Part shown: positions 1 to 64,000 of the stretch, piece after piece
Layout: every line of letters starts with the position of its first letter
How positions within the stretch are numbered: position 1 is the first letter of the stretch
Source of the DNA: Candidatus Eiseniibacteriota bacterium
GTDB taxonomy: Bacteria > Eisenbacteria > RBG-16-71-46 > CAZAMP01
DNA length: 64,000 bases
NCBI GenBank assembly: GCA_965224245.1
Contig: OZ245046.1
Coordinates: 6,048,001 to 6,112,000, forward strand
Direction: 5' to 3'
The notes under the pieces: generated by a model
The model's database searches: none
Told to the model about the DNA's origin: nothing
Seen by the model: the letters and a program-made list of their open reading frames with translations, nothing else
Program-made: the position numbers and the translations under genes

Positions 1-463
1 CGAGCTTGCCCCGGAGCACGGGGTTCGCACGGATCTGCTCCAGGATGCGCTGCGCGTCCTCGCGGGTCTCGGGCACCTCGTCCATCAGGCGCTGGACGCG
101 GATGCCGCCGCCGGGCTCGGGCAGGATGTCGTCGACCTCGGTGGGGGCCAGGATGTCGTCGACGATCACGCCGTCCATGTCGTAGAGGGCGTCGGTGATC
201 CTGGCCGCCCGGGCCAGGATCTCGGGCGTGAACACGGTCTCGTCGTGCACGATGCCCACGACGAGGAAATCGCGGAGGCCGAAGTTCTCCTTGATCTCCC
301 GGTGCATGACCCGGACCTCCTCGTCGGCCGGAAGCATGTTCTCGGGATCGGTGTCGATCTTGATCTTCGGTAGCTGCAGGCCCGCCACGATCGTCAACAG
401 AACCACGATCGCCATGACGAGCTTCGGATGCTCGATCGACGGCTTCAGAAACAGCTGTTTCAT
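1..463 (-). CDS. MMPL/RND-family transporter, N-terminal part (runs off left edge)
   Basis: Manual translation from ATG 463 (SD GGAGAG): MKQLFLKPSIEHPKLVMAIVVLLTIVAGLQLPKIKIDTDPENMLPADE..., the typical MMPL/RND start (TM helix then IDTDPENMLP). Confidence 0.8.
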   Translation of the reverse strand, partial: MKQLFLKPSIEHPKLVMAIVVLLTIVAGLQLPKIKIDTDPENMLPADEEVRVMHREIKENFGLRDFLVVGIVHDETVFTPEILARAARITDALYDMDGVIVDDILAPTEVDDILPEPGGGIRVQRLMDEVPETREDAQRILEQIRANPVLRGKL

Positions 464-674
464 GTGAACTCTCCGGTAACGGTCCTCGAGCAGTCGGGAC
501 GGTGCTCCGAACCTGCCGTCGCTCGTATTTGTGTTCTGAGTGATATTGACATATGATCACTCAGTCGTCGACGCAGTTGGCTGCATGAAATTATCGACTG
601 CATAGTTATATAGGCACACAGTTGTCTTTGTCAAGTGCGATCGAACGGCCGATCTCGACATAGGTGGTAAAGCC

Positions 675-1016
675 TTGCAGTACAGAAGTTTAGCCTTGAT
701 CGCGGAGCGCTTTCGGGTCCTCGGGGACCCGCTCCGGCTGCAGATCCTGCACGTTCTCGGCGGGGACGAACGCACCGTGGGCGACCTCGTGGAAGCGGTC
801 GAGGCCAGTCAGGCCAACGTGTCGAAGCACCTTCAGGTCCTCCGGAAGGCGGGGCTCGTCGAGCGCCGCCGCCAGGGGCTCCACGCGTACTATCGCGTCA
901 CCGATGCCTCCATCTTCCAGCTCTGCGACCTCGTGTGCGGCCGGATGAGCCAGCAGTTCGAGGACGAGCTCGAGGCGATCCGTGGGCTCCATCCCCCGTC
1001 GGCGGGAGACGACTGA
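675..1016 (+). CDS. ArsR/SmtB-family transcriptional regulator
   Basis: FRVLGDPLRLQIL...SQANVSKHLQVLRKAGLVERRRQG winged-HTH signature; TTG start; divergent from the transporter. Confidence 0.9.
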   Translation: MQYRSLALIAERFRVLGDPLRLQILHVLGGDERTVGDLVEAVEASQANVSKHLQVLRKAGLVERRRQGLHAYYRVTDASIFQLCDLVCGRMSQQFEDELEAIRGLHPPSAGDD

Positions 1017-1129
1017 GCGCTCGGCATCGGCGATCGCGACGGCCGTGGCGCTCCCGGCGCGAGGAGGCCGAAGCGGTTTCCCAGCACGTTTAGCAGCGAA
1101 CGGGATGTGATTCCAGAGGAGATCCGATC

Positions 1130-1552
1130 ATGGCGAGCTACGGCTGGTCGACCATCATCACCGGTCGCACCTTCGACGAGACGATCACCGACGTCGTCGA
1201 TGCCCTCGGCGCCGAGGGCTTCGGCGTCCTGACCGAGATCGACGTGCGCGAGACGATGAAGAACAAGCTCGGCATCGAGTTCAGGCGCTACCGGATTCTG
1301 GGCGCCTGCAATCCCCACCTCGCGCACGCCGCCCTCGTCGCCGATCCGATGGTCGGGCTGCTGATGCCCTGCAACGTCGTCGTCCAGGAGACCGAGGACG
1401 GGGACGTCGAGGTGGATGCCGTCGACCCGCGCGCGATGTTCTCGCTGATGGAACGAGCCGACGATCCGGCCTTCGAGACGCTCGCCGGCGAGGCCGTGGA
1501 GCGGCTCCGCCGCGTGCTCGACACCGTCGCGGGCCGGGCGAGCGTGGGCTAG
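1130..1552 (+). CDS. DUF302 domain protein
   Basis: GFGVLTEIDV...YRILGACNP...GLLMPCNVVV motifs. Confidence 0.9.
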   Translation: MASYGWSTIITGRTFDETITDVVDALGAEGFGVLTEIDVRETMKNKLGIEFRRYRILGACNPHLAHAALVADPMVGLLMPCNVVVQETEDGDVEVDAVDPRAMFSLMERADDPAFETLAGEAVERLRRVLDTVAGRASVG

Positions 1553-1728
1553 GGGCGGCAGCCGATCCGTGCCCGGCGGACCCGGCGGGGTCGGAAAGCG
1601 CAACCGAGCTCCATCTGGTGCGGTATGCTCGCCAGCGGGTGGACCGTCGACACCGGGACGGCCAAAGGCGCCACGCCTGAATCCCCAGAGAACTCCACCG
1701 GTGGCCTGGCCTCGGCCGGAGAGCTGCA

Positions 1729-1749
1729 ATGAGAGACACCGCGCCCTAG
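1729..1749 (+). promoter_or_regulatory. Candidate leader uORF (MRDTAP*) upstream of ABC-F gene
   Basis: GGAGAG SD at 1718-1723, then ATG AGA GAC ACC GCG CCC TAG. Confidence 0.5.
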
Positions 1750-1911
1750 CCGACTCGCGACGCCCCCAGCGCCCTGCGAGACCCCGATCGGGCCGCCCGT
1801 CAGCGATGGCCGTCACCGGTCCGATCCGATCCCGACGCGAGTCGTGCAACGTCGTCCGGACGCGCCACACCGGTGCGTCCCGTTCCACGATCTCGGCGAA
1901 GGGAGCGCGCG

Positions 1912-3504
1912 GTGTCCCGCATCCAGCTGTCGAATCTGTCATTCCACTACCAGCAGCCCTACGTCCAGGTCTTCGAGCGCGTCTCGATCGAGATCGACTC
2001 GCGATGGCGAACCGGCGTCGTCGGCCGCAACGGGACGGGCAAGAGCACGCTCCTGGGCCTGATCTCGGGCCGGCTCGAGCCGACGGGCGGATCGATCGAG
2101 CGGCCGCCCGGGACGGTGACGTTTCCGTACGCGCCTCCGGATGCGGCGGCAACGGCGCGCCGGGTGGTGCTCGACGCGGCGGGCCCGTACCGCCGGCTCG
2201 AGGAGACGATGGAGCGCACGTCGAGCCGGCGTGACCCGGCCGGTGTCGCCGCGTTCGGCGCGGCGCTCGAGGAGTACCAGCGGCGCGGCGGCTACGAGAT
2301 CGAGGCCCGCATCGAGCGAGAGTGTCACGCGCTCGGGCTGGACTCGTGCACGCTGGATCGGCCGTTCGTGACGCTGAGCGGTGGCGAGCGGACGCGCGCG
2401 CTGATCGCCGCGCTCTTTCTGCGCGAGGGCGTGTTCCCGCTCATCGACGAGCCCACGAACCACCTGGACGTCGAGGGACGCGAAAGGCTCGGCGACTACC
2501 TCTCACGGCAACGCGGGTTCGTGCTCGTCTCGCACGATCGGCATCTCCTGGATCGCGCGGTGGATCACATCGTGGCCATCAATCGAGCCGACGTCGCCGT
2601 GCACCAGACCGACTACTCGGGGTGGCGCCGGCAGATGGAGCTCTCCGAGCTCCACGAGCAACGCCGGCACGAGAACCTGACGCGGGAGGTCGCGCAGCTC
2701 GAGGTCGCCGCGCGCAAGCGGCGCACCTGGTCGCATCGAAAGGAGCAGGAGAAGCGAGGCGCGTACGACAAGGGGCGCATCGGTCATCTGGCCGCGCGTC
2801 AGATGAAGCGGGCGCTCCACATCGAGCGACGGCGCCACCGAGATCTGGAGGAGCGAAAGGCGCTCCTGCGCAACGCCGAGAAGGAGCGCACGCTGCGGCT
2901 CCGCGAGGAGGCCGGCGGGCCCCGGACGCTGTTGCAGGTGCAGGACCTCGAGGTCGTGCTGGGCGGCCGCACCGTGCTCGAGAGGATCTCCCTGTCGATC
3001 CAGAAGGGGGAGCGGGTGGCCGTGGTGGGGCCGAACGGCTGCGGCAAGACGGTGCTCGTCCGCGCGATCGCGGGTGAGCTGACCCCGAGCAGCGGGATCG
3101 TGCGCCGCCGGTCTCACGTGACGATCTCGCGCGCGTACCAGGAGCCACTCTGGCAGTCGGGGTACCTGCGCGATCACCTTCGCGACGCGGGGCTGGACGA
3201 GGTCGTGTTCCGGCGCGTCATGGGATCGCTGCACGTGACCGGTGACGTCTTCGAGCGACCGCTGGAGACGTTCAGCCTCGGCCAGCGCAAGAAGGTCGAC
3301 CTGTGCCGGTCGTTCGCGGGGACCGCGCATCTCTTCGTGTGGGACGAGCCGCTGAACGAGATCGACATCGCCACCCGCGAGGCGATCGAGTCCGCGATCC
3401 TGACCCACGAGCCGACGCTGCTGGTGGTGGAGCACGACCGGCGGTTCGTCGAGCGCGTGGCCACGCGGGTGCTGCGCCTCCCCGGCGAGAACGGGCGCGC
3501 GTGA
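1912..3504 (+). CDS. ABC-F ATPase, Lsa-like ribosomal protection protein
   Basis: Two ABC domains (GRNGTGKST, LSGGE, IDEPTNHLD; GPNGCGKT, FSLGQ, WDEPLN), no TM helices; N-terminus and interdomain linker resemble Lsa; GTG 1912 after GAAGGGAG. Confidence 0.85.
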   Translation: MSRIQLSNLSFHYQQPYVQVFERVSIEIDSRWRTGVVGRNGTGKSTLLGLISGRLEPTGGSIERPPGTVTFPYAPPDAAATARRVVLDAAGPYRRLEETMERTSSRRDPAGVAAFGAALEEYQRRGGYEIEARIERECHALGLDSCTLDRPFVTLSGGERTRALIAALFLREGVFPLIDEPTNHLDVEGRERLGDYLSRQRGFVLVSHDRHLLDRAVDHIVAINRADVAVHQTDYSGWRRQMELSELHEQRRHENLTREVAQLEVAARKRRTWSHRKEQEKRGAYDKGRIGHLAARQMKRALHIERRRHRDLEERKALLRNAEKERTLRLREEAGGPRTLLQVQDLEVVLGGRTVLERISLSIQKGERVAVVGPNGCGKTVLVRAIAGELTPSSGIVRRRSHVTISRAYQEPLWQSGYLRDHLRDAGLDEVVFRRVMGSLHVTGDVFERPLETFSLGQRKKVDLCRSFAGTAHLFVWDEPLNEIDIATREAIESAILTHEPTLLVVEHDRRFVERVATRVLRLPGENGRA

Positions 3505-3527
3505 TACCATCGGTGCTGGGAGGTGTC

Positions 3528-5483
3528 ATGACGCGCGCACCCGGGATCGTGTCGGCGGTGGGATCGATGGGGCTGGTGATCGCTGCGTGGGCGTCGATCG
3601 CCGAACCCTCGCCGCCGGACGGGTCCGCCGGAGGAGCGGCCCCGGTGCCGCTCGGGCTCCGCCTGTCCGTGGATCCGCCCGACGTGCTCACCCTCGTTCC
3701 CGGCCGCCGCTACACGATCGGTACGCTGAGCCTGGAGGCGTTCGTCGACGGACCCGACGACCACGGCGTCGCGGACCTCGCCGCCGAGGGGCTGTTCGCG
3801 GGTCTGGACTGGAGCGGGCTCGAGCTTCGCCGCGACGACGTGCGCCCGGCCGACGACGCGTGGATCCGCGAGCGCATCTACACGCGGGCCACCTGGATGC
3901 TGGTCGAGCAGTCGATCGCGGTGTCCGTTCTCGACACGGACGGGGACGTCCTCGACGGACCGGTCACGTACCGGCTCGGCGCGGGTCGCTACGTCGACGA
4001 TGGCGACGCGTTCGCGATTCGCCGCGCGTCGGCGATCCAGACCGCGACCGGCTGTCCGGACGACGACGACTGCACCGGCGCGACGTTCCGTCAGGAGGCG
4101 TTCCTCCAGGCGCGCAATCCCGTGGACGACGCACCCGCCTCGTTTCTGATCGACGAGCGCGCGGCCACGTTGCGCGTCGTCTGGAGCGTGCGCTCCGACC
4201 ACGCGATCGACGTTCCGCTGGCGTTCGAGGCGTCGCCCGCGCACGCGTACGGGTTCTCGGTCGAGATGACGCCGCTCGACGAGGCGGCCGACGGGCAGGT
4301 CGCCCCCGGCGACGCCGTCTCGTTTCGGCTGACGTTCCGCGACGGGGCGGGGAAACGTCTCCACGACGAGGGCATGCTCCCGACGTACCGGGACTTCCTC
4401 GAGGGACGATCGGCCGGGCTCGTCTACTTCGACTTCGATCAGGGCGTGCTCTTCTACGACGACAAGAACGCCGAGGGTGTGCTGCTCACGGCGCTCGGCG
4501 GCCCGCGCGGTCGCCTCCGCCAGGTCTACTCCGAGCTCACCACGCCGGAGTTCCTGGAGCGAAACCAGGTCGTGGCCGACCCGAAGACCGACGGCTACTA
4601 CGCCGAGTGGCAGCTCGTCCCGCCGGGCGACGTGCTGTTCGGCGGCGCGTTCGGGGACCCCGCGCTCTGGGACACGCCGATCTCGGACGTGGTGACGTTT
4701 CACGTGCCCGGGGACGCCGAGCCGGGAGAGTACGTCGCGGTGGCCAAGGCCCGGCGGGAGTACCTCGGAGAAGTGCGACTCGCATCGGTCGTCACGACGC
4801 TGGCCGTCGGCGACGGAGAGATCGAGAACGCGCCCTGGGTCGGCAAGTGCGAGACCTGTCACACCGACGCCCTCGATCTCTCGCGCGTCTTGCACACGGT
4901 GTCCGACACCGACGCGTGCGATCTCTGCCACGTGCCGCTGGACTTCGAGCCGGACAACATGCTCGCGTATCGGATGCACTACGTACACTACTTCTCCGAT
5001 CGCTACGACCAGCCGAAGGACCGATGCATCGCCTGCCACGAGGTGCCCGCGAGCATCCAGCGCCCCAGCTACCTCGTGTGCCTGGCCTGCCATCTCGAGT
5101 ATCACGGCGGGGCCGAGGAGTTCGGGCAGTACGGCACCTGCGCCGACACGCGCTACTGCCACCCCGACCACAACTTCCCGTGGATCGAGCCCTTCGAGGT
5201 GGCGCCGCCGCCGTTCGGGGCCTCGCCGTACCCGAACCCGTTCAATCCCTGGGTGACGATTCCGTACCGGGTGGCCGGGGAAGGGGAGGTCCGGATCCGG
5301 ATCTACGACGCCCGGGGACGGCTCGTACGCGCGTTCGACGCGAGCGGGGAGACCCCGGGCGAGCACGAGGTCGTCTGGGACGGGACCGACACCGGTGGGG
5401 TCGAGGTGGCCTCGGGGTCGTACGTCGTCTCCATCCGTACGGCCGGGACGGAGCAGACGCGGCAGCTGCGGCTCATCCGCTAA
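3528..5483 (+). CDS. Secreted multiheme cytochrome c (MtrC/OmcA-like heme module) with C-terminal FlgD-Ig/T9SS-like domain
   Basis: SD GGAGGT and ATG 3528; signal peptide; CETCH, CDLCH, CIACH, CLACH and CADTRYCH; tail PYPNPFNP...IRIYDARGRLVR...VVWDG. Confidence 0.8.
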   Translation: MTRAPGIVSAVGSMGLVIAAWASIAEPSPPDGSAGGAAPVPLGLRLSVDPPDVLTLVPGRRYTIGTLSLEAFVDGPDDHGVADLAAEGLFAGLDWSGLELRRDDVRPADDAWIRERIYTRATWMLVEQSIAVSVLDTDGDVLDGPVTYRLGAGRYVDDGDAFAIRRASAIQTATGCPDDDDCTGATFRQEAFLQARNPVDDAPASFLIDERAATLRVVWSVRSDHAIDVPLAFEASPAHAYGFSVEMTPLDEAADGQVAPGDAVSFRLTFRDGAGKRLHDEGMLPTYRDFLEGRSAGLVYFDFDQGVLFYDDKNAEGVLLTALGGPRGRLRQVYSELTTPEFLERNQVVADPKTDGYYAEWQLVPPGDVLFGGAFGDPALWDTPISDVVTFHVPGDAEPGEYVAVAKARREYLGEVRLASVVTTLAVGDGEIENAPWVGKCETCHTDALDLSRVLHTVSDTDACDLCHVPLDFEPDNMLAYRMHYVHYFSDRYDQPKDRCIACHEVPASIQRPSYLVCLACHLEYHGGAEEFGQYGTCADTRYCHPDHNFPWIEPFEVAPPPFGASPYPNPFNPWVTIPYRVAGEGEVRIRIYDARGRLVRAFDASGETPGEHEVVWDGTDTGGVEVASGSYVVSIRTAGTEQTRQLRLIR

Positions 5484-5494
5484 CAGAAGCCGAG

Positions 5495-6022
5495 CTACCG
5501 GTAAACGCTCTTGATCGTCGTCCACGACGCCGGTGCCACGGGGACGTCCTTGCACATGGGGTCCAGGGCCGTACGGGCACCGTCGAACTCGGTCTGGCTG
5601 CAGTAGGGCTGAACGTCCACGCAATCCCCGACGAACGTGAGTTCGAAGTCCTCCGTCCCGGCCAGGACGTCACCCACCCGGACCGCGCTCAGCGTGTAGT
5701 CGTACATGGCGGTACACCCCGGGAAGGGCTCGATCTCCCAGGTGCAGGTCATCTCCATGCTGTCGTCGGTGACGACGCCGTCGCACACGTAGGGGTATGC
5801 GAGGCCCTGGTTGAAGCGGGCGGGCTCGCCGCTGCACATCCGCGAGGGACCATTGAACGGGGTGGTATCGCCGCTGCCGCACTCGCGCTCGACGAAGTCG
5901 ACGTCCCAGACGCCCTCCCAGGCGTCGGTGAAGACCGGGTCCGCGGCGCGGGCACCCGGGAGGACCAGGCTCTGGGCCACGATCACGAGACCGAGGGACG
6001 CGACGCGACGCGAGCGAGACAT
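5495..6022 (-). CDS. Secreted Cys-rich protein with C-terminal PVAPASWTTIKSVYR tag
   Basis: SD AGGAGGT and ATG 6022; signal peptide ending ARA; tag at the C-terminus. Confidence 0.75.
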   Translation of the reverse strand: MSRSRRVASLGLVIVAQSLVLPGARAADPVFTDAWEGVWDVDFVERECGSGDTTPFNGPSRMCSGEPARFNQGLAYPYVCDGVVTDDSMEMTCTWEIEPFPGCTAMYDYTLSAVRVGDVLAGTEDFELTFVGDCVDVQPYCSQTEFDGARTALDPMCKDVPVAPASWTTIKSVYR

Positions 6023-6431
6023 GGACACCTCCTGGGGTGGGTCAGGATGACGGGAGCCTAACATATCGTTCATGTGCCGGCTCTCCGGGGGCGTGTTTGG
6101 ATGATGGCGTCGACTGATCGGGCGACCCCGGTCTCGCTCCGCCCGGTGTGGGGGCATCGGGTGTCGCAGCCGCCGAGGCGAGCCGGCACGCGGTGCCTGT
6201 ACCGGCCCTCGCCGCGCAGCGCGCTGTGCTCCCATCTCATGCAAAAACAGTGACTTATGTCGAGGATGGGCGTGACGCGATCGAGACCGGTGGCGTGCGG
6301 CCCGCCGCTCTCGCGGTATCGTCCGCGGCCGGTCGATGGGCCGGGCGTCGTCCATGTCGACGCGTCTCCCGGGGGGCGATCGCGGGGGCCGAGGAGCCCT
6401 CCTCCCGGTGCACGGAACGGCGGTTTTGGTG

Positions 6432-6461
6432 TTGACCCGCCAACTCGCGCTTCGATAGACT
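6432..6461 (+). promoter_or_regulatory. sigma70-type promoter of the ribosomal superoperon
   Basis: TTGACC-N18-TAGACT upstream of rpsL. Confidence 0.7.
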
Positions 6462-6485
6462 CCTCGCCCGTTGCTCAGACACCTT

Positions 6486-6513
6486 CCGGGTCCCGGCGGG
6501 GCCCGGTTCTTTT
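6486..6513 (+). terminator. Terminator-like hairpin in the rpsL leader (possible attenuator)
   Basis: CCGGGTCCC-GGC-GGGGCCCGG followed by TTCTTTT. Confidence 0.5.
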
Positions 6514-6547
6514 GTCACGCGCATTTAGCGCAGGGAGATATCGGTCT

Positions 6548-6919
6548 GTGCCTACCCTGAACCAGTTGGTCCGAAAAGGCCGTCAGCGCCAGCTCAAGAA
6601 GACGACGGCACCCGCGCTGAAGTCGTGCCCCCAGAAGCGGGGTGTGTGCACGCGCGTGTATACGAGCACCCCCAAGAAGCCGAACTCGGCGCTTCGGAAG
6701 GTCGCTCGCGTCCGTCTGACCAACGGGATCGAGGTCACCGCGTACATTCCGGGCGAAGGCCACAACCTGCAGGAGCACGCGATCGTGCTCATCCGCGGGG
6801 GCCGCGTGAAGGATCTCCCCGGTGTGCGCTATCACATCATCCGAGGCACCCTGGACGCTTCCGGCGTCGAGGGGCGCAATCAGGGTCGTTCGAAGTACGG
6901 CACCAAGAAGCCGAAGTAG
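6548..6919 (+). CDS. rpsL: 30S ribosomal protein S12
   Basis: [12 protein letters not shown]...[11 protein letters not shown]...[14 protein letters not shown] start. Confidence 0.98.
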
Positions 6920-6943
6920 CCGATCTAGGAGCCTGGAAACGAT

Positions 6944-7414
6944 ATGCCGCGACGCAAAGCCGCCGTCAAACGCGAGATCCTGCCGGATCCGAAGTATGGC
7001 AACGTCCTCGTCTCCCGATTCGTCAACGCGCTGATGCAGGGCGGCAAGAAGAGCGTGGCCGAGAAGATCCTGTACTCGTCGATGGATCTGATCCAGTCGC
7101 GTAGCGATCAGGATGGTCTCGAGATCCTGAAGAAGGCCGTCAACAACGTGAAGCCGGCCGTCGAGGTCAAGAGCCGCCGCGTGGGTGGCGCCACCTATCA
7201 GGTTCCGGTGGAGATCCGTCCCGAGCGGCGCCTGGCGCTCTCGCTGCGCTGGCTGATCGGCTACGCGAAGGACCGGCCCGAGAAGACGATGGCCGAGCGC
7301 CTCGGCGCCGAGCTCCTGGCCGCCTCCAAGAACGAGGGTGCGGCGGTGAAGAAGCGCGAGGACACGCATCGCATGGCCGAGGCCAACAAGGCGTTCGCAC
7401 ACTACCGCTGGTAA
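6944..7414 (+). CDS. rpsG: 30S ribosomal protein S7
   Basis: MPRRK...[11 protein letters not shown]...[12 protein letters not shown]. Confidence 0.98.
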
Positions 7415-7460
7415 CGGCGGATCGATCTTGGGGGGCCGCGCATGCGCGCCGGCCCCCACA

Positions 7461-7600
7461 CCGACAGGGGTGAGGCACCCCTAAGACAGCTCTCGGATGG
7501 CGATGGCTCCCGAGCCCCGTGCTTCGACGCGCGGAGAGGTGAGGGCGCACACTATCGGACCCATCCTCTTTGGGAAGCCACCGAGAGCGGCAGCACGCCG
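7461..7600 (+). ncRNA. Candidate structured RNA between rpsG and fusA
   Basis: Nested stems AGGGGTG/CACCCCT, GCTCTCGG/CCGAGAGC, TGGCTCCCGAG/TTTGGGAAGCCA, CCGTGC/GCGCGG and AGAGG/CCTCT within a roughly 380-nt non-coding gap. Confidence 0.6.
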
Positions 7601-7796
7601 GCGACGGGACGTCGCTGGGCCGCATGGGCGGGCCGGGGTGACTGCCGGCGCACAGGCGCGGGTCCGGAGAACATAGCGCTCGAGGCGAGGGTCGCCTCGG
7701 GAGTCGTAGCAACTCCGTCTCAGAACGGCGACACGCGAGACACGTTTCGCAGTACCGCCATGCGCGGATGGGCGAAGTGTGTCGGAGGTTTCATTG

Positions 7797-9890
7797 ATGG
7801 CTGGTCGTGTCCCTCTCGACCGCATCCGCAACATCGGGATCATGGCCCACATCGATGCGGGCAAGACGACGCTCACCGAGCGCATCTTGTTCTACACCGG
7901 ACGTACGCATCGGCTGGGCGAGGTCCACGACGGCGCCGCTACCATGGACTGGATGGCCCAGGAGCAGGAGCGCGGCATCACGATCACGTCCGCGGCCACC
8001 ACGGCCGACTGGAAAGATCATCAGATCAACATCATCGACACGCCCGGCCACGTCGACTTCACGATGGAGGTCGAGCGGTCGCTGCGCGTCCTCGACGGCG
8101 CCATCGCCGTCTTCTGCGCCGTGGGCGGCGTCGAGCCGCAGTCCGAGACCGTCTGGCGCCAGGCCGACCGGTACGGCGTCCCGCGAATCGCGTTCGTCAA
8201 CAAGATGGACCGCGTCGGCGCCGACTTCCGCGGCACGATGGCGATGATCCAGGAACGCCTGGGCGCCAGGCCGCTGCCGGTCGTCTTCCCGGTCATGGTG
8301 GGTGACATCATCCACAGTCTCGTCGACATCGTCGAGATGCGTGAGATCACCTACATGGAAGAGACCATGGGCGCGACCTACGAGATCCACGACGTCAACG
8401 ACGACGTCCGGGAGCGTGCCGAGCAGGAGCGCCAGAACATCATCGAGGCCGTGGCCGAGTTCGACGACGATCTCATGCACACGTACCTCGAGGGCGAAGA
8501 GGTCACACCCGACGCACTCAGGGCCGCGATCCGCAAGGGATGTCTGGCCAACGCCGTGGTGCCCACGCTGTGCGGCTCGGCGTTCAAGAACAAGGGCGTC
8601 CAGCGCCTTCTCGACGCGGTGATCGCCTACCTGCCGGCGCCCACCGACGTGCCCGCGATCACCGGAGAGGACCTCAAGACCACCGAGATCGTGGAGCGCC
8701 CCGCCGACCCGAAGGCGCCGTTCGCCGGGCTCGTGTTCAAGATCGTCACCGACCCCTACATCGGGCGGCTCTCGTACTTCCGCGTCTACTCGGGCATCGT
8801 GAAGAAGGGCGACTCGGTCTACAACACCGGTCGGGACTCGCGCGATCGCATCGGGCGCCTGGTTCGCATGCACGCGAACAAGCGCGAGGAGATGGAGCAG
8901 CTCAGCGCGGGCGACATCGGCGCCATCGTGGGGCTGAAGAAGGCCAAGACCGGTGACACGCTGTGCACTCCGGATGCGCCGATCGTGCTGGAGTCGATGC
9001 ACTTCCCCGAGCCGGTGATCTCGGTGGCCATCGAGCCCAAGACGCGCAACGACGAGGAGCGGCTCGGTCACGCCCTGGAGGGGCTCTCGGACGAGGATCC
9101 CACGTTCCAGGTGCGCACCGATCCCGAGACGGGTCAGACGCTCATCTCCGGGATGGGCGAGCTGCACCTGGAGATTCTCGTCGATCGGATGAAGCGTGAG
9201 TTCAAGGTCGAGGCCAACGTCGGCGCCCCGCAGGTCGCTTACCGCGAGCGCCTCGTGGGCTCGGCGCGGCTCCGTCACAAGTACGCGAAGCAGTCGGGCG
9301 GTCGTGGTCAGTTCGCCGACGTGGACATCATGGTCGAGCCGACCGAGCCGGGGAAGGGCTTCGAGTTCGAGAACAAGATCGTGGGCGGCAACATCCCGCG
9401 CGAGTACATCCCCGCGGTCGAGTTCGGCTGCAAGGATGCGCTCCAGAACGGCGTGATGGCCGGCTTCCAGATGATCGACGTGAAGGTCACGCTGGTCGAT
9501 GGGAGCTTCCACGCGGTCGACTCGTCGGAGATGGCGTTCCGCATCTGCGGCAGCATGGCGTTCAAGGAGGCGGCGCGGAAGGCCGGCGTCGAGCTTCTGG
9601 AGCCGGTCATGGACATCGAGGTGATCGTGCCGTCGCAGTACGTCGGCGACGTCGTGGGCGATCTCTCCAGCCGCCGCGGAAACGTGGGCGGCATGTTCCA
9701 GCGCAACGAGTCGCAGGTGGTGGCGGCGCACGTCCCGCTCAAGGAGATGTTCGGATACGCGACCGCGCTCCGGTCGATGAGCCAGGGCCGGGGCATCTAC
9801 TCCATGCAGTTCGGTCGATACATGCCCGTTCCCAAGAACGTGGCCGAAGAGATCGTGAAGAAACAAACGGGCACGGCGGCACCCGCGTAG
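7797..9890 (+). CDS. fusA: Elongation factor G
   Basis: [37 protein letters not shown] before ATG 7797. Confidence 0.98.
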
Positions 9891-9960
9891 GGGCTCGTCG
9901 TTCCTTCGGGTAACGCGACCTCGGGCGCCGGCCCGGGACGCTGGGGAGGATCTTCGACAG

Positions 9961-11166
<1,206 letters not shown>

Positions 11167-11294
11167 CGAAACGCGACGCGATCCCCCGGGTCGGCCCCGT
11201 GGGATCGGCTCGCGCGTGTCTTTCGAGGCTGTCTTCGTGACGCCGTCACCCCGGGTGGGCGGCTTCGCGAAGCGAAGTCGCCAAGGAACGTGAC

Positions 11295-11603
11295 GTGACT
11301 GGTCAGAAGATCCGGATCAAGTTGAAGTCGTACGACCACGTTCTCCTCGACCATTCGGCGGGCGAGATCGTGAAGACGGCGAAGCGGACCGGCGCGTTGA
11401 CGTCGGGTCCGATCCCGTTGCCGACGCGGCGTTCGCTGTACACGGTGCTGCGTTCGCCGCACGTGGACAAGAAGTCGCGGGACCAGTTCGAGATGCGTGT
11501 CCACAAGCGTCTGATCGACATCTCGCAGTCGACGCCGCAGACGCTGGAAGCGCTCACGAAGCTGGATCTGCCGGCGGGCGTGGACATCGAGATCAAGCTG
11601 TGA
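11295..11603 (+). CDS. rpsJ: 30S ribosomal protein S10
   Basis: [11 protein letters not shown]...[16 protein letters not shown]. Confidence 0.97.
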
Positions 11604-11672
11604 CCTGGCTCGCGCCGCGAGCCACCGACACGAAAACGCGCGTGCGCGCGTGCAGGTAAGTGAGGCCGTGAC

Positions 11673-12290
11673 GTGCCTGGACTGATTGGAAAGAAAGTCG
11701 GAATGACCCAGATCTACGGTGAGGACGGCGTCGCGGTGCCCGTCACCGTGATCGAGGCGGGTCCCTGCACCGTCGTGCAGGTCAAGACCGACGAGACGGA
11801 CGGCTACCGGGCCGTGCAGCTCGGCTTCCAGCCGAGCCCCGAGCGAAAGGTCAACAAGCCCATGGCCGGGCACTTCAAGTCGCGAGGCACGGCTCCGTTC
11901 CGTCATCTGCACGAGTTCCGGAGCGGCGACGGAGTCTACGAGCCGGGCCAGGTCTTGAAGTCCGACCACTTCGACAGCGGCACCAAGGTCAGCGTGACCG
12001 GCCGCTCGAAGGGCCGCGGGTTCCAGGGGGTCGTCAAGCGCCACAACTTCGGCGGCGGTCCCGAGACGCACGGCGCGAAGACGCACGACGAGCCCGGCTC
12101 GATCGGGAACAGCGCCTATCCCGGCCGCGTGTGGAAAGGCAAGAAGCTCCCCGGGCACATGGGCAACGCGACCGTGACGTTGCGCGGGCTGACGATCGTG
12201 GGCGCCGACGCGGAGCGGAACCTCCTGTGGATCCGCGGCGCGGTCCCGGGCGCGCGCGGCAGCCTCGTCTACATTCGCAAGCAGGACTAG
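11673..12290 (+). CDS. rplC: 50S ribosomal protein L3
   Basis: GKKVGMTQI...[12 protein letters not shown]...GHMG. Confidence 0.97.
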
Positions 12291-12301
12291 CGGGGGACCA
12301 G

Positions 12302-12937
12302 ATGATCTCGGCGAAACGCTACACGAGCCAGGGCGACGAGTCGGGCACGGCCGAGCTCCCGAAGCATCACTTCGGCGAGAAGGTCAACGACCACGTCATG
12401 TGGCTCGCGGTGTGCTCATACCTCGCCCACCAGCGGCAGGGAACCTCCAGCGTGCGCAATCGCAAGGCGATCCGCGGCGGAGGACGAAAGCCGTTCCGTC
12501 AGAAGGGCACGGGACAGGCGCGTCAGGGTACGCGCCGCTCGCCGCTGATGGTCGGCGGTGCGCGCGCGTTCGGGCCGCGCCCTCGAAGCTACAGTGTCCG
12601 TCTTCCCCGCAAGGTGAAGGCGCTCGGCATCCGGTCCGCGCTGTCGCTGGCGGCGCAGGAAGACCGCATTCACGTCGTGGACGACTTCGGCTTCGACAAG
12701 CCCAGCACGAAGGTGTTCGCGTCCACGCTGGCGAAGATGGGGCTCGGCGCGTCGAAGTGCGTCCTGGTGACGTCCGACGACGATCGCGTCGCGTACCTGT
12801 CGGCGCGCAACGTGCCCAACGTCGCCGTGATCTCGGTCGGGCGGCTGAACACCTACGAGCTGCTCAACTGCGAGGCGGTCGTCATGACCCAGGGCGCGCT
12901 GGCGGCGCTCGAGGCGTCGGCGGAAGGCGGTGAGTGA
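12302..12937 (+). CDS. rplD: 50S ribosomal protein L4
   Basis: RQGT...GGGRKPFRQKGTGQARQG; ATG 12302. Confidence 0.97.
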   Translation: MISAKRYTSQGDESGTAELPKHHFGEKVNDHVMWLAVCSYLAHQRQGTSSVRNRKAIRGGGRKPFRQKGTGQARQGTRRSPLMVGGARAFGPRPRSYSVRLPRKVKALGIRSALSLAAQEDRIHVVDDFGFDKPSTKVFASTLAKMGLGASKCVLVTSDDDRVAYLSARNVPNVAVISVGRLNTYELLNCEAVVMTQGALAALEASAEGGE

Positions 12938-13227
12938 TGCGGAACTCGCGAATGATCGTCAACCGGGCGCTCCTCACCGAGAAGGGTGCCGGGCAGCGCG
13001 AAGACGAGAACCAGTACTTGTTCGAGGTCGCGATGGACGCGAACAAGATCGAGATCAAGCGCGCCGTCGAAGAGATCTTCGACGTCACGGTCGTTGGTGT
13101 TCGTACGATGATCCGGCGCGGCAAGAACAAGCGCCAGGGTCGCTACGAAGGCAAGCGCCCGAACTGGAAGCGGGCGATCGTGACGCTCGCCAAGGACGAC
13201 ACCATCGACCTCGTCGATCAGGTCTAA
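12937..13227 (+). CDS. rplW: 50S ribosomal protein L23
   Basis: LTEK...[11 protein letters not shown]...WKRAIVTL. Confidence 0.96.
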
Positions 13228-13240
13228 GAGGAGTCGAGGA

Positions 13241-14074
13241 ATGGCTCTGAAGAAGTTCAAGCCCATAACCCCGACCTTGCGGTTCAAGACGGTCTCGGAC
13301 TTCTCCGACATCACGCGGTCGGAGCCCGAGAAGTCGCTGGTGCAGCCGCTCAAGCGCAGCGGGGGACGCAACAACCAGGGTCACGTCACGTCGCGGCGCC
13401 GCGGTGGGGGGCATCGTCGCCGTTACCGCGTGATCGATTTCAAGCGACAGAAGCACGGGATCCCGTCCAAGGTCGTGAGCATCGAGTACGACCCGAACCG
13501 CTCGGCGCGCATTGCGCTGTTGCAGTACGCCGACGGCGAGAAGCGGTACATCCTCGCCCCGATCGGGCTGTCGGTGGGCGACGAGATCATGAGCGGGCCC
13601 CAGGCCGAGATCCGTCCCGGCAACGCGCTGCCGCTCCGGTACATCCCGCTGGGCACGTCGGTGCACAACATCGAGCTCGTGCCGGGCCGGGGCGGCCAGA
13701 TGGCGCGCGGCGCCGGCTCGTTCGCCCAGGTGATGGCCAAGGAGGGCGACTACGCCACCCTGCGCCTCCCGTCCAGCGAGATGCGCATGGTCCGGCTCGC
13801 GTGCCTGTGTACGATCGGTCAGACCGGCAACATCGAGCACCAGAACATCTCCATCGGCAAGGCGGGTCGCAATCGCTGGCTCGGTCGCCGTCCCAAGGTG
13901 CGGGGCGTGGCCATGAACCCGGTCGACCACCCGATGGGCGGCGGCGAGGGGCGCAGCTCCGGCGGGCGTCATCCCTGCACGCCGTGGGGCAAGCCGACCA
14001 AGGGATACAAGACTCGCAAGCGCAAGCCGTCCGATCGTCTGATCGTTCGCCGGCGCAAGAAGAAGAACAGCTAG
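13241..14074 (+). CDS. rplB: 50S ribosomal protein L2
   Basis: [36 protein letters not shown]. Confidence 0.98.
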
Positions 14075-14087
14075 GGGGAGCGCGTAG

Positions 14088-14348
14088 ATGCCGCGGTCAA
14101 TCAAGAAAGGCCCTTACGTCGATCAGGCGCTGCAGCTCCGAGTCGGCGACATGAATCGCCGGGGCGAGAAGCGCGTCCTGAAGACGTGGGCCCGCCGCTC
14201 CACCATCACCCCCGAGTTCGTCGGGCACACGGTAGCGGTACACAACGGTAACAAGTTCATCCCCATCTACGTGACCGAGAACATGGTCGGGCACAAGCTG
14301 GGCGAGTTCGCGCCGACGCGCACGTTCCGTGGCCACATCAAGAAGTAG
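14088..14348 (+). CDS. rpsS: 30S ribosomal protein S19
   Basis: [12 protein letters not shown]...[13 protein letters not shown]. Confidence 0.97.
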
Positions 14349-14362
14349 TTCCGGAGGACGGC

Positions 14363-14701
14363 ATGCAAGCGCGAGCTAGAGTCAAGTTCATCCGCAGCTC
14401 ACCCCGGAAGGTCCGCCAGGTGGTGGATCTGATCCGGGGCCAGAGCGTCGATGCCGCGGAAGACATCCTGCGACTGACGAACCGCCCGGTGGCGCGGCGC
14501 GTTCAGAAGCTGCTGAAGTCGGCGGTGTCGAACGCGGTGGATCGCGACGACACGGTCGAGGTGGGACGCCTTCGGATCAGCCAGGCACTGGTCGATCCGG
14601 GGCCGACCATGAAGCGTTGGTTACCCAGAGCACGCGGTCGTGCGACGCCGCTCCTGAAGCGCAGCTGTCACATCACGATCGTGGTTTCGGACGAGGCGTA
14701 A
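14363..14701 (+). CDS. rplV: 50S ribosomal protein L22
   Basis: SPRKVRQVVDLIRG...PRARGRA...HITIVV. Confidence 0.97.
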   Translation: MQARARVKFIRSSPRKVRQVVDLIRGQSVDAAEDILRLTNRPVARRVQKLLKSAVSNAVDRDDTVEVGRLRISQALVDPGPTMKRWLPRARGRATPLLKRSCHITIVVSDEA

Positions 14702-14731
14702 GCCGAGTCGTTCCGAGAGTTGGAGGACGGT

Positions 14732-15391
14732 TTGGGACAGAAAGTCAATCCAATCGGGATGCGGCTTGGGATCGTCCGGACGTGGGACTCCCGCTGGTTC
14801 TCGAAGAAGGATTACCGAGAGCTCCTCAAGGAGGATCTCTTCATCCGGAAGTACCTGTCGGCGCGCCTGCACCGCGCGTCGATCTCGCACGTCGGCATCC
14901 AGCGCGCGTCGAAGCGCCTCACCATCGCCATCCGCACCGCGCGGCCGGCGCTGGTGATCGGCAAGAAGGGCGCGCAGGTCGATCAGCTGAAGGACGAGCT
15001 CCAGCACCTCACGGGCAAGGATGTGTTCCTGAACATCCACGAGGTGAAGAAGCCCGAGCTCGACGCTCAGCTCGTGGGTGATCACATCGCCCGTCAGCTC
15101 GAGGGGCGCATCGCGTTCCGGCGGGCCATGAAGAAGTCCATCCAGACCGCCATGCGTGCCGGGGCGAAGGGAGTCCGCGTGCGCTGCGGCGGGCGTCTGG
15201 GTGGGGCCGAGATGTCGCGGACCGAGGAGTACCGTGAGGGGCGCGTGCCCCTTCACACGTTGCGCGCCGAGATCGACTACGCCCAGAGCGTGGCGAAGAC
15301 GACCTACGGCACGATTGGAATCAAGGTCTGGATCTTCCACGGGGAGATCCACGACTTCCGCGACCGGCTGTTGGCCAGCGCATCTCGGTAG
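14732..15391 (+). CDS. rpsC: 30S ribosomal protein S3
   Basis: TTG start after [17 protein letters not shown]...[10 protein letters not shown]. Confidence 0.97.
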
Positions 15392-15406
15392 GGAGAGGAT
15401 CGTCCC

Positions 15407-15820
15407 ATGTTGATGCCGAAACGCACCAAGCACCGCAAGATGATGCGCGGCCGCCTGCGCGGAATGGCGCAGCGGGGAAGCAAGGTCTCGTTCGGTGACT
15501 TCGGGCTCCAGTGCCTGGAGCCCGCGTACATCACCAACCGTCAGATCGAGGCCGCCCGTATCGCGATCACGCGCCGCGTCAAGCGCGGCGGGAAGATCTG
15601 GATCCGGATCTTCCCGGACAAGCCGGTCACGAAGAAGCCGCAGGAGACGCGGATGGGCAAGGGAAAGGGCAACCCCGAAGGGTGGGTGGCCCCGGTCCGT
15701 CCCGGGCGCATCCTGTTCGAGATGGAGGGCGTCACCGAGGAGCTTGCGCGCGAGGCCATGCGCCTGGGCGCGGCGAAGCTCCCGGTCAAGACGCGGTTCC
15801 TCGTCCGCGAGGAGGAGTAG
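15407..15820 (+). CDS. rplP: 50S ribosomal protein L16
   Basis: [11 protein letters not shown]...RMGKGKG. Confidence 0.97.
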
Positions 15821-15822
15821 CG

Positions 15823-16053
15823 ATGGCACTCGAGATCACGGCCGACAAGGCCCGACAGATGTCCCTCGACGAGATTCGCTACCGGCTGGAGAAGCTCCGC
15901 GAGGATCAGTTCAACCTCCGCTTCCGGCACGCGATGCGTCAGCTCGACAATCCGCTCAAGGTGCGGGAGGCCCGTCGGGAGGTCGCCATTCTGAAGACCG
16001 TGCTCCGCGAGCACGAGCTCGGCATCCGGTCCGTGGCCGGAAGCGAGGACTGA
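15823..16053 (+). CDS. rpmC: 50S ribosomal protein L29
   Basis: FNLRFRHAMRQLDNP...REVAILKTVLRE; operon position. Confidence 0.95.
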   Translation: MALEITADKARQMSLDEIRYRLEKLREDQFNLRFRHAMRQLDNPLKVREARREVAILKTVLREHELGIRSVAGSED

Positions 16054-16055
16054 GC

Positions 16056-16337
16056 ATGAGTGAACGAGGAAGTCGGAAGGTCCGAGAGGGCGTCGTGGTC
16101 AGTCACAAGATGGACAAGACGCTCGTCGTTCAGATCGAACGGCAGGTTCAGCACCCGGTGTACAAGCGCTTCGTGCGCCGTCGGAAGAAGTATCACGTTC
16201 ACTACGACGCGGCCGCGCTCGGCCATGCCGACGGCGAGGTCTGCCGGGAGGGTGACGTCATCCGGTTCATGGAGACGCGACCCATCTCGAAGACCAAGTG
16301 CTGGCGCTTCGTGGAGTTCATCGAGCGCGCCAAGTAG
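16056..16337 (+). CDS. rpsQ: 30S ribosomal protein S17
   Basis: GVVVSHKMDKT...HPVYKR...ETRPISKTK. Confidence 0.95.
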   Translation: MSERGSRKVREGVVVSHKMDKTLVVQIERQVQHPVYKRFVRRRKKYHVHYDAAALGHADGEVCREGDVIRFMETRPISKTKCWRFVEFIERAK

Positions 16338-16353
16338 GGAGTCGAGGTAAGAG

Positions 16354-16722
16354 ATGATTTCGGTCGAGACCATGCTCCGCATCTCGGACAACTCGGGCGC
16401 CCGCCGCGCGCAGTGCATTCGTGTGCTCGGTGGAACGCGACGCCGCTACGCGCGCGTCGGCGACATCGTCATCGTGGCGGTCAAGGATGCCCTCCCGGGG
16501 GGAGCAGTGAAGAAGGGCGACGTGACGCGGGCCGTCATCGTTCGGACCAAGAAGGAGCTGCGCCGGCGCGACGGTTCCTACATTCGCTTCGACGAGAACG
16601 CGGCGGTGATCATCAACGAGAACAAGGATCCGCGAGGCACGCGCATCTTCGGTCCCGTTGCCCGCGAGCTGCGCGAGAAGCAGTTCATGAAGATCATCTC
16701 TCTCGCTCCGGAGGTCATCTAG
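16354..16722 (+). CDS. rplN: 50S ribosomal protein L14
   Basis: DNSGA...[13 protein letters not shown]...SLAPEV. Confidence 0.98.
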
Positions 16723-16724
16723 TC

Positions 16725-17048
16725 GTGAAGATCCACAAGGGTGACACGGTCAAGGTCATTGCCGGAGTGCACAAGGGCCAGGTGGGCAAGGTGCTCAAGA
16801 CCTATCCCGACAAGGGACGGCTGATCGTCGAGAAGGTCAACATCATCAAGCGGCACACCAAGCCGACGCAGCAGCTTCCACAGGGCGGGATCGTCGAGCG
16901 CGAGGCGGCGATCAGCGCGTCGAACGTCATGGTCCTCGATCCGAAGACGGACGAGCCGACGCGCATCGGAACGAAGGTCCTGGCCAACGGCAAGCGCGCG
17001 CGCGTGGCCAAGAAGTCGGGTGAGATGCTCGCCCGGTCGGACGACTAG
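16725..17048 (+). CDS. rplX: 50S ribosomal protein L24
   Basis: [13 protein letters not shown]...GGIVEREA. Confidence 0.96.
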
Positions 17049-17062
17049 GAAGGGTCCCTGGA

Positions 17063-17701
17063 ATGGCTGACAAGGCGAAGACATCCGAGAAGGCGAAGGG
17101 CGGCAAGGCCAAGGGAGGCGACAAGGGCAAGGCGCCCCGCAAGTCCGCCCCCGCGCCGCCGCCGCGGATGCGTGAGATGTACGAGTCCGAGGTGCGCTCC
17201 GGACTCCAGAAGCGTTTCCAGTACCGGAACCCGATGCAGGTGCCGCGGCTGGAGAAGATCGTGGTGAACATGGGCGCGGGCGACGCGCTGCAGAACATCA
17301 AGCTGCTGGACGCCGCGGTGCAGGATCTGGCCACGATCACCGGCCAGCGTCCGTCGATCCGGCGGGCAACGCGCTCGATCTCGAACTTCAAGCTCCGCGA
17401 GGGGCAGCCGATCGGGTGCGCGGTGACGCTGCGTCAGAGCAGGATGTGGGAGTTCTACGACCGGCTGCTGTCGGTCGCGGTCCCGCGCATCCGGGACTTT
17501 CGCGGGTTCTCGCCGAAGTCGTTCGACGGCCGCGGCAACTACACCGTCGGCTTGAAGGAGCACATCATCTTCCCCGAGATCGACTACGACAAGGTCGAGA
17601 AGATCCGCGGAATGGATGTCACCTTCGTGACGACCGCCAAGACCGACGAAGAAGGTCGTGAGCTCATGCGGCTGCTCAAGTGGCCCATGAGGGAGCGCTA
17701 G
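17063..17701 (+). CDS. rplE: 50S ribosomal protein L5 (Lys/Gly-rich N-terminal extension)
   Basis: [12 protein letters not shown]...PRIRDFRG...FDGRGNY. Confidence 0.97.
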
Positions 17702-17711
17702 GGAGTCACAC

Positions 17712-17897
17712 GTGGCCAAGAAGTCATTGATCGAGAAGTGGAAGAGGGTGCCAAAGTTCAAGGTGCGCGCATACAACCGTTGCCACCGGTGCGGCCGGTC
17801 TCGGGCGTATCTGCGCCGCTTCGGCATTTGCCGCCTGTGTTTCCGTGAGCTGGCGCTGATGGGGCAGATCCCCGGCGTCACGAAGTCGAGCTGGTAG
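17712..17897 (+). CDS. rpsN: 30S ribosomal protein S14, zinc-binding short type
   Basis: 61 aa with CHRC...CRLC. Confidence 0.96.
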
Positions 17898-17910
17898 GAG
17901 GACGACGGGC

Positions 17911-18309
17911 ATGAGTGTCACCGATCCGATTGCCGACATGCTCACCGTCATCCGGAACGCCGTGCGCGCCAAGAAACGGTGGGTGGTGTTCCCCGCGTCC
18001 ACGATGAAGAAGAGCATCGTCGACGTGCTGGATCGCGAGGAGTTCATCCGATCGTACGAGGTCATCGAGCAGAAGCCGCAGAGCGCCATCAAGGTGTTTC
18101 TGAAGTACGACCGCAACAACACGCCCGTCATCGGCAACATCGAGCGAGTGTCTCGACCGGGTCGTCGCGTGTACGTGGGCCGGTCGAAGATCCCCCGGGT
18201 CTTCGGCGGTCTGGGGACGGCCGTCGTGTCGACCTCGCAGGGCGTCCTGACCGACAAAGAGGCGCGCTCGAAGGGTCTGGGCGGCGAGTGGATTTGTAAC
18301 GTCTGGTAG
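17911..18309 (+). CDS. rpsH: 30S ribosomal protein S8
   Basis: TDPIADMLT...SRPGRRVY...STSQG. Confidence 0.97.
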   Translation: MSVTDPIADMLTVIRNAVRAKKRWVVFPASTMKKSIVDVLDREEFIRSYEVIEQKPQSAIKVFLKYDRNNTPVIGNIERVSRPGRRVYVGRSKIPRVFGGLGTAVVSTSQGVLTDKEARSKGLGGEWICNVW

Positions 18310-18358
18310 CTCGCGTCCCGCTCGCGCGGGCTCGGGTTCGCCAGTTCGGAGGATATCG

Positions 18359-18895
18359 ATGTCGAGAGTGGGCCGAAAAGAGATCACGCTTCCGGCGGGC
18401 GTCTCGGTCGACCTTCAGGATCGGCTCGTGAAGGTCAAGGGACCCAAGGGCGAGCTGAGCTATACGCTCCTGCCCTCGGTGGACGTCGCCGTCGAGGACG
18501 GCGCGGTCCGCGTCACGACGAACGACGAGACCCAGCAGGGTCGTGCGTACTGGGGCCTGACCCGCTCGCTGATCAACAACATGGTGATCGGCGTGAGCCA
18601 GGGATACACGAAGGGCCTCGAGCTGCGCGGCACGGGCTATCGCGCGGAGATGAAGGGTCAGAACCTCGTTCTGCACCTGGGCTACTCGCACGAGATCGAG
18701 TACCCGTTGCCGAAGGTGGTCAACGCCCAGATCGACGGATCTCGGATCAACTTCGAGTCGATCGACAAGCAGGCGATCGGTCAGGTCGCGGCCGAGGTTC
18801 GCTCGTTCCGTCCGCCCGAGCCGTACAACGGCAAGGGCGTTCGGTACCAGGGCGAGCAGGTGAAGCAGAAGGCCGGAAAGACCGCGGCCGGTTAG
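18359..18895 (+). CDS. rplF: 50S ribosomal protein L6
   Basis: MSRVGR...KGPKGEL...PEPYNGKGVRY. Confidence 0.97.
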   Translation: MSRVGRKEITLPAGVSVDLQDRLVKVKGPKGELSYTLLPSVDVAVEDGAVRVTTNDETQQGRAYWGLTRSLINNMVIGVSQGYTKGLELRGTGYRAEMKGQNLVLHLGYSHEIEYPLPKVVNAQIDGSRINFESIDKQAIGQVAAEVRSFRPPEPYNGKGVRYQGEQVKQKAGKTAAG

Positions 18896-18998
18896 TCGTT
18901 CGTCGTCCGGCCGTCTCGCGCGGCCGGGGGACGGTGGAGTCGAGAGCGCTGCCCGGAGTTCACGGCGCGAGCGTCGTGATCCGGCGGGAGATTGAGAC

Positions 18999-19367
18999 AT
19001 GGACAAGGCAAAGCGGCGTGTGGAGTCGCGTCTCGCCCGGCATCGCCGGGTACGCAAGTCGGTGCGTGGCGACGCGACGCGACCCAGGCTCGCGGTGTTT
19101 CGGAGCGACAAGCACGTCTACGCACAGCTCGTGGACGACGTCTCGGGTCAGTCGCTGTGCACCGTGTCGACGCTGTCGAAGGGCGTGCGCGAGGCGGTCG
19201 CCGACAAGAGCAAGAGCGAGGCCTCGAAGATCGTCGGACAGAAGATCGCCGAGCTCGCCCGGGAAAAAGGTGTAACCCGCGTTCATTTCGATCGCGGTGG
19301 CTTCGTCTATCACGGCCGTATCCGCGCAGTCGCGGAGGGCGCCCGCGAAGGCGGCCTGGAATTCTGA
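18999..19367 (+). CDS. rplR: 50S ribosomal protein L18
   Basis: RPRLAVFRS...[12 protein letters not shown]. Confidence 0.97.
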
Positions 19368-19434
19368 ACGCGGACACGCGCGAGCGCGCGGCGGCCCCGG
19401 TCGCCGGAGCCTCGAGGCCAGACGGAGGTTGGTG

Positions 19435-20346
19435 TTGAGTCACGTAACTGACAATCAGTCCCCATCGCGTACGGCGTCCACGGGCCCGCACGGCGGTGGC
19501 GGCGGCGGTGGCGGCGGACGTGGACCCGGCGGTGGTGGACGAGGCCCCGGTGGCCCCGGCGGTTCCGGTGGACGTGGCCCGGGTGGCGCGGGTGGCCCCG
19601 GTGGACGCGGCCCGGGTGGCCCCGGCGGACGAGGCCCGGGTGGCCCCGGCGGTCGAGGCCCGGGTGGCCCCGGCGGACGCGGCCCCGGCGGCCCCGGCGG
19701 ACGGGGGCCCGGCGGCCCCGGCGGACGGGGTGGCCCCGGCGGACGGGGCGGTCCCGGCGGACGCGGCGGCCCCGGTGGACGCGGTCGCGACGGACGCGGC
19801 GGACCGCGGCGCGGACGTCGTGACGAGCGCGGACCCGAGAGCGATCTCGTCGAACGCGTGATTCAGGTCAACCGCGTGGCGAAGGTCGTCAAGGGCGGCC
19901 GGCGGTTCGGCTTCAACGCGATCGTGGCCGTGGGCAACCAGAAGGGCAAGGTCGGCGTGGGTCTGGGCAAGGCGAACGAGGTCGCCGAGGCGATCTCCAA
20001 GGCCACCGAGTCCGCGCGCAAGGGCATGTTCGACGTGCCCCTGGTGAAGGGATCGATCCCGCACGAGACGATCGGTCGCTACGGAGCCGGGCGCGTGCTG
20101 ATGAAGCCGGCGTCCGCGGGTACCGGCGTGATCGCCGGCGCGGGGGTGCGGATGGTTCTCGAGGCGGCGGGGGTGCAGGACATCCTCACCAAGAGCCTCG
20201 GCAGCGCGAACTCTCACAACATGGTCAAGGCCACCGTCGTCGCGCTCCGGTCGCTGATGACGTCGGCCGACGTGGCGAAGCGCCGCGGGGTGACCGTGCC
20301 GAAGCTGTTCGGGATCCGGAAGGGCGCAGATGGCGAAGAAGCTTAA
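19435..20346 (+). CDS. rpsE: 30S ribosomal protein S5 with long Gly/Arg/Pro-repeat N-terminal extension (start approximate)
   Basis: Core [14 protein letters not shown]...[16 protein letters not shown] at 19424-19428 precedes in-frame GTG 19432 and TTG 19435. Confidence 0.93.
19492..19790 (+). repeat. Coding tandem repeats (RGPGGPGG / RGGPGG) in rpsE
   Basis: 24-nt and 18-nt units visible in both DNA and protein. Confidence 0.9.
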
Positions 20347-20521
20347 GATCACGCAGATCCGAAGCGCGATCGGTCGCAAGCAGAACCAGAAGGACACCAT
20401 TCGCGCGCTCGGCATCCGACGGATGCACCAGACGGTCGTGCACAACGACACGCCTCAGATCCGGGGCATGGTGAACACCGTGTCGCACCTCGTGAACGTG
20501 GAAGAGGCCGATCATGACTAA
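20330..20521 (+). CDS. rpmD: 50S ribosomal protein L30
   Basis: [11 protein letters not shown]...[12 protein letters not shown]. Confidence 0.96.
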
Positions 20522-20990
20522 GCTGTCGAACCTGAAGCCCGCCAAGGGCTCGACGCACCGGCGCAAGCGCGTCGGAATCGGACCGAGCTCGGGGCACGGC
20601 GGGACCAGCGGCCGCGGGCACAAGGGCCAGAACTCGCGCTCCGGCGGCGGCGTCCCCACGTGGTTCGAGGGCGGCCAGATGCCCCTGATCCGCCGCATCC
20701 CCAAGCGTGGGTTCATCAACCACTTCCGGACCGAGTACCAGGTCGTGAACCTCCGGGACCTGACCCGTTTCGAGGCGGGCACGACGGTCGATCGCGACGC
20801 GCTGGTCGGCGCCGGGCTCGTCCGCGCACGCGGCGGACCGGTCAAGGTTCTCGCCAGCGGCGAGCTCGGGCACGCGCTCACCGTGAAGGTCGATGCGGCG
20901 TCGGGACAGGCGCGCACGAAGATCGAGGCGGCCGGGGGAACCCTCGAGGTCGTCGTGAAGGCGCGCGAGGGCGCCCCGCGGAAGGGATGA
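20514..20990 (+). CDS. rplO: 50S ribosomal protein L15
   Basis: [12 protein letters not shown]...FEGGQMPL. Confidence 0.97.
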
Positions 20991-20997
20991 TCGTCTC

Positions 20998-22347
20998 ATG
21001 AAGCTCGTCGAAAACTTCCGCTCGATGATGGCGATCCCGGAGCTGAAGCGGCGCCTCGCGTTCACGGCTCTGGTGCTGTTCATCTACCGCATCGGAAGCC
21101 ACGTCCCGACGCCGGGCATCAACGGGCGCGCGCTGTCGGCCTACATGGACGCGATCGCGGCCTCGGGCGGCCAGACGCTCTTTGGCCTGTACGACCTGTT
21201 CGTGGGCGGGAACTTCTCGAACGCGACCATCTTCGCGCTCGGGATCATGCCGTACATCTCCGCGTCCATCATCCTGCAGCTGCTCGGGGCGCTGGTCCCG
21301 TACTTCCAGCGTCTCCAGAAGGAGGGCGAGGAAGGACGCCGGCGGATCAACCAGATCACGCGATACGGCACGGTCGGGCTGTCGCTGATCCAGTCGGCGG
21401 CGCTGAGCGGCTATCTGGTGAGCTTGAACACGCGCGTGCTCGAGGTGGCCGGAAACGTGGGACAGATCGTCCCCAATCCGGGCCTCGACTTCACGCTCCT
21501 GACCATGCTCACCCTCACGACGGGCACGGTCTTCGTGATGTGGCTCGGCGAGCAGATCACCGAGCGCGGCATCGGAAACGGCATCTCGCTGATCATCTTC
21601 ATCGGCATCGTGGCCCAGTATCTGGGTGACATGATCCGCACGGCGCAGGGCGTGATCAACGATCAGATCGATCCCTTCCTGTTGCTCGTGTTCGGCGTGG
21701 TGGCGGTCGGCATCATCGCCCTCGTGGTGGCCATGACGCAGGCCCAGCGGAAGATCCCGGTGCAGTACGCGCAGCGACGCGTGGGGGCCAAGCTCTACCG
21801 GGGCGGCAGCACGAGCATCCCGCTCCGGCCGAACACCGCGGGCGTGATCCCGATCATCTTCGCCCAGTCGATCATGATCTTCCCGGCCACGATCGCGGCG
21901 TTCTTCCCGAACTCCGAGTTCATGACCCGGTTCCAGGCCGTCATGAGTCCGGGACAGGTCGTGTACTCGGTGGTGTACGCGGCCATCATTCTGTTCTTCG
22001 CGTACTTCTACACCGCGATCGTGCTGAACCCGGTGGATCTGGCGGACAACCTGAAGAAGCAGGGCGGGTTCATCCCCGGCATCCGTCCGGGCAAGAAGAC
22101 CGCCCAGTACATCGACCGGATCCTGACTCGCATCACGCTGCCCGGCGCGGTCTACCTCGCGTTCGTCGCCGTCCTGCCCGACTGGATCCTGTCGCGCACG
22201 AACTTCCCGTTCTACTTCGGTGGGACGGGGCTCCTGATCGTGGTCGGCGTCGCGCTCGACACGCTGTCGCAGATCGAGTCGCACCTCCTGATGCGCCACT
22301 ACGAAGGGTTCATGAAGAAGGGTCGGGTCAAGGCCCGGCGCGCGTAG
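20998..22347 (+). CDS. secY: Preprotein translocase subunit SecY
   Basis: IFALGIMPYISASII, WLGEQITERGIGNG, GGFIPGIRPG. Confidence 0.98.
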   Translation: MKLVENFRSMMAIPELKRRLAFTALVLFIYRIGSHVPTPGINGRALSAYMDAIAASGGQTLFGLYDLFVGGNFSNATIFALGIMPYISASIILQLLGALVPYFQRLQKEGEEGRRRINQITRYGTVGLSLIQSAALSGYLVSLNTRVLEVAGNVGQIVPNPGLDFTLLTMLTLTTGTVFVMWLGEQITERGIGNGISLIIFIGIVAQYLGDMIRTAQGVINDQIDPFLLLVFGVVAVGIIALVVAMTQAQRKIPVQYAQRRVGAKLYRGGSTSIPLRPNTAGVIPIIFAQSIMIFPATIAAFFPNSEFMTRFQAVMSPGQVVYSVVYAAIILFFAYFYTAIVLNPVDLADNLKKQGGFIPGIRPGKKTAQYIDRILTRITLPGAVYLAFVAVLPDWILSRTNFPFYFGGTGLLIVVGVALDTLSQIESHLLMRHYEGFMKKGRVKARRA

Positions 22348-22361
22348 CGAGGGATGCGATC

Positions 22362-23033
22362 GTGGCCGGGTCACCGATCGTGCTCATTCTGTTCGGGCCC
22401 CCCGGGTGCGGCAAGGGCACACAGGGGGCGCGACTGAGCCGGGCCAAGGGGATTCCGTCGATCTCGACGGGCGACATCCTTCGCCAGGCGGTTCGAAACG
22501 AGACGCCGCTGGGGCGCGAGGCCAGGCGGTTCATGGACGCCGGGCAGCTGGTGCCCGACGACGTCATGTTGAAGCTGATCGGCGAGCGGCTCGGCGAGCC
22601 GGACGTCGGGGACGGGTTCATGCTGGACGGCTTCCCGCGCACCGTCGTCCAGGCCGACGGGCTGGAAGAGGTCCTGTCGGGGAAGGGGTTCGAGATCTCG
22701 AGGGTGGCCAACATCCGGGTGCCGAGGGCCCGTCTCATCGAGCGGCTCACGGCCCGGCGGATCTGCACGGCCTGCGGGGCGACGTTCAACACGACGTTCC
22801 TCCCGCCGCCGCCGGACGGTACATGTGCCGATCCTGCAACGAGTTGCAAGGGTGAGCACGTCGTCCAGCGGGCGGACGACCGGGCCGAGACCGTCGAGGC
22901 CCGGCTGGACGTCTACGAGCAGAGCACGGCGCCCCTGATCGCGTACTACCGCGAGCGCGGCCTGCTCACCGACGTGGACGGCGACTCGGACCCGGATACG
23001 GTGTTCGACCGGCTGATGGCGGTGGTGGCGTGA
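22362..23033 (+). CDS. adk: Adenylate kinase
   Basis: GPPGCGKGTQ, STGDILR, LDGFPRT, Cys-containing LID. Confidence 0.97.
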   Translation: MAGSPIVLILFGPPGCGKGTQGARLSRAKGIPSISTGDILRQAVRNETPLGREARRFMDAGQLVPDDVMLKLIGERLGEPDVGDGFMLDGFPRTVVQADGLEEVLSGKGFEISRVANIRVPRARLIERLTARRICTACGATFNTTFLPPPPDGTCADPATSCKGEHVVQRADDRAETVEARLDVYEQSTAPLIAYYRERGLLTDVDGDSDPDTVFDRLMAVVA

Positions 23034-23818
23034 TCATCATCAAGACCCCCGAGGAGATCGAGGGGATCCGCGCCGCCTGCCGGGTGGTCGCGGGGGCGCT
23101 CGGCGAGGCCCAGAAAATGATGAATCCGGGGGTGACTACCGGCGAGATCGATAATAAAATCGAGCGCTTCATTCGCGACGCGGGTGGCATTCCGGCCTTC
23201 CTCGGCTACCAGGGGTTCTCGGGAAGTACGTGCATCTCGATCAACGACGAGGTCGTGCACGGGATCCCGACGCCCGAACGGCGCCTCGAGAACGGCGACG
23301 TCGTGGGCGTGGACATCGGGGTGAAGCTGAACGGCTTCTTCGGCGACTCGGCCCGGACGTTCGGGGTGGGCGAGATCTCCGAGGAGCTCCAGCACCTGCT
23401 CCGGGTCACACGCGAGTCGCTGGAGGCGGGCGTCGAGGAGGCGCGGCCGGGCAACCGGGTCGGCAACATCTCGGCGGCCGTCCAGGAGCGGGCCGAGGCC
23501 GGGGGGCTGGCCATCGTGCGCACGCTGGTCGGACACGGGGTCGGCAAGCACCTCCACGAGGATCCGGCCATCCCGAACTTCGGCAGGAAGGGCGACGGAC
23601 CCAGGCTCGAGCCGGGCATGGTCGTCGCGATCGAGCCGATGCTGAACCTCGGCACCGAAGAGGTGAAGACGCTTTCGGACGGCTGGACGATCGTGACCGC
23701 GGACGGCAAGTGCTCGGCGCACTTCGAGCACACGGTGGCCATCCTGGAGAGCGGTCCCGAGCGGCTGACCGAGATGGAGTCCGAGACGAACGCGCGCCCC
23801 GGCGCGCGGCAACGATGA
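23030..23818 (+). CDS. map: Methionine aminopeptidase type I
   Basis: CISINDEVVHGIP, GHGVG, AIEPM, SAHFEHT. Confidence 0.97.
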   Translation: MIIIKTPEEIEGIRAACRVVAGALGEAQKMMNPGVTTGEIDNKIERFIRDAGGIPAFLGYQGFSGSTCISINDEVVHGIPTPERRLENGDVVGVDIGVKLNGFFGDSARTFGVGEISEELQHLLRVTRESLEAGVEEARPGNRVGNISAAVQERAEAGGLAIVRTLVGHGVGKHLHEDPAIPNFGRKGDGPRLEPGMVVAIEPMLNLGTEEVKTLSDGWTIVTADGKCSAHFEHTVAILESGPERLTEMESETNARPGARQR

Positions 23819-23838
23819 ATCTGAGTAGAGGGTAGGGC

Positions 23839-24057
23839 TTGGCGAAGCAGCAAGGCATCCAGCTGGAAGGCACGGTCACCGAGACCCTGCCGAACGCGAT
23901 GTTCCGGGTCGAGTTGTCCAACGAGCACACGATCCTGGCCCACGTGTCCGGGAAGATGCGCATGCACTTCATCCGGATACTGCCGGGCGATCGCGTCACG
24001 GTCGAGCTGTCGCCTTACGATCTGACCCGAGGTCGGATCGTCTATCGATTCAAATAG
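23839..24057 (+). CDS. infA: Translation initiation factor IF-1
   Basis: [10 protein letters not shown]...[17 protein letters not shown]. Confidence 0.97.
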
Positions 24058-24177
24058 ACGAGCCCCATCCCGCGGGAGCGGGACGGCACGCCACCGACCG
24101 GATCCGACGAAGGAGCCGGGCGTCACGTGTCGGGGCGCCACGGCGTCCCCTGGACGCGTCCGGGGAGGGACGAGGCA

Positions 24178-24294
24178 ATGAAGGTCAAGGCTTCGGTAAA
24201 ACGAGTCTGCGAGTACTGCAAGATCGTGCGTCGGCGTGGCGTCGTACGCGTGATCTGCTCGCGCAACCCGCGACACAAGCAGCGTCAGGGCTAG
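24178..24294 (+). CDS. rpmJ: 50S ribosomal protein L36
   Basis: Manual translation: [38 protein letters not shown] (absent from ORF track). Confidence 0.96.
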
Positions 24295-24363
24295 TCGATC
24301 CCGTCGGGAGCCGGCGACCGCCGTCGCCGCCCCGGGATCGGACGAGTCTGAAGGAGGTAATTG

Positions 24364-24738
24364 GTGGCGCGAATCGCCGGTGTCGATCTTCCGAACGCGA
24401 AGCGGGTCGAGGTCGCTCTCACGTACATCTACGGGATTGGACACACGTCGTCCTCTCGGATCCTCTCCACCACGGGTGTCGACCCGGACAAGCGGGTGAA
24501 GGATCTGACCGAGGAGGAGAGCAGCCGACTCCGCAACGAGATCGAGAAGAACTACCGCGTCGAGGGTACGCTCCGGGCAGAGATCCAGATGAACATCAAG
24601 CGTCTGAAGGACATCAACTGCTACCGGGGTCTCCGACATCGCCGGAATCTTCCGGCACGCGGTCAGCGTACGAAGACGAACGCGCGCACCCGCAAGGGAC
24701 CGAAGAAGGGTGCGATCGCTCTGAAGAAGAAGGCGTAG
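24364..24738 (+). CDS. rpsM: 30S ribosomal protein S13
   Basis: ARIAGVDLP...LTYIYGIG...[14 protein letters not shown]. Confidence 0.97.
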
Positions 24739-24875
24739 CCCGGGACTCCATCTCGAGCACGCTGGTTCGTCTCGGCCGACCGTCCGAACAACACGTGTGA
24801 CGTCGCGAACCACCGCGCGTTCACACCGCCGAACACTGCGTAAACCGCCCAGACGGAGCGGGAGGAAGCAAGAAC

Positions 24876-25268
24876 GTGGCAAAAGACAAGAAAGGCGCGC
24901 GCCGGAAAAAGGACAAGAAGGCTCCTCCGGCAGGCGTCGTGCACATCCAGGCGACCTTCAACAACACGATCGTGACGATCACCGACACGGCCGGGGCCAC
25001 CGTGTCCTGGGCGAGCGCGGGCATGGTCGGCTTCAAGGGCTCGCGCAAGAGCACGCCCTTCGCGGCGCAGCTGGCCGCGGACAAGGCCGCCAAGGAGGCG
25101 CTGGCCGTCGGCATGCGTCAGGTCGAGGTCTGGGTCAAGGGTCCGGGCTCGGGCCGAGAGGCGTCGGTGCGCTCCATTCAGGCGGCCGGCCTCAACATCA
25201 CGTCCATCCGCGACGTGACCCCCATCCCCCACAACGGTTGCCGCCCGCCCAAGCGGCGACGGGTCTAA
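24876..25268 (+). CDS. rpsK: 30S ribosomal protein S11
   Basis: [12 protein letters not shown]...[18 protein letters not shown]. Confidence 0.97.
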
Positions 25269-25283
25269 GGGGGGATACCGACC

Positions 25284-25910
25284 ATGGCACGTCATACCGA
25301 TCCCGTGTGCAAGCTCTGCCGCCGGGAGGGCACGAAGCTCTTCCTGAAGGGGCAGCGGTGCTACTCGCAGAAGTGCGCGATCGAGACCCGCAACTACGCT
25401 CCCGGCGAGCACGGCCGGGACCGCCGTCGCAAGGTATCCACCTTCGGCACGCAGCTGCGTGAGAAGCAGAAGATCCGCCGCATGTACGGCATGATGGAGA
25501 AGCAGTTCCACTCGTACTACCAGCGAGCCGACCGCGCCAAGGGCGTGACCGGCGAAGTGCTGATGCAGCTCCTGGAGCTCCGTCTCGACAACCTCGTCTA
25601 TCGCATGGGGTTCGCCCCCTCGCGGGCGTCGGCGCGACAGCTCACCCGGCACGGGCACTTCACCGTCAACGGCCGCGTCGTGGACATCCCGTCGTTCCAC
25701 TGTCGAGCGGGCGACGTCATCCAGGTCCGCGACAAGAGTCGCAAGCTCCAGATCATCTCCGACTCGCTCGAGGGACGGCGCAGCGCCGATCTCGAGTGGT
25801 TCACCACGAACGAGAAATCGTTCGAGGGACGCATCCTGAGCATTCCTCGACGAGATCAGATCCCGGCTCCCGTGCAAGAGCAGTTGGTCGTCGAGCTCTA
25901 CTCGAAGTAG
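25284..25910 (+). CDS. rpsD: 30S ribosomal protein S4
   Basis: CKLCRREG...LELRLDNLVYR...VVELYSK. Confidence 0.97.
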   Translation: MARHTDPVCKLCRREGTKLFLKGQRCYSQKCAIETRNYAPGEHGRDRRRKVSTFGTQLREKQKIRRMYGMMEKQFHSYYQRADRAKGVTGEVLMQLLELRLDNLVYRMGFAPSRASARQLTRHGHFTVNGRVVDIPSFHCRAGDVIQVRDKSRKLQIISDSLEGRRSADLEWFTTNEKSFEGRILSIPRRDQIPAPVQEQLVVELYSK

Positions 25911-25972
25911 CCCTTCCCGTGTCCATGGCCGCGCTGGCGCGCGAGCGGGACACACCAAGGAGGATGCCGTTT

Positions 25973-27019
25973 ATGAAGTGGAAGAACCTCCAGATGCCGA
26001 AGCGCATCCAGCAGATCGCCGAGGACGAGGCCAACAACTACGGTTGCTTCGTCATCGAGCCGCTGGAGCGTGGCTTCGGGGAGACGCTGGGGAACGCCAT
26101 TCGTCGAGTGCTGCTCTCGTCGTTGCAGGGCGCGGCGATCTCCGCGGTTCGCATCGACGGCGCGCTCCACGAGTTCTCCACGCTTCCGGGCGTTCTGGAA
26201 GACGTCTCCCAGATCATCCTGAACCTGAAGCAGGTGCGGCTGAAGCACCACGGGGACGGTGAGCGCAAGGGCTACATCCGGGTCGAGGGCGAGCGGACGG
26301 TGACCGCCGCCGACCTCGAGCTTCCGGCCGACGTCGAGGTGCTGAACCCCGAACAGCACATCGCCACGCTCAACCGCGAGGGTCGGCTCGAGCTGGAGGC
26401 GGAGATCACGCCGGGCCGCGGCTACGTCTCGGCCGACCAGCACCTGGGCACCGACCGCCCGATCGGCGTGATCCCGATCGACTCGCTGTTCTCGCCGGTC
26501 CCGCGCGTGAACTTCGAGGTTGAGCGCATGCGCATCGGTCAGCGGATCGACTACGACAAGCTGATGGTCCACATCTGGACCGACGGCAGCATCGTGGCGC
26601 AGGACGCGCTCTCGATGGCGTCGAAGATCCTCCGCGATCACTTCGCGCTCCTCATCAACTTCGAGGACGACTTCGACGAGGAGCCGCTGGAGGAGGTCGA
26701 CGAGGAGAAGTCGCGTCTGCGCGCGCTTCTGATGAAGAGCGTGGACGAGCTCGAGCTCTCCGTGCGCTCGTCGAACTGCCTTCGCGCGGCGAAGGTCCGC
26801 ACGATCGCGGACCTCGTCCAGAAGGGCGAGCAGGAGATGCTCAAGCAGCGCAACTTCGGACGCAAGTCGCTCAAGGAGATCGAGGACATCCTGGGCGACA
26901 TGGGTCTTCATTTCGGAATGGACGTGTCCGACATCATCAGCGGCATGCCGATGGGTCCGTCGTCCAGTTCGACGGGCAACGACACCGAGCCGGTCACGGC
27001 CGACGCGTCGATCGACTAG
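25973..27019 (+). CDS. rpoA: DNA-directed RNA polymerase subunit alpha
   Basis: [22 protein letters not shown]...[11 protein letters not shown]...NFGRKSL. Confidence 0.98.
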
Positions 27020-27046
27020 CGCCGACCGCGGAAAAGGAATCGAGTC

Positions 27047-27577
27047 ATGCGACACAGGCGACAGGGCCGCCAGCTCAGCCGTACCGCGAGCCACCGGCGC
27101 GCCATGCTTCGCAACATGGTCACCTCGCTCTTCGAGCACGAGCGAATCACGACGACGGTGCCGAAGGCACGCGAGGCCCGTCGTGTGGCCGAGAAGCTCA
27201 TCACCCGCGCCAAGCGCGGCGACCTGCACGCCCGCCGTCAGGCGGCGAGCTACCTCCGGAGCGACGCCGTCGTCCGGAAGCTCTTCGAGACGATCGCGCC
27301 CTGGTACGCCGAGCGGCCGGGCGGCTACACCCGCATCGTCAAGCTGGGCAACCGGCAGGGCGACGGCGGCGAGATCGGCATCCTGGAGCTGGTCAAGACC
27401 GGCGAGCTGGCCGAGGCCGACATCAAGGCCCGCGCCGATCGCGCCGAGGCCCGTGCCGAGCGCCGCGCCACGCGCGCGCGTGAGAAGGCCGAGGCCGCCG
27501 CGGCGGCGGCCAGCGCGGCCGGGATGCCGGCCGACGACGAGGACGACGACGACGAGGATGACGACAAGGACAAGTAG
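27047..27577 (+). CDS. rplQ: 50S ribosomal protein L17 with Ala-rich and acidic C-terminal tail
   Basis: [17 protein letters not shown]...[10 protein letters not shown]. Confidence 0.97.
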
Positions 27578-27621
27578 TCCGCGATCGTCCATCGTCGCCG
27601 AGATCCGTGGAACGCAGTTCG

Positions 27622-27660
27622 AGAGGCCGATCCTCCGAGAAGGAGGGTCGGCCTCTTCTC
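27622..27660 (+). terminator. Hairpin terminator at the end of the ribosomal superoperon
   Basis: AGAGGCCGATCCTCC-GAGAA-GGAGGGTCGGCCTCT followed by TCTC. Confidence 0.7.
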
Positions 27661-27840
27661 GTGGTCCATCCCGGCTTCCCGGGATATCGACCTGGACGAG
27701 CGAGCCTCCGGCACTCCCGCATGACGCGCATGATCGCCCCCCGTGGCATGGACGTCCTCGCCCTGGTGACGCTCATGACTCCTCGTGACACTCGTGGCGT
27801 GCGGCACGGTGCCGCGCCCCGGTGCAACCCCGGTGACCCA

Positions 27841-27993
27841 GGCGATCGTGTGACCCAGGCGATCGTGTGACCCCGGCGATCGTGTGACCCCGGCGATCGT
27901 GTGACCCAGGCGATCGTGTGACCCCGGCGATCGTGTGACCCCGGCGATCGTGTGACCCAGGCGATCGTGTGACCCCGGTGATCGCGTGACCCT
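27841..27993. repeat. 17-bp tandem array GGCGATCGTGTGACCC(A/C), 8 copies plus 1 degenerate
   Basis: Counted directly; last base runs A,C,C,A,C,C,A,C. Confidence 0.95.
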
Positions 27994-28330
27994 GGTGCCC
28001 TGGCGATCCGGTAACCCAGGACCCGCGTGATCCGGTGACCGGCGCGACCGCGCGACCCCGTGACCCGCGCGACCCCCTGACCCGCGCGACCCGGCGACCC
28101 CGTGCCCCGCGTGACCCGGTGATCCCGTGCCCCGCGTGACCCGGTGATCCCGTGCCCCGCGTGACCCGGTGATCCCGTGCCCCGCGTGACCCGGTGCCCC
28201 GCGTGACCCGGTGCCCCGCGCGACCCGGTGCCCCGCGTGACCCGGTGATCCCGTACCCCACGTGACCCGGTGCCCCGTGCGGCCCAGGGACCCGCGCGAT
28301 CCGGTGACCCAGGCGACGCCGTGACCCTCG
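27994..28330. repeat. Degenerate low-complexity array built on CGTGACCCGGTG(ATCCCGTG)CCC
   Basis: Many imperfect copies continuing the 17-bp array. Confidence 0.85.
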
Positions 28331-28538
28331 GGCCATCATGTCAGCTCGTGACGGTGGTGAACCTCTCGGCGCGCGTGACCCTCGTGGTCCGGACGATGCC
28401 CGTCGCCCGGTTGATGCCGACGAAGCCCGTCGCCCGTTCGCGTCCCCGACAGGTTCGCGTCCCCGCCAGGTTCGCGCACGCGGGAGACGGCTCGCTCACC
28501 CGGCGCACGGGCTCGTTCGGTCGCTCGACGACTCGCTG

Positions 28539-30155
28539 TCACTCGCGCCGTCGCGCGACGAGCCACACCTCGCGCGCCGCGGCCACCGGCATCGCGTGCA
28601 ACGCGGCGTGACAGCGCCAGCACACCGTGGCCAGGTTCTCCATCGTGTTCCGACCCCCGCGCTCCACGGGCAGCCGATGATGCACCGCGAGGTGATGACG
28701 GCTGTTGCACCCGGGTACACGGCATCGGTGCTCGTCGCGCGCGAGCACGCGTCGCCGCAGGCTCGGCGCGATGCTGGCGCGCCGCCGACCGCGAGCGTCG
28801 ACGACGTCCGCGTCGGCGAGAATGGCCCGGCGCATGACATCGTTGAGCGGACGATCGCCGACGCGCGCCCGATGACAGGTCGGACAGTCCTGGACGACGA
28901 TCTGATAGCACGACCGCGGTCCCGCCTCTGCCACCATCGCCGACGACGAGGAAGACGGCGTGGAGCATGACGCCGAGGAGGACGCTGCCGACGACGCCGA
29001 CGCCGGAGACGACGGAGGCACGCGGGATGAGGAAGCCGACGGGGATGAGGAAGACGGCGCCGTCGACCGAGCCGCCGCTTCCGCCGACGTCGACCGAGGC
29101 GCCGACCCCGACGACAGGGCGTTCGCGAACATCGCCATCGCCGCGACGACGAACTCCGCCTTCGAGCCCCGGAACCCGTGCTTCCGGGCGTGCTCCCACG
29201 CGGCCTCGGCGTGCGCATGGGAGAGGGTGTCGAGCCGCACGCGCAGCTCGAGAGTCACCTCGAGCGTCGGCGCCGATGTCACGGCCGCATCGCCGACCCC
29301 AGCGACCGAGTCGACGTCCGCGACCGAGTCGGCCACCGAAGGGCAGTCGTCCGCGACGGTGGAGTTGGTCCCCGCGGCGGAGTCGACCGCTGCGGCCGAG
29401 TCAGCCACCGCGTCCGCGCCGGCGCCGGACACGGCGATGCTGTCCGCGTTGGCGAGATCGGCCGCGATGGCCTCATCGGCGGCCCGCGCGACGTCGGCCG
29501 CGCCGATCGTCGGCGACGACGCCGCGTCCCCTCGTGACGATGGCTTCGCCGGCACCGGATCGACCCGGATCGTCTCCTGCGCCCCGCCACCGACCGCACG
29601 CCGCGCCGCCCCCCGGGCGTCCGCGATCCGCTGCTCCAGCTCCCGACGCGACAGGCGCGACGCCAGCCCGATCCACGCATCCGCGGACGAGGCGGTCAGG
29701 ATCGGGGCGATCGCGCGCGCCTTCGTCCAGCTCAGCCGGCCCGACGCCATCGCGTCGCGGAGCGCCGGGAACTCCCGCATCCGCTCGGACAGCCCCCGCA
29801 GCTGATGACACCGCGACGCCGACATCTCCAGTCGCTCCATCGCGTACGCCAGCATCGAGGTGAAGCCGAGCACGCGATAGTGGTGCTCGGCGTCGATCTC
29901 GGCGAACGACAGCGCGACCGCGACGCTCGCGCGGCCTTCCAGACGTCGCACGCGCTCCAGCCGCCGGCAGGCGCGACGCGAGCGCGCCTCGCGCCGAGCG
30001 TCCGTCCCCTGAAGACGGGAGCGCGCGTTGTTCCGAACGTCCGTCCCCTGAAGACGGGAGCGCGCGTCGCTCCGAACGTCCGTCCCCTGGAGGCCGCTCG
30101 TGTTCGTGCTGGACATGCTCGCGACACGCGATGGCTCGGTCCTGGACACCCGCAT
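28539..30155 (-). CDS. HNH endonuclease with DUF222-like N-terminal region and low-complexity linkers
   Basis: C-terminal RRVLARDEHRCRVPGC...LAVHHR...GG...ENLATVCWRCH; N-terminal ALRDAMASGRLSWTKARAI. Confidence 0.8.
   Translation of the reverse strand: MRVSRTEPSRVASMSSTNTSGLQGTDVRSDARSRLQGTDVRNNARSRLQGTDARREARSRRACRRLERVRRLEGRASVAVALSFAEIDAEHHYRVLGFTSMLAYAMERLEMSASRCHQLRGLSERMREFPALRDAMASGRLSWTKARAIAPILTASSADAWIGLASRLSRRELEQRIADARGAARRAVGGGAQETIRVDPVPAKPSSRGDAASSPTIGAADVARAADEAIAADLANADSIAVSGAGADAVADSAAAVDSAAGTNSTVADDCPSVADSVADVDSVAGVGDAAVTSAPTLEVTLELRVRLDTLSHAHAEAAWEHARKHGFRGSKAEFVVAAMAMFANALSSGSAPRSTSAEAAARSTAPSSSSPSASSSRVPPSSPASASSAASSSASCSTPSSSSSAMVAEAGPRSCYQIVVQDCPTCHRARVGDRPLNDVMRRAILADADVVDARGRRRASIAPSLRRRVLARDEHRCRVPGCNSRHHLAVHHRLPVERGGRNTMENLATVCWRCHAALHAMPVAAAREVWLVARRRE
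29980..30090. repeat. 39-bp coding tandem repeat (LQGTDVRxxARSR, about 3 copies)
   Basis: CGTCCGTCCCCTG at 29999, 30038 and 30077. Confidence 0.9.
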
Positions 30156-30543
30156 GATGCACCCCTCAGTCGACGGTGTTGATCATCAGAGGACCGGCCG
30201 ATCCGAACGCACGGCGCCGCGTCATCAGACGGCGCCGACGGAGATCGACCGGCGAACGCCATCGCCCGGGGCGTGCGCGGCGAAGGAACCGGGGCAGCTG
30301 CTCGATCCAACGGGGGGAGAGCTCGGCCGACCTGGGGCTGATCGACGTGAGAAAGTTACCGGAATCGCCCGCCGAAGTCAAGCATAAATCAATACGTGAC
30401 AATAAGTTAACACGCTCCGGCGCGCACTCTGACCCGCCTCGCCGGAGGCGTTCGCGCGCCGGTCGGTGACCTCCCAGGCCGACCGCAGCGCCCACCACCG
30501 TTGCGCGGGGCGCCCGGCGCCCCGTGCTCGGTGTCCCGCGCTG

Positions 30544-30607
30544 GGCGTCCCGCGCCCCGCGCTCGAGTCCCCGCGCCCGGCGTCCCGCGCCCCGCGCTCG
30601 AGTCCCC
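30544..30607. repeat. 29-bp direct repeat with 35-bp period
   Basis: GGCGTCCCGCGCCCCGCGCTCGAGTCCCC at 30544 and 30579. Confidence 0.8.
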
Positions 30608-30845
30608 ATGCCCCGCGTTGCCCCGTGATTACCCGGGTACGATCGCCACCTCCGGCATCCGGCCGGAGCGGCGAGCAAGGCGGCGGGCAAAGCGGCGCCG
30701 TCGCGCGAAAGAGGCTCGACGTCGTCATCGAGGTCTCGAGACGAGCTCCGCCACCTGCGGCGATTCCCGGATTGACCCTTCTCGTCGGGGCCCCACCGGC
30801 GCGGGAGCCCGTTCGGTGACGGAGGGAGCCGCCGGTCCGCCGGCG

Positions 30846-31661
30846 TCAGCGATAGAGGGCCTTCATCCGGCCCCACGTCGACCGGTTGACCGGCGTCCCC
30901 GCGCAGGCGTCACAGGTGGGCACGGCGATGCCGTCGCACTCCTCGCAGCCGGACACCCACACGCAGGTGCCGTCGGAACGGCAGCACCAGGTCCCGCCGG
31001 TCGGTCGATCCGAGGACACCTCCACGTATCGGAGTAGCGCGAGCTCGTAGCCGATGCCGAACACGTCGGTGGCGGGCGTCCAGTCCGCGAAGCCGAAGAA
31101 GTCGGATCGGAAGTGAGCCTCGGCGCCGTTCCCGGTTCCGGTGGCGACGCCCCACTGCGGTGGGAAGCACGCGTCGGCGATGACGCTCACGTGGTAGGTA
31201 CACCCGTACTCGAGAAAGACGTAGGAGAAGGTCCCACAGTATCCGTACGGGTCGCCCGGTGCCTCGTTGTACTCGGTCAGGTAGCGGGTCGCCACTTCCT
31301 CGCCGGGAACACCCGCGTCGTCCAGATAGTACGAGATGCGGAATCCGTCCGGCGGCACGGGCGATCCGTTCCAGTAGACACCCCACCAGCCGATGCCGAC
31401 GTCGCCGTATCCGGCCACGAAGTCGTCGGCCATCTCGGAGACGAACGGGTAGCAGACGTCGTCCTGCGAGGACAGGCCGCTCTGACCGTCGGGAAACTGC
31501 TCCCACTCGATGAAACCGTCGCAGTCGTACGGTCCGGGCTCGAGCGAGCCGCCCGATGGCGTGGCGGTGAGCGTGGGCACGTCCGCGCCCGCGGGTAGCG
31601 CGAGGGCGGCGGCGAGAACCGGGATCGAGAGAGCCAGTCGTGCCGATGCGTGGTGTGACAT
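30846..31661 (-). CDS. Secreted beta-rich protein with Cys-rich linker and C-terminal TPVNRSTWGRMKALYR tag
   Basis: SD GAGG and ATG 31661; signal peptide; SEMADDF...WWGVYW core. Confidence 0.8.
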   Translation of the reverse strand: MSHHASARLALSIPVLAAALALPAGADVPTLTATPSGGSLEPGPYDCDGFIEWEQFPDGQSGLSSQDDVCYPFVSEMADDFVAGYGDVGIGWWGVYWNGSPVPPDGFRISYYLDDAGVPGEEVATRYLTEYNEAPGDPYGYCGTFSYVFLEYGCTYHVSVIADACFPPQWGVATGTGNGAEAHFRSDFFGFADWTPATDVFGIGYELALLRYVEVSSDRPTGGTWCCRSDGTCVWVSGCEECDGIAVPTCDACAGTPVNRSTWGRMKALYR

Positions 31662-31810
31662 GCGGACCTCGCGGGTTACGGGAGGGCGGCACCTCGGGGC
31701 TACGTGTGGTCGGATTCTATCACGCGGGGGCAGAGCACGGACGGCCTGCGGGACGGGACGTGCGGGCGGGAGTCCGGCGACGTGGGACGTCGGGTGACCC
31801 GCGAATCGGC

Positions 31811-32461
31811 TCAGCGGGGAGCGTGCGCGTGAACGGCCTTGATCGAGCCCCACGTGTGCCGCTCGACCGGCGTGGAGCGGCCGGCGTCGTACAGGCGGAA
31901 TGCGCGCTTGGAGATCACGGCCTCCCAGACCGGGTGCCCGAGGAGCGCCGAGCGAAAGCAGCCGACCTCCTCGTCGAGCACCGCGCTCGCCCAGCCCCAC
32001 TCGGGCGGATAGCACAGGATCGCCACGATCGAGACGTAGTAGCGTCGGCCCTCGACCGTGGGCACGGGCGCGGTCAGCGTCGCGCAGTAGCGGCCGAGTC
32101 CGCCGGGGCCGGACGACACGTCGAAGTCGTGGGTCTCGAGCTCGGCGATCGGGAGCCCCGGGCAGCCGCCACCGTCGGTGTAGAAGCTGATCCGGAACCC
32201 CTCGGGTCGCTTCGCCGAGCCCGACCAGAAGACGCCCCACCACTCGACGGCGCCGACGTCGTTGCCGTTGCCGACGAACCAGTCCGCGGACTCGCTGAGA
32301 AAGGCCGAGCAGCGATCGTCGATGGACGTGATGCCGAGCGCCTCGACGGGAAGCTGCTCCCACGCGACGGCGCCGCCGCACGCGGTCTCCGCCGGGGCGG
32401 GCGCCGGCGAGAGCCACACAGTCAGCGTGATCAGGGCGATCAGCGACGATCGACTACGCAT
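31811..32461 (-). CDS. Secreted protein, paralog of the adjacent gene, with TPVERHTWGSIKAV tag
   Basis: Signal peptide; SESADWF...WWGVFW...GFRISFY shared with 30846-31661. Confidence 0.8.
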   Translation of the reverse strand: MRSRSSLIALITLTVWLSPAPAPAETACGGAVAWEQLPVEALGITSIDDRCSAFLSESADWFVGNGNDVGAVEWWGVFWSGSAKRPEGFRISFYTDGGGCPGLPIAELETHDFDVSSGPGGLGRYCATLTAPVPTVEGRRYYVSIVAILCYPPEWGWASAVLDEEVGCFRSALLGHPVWEAVISKRAFRLYDAGRSTPVERHTWGSIKAVHAHAPR

Positions 32462-32491
32462 CTACGCCTCCCGGCCGGCGGATGGGGTTCG

Positions 32492-33325
32492 TCAGGGCGT
32501 GGACCGACGACGCGGCGGCGTCGGTCGGAACATCATCACCGTCAGATCGTCGGGTTTGCTCGGGCCGTCGCCCGTCGTGTCGACCATGCGGGCCCGCGAC
32601 GCGTCCATGACGCGCGTCAGGGCCGCGGGGATGGGGCCCTTCCGCACGGCCTCCACGATCTCGCTGGCGTAGAGGTTGTCGGTGAGCCCGTCGCTGGATA
32701 GTAGCACGGTGTCTCTCGGTGCGAGCCGCATCGACGATCCGATCTCGATGCGCATGTCCGGCGTGCCGACCGCGTTCGAGATGACGTTCCGCTCCGCATG
32801 GTGTACGGCGTCCTCCTCGGCGAGCACCCCGGCCTCCACCTGATAGGCCACCGGCGCGTGTGAGACCGTCTGGAGCTTCACGCGTCCCCGCTGGCCCACG
32901 ACGAGGACCTCCGAGTCGCCCACGTGGTACGGGCGCAGCTCGTCGCGCACGATCTCGGCCACGGCCAGCGTGGTGCCCGCGCCGATCCCCAGCGCCAGGA
33001 TCTCGGCGTTGGCGGCCTCGATCGCGTTCAGGATCGCGGTGCGGAGCCCGTCTGCCGGATCGTCGACGGCGGCGACGCTGGTGGCGAGCGCATCCACGGC
33101 GATGCGGGCCGCCCGTCCGCCGGCGGCGGATCCGCCGAGACCATCGGCCACCGCCAGGACGAGGGCGTCGTCGGATCGGGCCAGGACGAGCGCGGCGTCC
33201 TCGTTCGGCGTCTTCTTGTCGGGCGAGCGCGCGGTCTGCACACCGACGGTCCCGATCGACACGTCGTGCAGCTCGGGGCTCGACATGTCGTCGGCCGCGT
33301 AGACTCGCGCCACCGGAGCGCTCAT
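32492..33325 (-). CDS. PP2C/PPM-family protein phosphatase
   Basis: NEDA, AVADGLGG, HVGDS, SSDGL, DDLT motifs. Confidence 0.9.
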   Translation of the reverse strand: MSAPVARVYAADDMSSPELHDVSIGTVGVQTARSPDKKTPNEDAALVLARSDDALVLAVADGLGGSAAGGRAARIAVDALATSVAAVDDPADGLRTAILNAIEAANAEILALGIGAGTTLAVAEIVRDELRPYHVGDSEVLVVGQRGRVKLQTVSHAPVAYQVEAGVLAEEDAVHHAERNVISNAVGTPDMRIEIGSSMRLAPRDTVLLSSDGLTDNLYASEIVEAVRKGPIPAALTRVMDASRARMVDTTGDGPSKPDDLTVMMFRPTPPRRRSTP

Positions 33326-33477
33326 CGTTCGCGACCGGATGAGAGATCGTGACTCAAGCGACACCTCGGAAGACACGATCATGCGCCGGAGGCGTCGTCT
33401 TGAACGATCGACGCCGTGACCATCCCTGGGCGGAATTCCGAGGAGAGTACGCGAAACCACACACAACGCAAGCGCGG

Positions 33478-33548
33478 GCGTTCCCACGAGTGTACCCGGG
33501 TGCAAACCGCTCGCACCGCGCGCTCGTCTCCACGGGTGTACCCGGGTC
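33478..33548. repeat. 46-bp array, left remnant (about 1.5 copies)
   Basis: GTGTACCCGGGT at 33490 and 33536. Confidence 0.8.
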
Positions 33549-34510
33549 TGAACCGCCCCCGGTTTGTCGGAGGGTCGATTCCTCGAGAGGATGGAGTCCA
33601 TGGGACGTTCAATCATGTTCTCCCCCGAGGTCCGCGAGCGGGCGGTTCGGATGGGTCGGGAGCACGAGGGCGAGCACGACTCGCAATGGGCCGCGATCCG
33701 CTCGATCGCGACCAGGATCGGGTGCACGCCGAGACGCTTGCCCAGGCGGAGCCCGACGGTCGAGCAACGTGATGGTGTCGTTCATCGATGAACACCGGGA
33801 CACGTACGGAGTCGAGCCGATCTGTCGGGTGGTGCCGATGCTCCGTCGACCTACCACGAGATCAAGGCCCAGGAGCGCGATCCATCGCGTCGCTCGGCTC
33901 GGCGTCGTCGAGACGAGACGATCTGCACGGAGTTCGGTCGTTCCGCTCGGAACCGCTTCCACGACGTCCACGGCGCGAAGAAGACCTGGAAGGAGCTGCG
34001 TCGCCGGGGCCTCGACGTGGCGCGACGGACGATCGATCGTCAGATGCGCGCCATGGGCCTGCGTGGCGCGGCTCGGGGTCGTGCGTTCAAGACGACGGTG
34101 GGAGCGGATCTGGCCACCCGTCCGGCCGATCTCGTCGACCGCAACTTCTCGGTGGCACGTCCGAACGCGTCTTTGGTGACCGATCTCACGCACGTATCGA
34201 CCTGGAGCGGGTTCGTGTTCGTGGCGTTCGTGATCGACCCGTTCTCGCGTCGCATCCTGGGCTGGGGTCTCGGGGTCGCTGCGTACCGACACGGTCCTCG
34301 ATGCTCTGGAAGAAGCCCACCTCACGCGTGGAGCCGCGCTCACGGGGCCGCTGGTTCATCACAAGCGAGGCGTGCGATACCTCTCGATCCCCTGAACCGA
34401 GCGTCTGGAAGACGCCGGGATCGAGCTCTCGGTCGGGAGCAAAGGCGACAGCTACGACGACGCGCTGGCCGAGACGTCATCGGGCCGTGCAAGGCGGAGC
34501 TGATCCGTAC
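33549..34510 (+). mobile_element. Decayed IS3-family element (IS51/IS6110-like left end); frameshifted and truncated transposase
   Basis: Left end TGAACCGCCCCCGG; OrfA FSPEVRERAVRM..SQWAAIRSIA; OrfB fragments FIDEHRDTYGVEPICRV, DLVDRNF, VAFVIDPFSRRILGW, SKGDSYDDALAE in different frames; no right IR seen. Confidence 0.9.
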
Positions 34511-34632
34511 GCGCACGTCAGCGCGCGTGTACCCGGGTGCAAACGGCTCGCGCCGCGCGCACGTCAGCGCGTGTGTACCCGGGTGCAAACGGATCGTGCC
34601 GCGCGCACGTCAGCGCGCGTGTACCCGGGTGC
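34511..34632. repeat. 46-bp array, right part (about 2.6 copies), overlapping the stop of the efflux adaptor gene
   Basis: GCGCACGTCAGCGCG(C/T)GTGTACCCGGGTGC at 34511, 34557 and 34603. Confidence 0.9.
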
Positions 34633-36004
34633 CGTCGGCGACGTCGCTCGGCGGGGTCACGATCAACGTCTCGCCGGCGTCGACGCCGCTCTCGATCTCC
34701 ACCACGCGGCCTCCGCGCACGCCCACGACCACGTCGCGGCGCCGGGCCCGACCATCCTCGACGACGAACAACGCCTCACGGCCGTCGCCCACGTCGAAGA
34801 GAGCGCTCGAAGGGGCGGTGACGACGTCCCGCCGCTCGGCCGTCACCGCGCGAACCTCGACCCGGAACGCATCGCCCAGGGCCGCCCAATCTGTGCGTGG
34901 CGACGTGATGTCGAGCCGGACGTTCACGCGCTGCTCCTCGACCCCGAGGGCCGACGTCTTCGTGAACCCCGACGGCTCGACCACGCGGATCACCGCGTCG
35001 AGGGGGGTCGCGCCGCCCCATCGCTCCACGATCGCGCGCATGCCGGGACGCAGGCGTACCGCGTCGCGCGAGAGGAAGTCGGCCACGATCTCGAGCGAGC
35101 GTGGATCACCGATCTCGACCAGCGCCTGCCCGCGCTCGGCGATCCCGGCGTCCTCGCGCAGCACGCGGAGGATGCGACCCGACACCGGGGCCCGGATCAC
35201 GACCTCGGCCGCGGCGACGCCGCCGTCCGGGGAGGCACCGCCGTCCGGGGAGACACCGCCGTCCGGGGAGACGTCGCCGTCCGGGGAGGCACCGCGGTCC
35301 GGAGAGGCGCCGCCGTCCGGGGACACACCACCGTGTGGGGACACACCGCCGTGCGGGGACACACCGCCGTGCGGGGACACACCGCCGTGGGAGGGCACGG
35401 TGCCATCCGCCGTCGCCCCGATCGCGCCGACCTCGAGCGCGGCGGATGCCTCCAGCGTGGCCCGCGCCGCGTCGACCTGGAACGCGGCCACCTGGCGGGC
35501 GAACTCCGCGGACGCGTGCGTCGCCTCGGCCGTCTCGCGGCGCGTGCGGACCTGGTCGACCTCTTCCTCGGAGACCCCGTCGCTGGCCCGGAGCGCCAGC
35601 ACGCGCTCCAGCGACGAACTGGCGAGCGCGAGTTCCGAGCGCGTCCGCGTCACGTTGGCCTCGGCCTCACGCAGCGCCGCTTCGGCCGCGCGCAGCGTGG
35701 CCTCGGCCTGGGCCCTCGCGCGGACGTCGAGGAGCGGGGAGGCGGGCGAGGTCAGCGTGGTGATCGGATCCCCGGCCTCGACCGCGTCGCCGGGGTCGAG
35801 CGTGACGCGGGTGATCATCCCCGAGATGGGCACCGTCAGCGTGAACCGGTCGATCACCCGCGTGCGGCCCTCGGTCACGATCGTCTCCAGCACGTCTCCG
35901 CGCTCGGCGGTCACGAGCTCGCAGCCCACCGGCTTCGGCAGGAACCCGTAGACGATCGCGGCGAGGACGATCAGCCCCACCACGATCACGGTCACGCGTC
36001 GCAT
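34610..36004 (-). CDS. Efflux periplasmic adaptor subunit (MacA/HlyD-like) with internal repeat insertion
   Basis: N-terminal TM anchor; IRAPVSGRILRV; EPSGFTKTSALGVEEQRVNV. Confidence 0.9.
   Translation of the reverse strand: MRRVTVIVVGLIVLAAIVYGFLPKPVGCELVTAERGDVLETIVTEGRTRVIDRFTLTVPISGMITRVTLDPGDAVEAGDPITTLTSPASPLLDVRARAQAEATLRAAEAALREAEANVTRTRSELALASSSLERVLALRASDGVSEEEVDQVRTRRETAEATHASAEFARQVAAFQVDAARATLEASAALEVGAIGATADGTVPSHGGVSPHGGVSPHGGVSPHGGVSPDGGASPDRGASPDGDVSPDGGVSPDGGASPDGGVAAAEVVIRAPVSGRILRVLREDAGIAERGQALVEIGDPRSLEIVADFLSRDAVRLRPGMRAIVERWGGATPLDAVIRVVEPSGFTKTSALGVEEQRVNVRLDITSPRTDWAALGDAFRVEVRAVTAERRDVVTAPSSALFDVGDGREALFVVEDGRARRRDVVVGVRGGRVVEIESGVDAGETLIVTPPSDVADGTRVHAR
35216..35395. 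repeat. 18-bp coding repeat, 10 copies (SPHGGV/SPDGGA)
   Basis: Counted in DNA and protein. Confidence 0.95.
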
Positions 36005-36046
36005 CGAGAAGACCTCCTCACCCGAGCTCCGGCGCTCCCGCCGCCG

Positions 36047-38407
36047 TCATGCGCGCGTCTTCAGGACGCGCACGAGATCCAGGTGGTCGAGCCGGCGTCG
36101 CACGATGAAGGCCGAGATCAGCGCGGCGATCACGATCACGGCGGCGCCGAACGAGTACGAGACGCTGGAGACGATCGCGGGAAAGCGCATCGTCTCGGAG
36201 TTCATCTGAGTCATCGAGCCGACGGCCATCGCATGGCCCAGCACACTGCCCAGGGGGAGGGCCAGAAGCGTCAGCACCGCCGCCTCCCCGAGGAGGATCC
36301 ACGAGACCTCGGCCCGGGTGAGCCCGAGCACCCGGAGGCTGGCCAGCTCGTGGGCGCGCTCGGACAGCGAGATCCGGACCGCGTTGTACACGACCCCGAA
36401 CGCGATGATGCACGAGAGACCGACGCTGAACGAGAGCGACATCAGGAGATTCTGCGCCAGGAGCTCCTTGAAGTTCTCCATGACGATCGTCTTGACTCCG
36501 ACCCCCGCGATCACCGGGCGTGCCTCGAGGTCCCGGAGGAGGTCCCCACCGACGGGACCGGTCGCCAGGTACGCCCCCGAGACCACCGACCCCTCGCGCA
36601 TGACGGCGTTCAGCGCATCCAGATCCATGTAGGCCGAGAGCCCGACGAAGTCGTCGAGAAGCGCCGCCACCTCGACCTCGCGGACCGGTCGCGACCCCTC
36701 GAGCACCTCCAGGGTCAACGTCTCACCGACGCCGACGTGAAGGGCCTCGGCCAGCACCCTCGACATGGCCACGCCGTCCCGGGGCACCGGCACGCGGCGC
36801 AGGCGCGCGTCCAGGATCGGGCGGAGGCGTGCATCTCCCTCGATCCCGGTGATGCCGGCCAGACGCGACCGGTGCTCGCGCCGGAGCCGCACCGGCACCG
36901 TGCGGTAGGGCTCGGCGAACGTGACGCCGTCGAGCCCCTCCAGCTCGTGGAGGGCGGCCCGCGAACGCGGCTGTTGAAACGTCACCGCCACGTCCTCGAG
37001 CTGCATCGAGTTCTCCTGCGCGTCCATGACGAAGTAGATGATGTCGACGAACGAGTAGCCGAGCACCATGATCGCGGTGGCCATCGCGATGCCGAGCACG
37101 GTGAGCGCCGAGCGACGTGGGCGGCGCTCGAGCTGGCGGACGATCATCCGGCCCGCGGGGCTCAGAAGGTGCCCCAGGCCGAAGCGCTCGACGAGCGTCG
37201 CGCGATACGTGGGCGGCGCCGGAGGCTGCATCGCCTCGGCCGGGGGCAGCGCCACGCCGCGGCGCACCGACCCCATGGCCCCGCCGAGCGCCGCGAGCAC
37301 GCTGACCCCGCACGCGACCAGCGGCGTCGCCGCACCCATCCGAAACTGGACGTTCGGAAACGAGAAGTACTCGGTGTAGAGAGCCGTCATCTCGTATCCG
37401 AGGTACAGACCCGCGGCCACCCCGACGACTGCGCCGGTGAGCACGATCGCGAGCACCACGGTCGTGTAGTGGAGCGCGATCGCGCGCGTGGAGTATCCGA
37501 ACGCCTTCAGCGCGGCGATCTGCTCGCGCTGTGTGGTGATGAGCCGCGTCATGACGATGTTCACCAGGAACGCGGCGACGATCATGAACACGATCGGGAG
37601 CAGCCGCCCGGTGTTCGCGAGCTGCTCGATCTCGTTGGCCACGAACCAGTGGGAGAGCTGCTCGGCGCGGGGGACGGCGCCGAGGCCGCCGTAGGGGGCC
37701 AGGATCTCGTCCACCCGGGCGATCACGCCGTCCGGCGCGACGCCGGGCACGAGGCCGATCGCGACGTCGTCGAACGCCCCTTTCATGTCGGTCGCCGCGG
37801 CGAGGCCGTCCTCACCGGTCCAGAGCACGCCGTAGCGCCGGTCGTCGGGCAAGAACTCGCCGGGGGGGATCGTGTACACGAACTCCGGCGACAGCGCGAC
37901 GCCGACCACGTGGAACTCGCGGCGACGGCCGTTGACGATGGCCACGATCGCGTCGCCGGGCGCGTACCCGTTGGCGGCCGCGAAGTTCTCGCTGACCAGC
38001 ACCTCGTCCTCGGCGTGCGGCCGGATGTAGCGGCCCTCGCGGATCAGCACGTCGTTGAGTGACGGGTGCCCGGACTCGGGAACGCCCACCATGTGGCCGG
38101 TGGCTGGCACGTCCAGGGTCGGCACGTCCAGCGTCACGTCCACGACGACACGGGTCTCGACGCGGGCGACGCCCTCGACGGCGTCGAGCCGGTCGCGCAC
38201 GGAGTCCGGCGCGCGCACACAGGAGGCGAAGACGTCGGCGAACCGGAAGTCCGAGTAGTACGTCATCTGGGTCACGCGGAGCGACTCGAGGGTCGTGAAC
38301 ATCGACACGTACATCGTGATCCCGGCCGCGACCACCAGCGCGATCGCGATCGCCTGGCCGCGAAGGCGCCAGAGGTCGCGGACCGCCTTGCGGTGGATCG
38401 CTCTCAT
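36047..38407 (-). CDS. ABC transporter permease (FtsX/MacB-like, duplicated)
   Basis: [12 protein letters not shown] and [13 protein letters not shown] motifs; multiple TM helices. Confidence 0.9.
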
Positions 38408-38480
38408 CGTCGCACGCCCCCGCTCGCGTCCGCTGCGATCGCCGCCGTGCGGGTCACGCGGTGTGTCACCTCGTCGAGCC

Positions 38481-39206
38481 TCACCACACCAGCTCCTCCG
38501 GGGTGAGTCGGGTCGCGTTCCGCTCCACGCCCACGATCTGTCCGTCCGCGAGCCGGATCACGCGATCGGCCAGCGCGGCGATCGCGGCGTTGTGCGTGAT
38601 GACGGCCGTCGTGGTTCCACGCTCCCGGTTAGCCCGCGCGATGGCCTCGAGCACGGTGATGCCGGTGGTGATGTCGAGCGCGCCGGTCGGCTCGTCGCAC
38701 AGGAGCACGTCCGGGTTCTTGGCGATGGCCCGCGCGATTGCCACGCGCTGCTGCTCGCCACCGGAGAGCTGCGACGGGAAGTGATCGGCCCGCTCGGTGA
38801 GCCCGACCAGGGCGAGGGCGTCGGCCGGCCGCATCGGGTCCCCGGCGATCTCGGTCACCAGCGCGACGTTCTCGCGGGCGGTGAGGCTCGGGATGAGGTT
38901 GTAGAACTGGAAGACGAAGCCGACGTGATGGCGCCGGTACGCGGTGAGGTCGGCCTCCGTCGACTCGGTGAGCACGTGGTCCCGGTAGGCCACCGAGCCC
39001 GACGTGGGAACGTCGAGGCCGCCCAGGATGTTCAGGAGCGTCGACTTCCCGCTTCCGGAGGGGCCGAGGAGGACGACGAGCTCGCCCTCGAAGAGCTCGA
39101 GGTCGACGCCGCGCAGCGCATGTACCCGGACCTCGCCCGTGACGTACGTCTTGGTGACGCGCGTGGCGCGGAACACGGTGGCGAGTGGGGGCGCCGTCTG
39201 GGGCAT
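38481..39206 (-). CDS. ABC transporter ATP-binding protein (LolD/MacB-like)
   Basis: [40 protein letters not shown]. Confidence 0.95.
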
Positions 39207-39526
39207 CGCTCACGTTCCATTCCCGAGCACGGCCGTCGCTCCTCGACGCGTCGTTCGTCGACGCGTCGTCGCTCGACGAACGAGCTTAGCACCCGGGACG
39301 GCATCCCACAGCCTCGACCGGCGGTCGACGTCCGGAACGCGGCCGGCCCACGCTCCGGAGGGACCACGGGCACTCGCCGTGCCCCGTGCACGCGGAGGCC
39401 ACTCCGGCATTGTATGATTGCGGGGTGTCCAGCCGGGCCGCCCCGCCGCGCCGAGCCATTCAGGGGCCGTGATCGGCGGCGCCGGGCGACGCGGGGAACC
39501 CGGTCGATCTCTCGGAGGAGAGCGGG

Positions 39527-40441
39527 ATGGAGAGACACTCGGAGAACCGTCCGCGGAGAGTGAGCGTCGTGCTCGCGACGACTCTGTTGCTCCGGGCGTC
39601 GGGCATGGTCGCGGCACCGATCGATACGCCGGTCACCACCACGTTCGACGAGTCGCTCGAGGGCTGGTCGATTCCCCCGGAGCAGCTCGTGGATCTCATC
39701 TACATGGGCGCTGGCGGTAATCCGGGCGGTTTTGCGCTCTTCGGCGAGACGAACCCGACAGCGACCGAGATCGAGGCACCACCGGTGTACCTCGGGGACT
39801 GGTCCGAGCTCGACGGTGTCGGACGCCTGCAGTTCGACCACAAGATCCTCGAGCTGGGGGAGCTGCCGGACGGCCCCCCGTATCTCCCCTACGAAGCGGT
39901 CATCACCGGTGGCGCGAATCGAGCGCGGTTCGTGTCCGCGGAGACCGCCGTCGAGGAGTGGAACACGGTCACCGTGCCCATCGAGGAAACCGAGTGGTCG
40001 ATCGAGAAGGGTACGTGGAGCGAGCTCCTGACGAACGTGGAGAGTCTTCGGATCCGGATCGAGCTCGTCGCAAACCCGGGTAGCACGGTGGATGATCAGG
40101 ACGGCATCGACAACGTGTCACTGATGGGGGCGATGGCCGGCTTGGCCACCGGAACACCGGATGTCTCGGTCTCGATGCTCGTGGAGCCGAATCCGTTCCG
40201 GGCTCGAACGGCGGTCGTGATCTCCGGTACCGCGACCGCCCCCGTGCGAGTCGCCCTGTACGACACGGCGGGACGCCGCGTTTCCCTCCTGTTCGACGGT
40301 GTCCTCGACGCCGGCGCGATCCAGCGCATCGTCTGGGATGGGCGCGACGCGTGGCACCGCGTCATGGCGCCGGGCGTCTACCTCGTGCGCATCGTGGGGC
40401 GCGACATCGATCGTACGCAGAAGATCGTCCGAATCGAGTGA
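39527..40441 (+). CDS. Secreted protein: laminin-B-like domain plus FlgD-Ig tail
   Basis: Signal peptide; EAPPVYLGDWS...LQFD...IDNVSL; PNPF...LYDTAGRRV...VWDGRD...PGVYLV. Confidence 0.7.
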   Translation: MERHSENRPRRVSVVLATTLLLRASGMVAAPIDTPVTTTFDESLEGWSIPPEQLVDLIYMGAGGNPGGFALFGETNPTATEIEAPPVYLGDWSELDGVGRLQFDHKILELGELPDGPPYLPYEAVITGGANRARFVSAETAVEEWNTVTVPIEETEWSIEKGTWSELLTNVESLRIRIELVANPGSTVDDQDGIDNVSLMGAMAGLATGTPDVSVSMLVEPNPFRARTAVVISGTATAPVRVALYDTAGRRVSLLFDGVLDAGAIQRIVWDGRDAWHRVMAPGVYLVRIVGRDIDRTQKIVRIE

Positions 40442-40458
40442 CGCAAGGGGTAGAGTTG

Positions 40459-42345
40459 ATGAACGAGCGCCACGACATCGGAGCCGGTCGGCTCCTGGAC
40501 CTTCCCTGGAACTCGACCTGGCACCCTCGCCCGGCGCCGTGCGTGAGCCTGACGCGGGCCCTCGCGATCGGGCCCGTTCTCGGCGCGCTGGCCGCATTCG
40601 CCGCGCCGCCGGGCATCGCCTACGCGGTCGGGCTCCCGATCCAGATCGACGGCGACTACGACGACTGGGACGCCTCGGCCGTCGTCGCCACCGATCCCTC
40701 CGGCGACGACGGTTCGTCCGGGATCGACTTCACGGTGCTCCAGATGGCCGACGACGGCGAGCGGGTGTTCATCCGCTTCGACACCACCGCCGAGGTGCAG
40801 GGCGACGAGGGGCAGTCCCTCGTGGTCGCGTTCGACACCGATCGCAACGCCGGCACCGGGCAATGGGTCCACGGAGTGGGAGCCGAGCTCATCTGGCAGC
40901 TCGGGGCCCGGACCGGCAACCGGTATCCCGGCGGCGCCGGCGTCGGGCACGCCGAGATCGGACTCGTGCTCGCTCCCACGGTCAGCGACGTGGCCATGGA
41001 GCTGGCCCTCGATCGGGACGCATCGCCGGGCGGCTCGCCGCTCTTCGGAGGGCCGGACGTGGACGTCGTGGTGTGGGACGATGCCCCGGGCGGCGACGTG
41101 ATCGGCGTAGCCACGTACACGTTCGTCGACGACACGTTTCCGGTGACGCCGATCCCGCTCGGTCGGGACGATCCCGATCACGTCCGCATCGCCGCGTACA
41201 ACGTCGAGAACGACGGCCTGTTCGACGGGGGATCCACCGAGGCCGCGTTCGATCGCCTGCTGAGCGCCGCGGACGCGGACGTGTTCGTGTTCTGCGAGCT
41301 CTGGAGCTACGACGCCGCCGACGTGGTGGACCGGATGGAGGAGTTTCTCCCGCCGTCCGGGGGCGAGAGCTGGTACGCCGTCAAGCGCGACGCCGGCAAC
41401 GTGGTGGCCTCGCGGTTTCCGATCCTCGACTCCTGGGAGATCCTGCCCGGGAGCCGCCTGACCGGCGTGCTCGTGGACCTCCGGCCCGACACCGACTCCG
41501 ACCTCCTCGTCGTCGCGAACCACTGGAGCTGCTGCACGGCCGACGGCAACCGCCAGATGCAGGCCGACGCGCTGATCGCGTTCCTGCGCGACGCGCGCAC
41601 GCCCGGCGGTGCGATCACGCTCGTCGAGAACACGCCGATCGTGGCCGCCGGCGACTTCAACCTCGTGGGCCTTCGCCGGCAGCTCGAGACGCTCATCACC
41701 GGGGACATCGCCGACAACGGCACGTTCGGTCCCGATTCGCCGCCGGACTGGGACGGGGGCGACTTCGCGATGACGCTGGCCCGTCATCCGGACGCGCGCC
41801 TCGTCTACACCTGGCGCCGCGACTCGAGCTCGTTCTACCCCGGCAAGCTCGACTACGTGTTCTTCACGTCGAGCGTGGCCACGCTTCACAAGGCGGTCGT
41901 GTTCGAGACGCGCACGATGTCGCCGGCGACGCTGGCCGCGAACGGCCTCGGCGCCGACGACACGGAGATCGCGAGCGATCACGCCGCGATCGTGGCCGAC
42001 TTCACGTTCGGCGCGCTCCTGGGCGCCGCCGACCCGACGGGAGGCGCCGCCCACGCACCGTGGGGGCACCTGGCGCCGGTCAGAAACCCGGTTCACCTCG
42101 GCGGGTCCATCACGTCCGGACTCACGTTGACCGGGGCCGCGACCGTCGACGTGGCCGTGTTCGACACCGTCGGTCGCCGCGTGGCCTCGCTCCTCCAGGG
42201 CCGCCTGCCACCGGGGACGCACGCACTGGTCTGGGACGGACGGGACCACGCGGGGCATCCGGTGACGCCGGGGCTCTACTACCTCCGCGCATCGCGCGAG
42301 GACACGCCGGCGCCGATCGCGACCAAGGTGGTCGTGCTCCGGTGA
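40459..42345 (+). CDS. Secreted endonuclease/exonuclease/phosphatase-family protein plus FlgD-Ig tail
   Basis: AYNV, AGDFN, LDYV, SDH motifs; tail VFDTVGRRV...VWDGRD...PGLYY. Confidence 0.85.
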   Translation: MNERHDIGAGRLLDLPWNSTWHPRPAPCVSLTRALAIGPVLGALAAFAAPPGIAYAVGLPIQIDGDYDDWDASAVVATDPSGDDGSSGIDFTVLQMADDGERVFIRFDTTAEVQGDEGQSLVVAFDTDRNAGTGQWVHGVGAELIWQLGARTGNRYPGGAGVGHAEIGLVLAPTVSDVAMELALDRDASPGGSPLFGGPDVDVVVWDDAPGGDVIGVATYTFVDDTFPVTPIPLGRDDPDHVRIAAYNVENDGLFDGGSTEAAFDRLLSAADADVFVFCELWSYDAADVVDRMEEFLPPSGGESWYAVKRDAGNVVASRFPILDSWEILPGSRLTGVLVDLRPDTDSDLLVVANHWSCCTADGNRQMQADALIAFLRDARTPGGAITLVENTPIVAAGDFNLVGLRRQLETLITGDIADNGTFGPDSPPDWDGGDFAMTLARHPDARLVYTWRRDSSSFYPGKLDYVFFTSSVATLHKAVVFETRTMSPATLAANGLGADDTEIASDHAAIVADFTFGALLGAADPTGGAAHAPWGHLAPVRNPVHLGGSITSGLTLTGAATVDVAVFDTVGRRVASLLQGRLPPGTHALVWDGRDHAGHPVTPGLYYLRASREDTPAPIATKVVVLR

Positions 42346-42358
42346 TGTCGCCCGGCCG

Positions 42359-42387
42359 TTGACCCTCCTGGCGCGCCCGCGTACCGT
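42359..42387 (+). promoter_or_regulatory. Candidate sigma70 promoter
   Basis: TTGACC-N17-TACCGT. Confidence 0.45.
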
Positions 42388-42411
42388 TCGGGGCCGGTCC
42401 CGAACCCGGCG

Positions 42412-43113
42412 GTGCGCGTGCCCGGTCCCAAGCTCGAGATCCTCGGATACGAGACGACGCCGATCGGCACGCTGTGCCTTCGCCGCCGGCGTTTTCTCCG
42501 CCAGCCCGACACCGTAGTCACCGAGATCACGCTCGATCACGAGCTCCTGATGTCGAGCCTCCACACCGCGTCCGAGCGTGCGCTCGCGAACGCGGCGCTC
42601 GAGCGTCACGGCGGGCACGATCTCGATGTGATGATCGGGGGGCTCGGGCTCGGGTACACGACCCACGAGGCGCTGGCGTCGGACCGGGTGGCCCGCGTCG
42701 AGGTGATCGAGCTCCTGGAGCCGGTGGTCGACTGGCTCCGCGAGGGGCTGATGCCGCTCTCGGCGGCGCTGACGGCCGACGCGCGCCTCACGATCACCCG
42801 GGGCGACGCATACGCGCGGCTGGCCGGCGAGCCCGACCGTGCCGTGGATCTGATCCTCGTCGACGTCGATCACTCCCCGGACGAGCCCCTGTCCGACGCG
42901 AGCGCCGCGTTCTACACCACCGAGGGCCTCGAGCGCGCGCGGCGGCACCTGTCGCCGGGCGGCGTCCTCGCGACCTGGTCGTACGCCCCGAGCGATGCCT
43001 TTACCGCTCGCCTGGGAGAGGTGTTCTCGAGCGTACACGTGGAGACGGTCACGTTCGAGAACGTGCACGTGGGCGAGACGTGCACCGACTGGCTCTTCCT
43101 CGCCACGCGATGA
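42412..43113 (+). CDS. Spermidine-synthase-like SAM-dependent methyltransferase
   Basis: LMSS, IGGLGLGYT, LILVDVD, GGVLATWS. Confidence 0.85.
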   Translation: MRVPGPKLEILGYETTPIGTLCLRRRRFLRQPDTVVTEITLDHELLMSSLHTASERALANAALERHGGHDLDVMIGGLGLGYTTHEALASDRVARVEVIELLEPVVDWLREGLMPLSAALTADARLTITRGDAYARLAGEPDRAVDLILVDVDHSPDEPLSDASAAFYTTEGLERARRHLSPGGVLATWSYAPSDAFTARLGEVFSSVHVETVTFENVHVGETCTDWLFLATR

Positions 43114-44507
43114 TGCGCATCCGAGGCCGCCGCGGCGTGCGTGGTGTACACAGGGGTCTCCTCATCGCGTGCACGAACGCGCGCACGATGACGCGCACGA
43201 TGTCGCGCACGATGGCGCACACCGGGGCGTGCACGATGGCGCGCATGATCGCGCGCACGACTGCGGGCGTGACCGCGGGCGTGATCACAGGCGTGATCAC
43301 AGGCGTGATCGCAGGACCGATCGTCGGCGCGAGCGCCCCTCATGCCGATCACGTGCCCTTGCCGGACGACGTCCGCGCGATCTGGGTCGTGCGCGACGCA
43401 CTCGGAGACCCGGGGCCGGAGCGGATCGTCCGCGACGCGATCGAGGTGGGCGCCAACACGCTCTTCGTGCAGATCGTGGGGCGGGGCGACGCGTGGTTCA
43501 CGTCCTCGCACCTGCCGCGCGCCGAGATGCTGCCCCCGGAGGCAGGGGATCCCCTGGCCGAGATCCTGTCGATCGCGCATCGCGCCGGGCTCTCGGTCCA
43601 CGCGTGGATCAACGTGGCGGTGCTCTGGAGCGGCGCCGAGCCGCCGGCCTCGCCGATGCACGTCGTGAACGCGCGACCCGAGTGGGTGATGTGCCTCCCG
43701 AGCGGCTACTCGATGGTGACCGTGCCCCAGGACACGCTTCGCGCTCTGTACGTCGAGGGCCTCTTCGCCGAGCTCGCGCACGAGGGATATCGCGCGCACC
43801 TCGCCCGGGTCGTGGACGAGGTGCTCGACGGATACGACGTGGACGGGATCCATCTGGACTACGTTCGCCGTCCGGTCGTCGACGGCGGATACGATCGCGG
43901 CACGCTCGGCCGCTTCCTGGAGTCGGCCGGCGTGACGCGCGCCGAGGTGATGCCCGACTGGACGCGGGAGCTTCCGGCGCGCCGGTACCAGTGGCCGGAC
44001 TACGGGGACTCGGTCTCGGCGCCGATTCACCGGAAGTGGAACCGGTATCGGCGCGAGACGGTGACCGAGGCCGTGCGCGGCATCCGGGCGGTCGTGGACC
44101 GGCACGCGGCGTCCAGCGGCCGGGCGCTCGTCCTGTCGGCGGCGGTCATTCCCGATCCCGTGCGCGCGAGAAGGCGGTTCGCTCAGGACTGGCCCGCATG
44201 GATAGACGAGGGGCTCCTCGATGTCGCGGTGCTGATGTGCTACGCGAAGGGGACGAAGCCCGCGATCGCCCAGCTCGCGGCGGCGCGGGCCGAGGCGCCG
44301 GCGCGGCGGATCGTGGCCGGCGCGGGGGCGTGGCATCAGCCTCTCGGCGATGCCGCGCTGTCGCTGCGCCGCATGCTCGACGACGACGTGCGGGGGGTGT
44401 GTGTGTTCCCGTGGAGCGCGCTCTCGACCGACGTCCGGAAGAGCGTGCGTCTCGTGGGCCGGGCCTGGCGTCCACCATCACCCGCGCCGCCGGGATCGGA
44501 CCGCTGA
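43110..44507 (+). CDS. Glycoside hydrolase, GHL10/DUF187-like TIM barrel
   Basis: RAIWV, NTLFVQIVGRGDA, VHAWIN, YDVDGIHLDYVR, QDWPAW; start uncertain because of 12-bp repeats in the N-terminus. Confidence 0.8.
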   Translation: MMRIRGRRGVRGVHRGLLIACTNARTMTRTMSRTMAHTGACTMARMIARTTAGVTAGVITGVITGVIAGPIVGASAPHADHVPLPDDVRAIWVVRDALGDPGPERIVRDAIEVGANTLFVQIVGRGDAWFTSSHLPRAEMLPPEAGDPLAEILSIAHRAGLSVHAWINVAVLWSGAEPPASPMHVVNARPEWVMCLPSGYSMVTVPQDTLRALYVEGLFAELAHEGYRAHLARVVDEVLDGYDVDGIHLDYVRRPVVDGGYDRGTLGRFLESAGVTRAEVMPDWTRELPARRYQWPDYGDSVSAPIHRKWNRYRRETVTEAVRGIRAVVDRHAASSGRALVLSAAVIPDPVRARRRFAQDWPAWIDEGLLDVAVLMCYAKGTKPAIAQLAAARAEAPARRIVAGAGAWHQPLGDAALSLRRMLDDDVRGVCVFPWSALSTDVRKSVRLVGRAWRPPSPAPPGSDR

Positions 44508-44609
44508 CCCGACTTCGCTCCAAACAAACACGGGCATCTTCCTTCATAATCTGCTAGTCTGGAATCGCCTCCCCTCCCGGACAACCTCACCGTCCATGAG
44601 GAGGTACTC

Positions 44610-45251
44610 ATGCGAGCAGGCATCTGGCTCGTGATCGCGGCGGGAGCCGTGACCAGCGCGTGGGCCGATCCCGACCTCTCCCTCAACTTCTACTTGACGG
44701 CGCCCAGTTACGCCGGCGTATCGGATCCGGCATTCGACGCCATCAACCAGCTGGACTGCGTCGAGCTTCGCAGCGTACCGATGAGCGGCCCCGCGTTCGT
44801 GTGGGCCGTCGTCAGTCGCGTGGGGGGCTGGCCGGACGGCGTCGGCGGCATCATGTTCGGGGTCGAGTGGAGCGACGTCGCGATGGAGGGATGGTCGCTC
44901 GGCACGGGCGGATCGCTGATCGCGCTCGGTGGCTTCCCCGACAGCGGGACCGGCGCCGCGATGACCTACGAGAGGGGATGCTACGAACCCCAGGGCGAGT
45001 CGTCACGCCTCGGCTTCTTCCTGGTGTCCGACGCGTCGCACGGCGAGATGTCGTTCACCCCGGTCCCGAGTGAGGGGCGTGCCGACGTCGCGACCTGCCG
45101 GGCCGAGGTGTTCACGATCCCGGTCGAGAACCTCGGGTCGATCGTGTTCGGCGCCGAGGTCACGCCGGTCTGCGCGGTCTCGTCTCCGATCCGGGAGCGG
45201 TCGTGGTCGTCGATCAAGGCACTGTACGTCGAACGAGGAGGTGTGAGATGA
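44610..45251 (+). CDS. Secreted protein with SPIRERSWSSIKALY tag
   Basis: GAGGAGG SD; signal peptide; Cys-containing beta domain. Confidence 0.8.
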   Translation: MRAGIWLVIAAGAVTSAWADPDLSLNFYLTAPSYAGVSDPAFDAINQLDCVELRSVPMSGPAFVWAVVSRVGGWPDGVGGIMFGVEWSDVAMEGWSLGTGGSLIALGGFPDSGTGAAMTYERGCYEPQGESSRLGFFLVSDASHGEMSFTPVPSEGRADVATCRAEVFTIPVENLGSIVFGAEVTPVCAVSSPIRERSWSSIKALYVERGGVR

Positions 45252-45919
45252 CCTCCCGCCACATCATGATGCTCGCGCTGCCGCTCGCGCTCGCGCCGCT
45301 CGACGCTCGCGCCGACTTCGACCGGCTGGCGTCGATCAACCTGTACGTGACCGAGCCGAGCTATCTCGGTGCGAACGACCCACGCTACGCGGCCATCGAC
45401 GAGGGGTCGTGCGCCGACCTGGTCAGTGAGCCCGTCGAGGGGCTCACGTACGTGTGGGTCGTGACGAGCCGCGAGGGCGGCTGGGACGACGGGGATCCGT
45501 ACGCCGATCCCGGTCTCTACCTGATCACGTTCGGAATCGAGCACTCGGGCGTCGACGTGCTCGGCTACGTGACGACGTCCGGCCTCAGCGCCAGCTTCGA
45601 CTTCGGATTCCCCGGGTCGGAGGGCGTCGGTCACATCAGCTGGGGTGGCGAGTGCTACGGCCCACCGGGGGGCGAGTCGGCGCGGGCCGGGCTCTTTCTC
45701 CTGGCCGACGGCACGTCGGGCCGGATGGCCCTCACGCCGGCCTCGGCGGGCCACAATCTCACCGGATGGCTCTCCTGCGGACTGACGCTCCACGAGATCC
45801 ACGAGGAGAACCTCGGCTCGATCATCCTGGGGCAGACCGCCGAGCCGGTCTGCGCGGATCTGTTGCCGGTGAAGGAGACGTCGTGGTCGGCCATACGAGG
45901 GCTGTATCGGTCGTACTGA
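45248..45919 (+). CDS. Secreted protein, paralog of the preceding gene, with LPVKETSWSAIRGLYR tag
   Basis: ATGA overlap with previous stop; shared PSY.G..DP...AI....C..L and ENLGSI motifs. Confidence 0.8.
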   Translation: MTSRHIMMLALPLALAPLDARADFDRLASINLYVTEPSYLGANDPRYAAIDEGSCADLVSEPVEGLTYVWVVTSREGGWDDGDPYADPGLYLITFGIEHSGVDVLGYVTTSGLSASFDFGFPGSEGVGHISWGGECYGPPGGESARAGLFLLADGTSGRMALTPASAGHNLTGWLSCGLTLHEIHEENLGSIILGQTAEPVCADLLPVKETSWSAIRGLYRSY

Positions 45920-46056
45920 TCGGAGTCGAACCCCGCCGGTCACGACCGTGAACGTCCCGAGCGCGAGCCCCTGCGCTCGGGACGTCGTCGGCTCAACCGG
46001 TCACCACGAGGTCATCGCCTCGCGCCACGCCTCGATCGCGGCTCGCTCCATCCGGT

Positions 46057-47826
46057 CTATCGCAGAACCGTCAGCCGCTCGGCGCGACGCGTGCCCGAGG
46101 ATTCCACGACGATCCAGTAGGCCCCCGGCGCGACGGTGCGACCGGCCAGGTCGCGGTGATCCCAGACGATCGTGTGCGCGCCGGCCCCCAGCTCGGCGTC
46201 GGCGAGCTCGCGCACGCGCCGGCCCGACGCGTCGATCACGGTCACCTCGACCCGGGCCGGTATCCCCAGCGTGAGTGCGACGTCGGTCGCGCCCGAGCGG
46301 GACGGATTGGCGCCGAGGCTCAGCTGCACGACCGGGCTCGGATCGCCGCCGGACCCCACGGCCAGTCCGGCCACGGGGACCTCGACCTCGAGCACGACCT
46401 CGACGATCACGGTGCCCGCCGCGCGCGTCGATCCCCGCGGCGCGGCGTCTGCCGACACCCGGGTATCGGCCCACACCGGCGGCGTGCCGGTCTCGATCCC
46501 GGCCGCCTCGCCCGTGGCGGCGGGCTGGTCCGACGGTGGCACCGGCCGCGCCAGCGCGACGGGGACCTCGACGTCGGCGGTGACGTAGCAGTACGCGGTC
46601 TCGAAGCTCAGGCGATCGGTCATCGTCAGGCTGGAGATGCCGGTGAAGTTGTCGAGGCGCGTGCCCGCGTCGACGGCGCCGTCGCCGTCGAAGTCGATCT
46701 CGTCGCCCTCGGTCACGTAGACGTGGCCGTTGACGATCAGCGCCTCCAGCGAGCCGCCGCCGCCGTCCTCGATGTCCCAGATCAGCGCGACGTCCCCGTC
46801 CTCGTTCATGTAGCCGCCCTCGATCGCGCCGGTGAGGACGTCACCGTCGAGCGTGGCGTCGCCCTCGCGGAGGAGGATGCCGCCGTCCACGACGACGAAC
46901 TCGTCCATGCTCACGTCGGCGTCGCTGTCGCCGGAGAAGAAGAAGTGGCCGTCCTCGGTGATGCCGACGAAGTCGAAGTTGTCCCAGCTCTCACCGACCA
47001 GCCCGCCGATCTCGGCCGGGATGGGGAGCCCCTCGCCGACCAGCGTGACGAGCTCGAGCCCGACGCCGTTCATGACCATGTAGGCGTTGCCGCCGGCGGT
47101 GACCTCGGTCAGGTAGTTGGTGCCGCTCGCCGAGAAGCGGTAGTCGAAGCTGACCGGTCCCGCCGGGTCGAGCGGGGCCGGGATCAGGGGCACCATGTCG
47201 CCGCCGACCAGGACCGGCGTGGCCGCGTCTCCGACGTAGAGACCGCGGTTCTGCGTGGGGCCGGTGGGCGAGGTGGAGAATCCGCCGACGAACGTGAGCG
47301 TCCCGTCGGCGAACGACCCCGGCCGGCTCCCGAAGATCCAGAAGTTGCCGGCCTCGTTGGGATAGGGCTGCCCTTCGACGGCGATCGGCGTGCCGCCGCG
47401 CCACGCGCTGTCGAGCCCGGAGGTGCCGGTGTCGGTGTCGGTGCAGATGGCGCTGTAGCACGCGTCGTTCACGGCCGTCGAGTAGCCGAAGAAGCCCTCG
47501 TAGGAGGTCTGCTCGAGCGTGCCGATGGTGCTCTCGGTGCGCACGATGCCCGACGGGTCGGGACCGTCGCCGTCGGGGTCGCCCCAGACGTGGTGGAGCG
47601 AGGTGAGGCCGTCGGAGGTCAGGAGGAGCGCGGCGTAGCCCCGCTGGTGGTTCACCGCGGTGTTGCTGATGCCGGTGATGATCTGACCGGGATCCGCGCC
47701 GGCGAGCTGCTCGCCTTCCCGGAGGATGGCGCGGCCGACGTACTGGGCGCTCGCGACGGTGGGGATCGACGCGATCAGGGCGGTGAGGCCCATCACGGTG
47801 ACGATCGAGGCGATGACGTTCCGCAT
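46057..47826 (-). CDS. Secreted repeat (probable beta-propeller) protein plus FlgD-Ig tail
   Basis: Signal peptide; LREG/EGD repeats; tail VIDASGRRVREL...VWDHRD...PGAYW. Confidence 0.75.
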   Translation of the reverse strand: MRNVIASIVTVMGLTALIASIPTVASAQYVGRAILREGEQLAGADPGQIITGISNTAVNHQRGYAALLLTSDGLTSLHHVWGDPDGDGPDPSGIVRTESTIGTLEQTSYEGFFGYSTAVNDACYSAICTDTDTGTSGLDSAWRGGTPIAVEGQPYPNEAGNFWIFGSRPGSFADGTLTFVGGFSTSPTGPTQNRGLYVGDAATPVLVGGDMVPLIPAPLDPAGPVSFDYRFSASGTNYLTEVTAGGNAYMVMNGVGLELVTLVGEGLPIPAEIGGLVGESWDNFDFVGITEDGHFFFSGDSDADVSMDEFVVVDGGILLREGDATLDGDVLTGAIEGGYMNEDGDVALIWDIEDGGGGSLEALIVNGHVYVTEGDEIDFDGDGAVDAGTRLDNFTGISSLTMTDRLSFETAYCYVTADVEVPVALARPVPPSDQPAATGEAAGIETGTPPVWADTRVSADAAPRGSTRAAGTVIVEVVLEVEVPVAGLAVGSGGDPSPVVQLSLGANPSRSGATDVALTLGIPARVEVTVIDASGRRVRELADAELGAGAHTIVWDHRDLAGRTVAPGAYWIVVESSGTRRAERLTVLR

Positions 47827-48017
47827 GGGATGCCTCCAGGCTGGCGAATGTCGACGCGACGGGTGATGGGCTCGTCGCGAAACGGGACACGAGAGAATCG
47901 GACACGACGGACGTCGACTGCCGGACCGGACGGCCGGGTTTCGGGCCCTTTCGGGGGGCGCTCAAAGGGCGTGCCGAGGCCGGCTTTACGCGGTTTCGGA
48001 GGGGGTGGAGATTGGTG

Positions 48018-48047
48018 TTGACCGCGGAGCCGCGGCCGTCCTAATCT
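48018..48047 (+). promoter_or_regulatory. sigma70 promoter of tRNA-Asn
   Basis: TTGACC-N18-TAATCT. Confidence 0.75.
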
Positions 48048-48071
48048 CTTCGCCCGCAATGAGATTTGAGT

Positions 48072-48146
48072 TCCTCGGTAGCTCAATGGTAGAGCAAGCG
48101 GCTGTTAACCGCTAGGTTGTAGGTTCGAGTCCTACCCGGGGAGCCA
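48072..48146 (+). tRNA. tRNA-Asn (GTT)
   Basis: Acceptor stem TCCTCGG/CCGGGGA, D-arm TAGCTCAATGGTAGAGC, anticodon loop CTGTTAA, T-arm GGTTCGAGTCC, encoded CCA. Confidence 0.98.
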
Positions 48147-48152
48147 CGCTCT

Positions 48153-48180
48153 GGGGGCGTCTACGGGCGCCCCTTCTCGT
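48153..48180 (+). terminator. Hairpin terminator after tRNA
   Basis: GGGGCGTC-TAC-GGGCGCCCC followed by TTCTC. Confidence 0.6.
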
Positions 48181-48593
48181 TCACGCCCGGTTTGCCCTTC
48201 TCGTCGACCCTTCGGCCGTATATCGCGTTGGGGCGCAACGTTCTCCGGCGATTTGAAGCGCTCGAATTCTCAGCATTCTCGGCCGCTGATTGCGCCCGCG
48301 ACCGGGTTCGCAAGGCGTCCGACGTGGGCACCATGTCTCAGCATCCGCAAACCCATGGCCTGGTGGTTAACCGCCCTGGGCTCCGTTGGTCGCTCGCGGC
48401 GTCGTTCTCAGCTCCAGTTCTGTTGACACCTCCGGCCAGGCGTCACTTGAAGCGAGGCCCTCGGCATTCGGGTTTCCACGACTCCCTGCCGCGTGCCGAA
48501 TTGAACTAAACTCCTCGTCTATCGAGATCGTGAGCATTATGGATCGCCTCGCAGGCGTTCCAGGGACCGCGACTCAGCGACAGGGGCCCCTCG

Positions 48594-51422
48594 ATGCAGC
48601 GCCTCGTGTGCACAGCGCTCGCCCTGGTTCTCCTCCCGCAGACTGCCCTCGCCTCCGACGACGACATCCACTGGTTCGACGGCTTCGCGCCACCGCCCGC
48701 GGGCGAAGGACTCAACGACAAGGTGCTCGCGATGACCGAGTACGACGGTCAGCTCGTCGTGGGCGGTGACTTCACGATGGCGGGCGATCTCGCGGTGAAC
48801 TACCTGGCACAGTGGACCGGCGACGACTGGCTCGCGCTGGGCTCTGGCCCCGATGGTGTCGTCTCCGCCCTCGGCACGTGGAACGGCCAGCTCGTGATCG
48901 GCGGTGCGTTCACGTCGGCCGGCGGCGTGCCCGCGAGCAAGGTGGCCGTCTGGGATGGTGCGACATGGTCCGCGCTCGGTCTCGGGGTTGATGCGACGGT
49001 GAAAGCCATCGTCGAGTTCGAGGGCGACCTGGTCGTCGGCGGGCACTTCCTGAATGCGGGTGGCGCTCCAGCGAGCTACATCGCGCGGTGGGACGGTGTG
49101 GCCTGGAGCGAGATCGGCGGCGGGATGGACTCGCGGGTCGAGGTGCTCGCGGTCTACGACGGCGATCTCATCGCGGGCGGGCTATTCGACAACGCTGGCG
49201 GAACGCTCGTCAATCACGTCGCGCGATGGGACGGCGTCGCGTGGCAATCGATGGCGGGTGGAATGTCGGCGCGCGTGCGGGCTCTCACTGTATGGGAAGG
49301 TTCGCTGGCGGTCGGCGGCGATTTCGAGACGGCAGGTGGTGTCGCGGCGTTGCGGGTCGCGCTCTGGGACGGTGCCACGTGGTCGTCGCTCGGAGGTGGA
49401 GCAGACGATGAGGTGTTCGCGCTGGCGAGTTACAACGGGTACCTGGTCGCGGGTGGGGCCTTCCTAGACGTTGACGGCGTCTCCGCGAGCCGAGTGGCAG
49501 CCTGGAACGCGTCAGAGTGGCTCTCAATGACCACGGGCGCGGATGACGATGTCCTGTCACTGACGCGCACCAGCGGCGATCTCTATCTCGGTGGCCGTTT
49601 CGGCGTCGCAGGCAGTGCATCATCAGCATTCATCGCTCGGTGGGGCGATGCGTCGGACAAGAACCACTGGCTACCCGCCGAGTTCGCCACGTTGCAGGCC
49701 GCCATAGACTTCGCTGCGGACTACGACGACAGATTGTTGCGCGACACGCTTCGCGTTTGCGCAGGTGAGTATGGCGACGGCGCGGTAACTGACAAGGTGG
49801 TCCAGATCATTGGAAGCGGAACCGAGGTGACGTCGCTAGGCATTCTCACCTTCGTCGACAGCCGGCTCGCTGTCACGGGGAAGCGTGCCGGCAATGAGAC
49901 TCAGAACGGCGGGCACCTTGAGAGAGTCACGCTGGACGAGCTGGTGGGCGATGTGTGGAGCCTCCGAGTGGACTCCGTCGCAGTCCAAATCGTCAGCCTC
50001 GACTGCATTGACGCATACATCCATATAGGCCGGTCTGAGATTGGTTTTTGTGAGCTGAATAACTGGATCTGCCCTGATGGATACCTGACGGTTGACGAAT
50101 CTGACCTCGGCGATCTGTATCTCGATTCCTGTGGGTCGGCAACGGTCTCAAACAGCAGCGCACAAGACCTGTATGTCTATGGGGAATCGAACGCCGAGGT
50201 GAGCCGCTGCACCGCCGGACGTGCAACCGTCCGTGGATGGGCTGCGTCCGTGGGCGCCTCGACACTCGGAACTGCGGAAGTGTCTTGCCGACCGGACGGT
50301 GCAGCTAGCATTGGCGCATGCACAGTCTTCGGAGACGTAACTCTGGATGGGGATGGAGACAACACCCAAATTGACTTTGTCGCCGCTGGGGGAAACCTCA
50401 TTCTCGGGTCGCTGACGGTGGGCGGTGCCGACGAAACGTACATCGAGGGCAACACCATTGTAACGCCAATCTCCCGGCCCTACGCGGCTCGCCTGGCCGT
50501 CTCGGACTCGCCCTTCAACCGGATGACGGAGAACGTCCTGGTCGGTGGGCGAGTCGGCCTCCAAGTGACGACTGGGTCTGTGGCTCCCGAGTGCAACAAC
50601 GTATTCGGTGCGGTGGACGAGCCGTACGGCGGTCTACCTGATCTGACCGGCGTGGATGGCAACATCTCCGTAGATCCACAGTTCTGCGATGCCATCGGGG
50701 ATGACTACACGCTGGCAGAGACCTCACCATGCCTCCCCGGCAACCACCCCGACGGCTACGACTGCGGCTTGATCGGTGCCCTCGGCCAGGGGTGCGGCCC
50801 GGCCCTCGCCAATCTCGCCCCGGCGGGCTTCGTCTGCCTCCCCGACTCAGCGGCGGCCTGGGCCGATGATCCGGACAGCCTCCGGATCGGTGCCATCGTC
50901 ATCAACGACGGCAACCTCACCTCCGGCACCTTCGACGTCCGCATCGAGATCGAGGGTTGTGTCGGGTTCTGGGGCGACACGCAGATGATCGGACCGCTGA
51001 GTCCGGGTGAGGTCGATACGGTGTTCGCTGGGCCGTTCGCCGTGGAGCCCTACCAGTGCACGGTGTCGGTCTTCGTCGACTACAACGACGACGAGACCGA
51101 GTCGTCGGAGCTGGACAACGACGTCGTGGATGCGTCGGTGTGTACCGTGGTCGGCGTACCAGTAGCGCCCGAGGAGGTGACGCTGCGTGTCTGGCCGTCT
51201 CCCGCGCGGAGCATGCTGTTCATTCGAGGTGTTCCCCGGGGAGATCGAGTCAGAGTCTACGATATCGCGGGTCGTCTCATCCGCATCCTGCCGACCACTG
51301 GCGGGGGCGCGCGCTGGAACTTGCGCACCGAGAGCAGGCAGAACGTCCCAAACGGGGTCTACTTCGTCAGTGTGGATCACGCCGGGTCAAGCGACGTGAG
51401 GCGCATAGTCGTTCGTCACTAA
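48594..51422 (+). CDS. Large secreted protein: beta-propeller repeats, beta-helix-like region, CARDB-like Ig, T9SS/FlgD-like tail
   Basis: About 7 repeats of ALxxYxGxLxxGGxFxxAGG...ARWDGxxW; NISVDPQFC...SPCLPGNHP; tail VYDIAGRLIR...NGVYFV. Confidence 0.8.
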   Translation: MQRLVCTALALVLLPQTALASDDDIHWFDGFAPPPAGEGLNDKVLAMTEYDGQLVVGGDFTMAGDLAVNYLAQWTGDDWLALGSGPDGVVSALGTWNGQLVIGGAFTSAGGVPASKVAVWDGATWSALGLGVDATVKAIVEFEGDLVVGGHFLNAGGAPASYIARWDGVAWSEIGGGMDSRVEVLAVYDGDLIAGGLFDNAGGTLVNHVARWDGVAWQSMAGGMSARVRALTVWEGSLAVGGDFETAGGVAALRVALWDGATWSSLGGGADDEVFALASYNGYLVAGGAFLDVDGVSASRVAAWNASEWLSMTTGADDDVLSLTRTSGDLYLGGRFGVAGSASSAFIARWGDASDKNHWLPAEFATLQAAIDFAADYDDRLLRDTLRVCAGEYGDGAVTDKVVQIIGSGTEVTSLGILTFVDSRLAVTGKRAGNETQNGGHLERVTLDELVGDVWSLRVDSVAVQIVSLDCIDAYIHIGRSEIGFCELNNWICPDGYLTVDESDLGDLYLDSCGSATVSNSSAQDLYVYGESNAEVSRCTAGRATVRGWAASVGASTLGTAEVSCRPDGAASIGACTVFGDVTLDGDGDNTQIDFVAAGGNLILGSLTVGGADETYIEGNTIVTPISRPYAARLAVSDSPFNRMTENVLVGGRVGLQVTTGSVAPECNNVFGAVDEPYGGLPDLTGVDGNISVDPQFCDAIGDDYTLAETSPCLPGNHPDGYDCGLIGALGQGCGPALANLAPAGFVCLPDSAAAWADDPDSLRIGAIVINDGNLTSGTFDVRIEIEGCVGFWGDTQMIGPLSPGEVDTVFAGPFAVEPYQCTVSVFVDYNDDETESSELDNDVVDASVCTVVGVPVAPEEVTLRVWPSPARSMLFIRGVPRGDRVRVYDIAGRLIRILPTTGGGARWNLRTESRQNVPNGVYFVSVDHAGSSDVRRIVVRH

Positions 51423-51506
51423 GACGCGTGAGCAATGGTAGACAAACCACAGTAGGAAGGTGGCTCGGGAGTGAAAGCAGGCGCTGTTCTGCCACGAGCG
51501 GAGTCG

Positions 51507-52154
51507 ATGACGAGAGCGATCGTTCTGCTGTGCATCGTCGGGTGCGTTGTTGGATGCACGCCGCCACCCAAGCCGCCCGATCTGACGAGGTATCCGACTA
51601 CGGCGGGAAGTGCGACACGGCTGCCTACTCCGGGGGAGCGTGTCCTCGTTTGGGGCGGCCATCCGGCTGCCAGAGCGATGGCCGCGGATTGGATGTATGG
51701 CCAGAACATCAGACTCGCCGACGTCTCAATCGTGTCGGGGTCCGAGGAAGATGAACCGGAGAGGGAGTCCGATGCGCTCTCCACTGCTCGAGATGAGCGC
51801 ATCCCATACATTCTGTTCGTGGAGACGCCGGTGTCGCAGGAGGGCTACTCCTGGTCAACGGGTCGGGGCACTGTGCTTGGTTCAATTGGCGGCGTGTCCA
51901 CGAGCACCGGGGCGGGCACTGCGTTCTCGGCCAGTGTCATCGTTCGATGCGTAGAGGTCTCCAGCGGAGACCTTCTGGCGATCGGGTCCGCCCACTACTC
52001 GGAGCCGAGCCGCAGCTCACAAATCGCGTTGGATGATGTTCTGACGAAGCTTACATGCCAAGCACTCGCCACGGCCTGGGGGTTCCGCCTGGGAGGTACC
52101 CGCGCGATTTCGTCGACTGACATGTGTGAGGGAAAACGGGTTCTCGGGCCATGA
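51507..52154 (+). CDS. Hypothetical lipoprotein
   Basis: MTRAIVLLCIVGCVVGC lipobox; GGAG SD. Confidence 0.65.
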   Translation: MTRAIVLLCIVGCVVGCTPPPKPPDLTRYPTTAGSATRLPTPGERVLVWGGHPAARAMAADWMYGQNIRLADVSIVSGSEEDEPERESDALSTARDERIPYILFVETPVSQEGYSWSTGRGTVLGSIGGVSTSTGAGTAFSASVIVRCVEVSSGDLLAIGSAHYSEPSRSSQIALDDVLTKLTCQALATAWGFRLGGTRAISSTDMCEGKRVLGP

Positions 52155-52308
52155 AGGTTGTAGGGTCCGTTTCGTCGACCGGATGACGTGTCAAGGAGCA
52201 AGGTGCGCCGTTGTCGTTGGTGAGGATGCGACTGTTCCCAACAAGGATATGCTACGCCAGAAACATCGCGCGAATAGGTCGCCTGCACAGTTGGAAGGAG
52301 AAGACACC

Positions 52309-52839
52309 GTGGACACGAGACGCTCCCTAGTGTGGCTGTATTCCGGCCTGGCCGGACTGGTAATCGCAACGCCAGCAATCGCTCAATGGACGAACTCGAC
52401 CTCGAAGGACGAAATGACCGGCGAGAGAAGCTGCTACGTGCACTCCAAGTCCACGCGCCCCACCGAGAAGATGGGCTTTCCCTACGGAGATACTACTGCA
52501 TGGATGGGGATCGGATCGGACGGAGAGAGTGAGTGGGTCTACGTCAGGTTCAGCGACAGTCCGAACCTGCTCGACACATCAATTGAGGACGGGTACAACC
52601 TCATAGAGACCCGGATCAAGTGGGATGACAAGGTGGAAGATGTGACGTTCGTGCAAGAGTGGGGAGCAGAGGCGCTGCACTTTCGCGACGATGCCTCGGC
52701 TATAGCGAGAATCATGAAGTCGAATTCTGTGCTGCTCGAACTGAACTGGTACGGCGAGGGCAAGGTGTACTTTCGTTTCTCCCTGCAAGGGTCCTCAGCC
52801 GGAATAGCCAAGATGCGTCGCGACTGTGGCGGGTCGTAG
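52309..52839 (+). CDS. Secreted hypothetical protein
   Basis: GAAGGAG SD and GTG; signal peptide ending AIA-QW; KDEMTG and FRFSLQG motifs. Confidence 0.65.
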   Translation: MDTRRSLVWLYSGLAGLVIATPAIAQWTNSTSKDEMTGERSCYVHSKSTRPTEKMGFPYGDTTAWMGIGSDGESEWVYVRFSDSPNLLDTSIEDGYNLIETRIKWDDKVEDVTFVQEWGAEALHFRDDASAIARIMKSNSVLLELNWYGEGKVYFRFSLQGSSAGIAKMRRDCGGS

Positions 52840-52922
52840 TCATGACTCCACCAGCGTACCGGTTTTGGGGCAATCCGAGCTCGAGAGCAGAATGGGGCTA
52901 TCAACGCCGAAGGTGACGAGGC

Positions 52923-53858
52923 GTGTCAGAGCAGGGCTATGTAGCACTTACCGACCCGGACTGGTATAGGCATCTTCTGTCTCAAACGCGGGTCGACGAG
53001 GTCAACTTCTGGCAGCCGCGTGGCAATCGATCATTCCGTGCCTTGAGCAGCGGACAACCGTTCTTCTTCAAGCTGCGAGCACCCCAGAAGCAGATCGCTG
53101 GGTTCGGGTTCTTCGAACGTTTCGAGGCGCTTCCGGCGTGGCTGGCCTGGGAGTGTTTCGGAGAGATGAATGGAGCTGGTAGTTTCGAGGAGATGGTCGA
53201 GCGTATCCTCAAGCTGCGTGGCGAGGGGTCGCAAACCGGGGACTTCGTCATCGGATGCGTGATGATCAAAGCACCGGTCTTGTTCGAGCAGACGGATTGG
53301 GTCGAGCCGCCAAAGGACTGGGCGCGCACGGGGATTCAGCAGGGCAAGAGGTACGCACTGGACTCGCCGGAAGGAGAACGTGTCTTTCGCGAGTGCCTGG
53401 AGCGCGCAAGCGCCGGCACGCGTTACTGGAATGTCGATCGCGTAGCGGAGGAATCGCCGAGATACGGTGCACAGGTGGAGGTGCGGCCACGGCTCGGTCA
53501 GGGACTGTTCAGCCTCGCCGTTCGAGACGCGTACAAGGGGGCATGCGCCGTCACGCGGGAGCACTCTGGCCCCGTCCTGGAGGCTGCCCACATAGTCCCG
53601 TACAGTCGTGGAGGACAACACAACGTTCGCAACGGGCTGTTGCTCAGAAGCGATCTCCATCGGCTGTATGACCGCGGCTACGTCACTGTTACGCCGGACC
53701 ATGAGTTCGTCGTGGGGCGTCGCCTTCGAGACGACTTCAACAACGGTAGAAGCTACTACTCATTGAATGGTGTACAGGTCTCGACGCCGGATGAGGCGCA
53801 ATGGCGCCCGAATCCGGAACACCTCGAATGGCACGTGAGCGAGGTGTTTCGCGGCTAG
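52923..53858 (+). CDS. HNH endonuclease, putative restriction endonuclease
   Basis: RLGQGLF...CAVT...LEAAHIVPY...NGLLLRSDLHRLYDRG; N-terminal DEVNFWQP...PFFFKL domain. Confidence 0.85.
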   Translation: MSEQGYVALTDPDWYRHLLSQTRVDEVNFWQPRGNRSFRALSSGQPFFFKLRAPQKQIAGFGFFERFEALPAWLAWECFGEMNGAGSFEEMVERILKLRGEGSQTGDFVIGCVMIKAPVLFEQTDWVEPPKDWARTGIQQGKRYALDSPEGERVFRECLERASAGTRYWNVDRVAEESPRYGAQVEVRPRLGQGLFSLAVRDAYKGACAVTREHSGPVLEAAHIVPYSRGGQHNVRNGLLLRSDLHRLYDRGYVTVTPDHEFVVGRRLRDDFNNGRSYYSLNGVQVSTPDEAQWRPNPEHLEWHVSEVFRG

Positions 53859-53944
53859 GTTGGTTGTCGTGAGGGCGTCACGAGATGTCATCTGCGCGGT
53901 CTCGGCGCGAAGGGTGGTTCCACGAGGACATCAGACGGAGGGGG

Positions 53945-54586
53945 ATGATGAAGATCGTACCCGGTGCTGGCGTACTCGCCTTGCTTGTCATGGCGGCGTC
54001 GACGCACGCAGGTCGAGTCGACTGGCAATCCGAGTCGGGCATCATCGCGTACGCCAGCGGAGCATACCTAGATCGGGCGGGGAACCTCTGGCAGATACAT
54101 GATGGAGGGGGCAGCGGCTGGGACTGGTATCCGAGAGATGTGCCTGGTGGGGGTGAGTGGCCCGTCCCGATCTCGGAGATAGAGTGGTGGGGCTTCTGGT
54201 CGCTGGTTACAAGGGACGGTGGGGGTTGGGCAGCAAACGAGGATGAGTGGTTCTTCGTCGGGAATCTGCCAGGCTCTCCCGTGGGGGTCATTCATGCTTC
54301 CGAACGTAGCCCTGACGCCATGGCACGTCCCAACCCATTTGCCCAGTCGACGATTCTGGAGTTTGAGACGAGCCATGCGCTGAACGACGCACGTGTTGAA
54401 CTCTACAGCGTCGATGGTCGTCGAGTGCACGAGATCGTGATTGGAGACGTGGAGATAGAGCAGTTCTCCATTGCGTGGGACGGACGAGACGGGAATGGAT
54501 TGCAGTTGGAGCCGGGAGTCTACTTGGCGACGCTAAGCTCAAGAGGTGGAGTCGAAATGACGATCAAGATCACCTACTCACCGTGA
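53945..54586 (+). CDS. Small secreted Trp-rich protein plus FlgD-Ig tail
   Basis: Signal peptide; PNPF...LYSVDGRRV...AWDGRD...PGVY. Confidence 0.75.
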   Translation: MMKIVPGAGVLALLVMAASTHAGRVDWQSESGIIAYASGAYLDRAGNLWQIHDGGGSGWDWYPRDVPGGGEWPVPISEIEWWGFWSLVTRDGGGWAANEDEWFFVGNLPGSPVGVIHASERSPDAMARPNPFAQSTILEFETSHALNDARVELYSVDGRRVHEIVIGDVEIEQFSIAWDGRDGNGLQLEPGVYLATLSSRGGVEMTIKITYSP

Positions 54587-55138
54587 GCGAGTGTGGGGCC
54601 TCGTGTTTCGCAAGATCAGCTTCGCAGCCACATGGGCGACGTCGTTCTCGTAGCCGGCTGATGCCGTGGACATCAGTCGCTCGCAGATCCAATCCTCGTC
54701 AAACAACTGCCAACGTTGTGCGCCAAAGTGCATGCGGAGTCCCTCGCGATCGGTGACGCGAGCAACATTTCCTGCGGCCAGGCAGAGAGTGACACGCGGT
54801 GATCGACGGCAGGCACCGCTTGCCACGAGCTGCTCCTGGAGCCTGGCCAAAACGACATCTCGGAGCTTGTCGTCGGTGAAGAGCTTGTACCGAGTCGGCG
54901 GCTCGAACGATCCGTTCCGGAACACGACACCCCGAGAGTCGAGATAGGACTTGCACTCGACGACGAGGACCTCGTTCTTGGCTCCCTTGTAGGCGAGAAC
55001 GTCTAGTTCCCATCGAGGGGAGCTGTGCCGACCGATCGCTTGCTTGTCGTCCTTCGTCAACGCGACGCGGAAACTGGTCGTCGTCCAGTAGCCGTCCCGC
55101 TTCAGCAGGAGCGCGATCAGCGTCTCGAATGCATCCAC
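54578..55138 (-). CDS. PD-(D/E)XK restriction-endonuclease-fold protein
   Basis: GAGGAGG SD and GTG 55138; FE...ELDVLAY...VVECKSY. Confidence 0.7.
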   Translation of the reverse strand: MDAFETLIALLLKRDGYWTTTSFRVALTKDDKQAIGRHSSPRWELDVLAYKGAKNEVLVVECKSYLDSRGVVFRNGSFEPPTRYKLFTDDKLRDVVLARLQEQLVASGACRRSPRVTLCLAAGNVARVTDREGLRMHFGAQRWQLFDEDWICERLMSTASAGYENDVAHVAAKLILRNTRPHTRSR

Positions 55139-55269
55139 GATCCCTCCTCGGGTCGGCCTTTCAGATAGCAGTTCGCGCGGCTGGAGTCGAGGACTTGGAG
55201 ACAATGATGAAGAGAGAAACCCGGCGCACCCGCACCGGGCTATCGAGACTCACGATGTCGCCCGCTCGA

Positions 55270-55884
55270 TCAGTCGCCGCTGACCATCTCCCTCAACATC
55301 CCCGCCTGCCGCTCCAACCTCTCCGCGATCTCGACGAGCCTCGGCGCCCGACCGAAGACGAGGTTCCCCGGCGCGAACGGCAGCGTCTCCTCCTCGCCCG
55401 ACCACGGCTCGACGTATCGCACGTAGACGAGGTCGCAGCCCTGGAAGCCCATGCCGCGCTCGACGCGCTCGACGGTGCCGACGATGTGGCTGGCGTCTTC
55501 GCGATGCGGGTTGTGGCGGATCATGACCTTGTCGCCGGGGTTCACGTCGGATCTCCTTTCGGTGGTTCGCGGTGGCGCGGGGCGAGACCCACCGCCGAGC
55601 GACTCGGTCACCGCCTCTCGCTCCGTCGAGCCGAGGTGTTCCATCGGTGCCAGCCGGTTCCCCGACCAGGCGTAGACTGCCTTCGCCCCAGCGTCGACCC
55701 GATCGACCCAGTTCACCGCGTTGCTGAAGGAGAACACCGAGAACGGCCGAGGCGTCGCCCCACCTCGTCGCTCCCGACACGCGGCGAGAACGGCACGCCC
55801 GACCTCCATGGCCAGGCGCTCGTCGGACTCGTTTGCGTTGCGAACGGCGTCTTCGTAGATCCAGAGCACGTGCGCGTATCCCAT
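55270..55884 (-). CDS. Hypothetical protein, possibly two fused genes (internal start at 55545)
   Basis: GGAGG SD at start; second in-frame AAAGGAG plus GTG. Confidence 0.6.
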   Translation of the reverse strand: MGYAHVLWIYEDAVRNANESDERLAMEVGRAVLAACRERRGGATPRPFSVFSFSNAVNWVDRVDAGAKAVYAWSGNRLAPMEHLGSTEREAVTESLGGGSRPAPPRTTERRSDVNPGDKVMIRHNPHREDASHIVGTVERVERGMGFQGCDLVYVRYVEPWSGEEETLPFAPGNLVFGRAPRLVEIAERLERQAGMLREMVSGD

Positions 55885-55893
55885 GGTGGCCTC

Positions 55894-56493
55894 CTACTTG
55901 AGCGCGGCGCGTAGACGGTTCGCCAATGAGCCCGCCTTGTTTCCGACGACCTCGCGCGGACCAAGGTGCCGATCGGTGTAGTCCAACGCCGCCTTGTTGA
56001 TCGAGACCTTGATCAGCTCGGGGTTCAGCACCTCCTCGGTGTCCGGCCGCCCCTTGATCGCGACCTTCACGCTCTTGCCACTCTTCTCGACGAGGAACGT
56101 CACGCGCTCGGCGACGTTGGTGGCGCGCCCTCCGGTGAACTCACAGGGGACGCCGGCCTTCTTGCACGCGTCTCGGTAGGGGCCGAGGACGTCTCGGAAG
56201 TGCGCCTTGGCGTCGGCGATGAGGGTGTTCGCCTCGCCTCGGAGCGTGGCGGCCTCGGCCTGCATCTCTCGGACGTTCCGCTCGGCGTCGACGACGGCGG
56301 TGCGGAGCGCGTCGAGGTCGGGGGTGGCCGTGTCGCGCGTCGTCGCGGGCGGTGTCGGCGTTTCGGCGGCCGGTGGGGCCTCGGGGGCCTTCTTCGTCCG
56401 GGCCTTCGCCGTGCGGCCTGATCTCGCCCCGGTGCCGCCCGTGGTCGCCTTCGTCGCCTTCGTCTTCCTCGGAGCCGTCTTCTTCGTCGCCAT
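55894..56493 (-). CDS. Hypothetical protein with Lys/Thr/Ala-rich histone-like N-terminus and coiled coil
   Basis: GAGGAGG SD; MATKKTAPRKTKATK... Confidence 0.7.
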   Translation of the reverse strand: MATKKTAPRKTKATKATTGGTGARSGRTAKARTKKAPEAPPAAETPTPPATTRDTATPDLDALRTAVVDAERNVREMQAEAATLRGEANTLIADAKAHFRDVLGPYRDACKKAGVPCEFTGGRATNVAERVTFLVEKSGKSVKVAIKGRPDTEEVLNPELIKVSINKAALDYTDRHLGPREVVGNKAGSLANRLRAALK

Positions 56494-56913
56494 CTCGTCC
56501 TCCTCGGCTGTGTCGCAGGCGCGGCGGATTGCGCGCCACTGCGACACATGCACGCTCGAGCCTGGCGAGGTCATCAAGTCATTTCAGGGGAATAAGTTAG
56601 CTTGATTTGGCGCCCATCGGAGCGAACCATGTGGGGAGCGATGAGGGCTGGAAAGCTCCCGGCGTCGCGGGGCCCGGACGCTGGGGGCGGCGTGAGGCAC
56701 TGCTTGCCATGGCGAGCGGTTGGGCGAGGGAAGCGGTGACATCCGGACACCACGACGCCCCCGACGACGCGCTCTGACGCGCCGGGGGGGCGGGGTATCT
56801 GGTTCCCCACGCCGATGAGGTGATGCGGAAGCGAAGGTGCAGAGCGCTGATGCTTGGGGAACGCGGGGACAGTACCACACGTCGTCGCGCGAGCGAGTTA
56901 GGAGAGCATGAGG

Positions 56914-57504
56914 ATGCCATATCGTGCCCCCGAGACCATGACCACCGCCGAGCAGCGACGGCTCCTCGACGTCAGCGCCGAGAGCCCACGCCCACGCGAT
57001 CACGTGATGATCTCGCTTGCACTCGGCACCGGGCTTCGGCTCGGCGAGCTGCTCGCGCTCGACGTAGGCGACGTCAGCCCCGATGGCGTCCACGTACGCA
57101 CCCGCGTGAAGCTGCGCGTCGAGACGACCAAAGGCTCGCGCAAGGGCGAGGTGTTTCTGCCCGATCGGGTCGTCGAGAAGCTGACGCGGTTCCTGGCGTG
57201 GAAGTCGATGATGGGGGAGTCGCTCGATGGCGACGCGCCGTTGTTCATCTCATCGTGGGGGAGACGGTTGTCGGCGAGGCGGACGCAGATGATGTTTCAT
57301 GGATGGCAGCGCAGAGCCGGTTTTGATCGACTGTACAACTGGCACTGCACCAGGCATTCGGCTATTTCCAACGTCTACCGAGCGTCTCGGGACCTCTTCC
57401 TCGCCCAGCGGTTCGCTCGCCACGCGTCACCCCTCACCACCATCATCTACACCCACGTATCGGATGAGGAGATGGCGGAGAGAGTGAAGGAGCTGCCGTG
57501 TTGA
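56914..57504 (+). CDS. Small tyrosine recombinase (catalytic domain only)
   Basis: TGLRLGEL, TKG, HCTRH, ARH, IYTH give the full R-K-H-R-H-Y set. Confidence 0.9.
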   Translation: MPYRAPETMTTAEQRRLLDVSAESPRPRDHVMISLALGTGLRLGELLALDVGDVSPDGVHVRTRVKLRVETTKGSRKGEVFLPDRVVEKLTRFLAWKSMMGESLDGDAPLFISSWGRRLSARRTQMMFHGWQRRAGFDRLYNWHCTRHSAISNVYRASRDLFLAQRFARHASPLTTIIYTHVSDEEMAERVKELPC

Positions 57505-57625
57505 CGTGGGTTGCGGTCGTCATGGTTGGCACGCTCGCGGCCCTCTGAGTCTCGACGCGCGTTCCGGCGGGAACTGTCGTAGCGTTCCATGCGGTTTCCT
57601 CGCGGAAGTCGCCGGTGTGGACTGC

Positions 57626-58273
57626 CTACGGAATGACGTAGAGGAACACGGCAAAGAAGTGACAAATGCTGCCGCCGAGCACAAATACGTGCCAGATCGC
57701 ATGATGGAACGGTCGTCGCGAGACGAAGAAGACGATGCCGAGCGTGTACGCGACACCGCCGGCCAGGAGCAAGGCGAGTCCAGCAGGCGCGAGTTCTGTC
57801 AGCAATGGCCGGGCAGCGCCGACGATCCCCCAGCCCATCAACACGTAGAGCAGCAGCTGGAGGCGACGCGCACGACCGCGCGAAACGGCTTCCAGCACGA
57901 TCCCCCCGATCGCGAGGCCCCAGACCACGGCGAAGAGGCTCCATCCCCAGCGCCCATCGAGCGTAATGAGAGCGAAGGGTGTGTAGGTACCCGCGATCAG
58001 CAGATAGATCGCGGAGTGGTCGAGAATGCCGAAGACCCGCTTGCCACGTCCAGACGGCAGCGCGTGATAGACCGTTGACGACGCATACAGGACGACCAGC
58101 GTGGCCCCGTAGATGGTGCAAGAGACCACGTCGATCGCGGAGCCCCTCCGAGCCGCAAACACGATCATGAGAACGAGCGCCGCAATCCCGATCAGCAAGC
58201 CGACGCCGTGAGTCAGGCTATGGGCCAGCTCCTCGGCGGCCGTGAACTTCTCGTCGGGATCTTTGGCAGGCAT
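57626..58273 (-). CDS. Hemolysin III / PAQR-family membrane protein
   Basis: EELAHSLTHG, SSTVYH, LDHSAIYLLIAGTYTP, HAIWHVFVLGG. Confidence 0.93.
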   Translation of the reverse strand: MPAKDPDEKFTAAEELAHSLTHGVGLLIGIAALVLMIVFAARRGSAIDVVSCTIYGATLVVLYASSTVYHALPSGRGKRVFGILDHSAIYLLIAGTYTPFALITLDGRWGWSLFAVVWGLAIGGIVLEAVSRGRARRLQLLLYVLMGWGIVGAARPLLTELAPAGLALLLAGGVAYTLGIVFFVSRRPFHHAIWHVFVLGGSICHFFAVFLYVIP

Positions 58274-58371
58274 GGTTCGGATCTACAACGCTCCTCACAT
58301 CGATCTGGTGGAGGCGGCAGCATAGCAAAGGGCCAGGGTAGGGACATTCTGGGGCACGAAAGCGGCAGCGG

Positions 58372-58701
58372 TCAGGGCAGGGCGCGGCGCTGGTCCGTCC
58401 ACGAGATCGATCGCAGCGCGGCCCGAAGCCGGGTCTCCCCAACCACGATCGTCCCATCGAGCAGCCCCACCTGGATGTCCGGCGCCAGTCCCAGCAGCGC
58501 CGTGATCTGCGAGAGCCGCGCCCTCGACACCCCGGCGACCCGAGCCACCTCGGCGAACGACTCCACACGCCCGTCGCGCACCATCTCGTCGAGCATGAGC
58601 GCCAGCGCCATGAGCCGGGCCGATCGGGGCACGGTGGGGACATCGGGTTCGGCGGCAGGGGCAGACTTGGGGCGAAACGTGGCGCGTATCGTCACGCTCA
58701 T
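58372..58701 (-). CDS. Small HTH protein typically found downstream of these serine recombinases
   Basis: ARLMALA...EVARVAGVSRARLSQI..L..LAPDIQ; overlaps recombinase stop. Confidence 0.7.
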   Translation of the reverse strand: MSVTIRATFRPKSAPAAEPDVPTVPRSARLMALALMLDEMVRDGRVESFAEVARVAGVSRARLSQITALLGLAPDIQVGLLDGTIVVGETRLRAALRSISWTDQRRALP

Positions 58702-60248
58702 GGGCCACCTCCGGGCAGAAGCGAGGCCGCTTCCTCGCGAAACGTAATCGCCACCTCGCCTGACGCCCCGTCGTACTCGACACGCTCGACGAGCAGCGCC
58801 AGCGCCTCGTGCTTCTCACGCGCCGTCAGACGCGCCCACAATGCGTCGAACTGCGACATGGCTTCCGACACGCCCGTGCGGTTGATCGCGCGGCCACGGA
58901 CGGCTGTGAGCGTCTCCTGGGCCACACGGCGGCGGTGCTCGGTGGTCTTGACCCGTCGCGTGATCTCGGTGATCCGATCGTCGTCGGCATCGCCACGGGC
59001 GCGGTTGAGTTCTCCACGCATCTGCTTGATCTCGGCGTCGAGCAGGCGGACGTCGTTGGCCAGTTCCTTCGCGCGGGCTTTCGCCTGGGCCTTCGCCGAC
59101 GCGACGGTGGCGGCGATGAGCTTCGGGTCGCTGCCGATGCCCCGGATCTGGTCGATGACGAACGCTTCGATCTCGCCGGCGGCGACCGGAGCAGTGGGGC
59201 AGACGTGGGCGCCTTCCTTCACGCGTCGCACGCATGAGTAGTAGCGATACCTCCGCGAGCCCTTCGTCGTCGCGGTCCTCGTCATCGCGGCGTCGCAGGC
59301 CGAGCATCGGAGGAGACCGGCGAGGAGGGCGACGCGCTTGGTCTTAGGCGCTGAGCCGTTCGTCACGCGATTGCCTGCGAGGCACGCCTGGACCGCCTCG
59401 AACGTCGCGACGTCCACGATGGCCTCGTGCTCGGCATCCACGATCTCGTCGCCGCAGCGGATGCGCCCGGCGTAGAGCGGGTTCGTCAGGAGCTTCTGGA
59501 GAGTCGACTTGCCGAAGGCCGAGTCGCCGTAGGTCTTGCCCGCCGCCGAAGCCCACCGCTTCGTGGTCCAGCCTCGACGGCGGATCTCGGCGATGGTGGC
59601 CGCGAGCGATCGCGTCTCCAGGTACGTCGCGAAGATCGCGCGCACCCGCTCGGCCTCGCCCTCGTTCACGACGAGCCGGCCACCGCCGTCCGCGATGTCG
59701 TACCCAAGCATTGGCACGCCGCCCGTCCACTGACCCCGTCGACGCGCCGCACGCATCTTGTCTCGCGTGCGCTCCCGGATCATCTCGCGCTCGAACTCGG
59801 CGAAGCTCATCAGCATGTTCAGCGTCAGCCGGCCCATCGAGGTGGACGTGTCGAGCTGCTGGGTCACCGAGACAAGGCCGACCTCGTGCTTCTCCAGCGT
59901 CTGCATAATCCGCGCGAAGTCCAGCAACGCACGCGAGACGCGGTCGACCTTGAGGACGACGACCCGATCGATCAGGCCCGCCTCGATGTCGCGCAGCAGA
60001 CGCTGGAACGCGGGTCGGCGTGTGTCGCCGCCGCTGAACCCACGGTCCTCGTAGACGTCGGGGAGCGCGGTCCAGCCGGCGTGGCGCTGGCTCGCAATGT
60101 AGGCGAGGCAAGCCTCCCGTTGCGCATCGATGGAGCTGAACACCTGATCCGCAGCATCATCGACCGATATGCGGACGTAGACGGCGCAGCGGACCACCGG
60201 CGGCGCCTGACGCCTGCCGTTGCGCGATGTGGTCGACAGGGCGGCCAT
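58698..60248 (-). CDS. Large serine recombinase
   Basis: CAVYVRIS, SIDAQ, DRGFSGG..RP, KVDRVSR, FAEFEREMIRER; recombinase and zinc-ribbon (LRCSAC) domains. Confidence 0.95.
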   Translation of the reverse strand: MAALSTTSRNGRRQAPPVVRCAVYVRISVDDAADQVFSSIDAQREACLAYIASQRHAGWTALPDVYEDRGFSGGDTRRPAFQRLLRDIEAGLIDRVVVLKVDRVSRALLDFARIMQTLEKHEVGLVSVTQQLDTSTSMGRLTLNMLMSFAEFEREMIRERTRDKMRAARRRGQWTGGVPMLGYDIADGGGRLVVNEGEAERVRAIFATYLETRSLAATIAEIRRRGWTTKRWASAAGKTYGDSAFGKSTLQKLLTNPLYAGRIRCGDEIVDAEHEAIVDVATFEAVQACLAGNRVTNGSAPKTKRVALLAGLLRCSACDAAMTRTATTKGSRRYRYYSCVRRVKEGAHVCPTAPVAAGEIEAFVIDQIRGIGSDPKLIAATVASAKAQAKARAKELANDVRLLDAEIKQMRGELNRARGDADDDRITEITRRVKTTEHRRRVAQETLTAVRGRAINRTGVSEAMSQFDALWARLTAREKHEALALLVERVEYDGASGEVAITFREEAASLLPGGGP

Positions 60249-60250
60249 GG

Positions 60251-60739
60251 TCAGTCTCTCGCTCCCTTGAGCCAAAACACCTTGCCATTCCAGTTCACGC
60301 CCGTCGCGGCCCTCGCCGCCCCGCTGAGCGAGCGGTACACGTCGCCGTCGAACTCGAAGCCGCCGTGCTCCAGGACACGGCACTCCAGGACGCGGTCTCT
60401 GTACTCGCGGCGAAGCACCGTGCCGGCGGGCGGGAGGTTGAGGTCGCGCGATGGCAGGCGATTGCGGACTCGGCGGGTTGCGGAGCCATCGGCGTTAGTC
60501 GGCGGTCGCGTGCGCAAGAAGCTGAAGTCTGCCAACTCACGCGCGCGTTCCATCACCGCTGCCGGATGTCCGGTCCAGCCTTCCTCTCGCGCCTGGAGCC
60601 GCCAGATCACGCGCTTGATCAGGTGCGGCTTCGAGTGCGCCCGCGTCGGCTCCTGCCACACGCGCTCATACTCCCGCTGCAACTCCTTCACCGTCATTCC
60701 CCCGAGCCGTTCGAACTCGGTGTCGATGTCGAGCGCCAT
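60251..60739 (-). CDS. DUF2924 domain protein
   Basis: IWRLQ...GTVLRREY...YRSLSGAARAATGVNWNG; directly upstream of the serine recombinase. Confidence 0.9.
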   Translation of the reverse strand: MALDIDTEFERLGGMTVKELQREYERVWQEPTRAHSKPHLIKRVIWRLQAREEGWTGHPAAVMERARELADFSFLRTRPPTNADGSATRRVRNRLPSRDLNLPPAGTVLRREYRDRVLECRVLEHGGFEFDGDVYRSLSGAARAATGVNWNGKVFWLKGARD

Positions 60740-61360
60740 GTATGCCTCCTTTCGGTGCCAACCACCCGGACATGACCGCTCTCATCGGCGGGGACATCAA
60801 GTGGTTCGTCCGCACTTCCGTGTGCGTGGCTTCGAACGTAGGCACGAGCGAAGAGGCTCGCCAGTGCGTCGCGGAGCGTCACCGGCCGAGTGCGTGGTGT
60901 GGCGGCGCCGATGACGGGCTGTAGTCCGTCCTCTCGCAATCACTTGCTCCCTTGCTCTTGACTCTCCGTCGTCGTGCGCACTAGGAATCAGCCTTGAGCG
61001 GGGCACTTCTCGACGAGAAGGGGCCAAGAGAGGCCAGGTCGAGGCTCGATCCCCGTTCAACGTCAGGTGATGTGGAAAGAGCACGTCGGTGGTTGTGTCG
61101 CCTGGTGGTACCTGCGTCGCAAGGACACTTCGCCGCCAGCACGTTGTGGCGTCGGACGAGGGGAGCCGAGTGTTTGCAGCAACGGGTCATGAAGCCTTCC
61201 CCCTAGAGTTGACGGCGTGACGGCCCTTCTCGGAGCGGTCCGAGAGTCTGATGGACTTCTCTTGTCCACTAACGCCATCTCGCCACGAGACGTCTCATGG
61301 CGAGCGTGCGGAGAGCAGGGCTTGTTCGTCGATGAACGGAACCAAGAGGGGGCGTGAGTC

Positions 61361-62128
61361 ATGCCTTCTGGAATTGCCCTGCTACTTGCCACGATGCAGC
61401 GACGCATTCGCGACGCATATCCCAACGGATTTCCCAAGGAGCTCCAAGAGCGGATGGAGCTCGAAATGGAAGCAATCCGAATCGAATCCGAGATGAAAGA
61501 ACGGCGGCGCATAAGAACCGCCGACCTCGATGAACTCGTTGCGCTTGTCGTGGCCGCGATCGGCTGTGATGGCACGAATTCAGATGAGACAATGGACGAA
61601 CTCACTCGTGAACTGGAGTTGGTCGTTCAACGCGCACCGATCAAGACACCAGACGACCTGGCATCCTTGCTCCGCAAAGTGATCGAAAACGTCCGAGATG
61701 TGACCACACCGGTGCCGGCTCATCGGCTGGACGTTACCGGAAAGACGGAGAGCCGCGGCACCAACATCGTGCTGCTAAATGAGCAGCGAACGCGCATCAA
61801 AGACGGCCAGTTCCCATTGTTGATGCGACTGGTTGTCGCGAGACTCGAGGGCGAGGATGATGGTGTCCACAAGATGGACATGGTCCGCGAGAACGTCACA
61901 CCCGCGCACCCAGACGGCGTCATCAATCGACTGCGTGATCACATACGAGACGGACTTGGCCTGTCTTCATCCGATAAGACATGCATCGCTACGGTTCCTG
62001 TCGGGAAGATCCGTTTGGAAGTGCCCACGGAGAACATCCAGTACAACAAGACGCTGCTGTTGGACCACCACATCGCCATCGTTCGTGACCTCGCTGAGCG
62101 CTTGCCTGATCTGTCCCTAGCGCGCTAG
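61361..62128 (+). CDS. Hypothetical protein (possible C-terminal winged helix)
   Basis: 255-aa ORF with GAGGGG SD and low-GC codon usage. Confidence 0.55.
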   Translation: MPSGIALLLATMQRRIRDAYPNGFPKELQERMELEMEAIRIESEMKERRRIRTADLDELVALVVAAIGCDGTNSDETMDELTRELELVVQRAPIKTPDDLASLLRKVIENVRDVTTPVPAHRLDVTGKTESRGTNIVLLNEQRTRIKDGQFPLLMRLVVARLEGEDDGVHKMDMVRENVTPAHPDGVINRLRDHIRDGLGLSSSDKTCIATVPVGKIRLEVPTENIQYNKTLLLDHHIAIVRDLAERLPDLSLAR

Positions 62129-62342
62129 TCCGGTCGCCCACTGACCGGGATTCAGCGCTGTATCTCATTCCCAGCATCGACTGCAGGGGGCTGGACGCCG
62201 GGCGTCGGTATGTCGCTGCCACTATGTGGCTTGCGAGTTCGTGATAGTACTCCGCGATACTCCGTCAGTCCCCACCACCATACCTGAAGTCGTTCAATGA
62301 GCGCGTACGGACGCACCCCGCACCACCGCGAGGAGTGCGGCC

Positions 62343-62975
62343 GTGCGTTCGGAAAACTCAATCGAAGACGCGGGGTGCGTCCTGGCGTCAATCCGTCGGC
62401 TGGTTCGGGGCAAGATCGCTGTCATTCGGGATCTCACTACCCGGGAGGACTATGAGGACATCGTCTCGGAGGTCGCGGCCAGAGTCTACTCGCCGCGCGA
62501 CCGATACTCCAACGTGACCGGAACGGAGCTACAGAGGCTACTGGCCGTGATCGTGCGGTCGGTGGTGATCGACTTCATTCGCCGGGCGTGTCGTTCGAAG
62601 CGTGTCGCACCCGGCGGATGCTCCTCTCTCGACGCGGATGTGGACCCGGACGTCGTCGACGGCGACCTCGTCGGCGATCGCATCGCGGATCTGGGTGCGC
62701 TCACTCCTGAGCGGGTGACCACCGAGCGTGCCATCGACGAGCGCCTTGCTCTCCTGGGCGGTCGGCTCACGACGCGACAGCGGGCCATCCTCGCCGGCCT
62801 CGTCCGAGGCAACCGCAGAGCGGAGATTGCAGGTGACGTCAGCGTATCGCGTTCCACGCTGCACCGCGAGATCACCCGCATTCGGTCGCTGCTGCATGAT
62901 GACCAACTGCGCGAGTTGCTCGACGGCGATGAGACACATCGCGGGGCATTGTCGTTATCCAAGGTGGATGGTTGA
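62343..62975 (+). CDS. ECF-like sigma-70 family factor / HTH regulator
   Basis: Region-2-like EDYEDIVSEV...VIDFIRR; region-4 RAEIAGDVSVSRSTLHR. Confidence 0.7.
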   Translation: MRSENSIEDAGCVLASIRRLVRGKIAVIRDLTTREDYEDIVSEVAARVYSPRDRYSNVTGTELQRLLAVIVRSVVIDFIRRACRSKRVAPGGCSSLDADVDPDVVDGDLVGDRIADLGALTPERVTTERAIDERLALLGGRLTTRQRAILAGLVRGNRRAEIAGDVSVSRSTLHREITRIRSLLHDDQLRELLDGDETHRGALSLSKVDG

Positions 62976-62994
62976 CCACGATGAGGAGGGCTAG

Positions 62995-63321
62995 TTGCGA
63001 CGCATTTGCCGGTTCGATATTCCCGAGGCATCGGATCGAGAGCTACTCGAGTCTGGCCTGGCCCTTGCGGTTCTCTCAGCCGAGGGCGCGTTCGGCAGGG
63101 GCCGAGTGCGACTCGATGGTGCCTATGCCGTATCGGACGACGGACGCCACTGCGCGATCGATGTCGACACCGATGTCGGTCAGCACATCGCGGGTGTCGT
63201 AGTGGAGCTGCTGACGCGTGAGCTTGGCGAGGACGCATTCACGGTCACGCGCAAGCTCGTGTCGCCGGACGTGAAACAGTCGGAACAGAGGTTGAAGACG
63301 CTAGCGACGCAAGAGACCTGA
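62995..63321 (+). CDS. Hypothetical protein of the prophage-like module
   Basis: GAGGAGG SD and TTG; LALAVLSAEGAFGRGRVRLD...RELGEDAFTV. Confidence 0.65.
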   Translation: MRRICRFDIPEASDRELLESGLALAVLSAEGAFGRGRVRLDGAYAVSDDGRHCAIDVDTDVGQHIAGVVVELLTRELGEDAFTVTRKLVSPDVKQSEQRLKTLATQET

Positions 63322-63341
63322 GACCAAAGAGGACAAGAACG

Positions 63342-63480
63342 ATGCTACCGACTAAACCGACACCGCCGAGATTGCGCCTGGCGGAGTACACCGTGCTCCT
63401 CTACGGCCAAAGCAGGATCGGCAAGTCGGCCTTGGCCTCTGCAGCCCTCGACGCACTCTTCCCGGCCACCGAGGCCGAAC
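63342..63480 (+). pseudogene. Degenerate duplicate of the 5' end of the AAA_24 NTPase gene
   Basis: MLPTKPTPPRLRLAEYTVLLYGQSRIGKSALASAALDALFPATE aligns with the start of the downstream gene. Confidence 0.75.
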
Positions 63481-63543
63481 GGAGCGCGCCCGAGTTCGCC
63501 GACGTCGGAGAGGACACAAGGGATCTGGAGAAGGACCTTGAAG

Positions 63544-64000
63544 ATGCTGCCTACGACGAAAACGCCCCCGAAAAGCAATCTGTCCGACTACACGGTGCTC
63601 ATGTACGGCGCGACCAAGATCGGCAAGTCGACGTTCGCCGCCCAGGCCCCCGACGCGGTCTTCCTGGCCACCGAGCCCGGCCTCAATGCGCTCGACGTGT
63701 TCCAGGTGCCGATCCCCTCGTGGGTCGATCTCCTGGCGGCGTGCGCGGAGCTCTCGAAGGGCGAACACCCGTTCAAGACCGTCGTGATCGACACGATCGA
63801 CAACGCGTACCGCATGTGCGCCGAGCACATCTGCGGCCGGAACGGCGTCGACCACGAGGCGGACCTGCCTTACGGCAAGGGGTTCTCGCTGGTGCAGAAC
63901 GAGTTCCAGCGCGTGCTGACCAAGCTCTCGTTCATGCCGTGCGGTCTCATGCTGATCTCTCACGCCCAGGAGCGCGAGATCGAGACCCCGGGGGGCCGTC
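63544..64000 (+). CDS. AAA_24-family phage-type NTPase (partial, runs off right edge)
   Basis: Manual translation: MLPTTKTPPK...LMYGATKIGKST...FLATEPG...TVVIDTID...LISHAQE. Confidence 0.85.
   Translation, partial: MLPTTKTPPKSNLSDYTVLMYGATKIGKSTFAAQAPDAVFLATEPGLNALDVFQVPIPSWVDLLAACAELSKGEHPFKTVVIDTIDNAYRMCAEHICGRNGVDHEADLPYGKGFSLVQNEFQRVLTKLSFMPCGLMLISHAQEREIETPGGR

Follow-up and report, generated by a model that had tools for sequence, protein, structure and literature searches.

Several described systems place a short signal or a docking module at the C-terminus of secreted proteins. The type A C-terminal domain (CTD) in type IX secretion systems (T9SS; TIGR04183/PF18962, here FlgD_ig-like, PF13860) is a β-sandwich of 67 to 108 residues found at the extreme C-terminus of unrelated Sec-exported passengers. 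T9SS type B and type C CTDs, with their PorP/SprF-like barrels, are an earlier case of paralogous barrels reading alternative signals; these signals are domains, and the type B signal is encoded beside its barrel. IPTL-CTERM, associated with exosortase H (TIGR04174, PF18203), is a tripartite signal, as are PEP-CTERM, LPXTG and GlyGly-CTERM, and type I dockerin is a helical C-terminal docking module that joins diverse secreted cargo to cohesin (PF00404/PF00963).

We analyzed a window of 64,000 nucleotides from the genome of a Candidatus Eiseniibacteriota bacterium, in which five proteins end in a tag that resembles each of these systems in part. Like the type A CTD, the tag lies at the extreme C-terminus of unrelated Sec-exported passengers, is interchangeable in register on paralogues, has a similar x-[small]-V start and occurs in the same genomes. 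Unlike it, the tag is a single helix of 15 residues with Pro at the putative cut site, is confined here to proteins below 600 aa and is absent from T9SS-bearing Zixibacteria; unlike type B signals, it is encoded by dispersed genes and no cognate barrel was found. The tag shares with IPTL-CTERM a short Pro plus W-G-x-I motif and its position on choice-of-anchor V proteins (NF041895), but it has neither the transmembrane helix nor the basic cluster of the tripartite signals, and exosortase is missing from several tag-rich genomes. With dockerin the tag would share the role of a helical C-terminal module that docks varied secreted cargo; cohesin-fold proteins are abundant in tag genomes and the distributions are complementary in the genomes compared, but the tag lacks the duplicated calcium loop-helix and any sequence match to dockerin. 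We are confident that these tails are real address tags of the C-terminus. Relatives of the tagged proteins have recognized domains for secretion or docking at that place, so the tag probably represents an address label of the cell envelope that has not been described.

Tagged and CTD-bearing proteins of the window

The original prediction described five signal-peptide proteins from three unrelated families with a common C-terminal motif. All five ORFs translate as given and end in the quoted peptides, and the proteins fall into three BLAST clusters. Three of the genes lie on the minus strand and two on the plus strand, a detail absent from that prediction. The first encodes a 175-aa signal-peptide protein (5495..6022, minus) without a Pfam or NCBIfam family and from a 2-member cluster; its tag (15-aa core at 5501..5545, minus; PSSM 40.9 bits) is followed by R and the stop. 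A 271-aa DUF7901-like signal-peptide protein with a Cys-rich segment (30846..31661, minus; PF25470 E 0.003, below cut-off) belongs to a 14-member cluster and has its tag at 30852..30896 (minus, 39.2 bits). The 216-aa product of 31811..32461 (minus) is a signal-peptide protein of the DUF7901 family (25.6 bits, cut-off 24) tagged at 31829..31873 (minus, 34.9 bits), and in its paralogue at C1:1231273-1232838 an FlgD-like tail replaces the tag. The fourth, a 213-aa signal-peptide protein (44610..45251, plus; tag at 45183..45227, plus, 39.4 bits), was modeled as a cohesin-like β-sandwich (pLDDT 89.7), from which a linker of low confidence leads to the tag, a helix standing free; all 11 PDB matches of this model at E ≤0.001 are cohesin or cohesin-dockerin entries, and a homologue search with its sequence returned only the self-match. 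BLAST clustering assigns the 223-aa product of 45248..45919 (plus; tag at 45863..45907, plus, 34.3 bits) to the same family as a paralogue.

Six ORFs of the window carry FlgD/T9SS tails, and none is tagged, as had been claimed. They encode a type A-like tailed protein (3528..5483, plus; TIGR04183 23.7 bits, cut-off 23), a T9SS-tailed protein (39569..40441, plus; TIGR04183 27.1 bits), an Exo/endo/phosphatase-family protein with an FlgD tail (40459..42345, plus), an FlgD-tailed protein (46057..47826, minus), a β-propeller protein with a T9SS tail (48594..51422, plus) and a small FlgD-tailed protein (53885..54586, plus). The exclusivity extends to the whole genome, where the 127 tag ORFs and the 465 FlgD/T9SS-tailed ORFs have no member in common, and the T9SS/FlgD tail models (TIGR04183/PF18962/PF13860) do not match the tag.

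A terminal tag on unrelated exported passengers

A loose regular expression applied to six frames of the window matched the five tag ORFs and nothing else. The originally proposed pattern, which was not trained on the genome, gave nine six-frame matches genome-wide, none of them more than 7 residues from a stop. A PSSM trained on the genome under study (G000; cut-off ≥14 bits) gave 132 matches, 127 of them within 20 residues of the stop, where 16.6% of windows lie; with reversed ORFs it gave two matches, neither terminal. The tag pattern at C-termini is not chance, and the expected strict C-terminal location is borne out. The 115 tagged genes that were called, of about 5,000, amount to roughly 2% of the proteome; the other 12 of the 127 ORFs were missed by the simple gene caller and are omitted from the signal-peptide and length counts. 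Some of these 12 resemble broken remnants.

The tag-bearing proteins of the genome form 55 sequence clusters of signal-peptide proteins, nearly all without annotation. By a hydrophobicity heuristic rather than SignalP, an N-terminal Sec signal is present in 94 of the 115 tagged proteins, compared with 322/439 FlgD-tailed and 1654/4140 other proteins, in agreement with the predicted co-occurrence. Lipoboxes were found in 2/115 and any transmembrane call in only 2/115, as the claim of a tag without a membrane helix requires. Many more proteins carry the tag in allied phyla: it recurs at least in Eisenbacteria, in Krumholzibacteriota-labelled and Latescibacterota-labelled genomes and in one further small phylum. 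One genome family, f6, was dropped as a tag-negative set, its tags being few but genuine.

Within the 15-residue core, W is near-invariant (124/127 copies), K/R is present in all 127 and the Pro-to-Trp spacing is fixed. The element before the helix is [TV]-P-[VT] here, with Pro in 121/127 copies; the same position in 124 tails from other genomes, a count that omits the chance frames L075 and L083, is P in 65, A in 25, S in 16 and G in 5. The tag is predicted and modeled as a helix, as proposed. Shuffled versions, however, reach a hydrophobic moment (0.33 at 100 degrees) that the tag (0.31) does not exceed, so the term amphipathic is unsupported by that test. Conservation on the predicted helix puts W0, I3, K4 and Y7 on one face, which looks more like a protein-binding face than a membrane-seeking amphipathic helix.

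Consistent with the claim that no known HMM covers it, the tag has no match in Pfam or NCBIfam. None of 116 tag tails matched NCBIfam at E ≤0.01, whereas true IPTL tails exceed their NCBIfam cut-off. PDB sequence matches, one internal in the endoglucanase 7t7y (E 0.011) and another at E 4.3, were judged to be chance, and an Atlas feature search with the tail returned unnamed clusters only, below 0.9. We found no description of the tag in the literature searched, which takes in a minority of subscription papers. The motif proved to be neither internal or cytoplasmic, nor confined to a single paralogue family, nor the match of a known sorting HMM. What stands of the sorting-signal claim is a C-terminal sorting or docking tag, free of a membrane helix, on unrelated Sec-exported passengers; a dedicated pathway is not supported, and no tag-specific gene was found beside tagged genes, in sprA or porU loci or among the PorV paralogues tested.

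Candidate readers of the tag

We consider it rather likely that several uncultured diderm phyla use this 15-residue, membrane-free helix as an address read by a protein receptor, either as the peptide signal of a motor-less SprA/PorV/PorU system or as a one-helix substitute for dockerin. The former would be the first peptide-sized signal for that system; the latter would mean that divergent cohesins serve as surface scaffolds on which about 100 small proteins are assembled.

We tentatively prefer the reading of the tag as a minimal, unfolded alternative to the CTD of a T9SS-like system. As N-terminal hydrophobic segments suggest, the passenger would be exported by Sec and lose its signal peptide; it would then fold, the tag staying outside as a short helix with W0, I3, K4 and Y7 as its predicted binding face. 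A shared component of the SprA translocon/PorV-family barrel system would recognize this face, and the small tagged passenger would pass the outer membrane. The [TVS]-[PAS]-[VT]-E element preceding the helix would be the counterpart of the CTD linker cut by PorU; speculatively, Ala/Ser/Gly forms could undergo cutting and transpeptidation, and the Pro forms, which prevail here, may withstand cleavage and remain barrel-bound.

The genome encodes SprA (555 bits, cut-off 200), PorU (469 bits, cut-off 420) and PorV-family barrels, a T9SS-like core outside the window that could read the tag; 16 PorV/FadL-like barrels were counted, several adjoining a CTD protein. SprA is above cut-off in 41/41 tag-bearing genomes and PorU matched in 44/47, with its His/Cys motif intact in 21/21 loci. 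Against the T9SS reading, tag-less Zixibacteria also have SprA (12/12) and PorU (10/10), so the co-occurrence with the tag may reflect ancestry alone. GldM_4th was not found in G000, nor GldN in G000, G082, G130 and G180 (the Bacteroidota genome G122 gave a match); the known substrate-delivery motor is therefore missing.

In-register swaps favor a T9SS route. For 50 tagged proteins the BLAST alignment with an FlgD-tailed paralogue extends to the passenger end, and 31 of these have a paralogue whose CTD begins at the tag position. Of 16 distinct FlgD partners, 14 have their CTD linker tripeptide no more than 2 residues away from the tag Pro (background 12.7%). Among choice-of-anchor V proteins, the Pro of the tag lies 9 to 13 residues past a common anchor in 41/41, as does the CTD linker in 31/45 (13 unscored, one at 18). 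FlgD-tailed genes also adjoin tagged genes, as 80 of 386 neighbors against 34 expected. However, homologues of tagged passengers swap to IPTL-CTERM, other transmembrane tails and dockerin as well, all of them non-T9SS, and the IPTL Pro has the same offset as the tag Pro on shared passengers (5/5), so the position is not T9SS-specific. Tagged proteins longer than 600 aa number 0/115, compared with 230/441 FlgD passengers, a split that the T9SS reading leaves without explanation.

PMC10202324 describes a type C CTD that is distinct in sequence and the secretion of GFP with only the last 22 residues of HBP35, and places the PorU cut between T/E/D/N and G/A/S. At the putative cut site G/A/S occurs in 46 of the 124 tails elsewhere; the Pro here, at putative P1', counts against the T9SS reading, as does the statement in PMC11285876 that the solved CTDs it describes are folded β-sandwiches whose integrity is required for secretion. 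CTDs can also be specific to a species (PMC11285876). Complex prediction with canonical PorV and a 32-residue tail scored 0.00 ('no answer') and bears neither way.

No gene specific to the tag emerged from 21 genomes' sprA loci, 21 genomes' porU-porV loci or the PorV paralogues tested. A solo PorV2-like barrel (G000 C1:1500466-1501512) seemed tag-specific by E-value, but 11 Zixibacteria orthologues and one from Bacteroidota are nested in its clade in a FastTree tree, so it is not tag-specific and was rejected as a profile-search match. The C25 gene beside this barrel in five genomes is ordinary FlgD-tailed cargo, and the flanking DNA fetched around the pair in those five genomes contained no tagged genes.

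Docking of the tag on divergent cohesin-like domains, in place of dockerin, is a less probable reading, and so are the roles that it would assign: T9SS-tailed cohesin-like proteins as anchoring scaffolds or carriers, cohesin plus tag proteins as adaptors, and the other tagged proteins as the cargo, perhaps exported together with a carrier, of an assembly on the surface that is like a cellulosome. It is favored by the cohesin fold modeled for the 44610..45251 product, whose family is the largest tagged one (of 30 members, 25 are tagged, 3 have CTD-like tails and 2 are apparently broken), and by the likewise cohesin-like tagged family retained in tag-poor f6 (Atlas structure, TM 0.57 to 0.58). 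One of the three members with CTD-like tails has two domains. Relatives contain tandem cohesin-like arrays, and choice-of-anchor V homologues have dockerin where others have the tag. Dockerins number 12 to at least 88 in 11/12 tag-less Zixibacteria (3 in the remaining one), compared with 0 to 6 in each of 48 tag-bearing genomes and 0 in G000, where PF00404 matched none of the 88 of 131 candidates scored and none of the tagged proteins. This contrast, however, sets one clade against others and does not consist of independent losses, the cohesin-like family is found by sequence in only 16/60 genomes, and profiles connect it only weakly with the look-alike families of other lineages. Under a sorting model, an anchoring scaffoldin would equally look like a cohesin that bears an anchor tag, and cohesin-like folds often occur in proteins that do not bind dockerin.

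Doubtful, too, is an envelope signal independent of T9SS with its own reader (a periplasmic protease or transpeptidase, a chaperone or an outer-membrane protein), which may descend from an IPTL-CTERM-like signal after loss of the membrane helix. The tag looks like the first half of IPTL-CTERM, with Pro followed by W-G-x-I one residue nearer, and the two occupy an identical position on a shared passenger, on which tag-less Zixibacteria put IPTL-CTERM (P0102); that none of the T9SS genes tested is tag-specific also agrees with this reading. Exosortase was nevertheless rejected as reader: PF09721 was not found in 18/59 tag-bearing genomes, seven of which are 92 to 100% complete and tag-rich (G001, G004, G006, G015, G047 and G082, among the negatives, are 98 to 100% complete with 20 to at least 72 tags), so it cannot be the universal reader, and the exosortases of G000 already have their own transmembrane PEP-CTERM and XrtH-type substrates. 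Around 92 tag loci and the 115 tagged genes, no neighboring gene recurs except FlgD-tailed ones.

Least probable, and in our view improbable, is that this basic, aromatic helix attaches directly to LPS or membrane and tethers acidic passengers: its net charge of about +1.5, the net negative charge of 116/118 passengers and the interfacial residues W and Y agree with this, but nine residues are short for a membrane anchor, the outer-membrane crossing is left unexplained, the hydrophobic moment lends no help, and the near-invariant W, the K/R and the fixed spacing suggest a stereospecific receptor.

Meaning of a peptide-sized address

Whichever receptor reads it, an HMM of the tag would sort hypothetical proteins, thousands of them, into a class by location. 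If cohesins read the tag, it would be a docking module of minimal size that could interest those who assemble or display proteins. If SprA/PorV reads it, as in the T9SS reading that we tentatively prefer, a peptide can do the work of a folded domain as T9SS signal, which would bear on substrate recognition and on how T9SS works without GldKLMN.

Terminal position and interchangeable tails

The five window ORFs carrying the tag, a C-terminal peptide of about 15 residues with a conserved Trp, were confirmed by checked translation with their tails as first described (5495-6022, 30846-31661 and 31811-32461 on the minus strand; 44610-45251; 45248-45919). They form the three unrelated sequence clusters originally claimed, namely an unnamed pair, a DUF7901-like family and a cohesin-like family. 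Elsewhere the window holds an ordinary ribosomal protein superoperon, rpsL to rplQ (6548-27577, recognised from translations), a 525-aa protein with short N-terminal repeats and a C-terminal HNH domain (28539-30116), and a mobile-element region (55270-60739) with a tyrosine integrase (56914-57504), a large serine recombinase (58698-60248), DUF2924 (60251-60739) and two unknown ORFs.

The genome holding the window (G000; 6.9 Mb, 97% complete) probably belongs to Candidatus Eisenbacteria, the label borne by those of its close homologues that have names. In it, a loose regular expression run over six frames gave 109 matches, 102 of them ≤18 residues from a stop, and an iterated PSSM gave 132 matches at ≥14 bits, 127 of them ≤20 residues from a stop, where 16.6% of windows fall; reversed ORFs gave two matches, neither terminal. 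The strict C-terminal location for which the original prediction proposed a test held for its own untrained pattern, with 9/9 matches ≤7 residues from a stop. The consensus is [TV]-P-[VTI]-x3-[ST]-W-[GSA]-x-[ILV]-[KR]-x2-[YFH], usually followed by Arg and the stop.

Of the 127 PSSM-positive ORFs, 115 were also called as genes by a simple caller, and the signal, cluster and length counts are based on these. By a heuristic, 94/115 have a hydrophobic N-terminus, versus 40% of other G000 proteins; two have a lipobox and two a transmembrane call. They fall into 55 sequence clusters, and among 37 scanned the families were beta-helix, lamin-tail, GEVED-like and propeller repeats, the majority having no family. 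The tagged proteins are small, with a median length of 229 aa and 0/115 over 600 aa, whereas passengers of FlgD tails, the T9SS type A-like C-terminal domains (CTDs), exceed 600 aa in 230/441; longer tagged frames occur in relatives. Orphan copies in short or shifted frames (G000 C1:39963, 616840, 1777929, 4839109, about 2553600 and others) apparently derive from tagged genes that have broken up, which suggests that turnover is rapid.

The two tails exclude each other, as anticipated: the tag is absent from all six FlgD/T9SS-tailed window ORFs and from all 465 FlgD-tail ORFs of G000, whose highest internal PSSM scores were 13.3 and 9.3. They also exchange in register. For 31 of 50 tagged proteins with a match reaching the passenger end, the CTD of the FlgD-tailed paralogue starts at that end, and the CTD linker tripeptide [TVSIL]-[GASD]-[VIA] lies ≤2 residues from the tag Pro in 14/16 distinct FlgD partners, against a lenient null of 12.7% at passenger positions. 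Of the 120 homologues listed for a tagged choice-of-anchor V protein (NF041895), about 40 end in the tag and others in a dockerin, a T9SS/FlgD CTD or a transmembrane tail such as IPTL-CTERM; here the Pro of the tag, that of IPTL-CTERM and the linker of the CTD each lie about 10-13 residues past the common anchor. In tails from other lineages the Pro is replaced by Ala, Ser or Gly in 46/124, and these forms would fit the PorU cleavage site, T/E/D/N before G/A/S (PMC10202324).

Distribution among lineages

Tag matches occur in 115/121 genomes of the phylum. One tag-poor family, f6, has 0-4 per genome, these copies being genuine; the other 16 families have 5 to at least 72, with one exception (G094, one match). 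A strict DNA pattern found at least 127 loci, almost all ORF ends, and record titles among those listed were Eisenbacteria, Krumholzibacteriota, Latescibacterota, Gemmatimonadota, one Acidobacteriota and many "bacterium". Matches in Sulfurimonas and Paraflavisolibacter were rejected as chance frames (16 and 12 codons), both genomes having no tags. The two Gemmatimonadota-titled genomes belong to a small separate phylum that is tag-positive in 10/10, and the phylum of the Zixibacteria-titled genome is tag-negative, with one weak match each in 5/41.

Secretion machinery

SprA, PorU and the PorV-family barrels of G000 all exceed curated profile cut-offs. SprA was found in all 54 genomes tested, of which 41 bear the tag, 12 are Zixibacteria and one is Bacteroidota, and PorU in 54/57, so that in these genomes a T9SS core was always available to the tag; the core does not imply the tag. 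Besides these two genes, the porU-porV operon encodes an NHL protein and three barrel-like proteins, one of them large and two small and DUF5683-like. It is broadly conserved in the 21 loci compared, which include Zixibacteria, and PorU retains its His/Cys motif. In three of three Zixibacteria loci (L239-L241) the PorV barrel terminates open frames of 900-1070 aa, a long N-terminal extension; in tag-bearing lineages it stands alone. In most tag-bearing lineages sampled sprA (G000 C1:2011578-2018564; L202-L216) lies between lptF/lptG and rimP-nusA-infB, a context that differs in Zixibacteria.

GldM_4th and GldN were not found in G000. An operon at C1:4763060-4773800 (L179), encoding a CTD-tailed protein, a PorV-family barrel, a 1037-aa TPR protein with weak PorW/SprE similarity, ExbB, two ExbD-like proteins and TonB, is a candidate energiser of a motor-less T9SS. 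We tentatively favour a T9SS-like pathway as the reader. Tagged proteins would be exported by Sec, the tag would be bound by a receptor, and the proteins would cross the outer membrane and may be cleaved.

Two other readers were rejected by profile. Exosortase is dispensable, as profiles did not find it in 18/59 tag-bearing genomes, several of them near-complete and tag-rich, and the G000 exosortases have their own TM-bearing substrates. These sets (C1:5569906-5570892, L201; C1:4810237-4814398; C1:1609455) are ordinary sorting systems separate from the tag: one TM-tailed substrate is encoded facing a small exosortase-H-like gene, and about nine PEP-CTERM proteins go with a pair of EpsH-type exosortases. 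A solo PorV2-like barrel, kept in 26/26 genomes of the phylum, has orthologues in Zixibacteria and Bacteroidota.

Cohesin-like proteins and the predicted tag helix

Less probably, the tag would instead dock on cohesin-like domains, with which it makes a candidate pair. A cohesin fold is predicted for 44610-45251, since each of its 11 PDB matches at E≤0.001 belongs to an entry for a cohesin or a cohesin-dockerin pair (TM by target 0.47-0.62), and the Atlas model of the tagged family in f6 is cohesin-like as well (TM 0.57-0.58, below the Atlas naming bar). Dockerins number 12 to at least 88 per genome in 11/12 tag-less Zixibacteria and 0-6 in 48 tag-bearing genomes (none in G000), but this contrast is a single clade comparison. 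Moreover, sequence detects the cohesin-like family in only 16/60 genomes, with weak profile links to other lineages. Of its 30 G000 members, 25 are tagged, three have CTD-like tails and two are apparently broken. Relatives (G027:C8, G007:C1 and others) encode long, scaffoldin-like proteins with tandem cohesin-like domains, at least one such region also having tag matches.

A separate reader of the tag's own, the tag perhaps being IPTL-derived, seems unlikely; no recurrent gene family was found in the neighbourhoods of tagged genes. At C1:3204225-3208622 (L180) a tagged lamin-tail-domain protein, whose orthologues retain the tag even in f6, ends a gene run that also encodes two unknown barrel-like proteins and another lamin-tail protein, one whose tail is CTD-like.

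Two AlphaFold models predict the tag to be a free helix outside the domain, at residues 193-199 after a reeler-like sandwich and, in 44610-45251, at 199-210 after a low-confidence linker. The amphipathic character first proposed was not borne out, the hydrophobic moment being no higher than in shuffles. Conserved W0, I3, K4 and Y7 (i, i+3, i+4, i+7) lie on a single side of the helix, where +1, and often +5, is a small residue; we infer a face suited to the groove of a protein rather than to a bilayer. Direct binding to LPS or membrane is improbable, and any further reader highly so.

The tag lacks the beta-sandwich of type A CTDs (PMC11285876) and the TM segment and obligatory exosortase of tripartite CTERM signals, and the defining tests separate it from dockerins. 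No matching model exists in Pfam, NCBIfam or PDB, and no published description was found in the literature listings searched, most subscription journals and all supplements lying outside it. The tag, which acts like a C-terminal sorting signal, is very probably a genuine address or docking tag, real and apparently undescribed.
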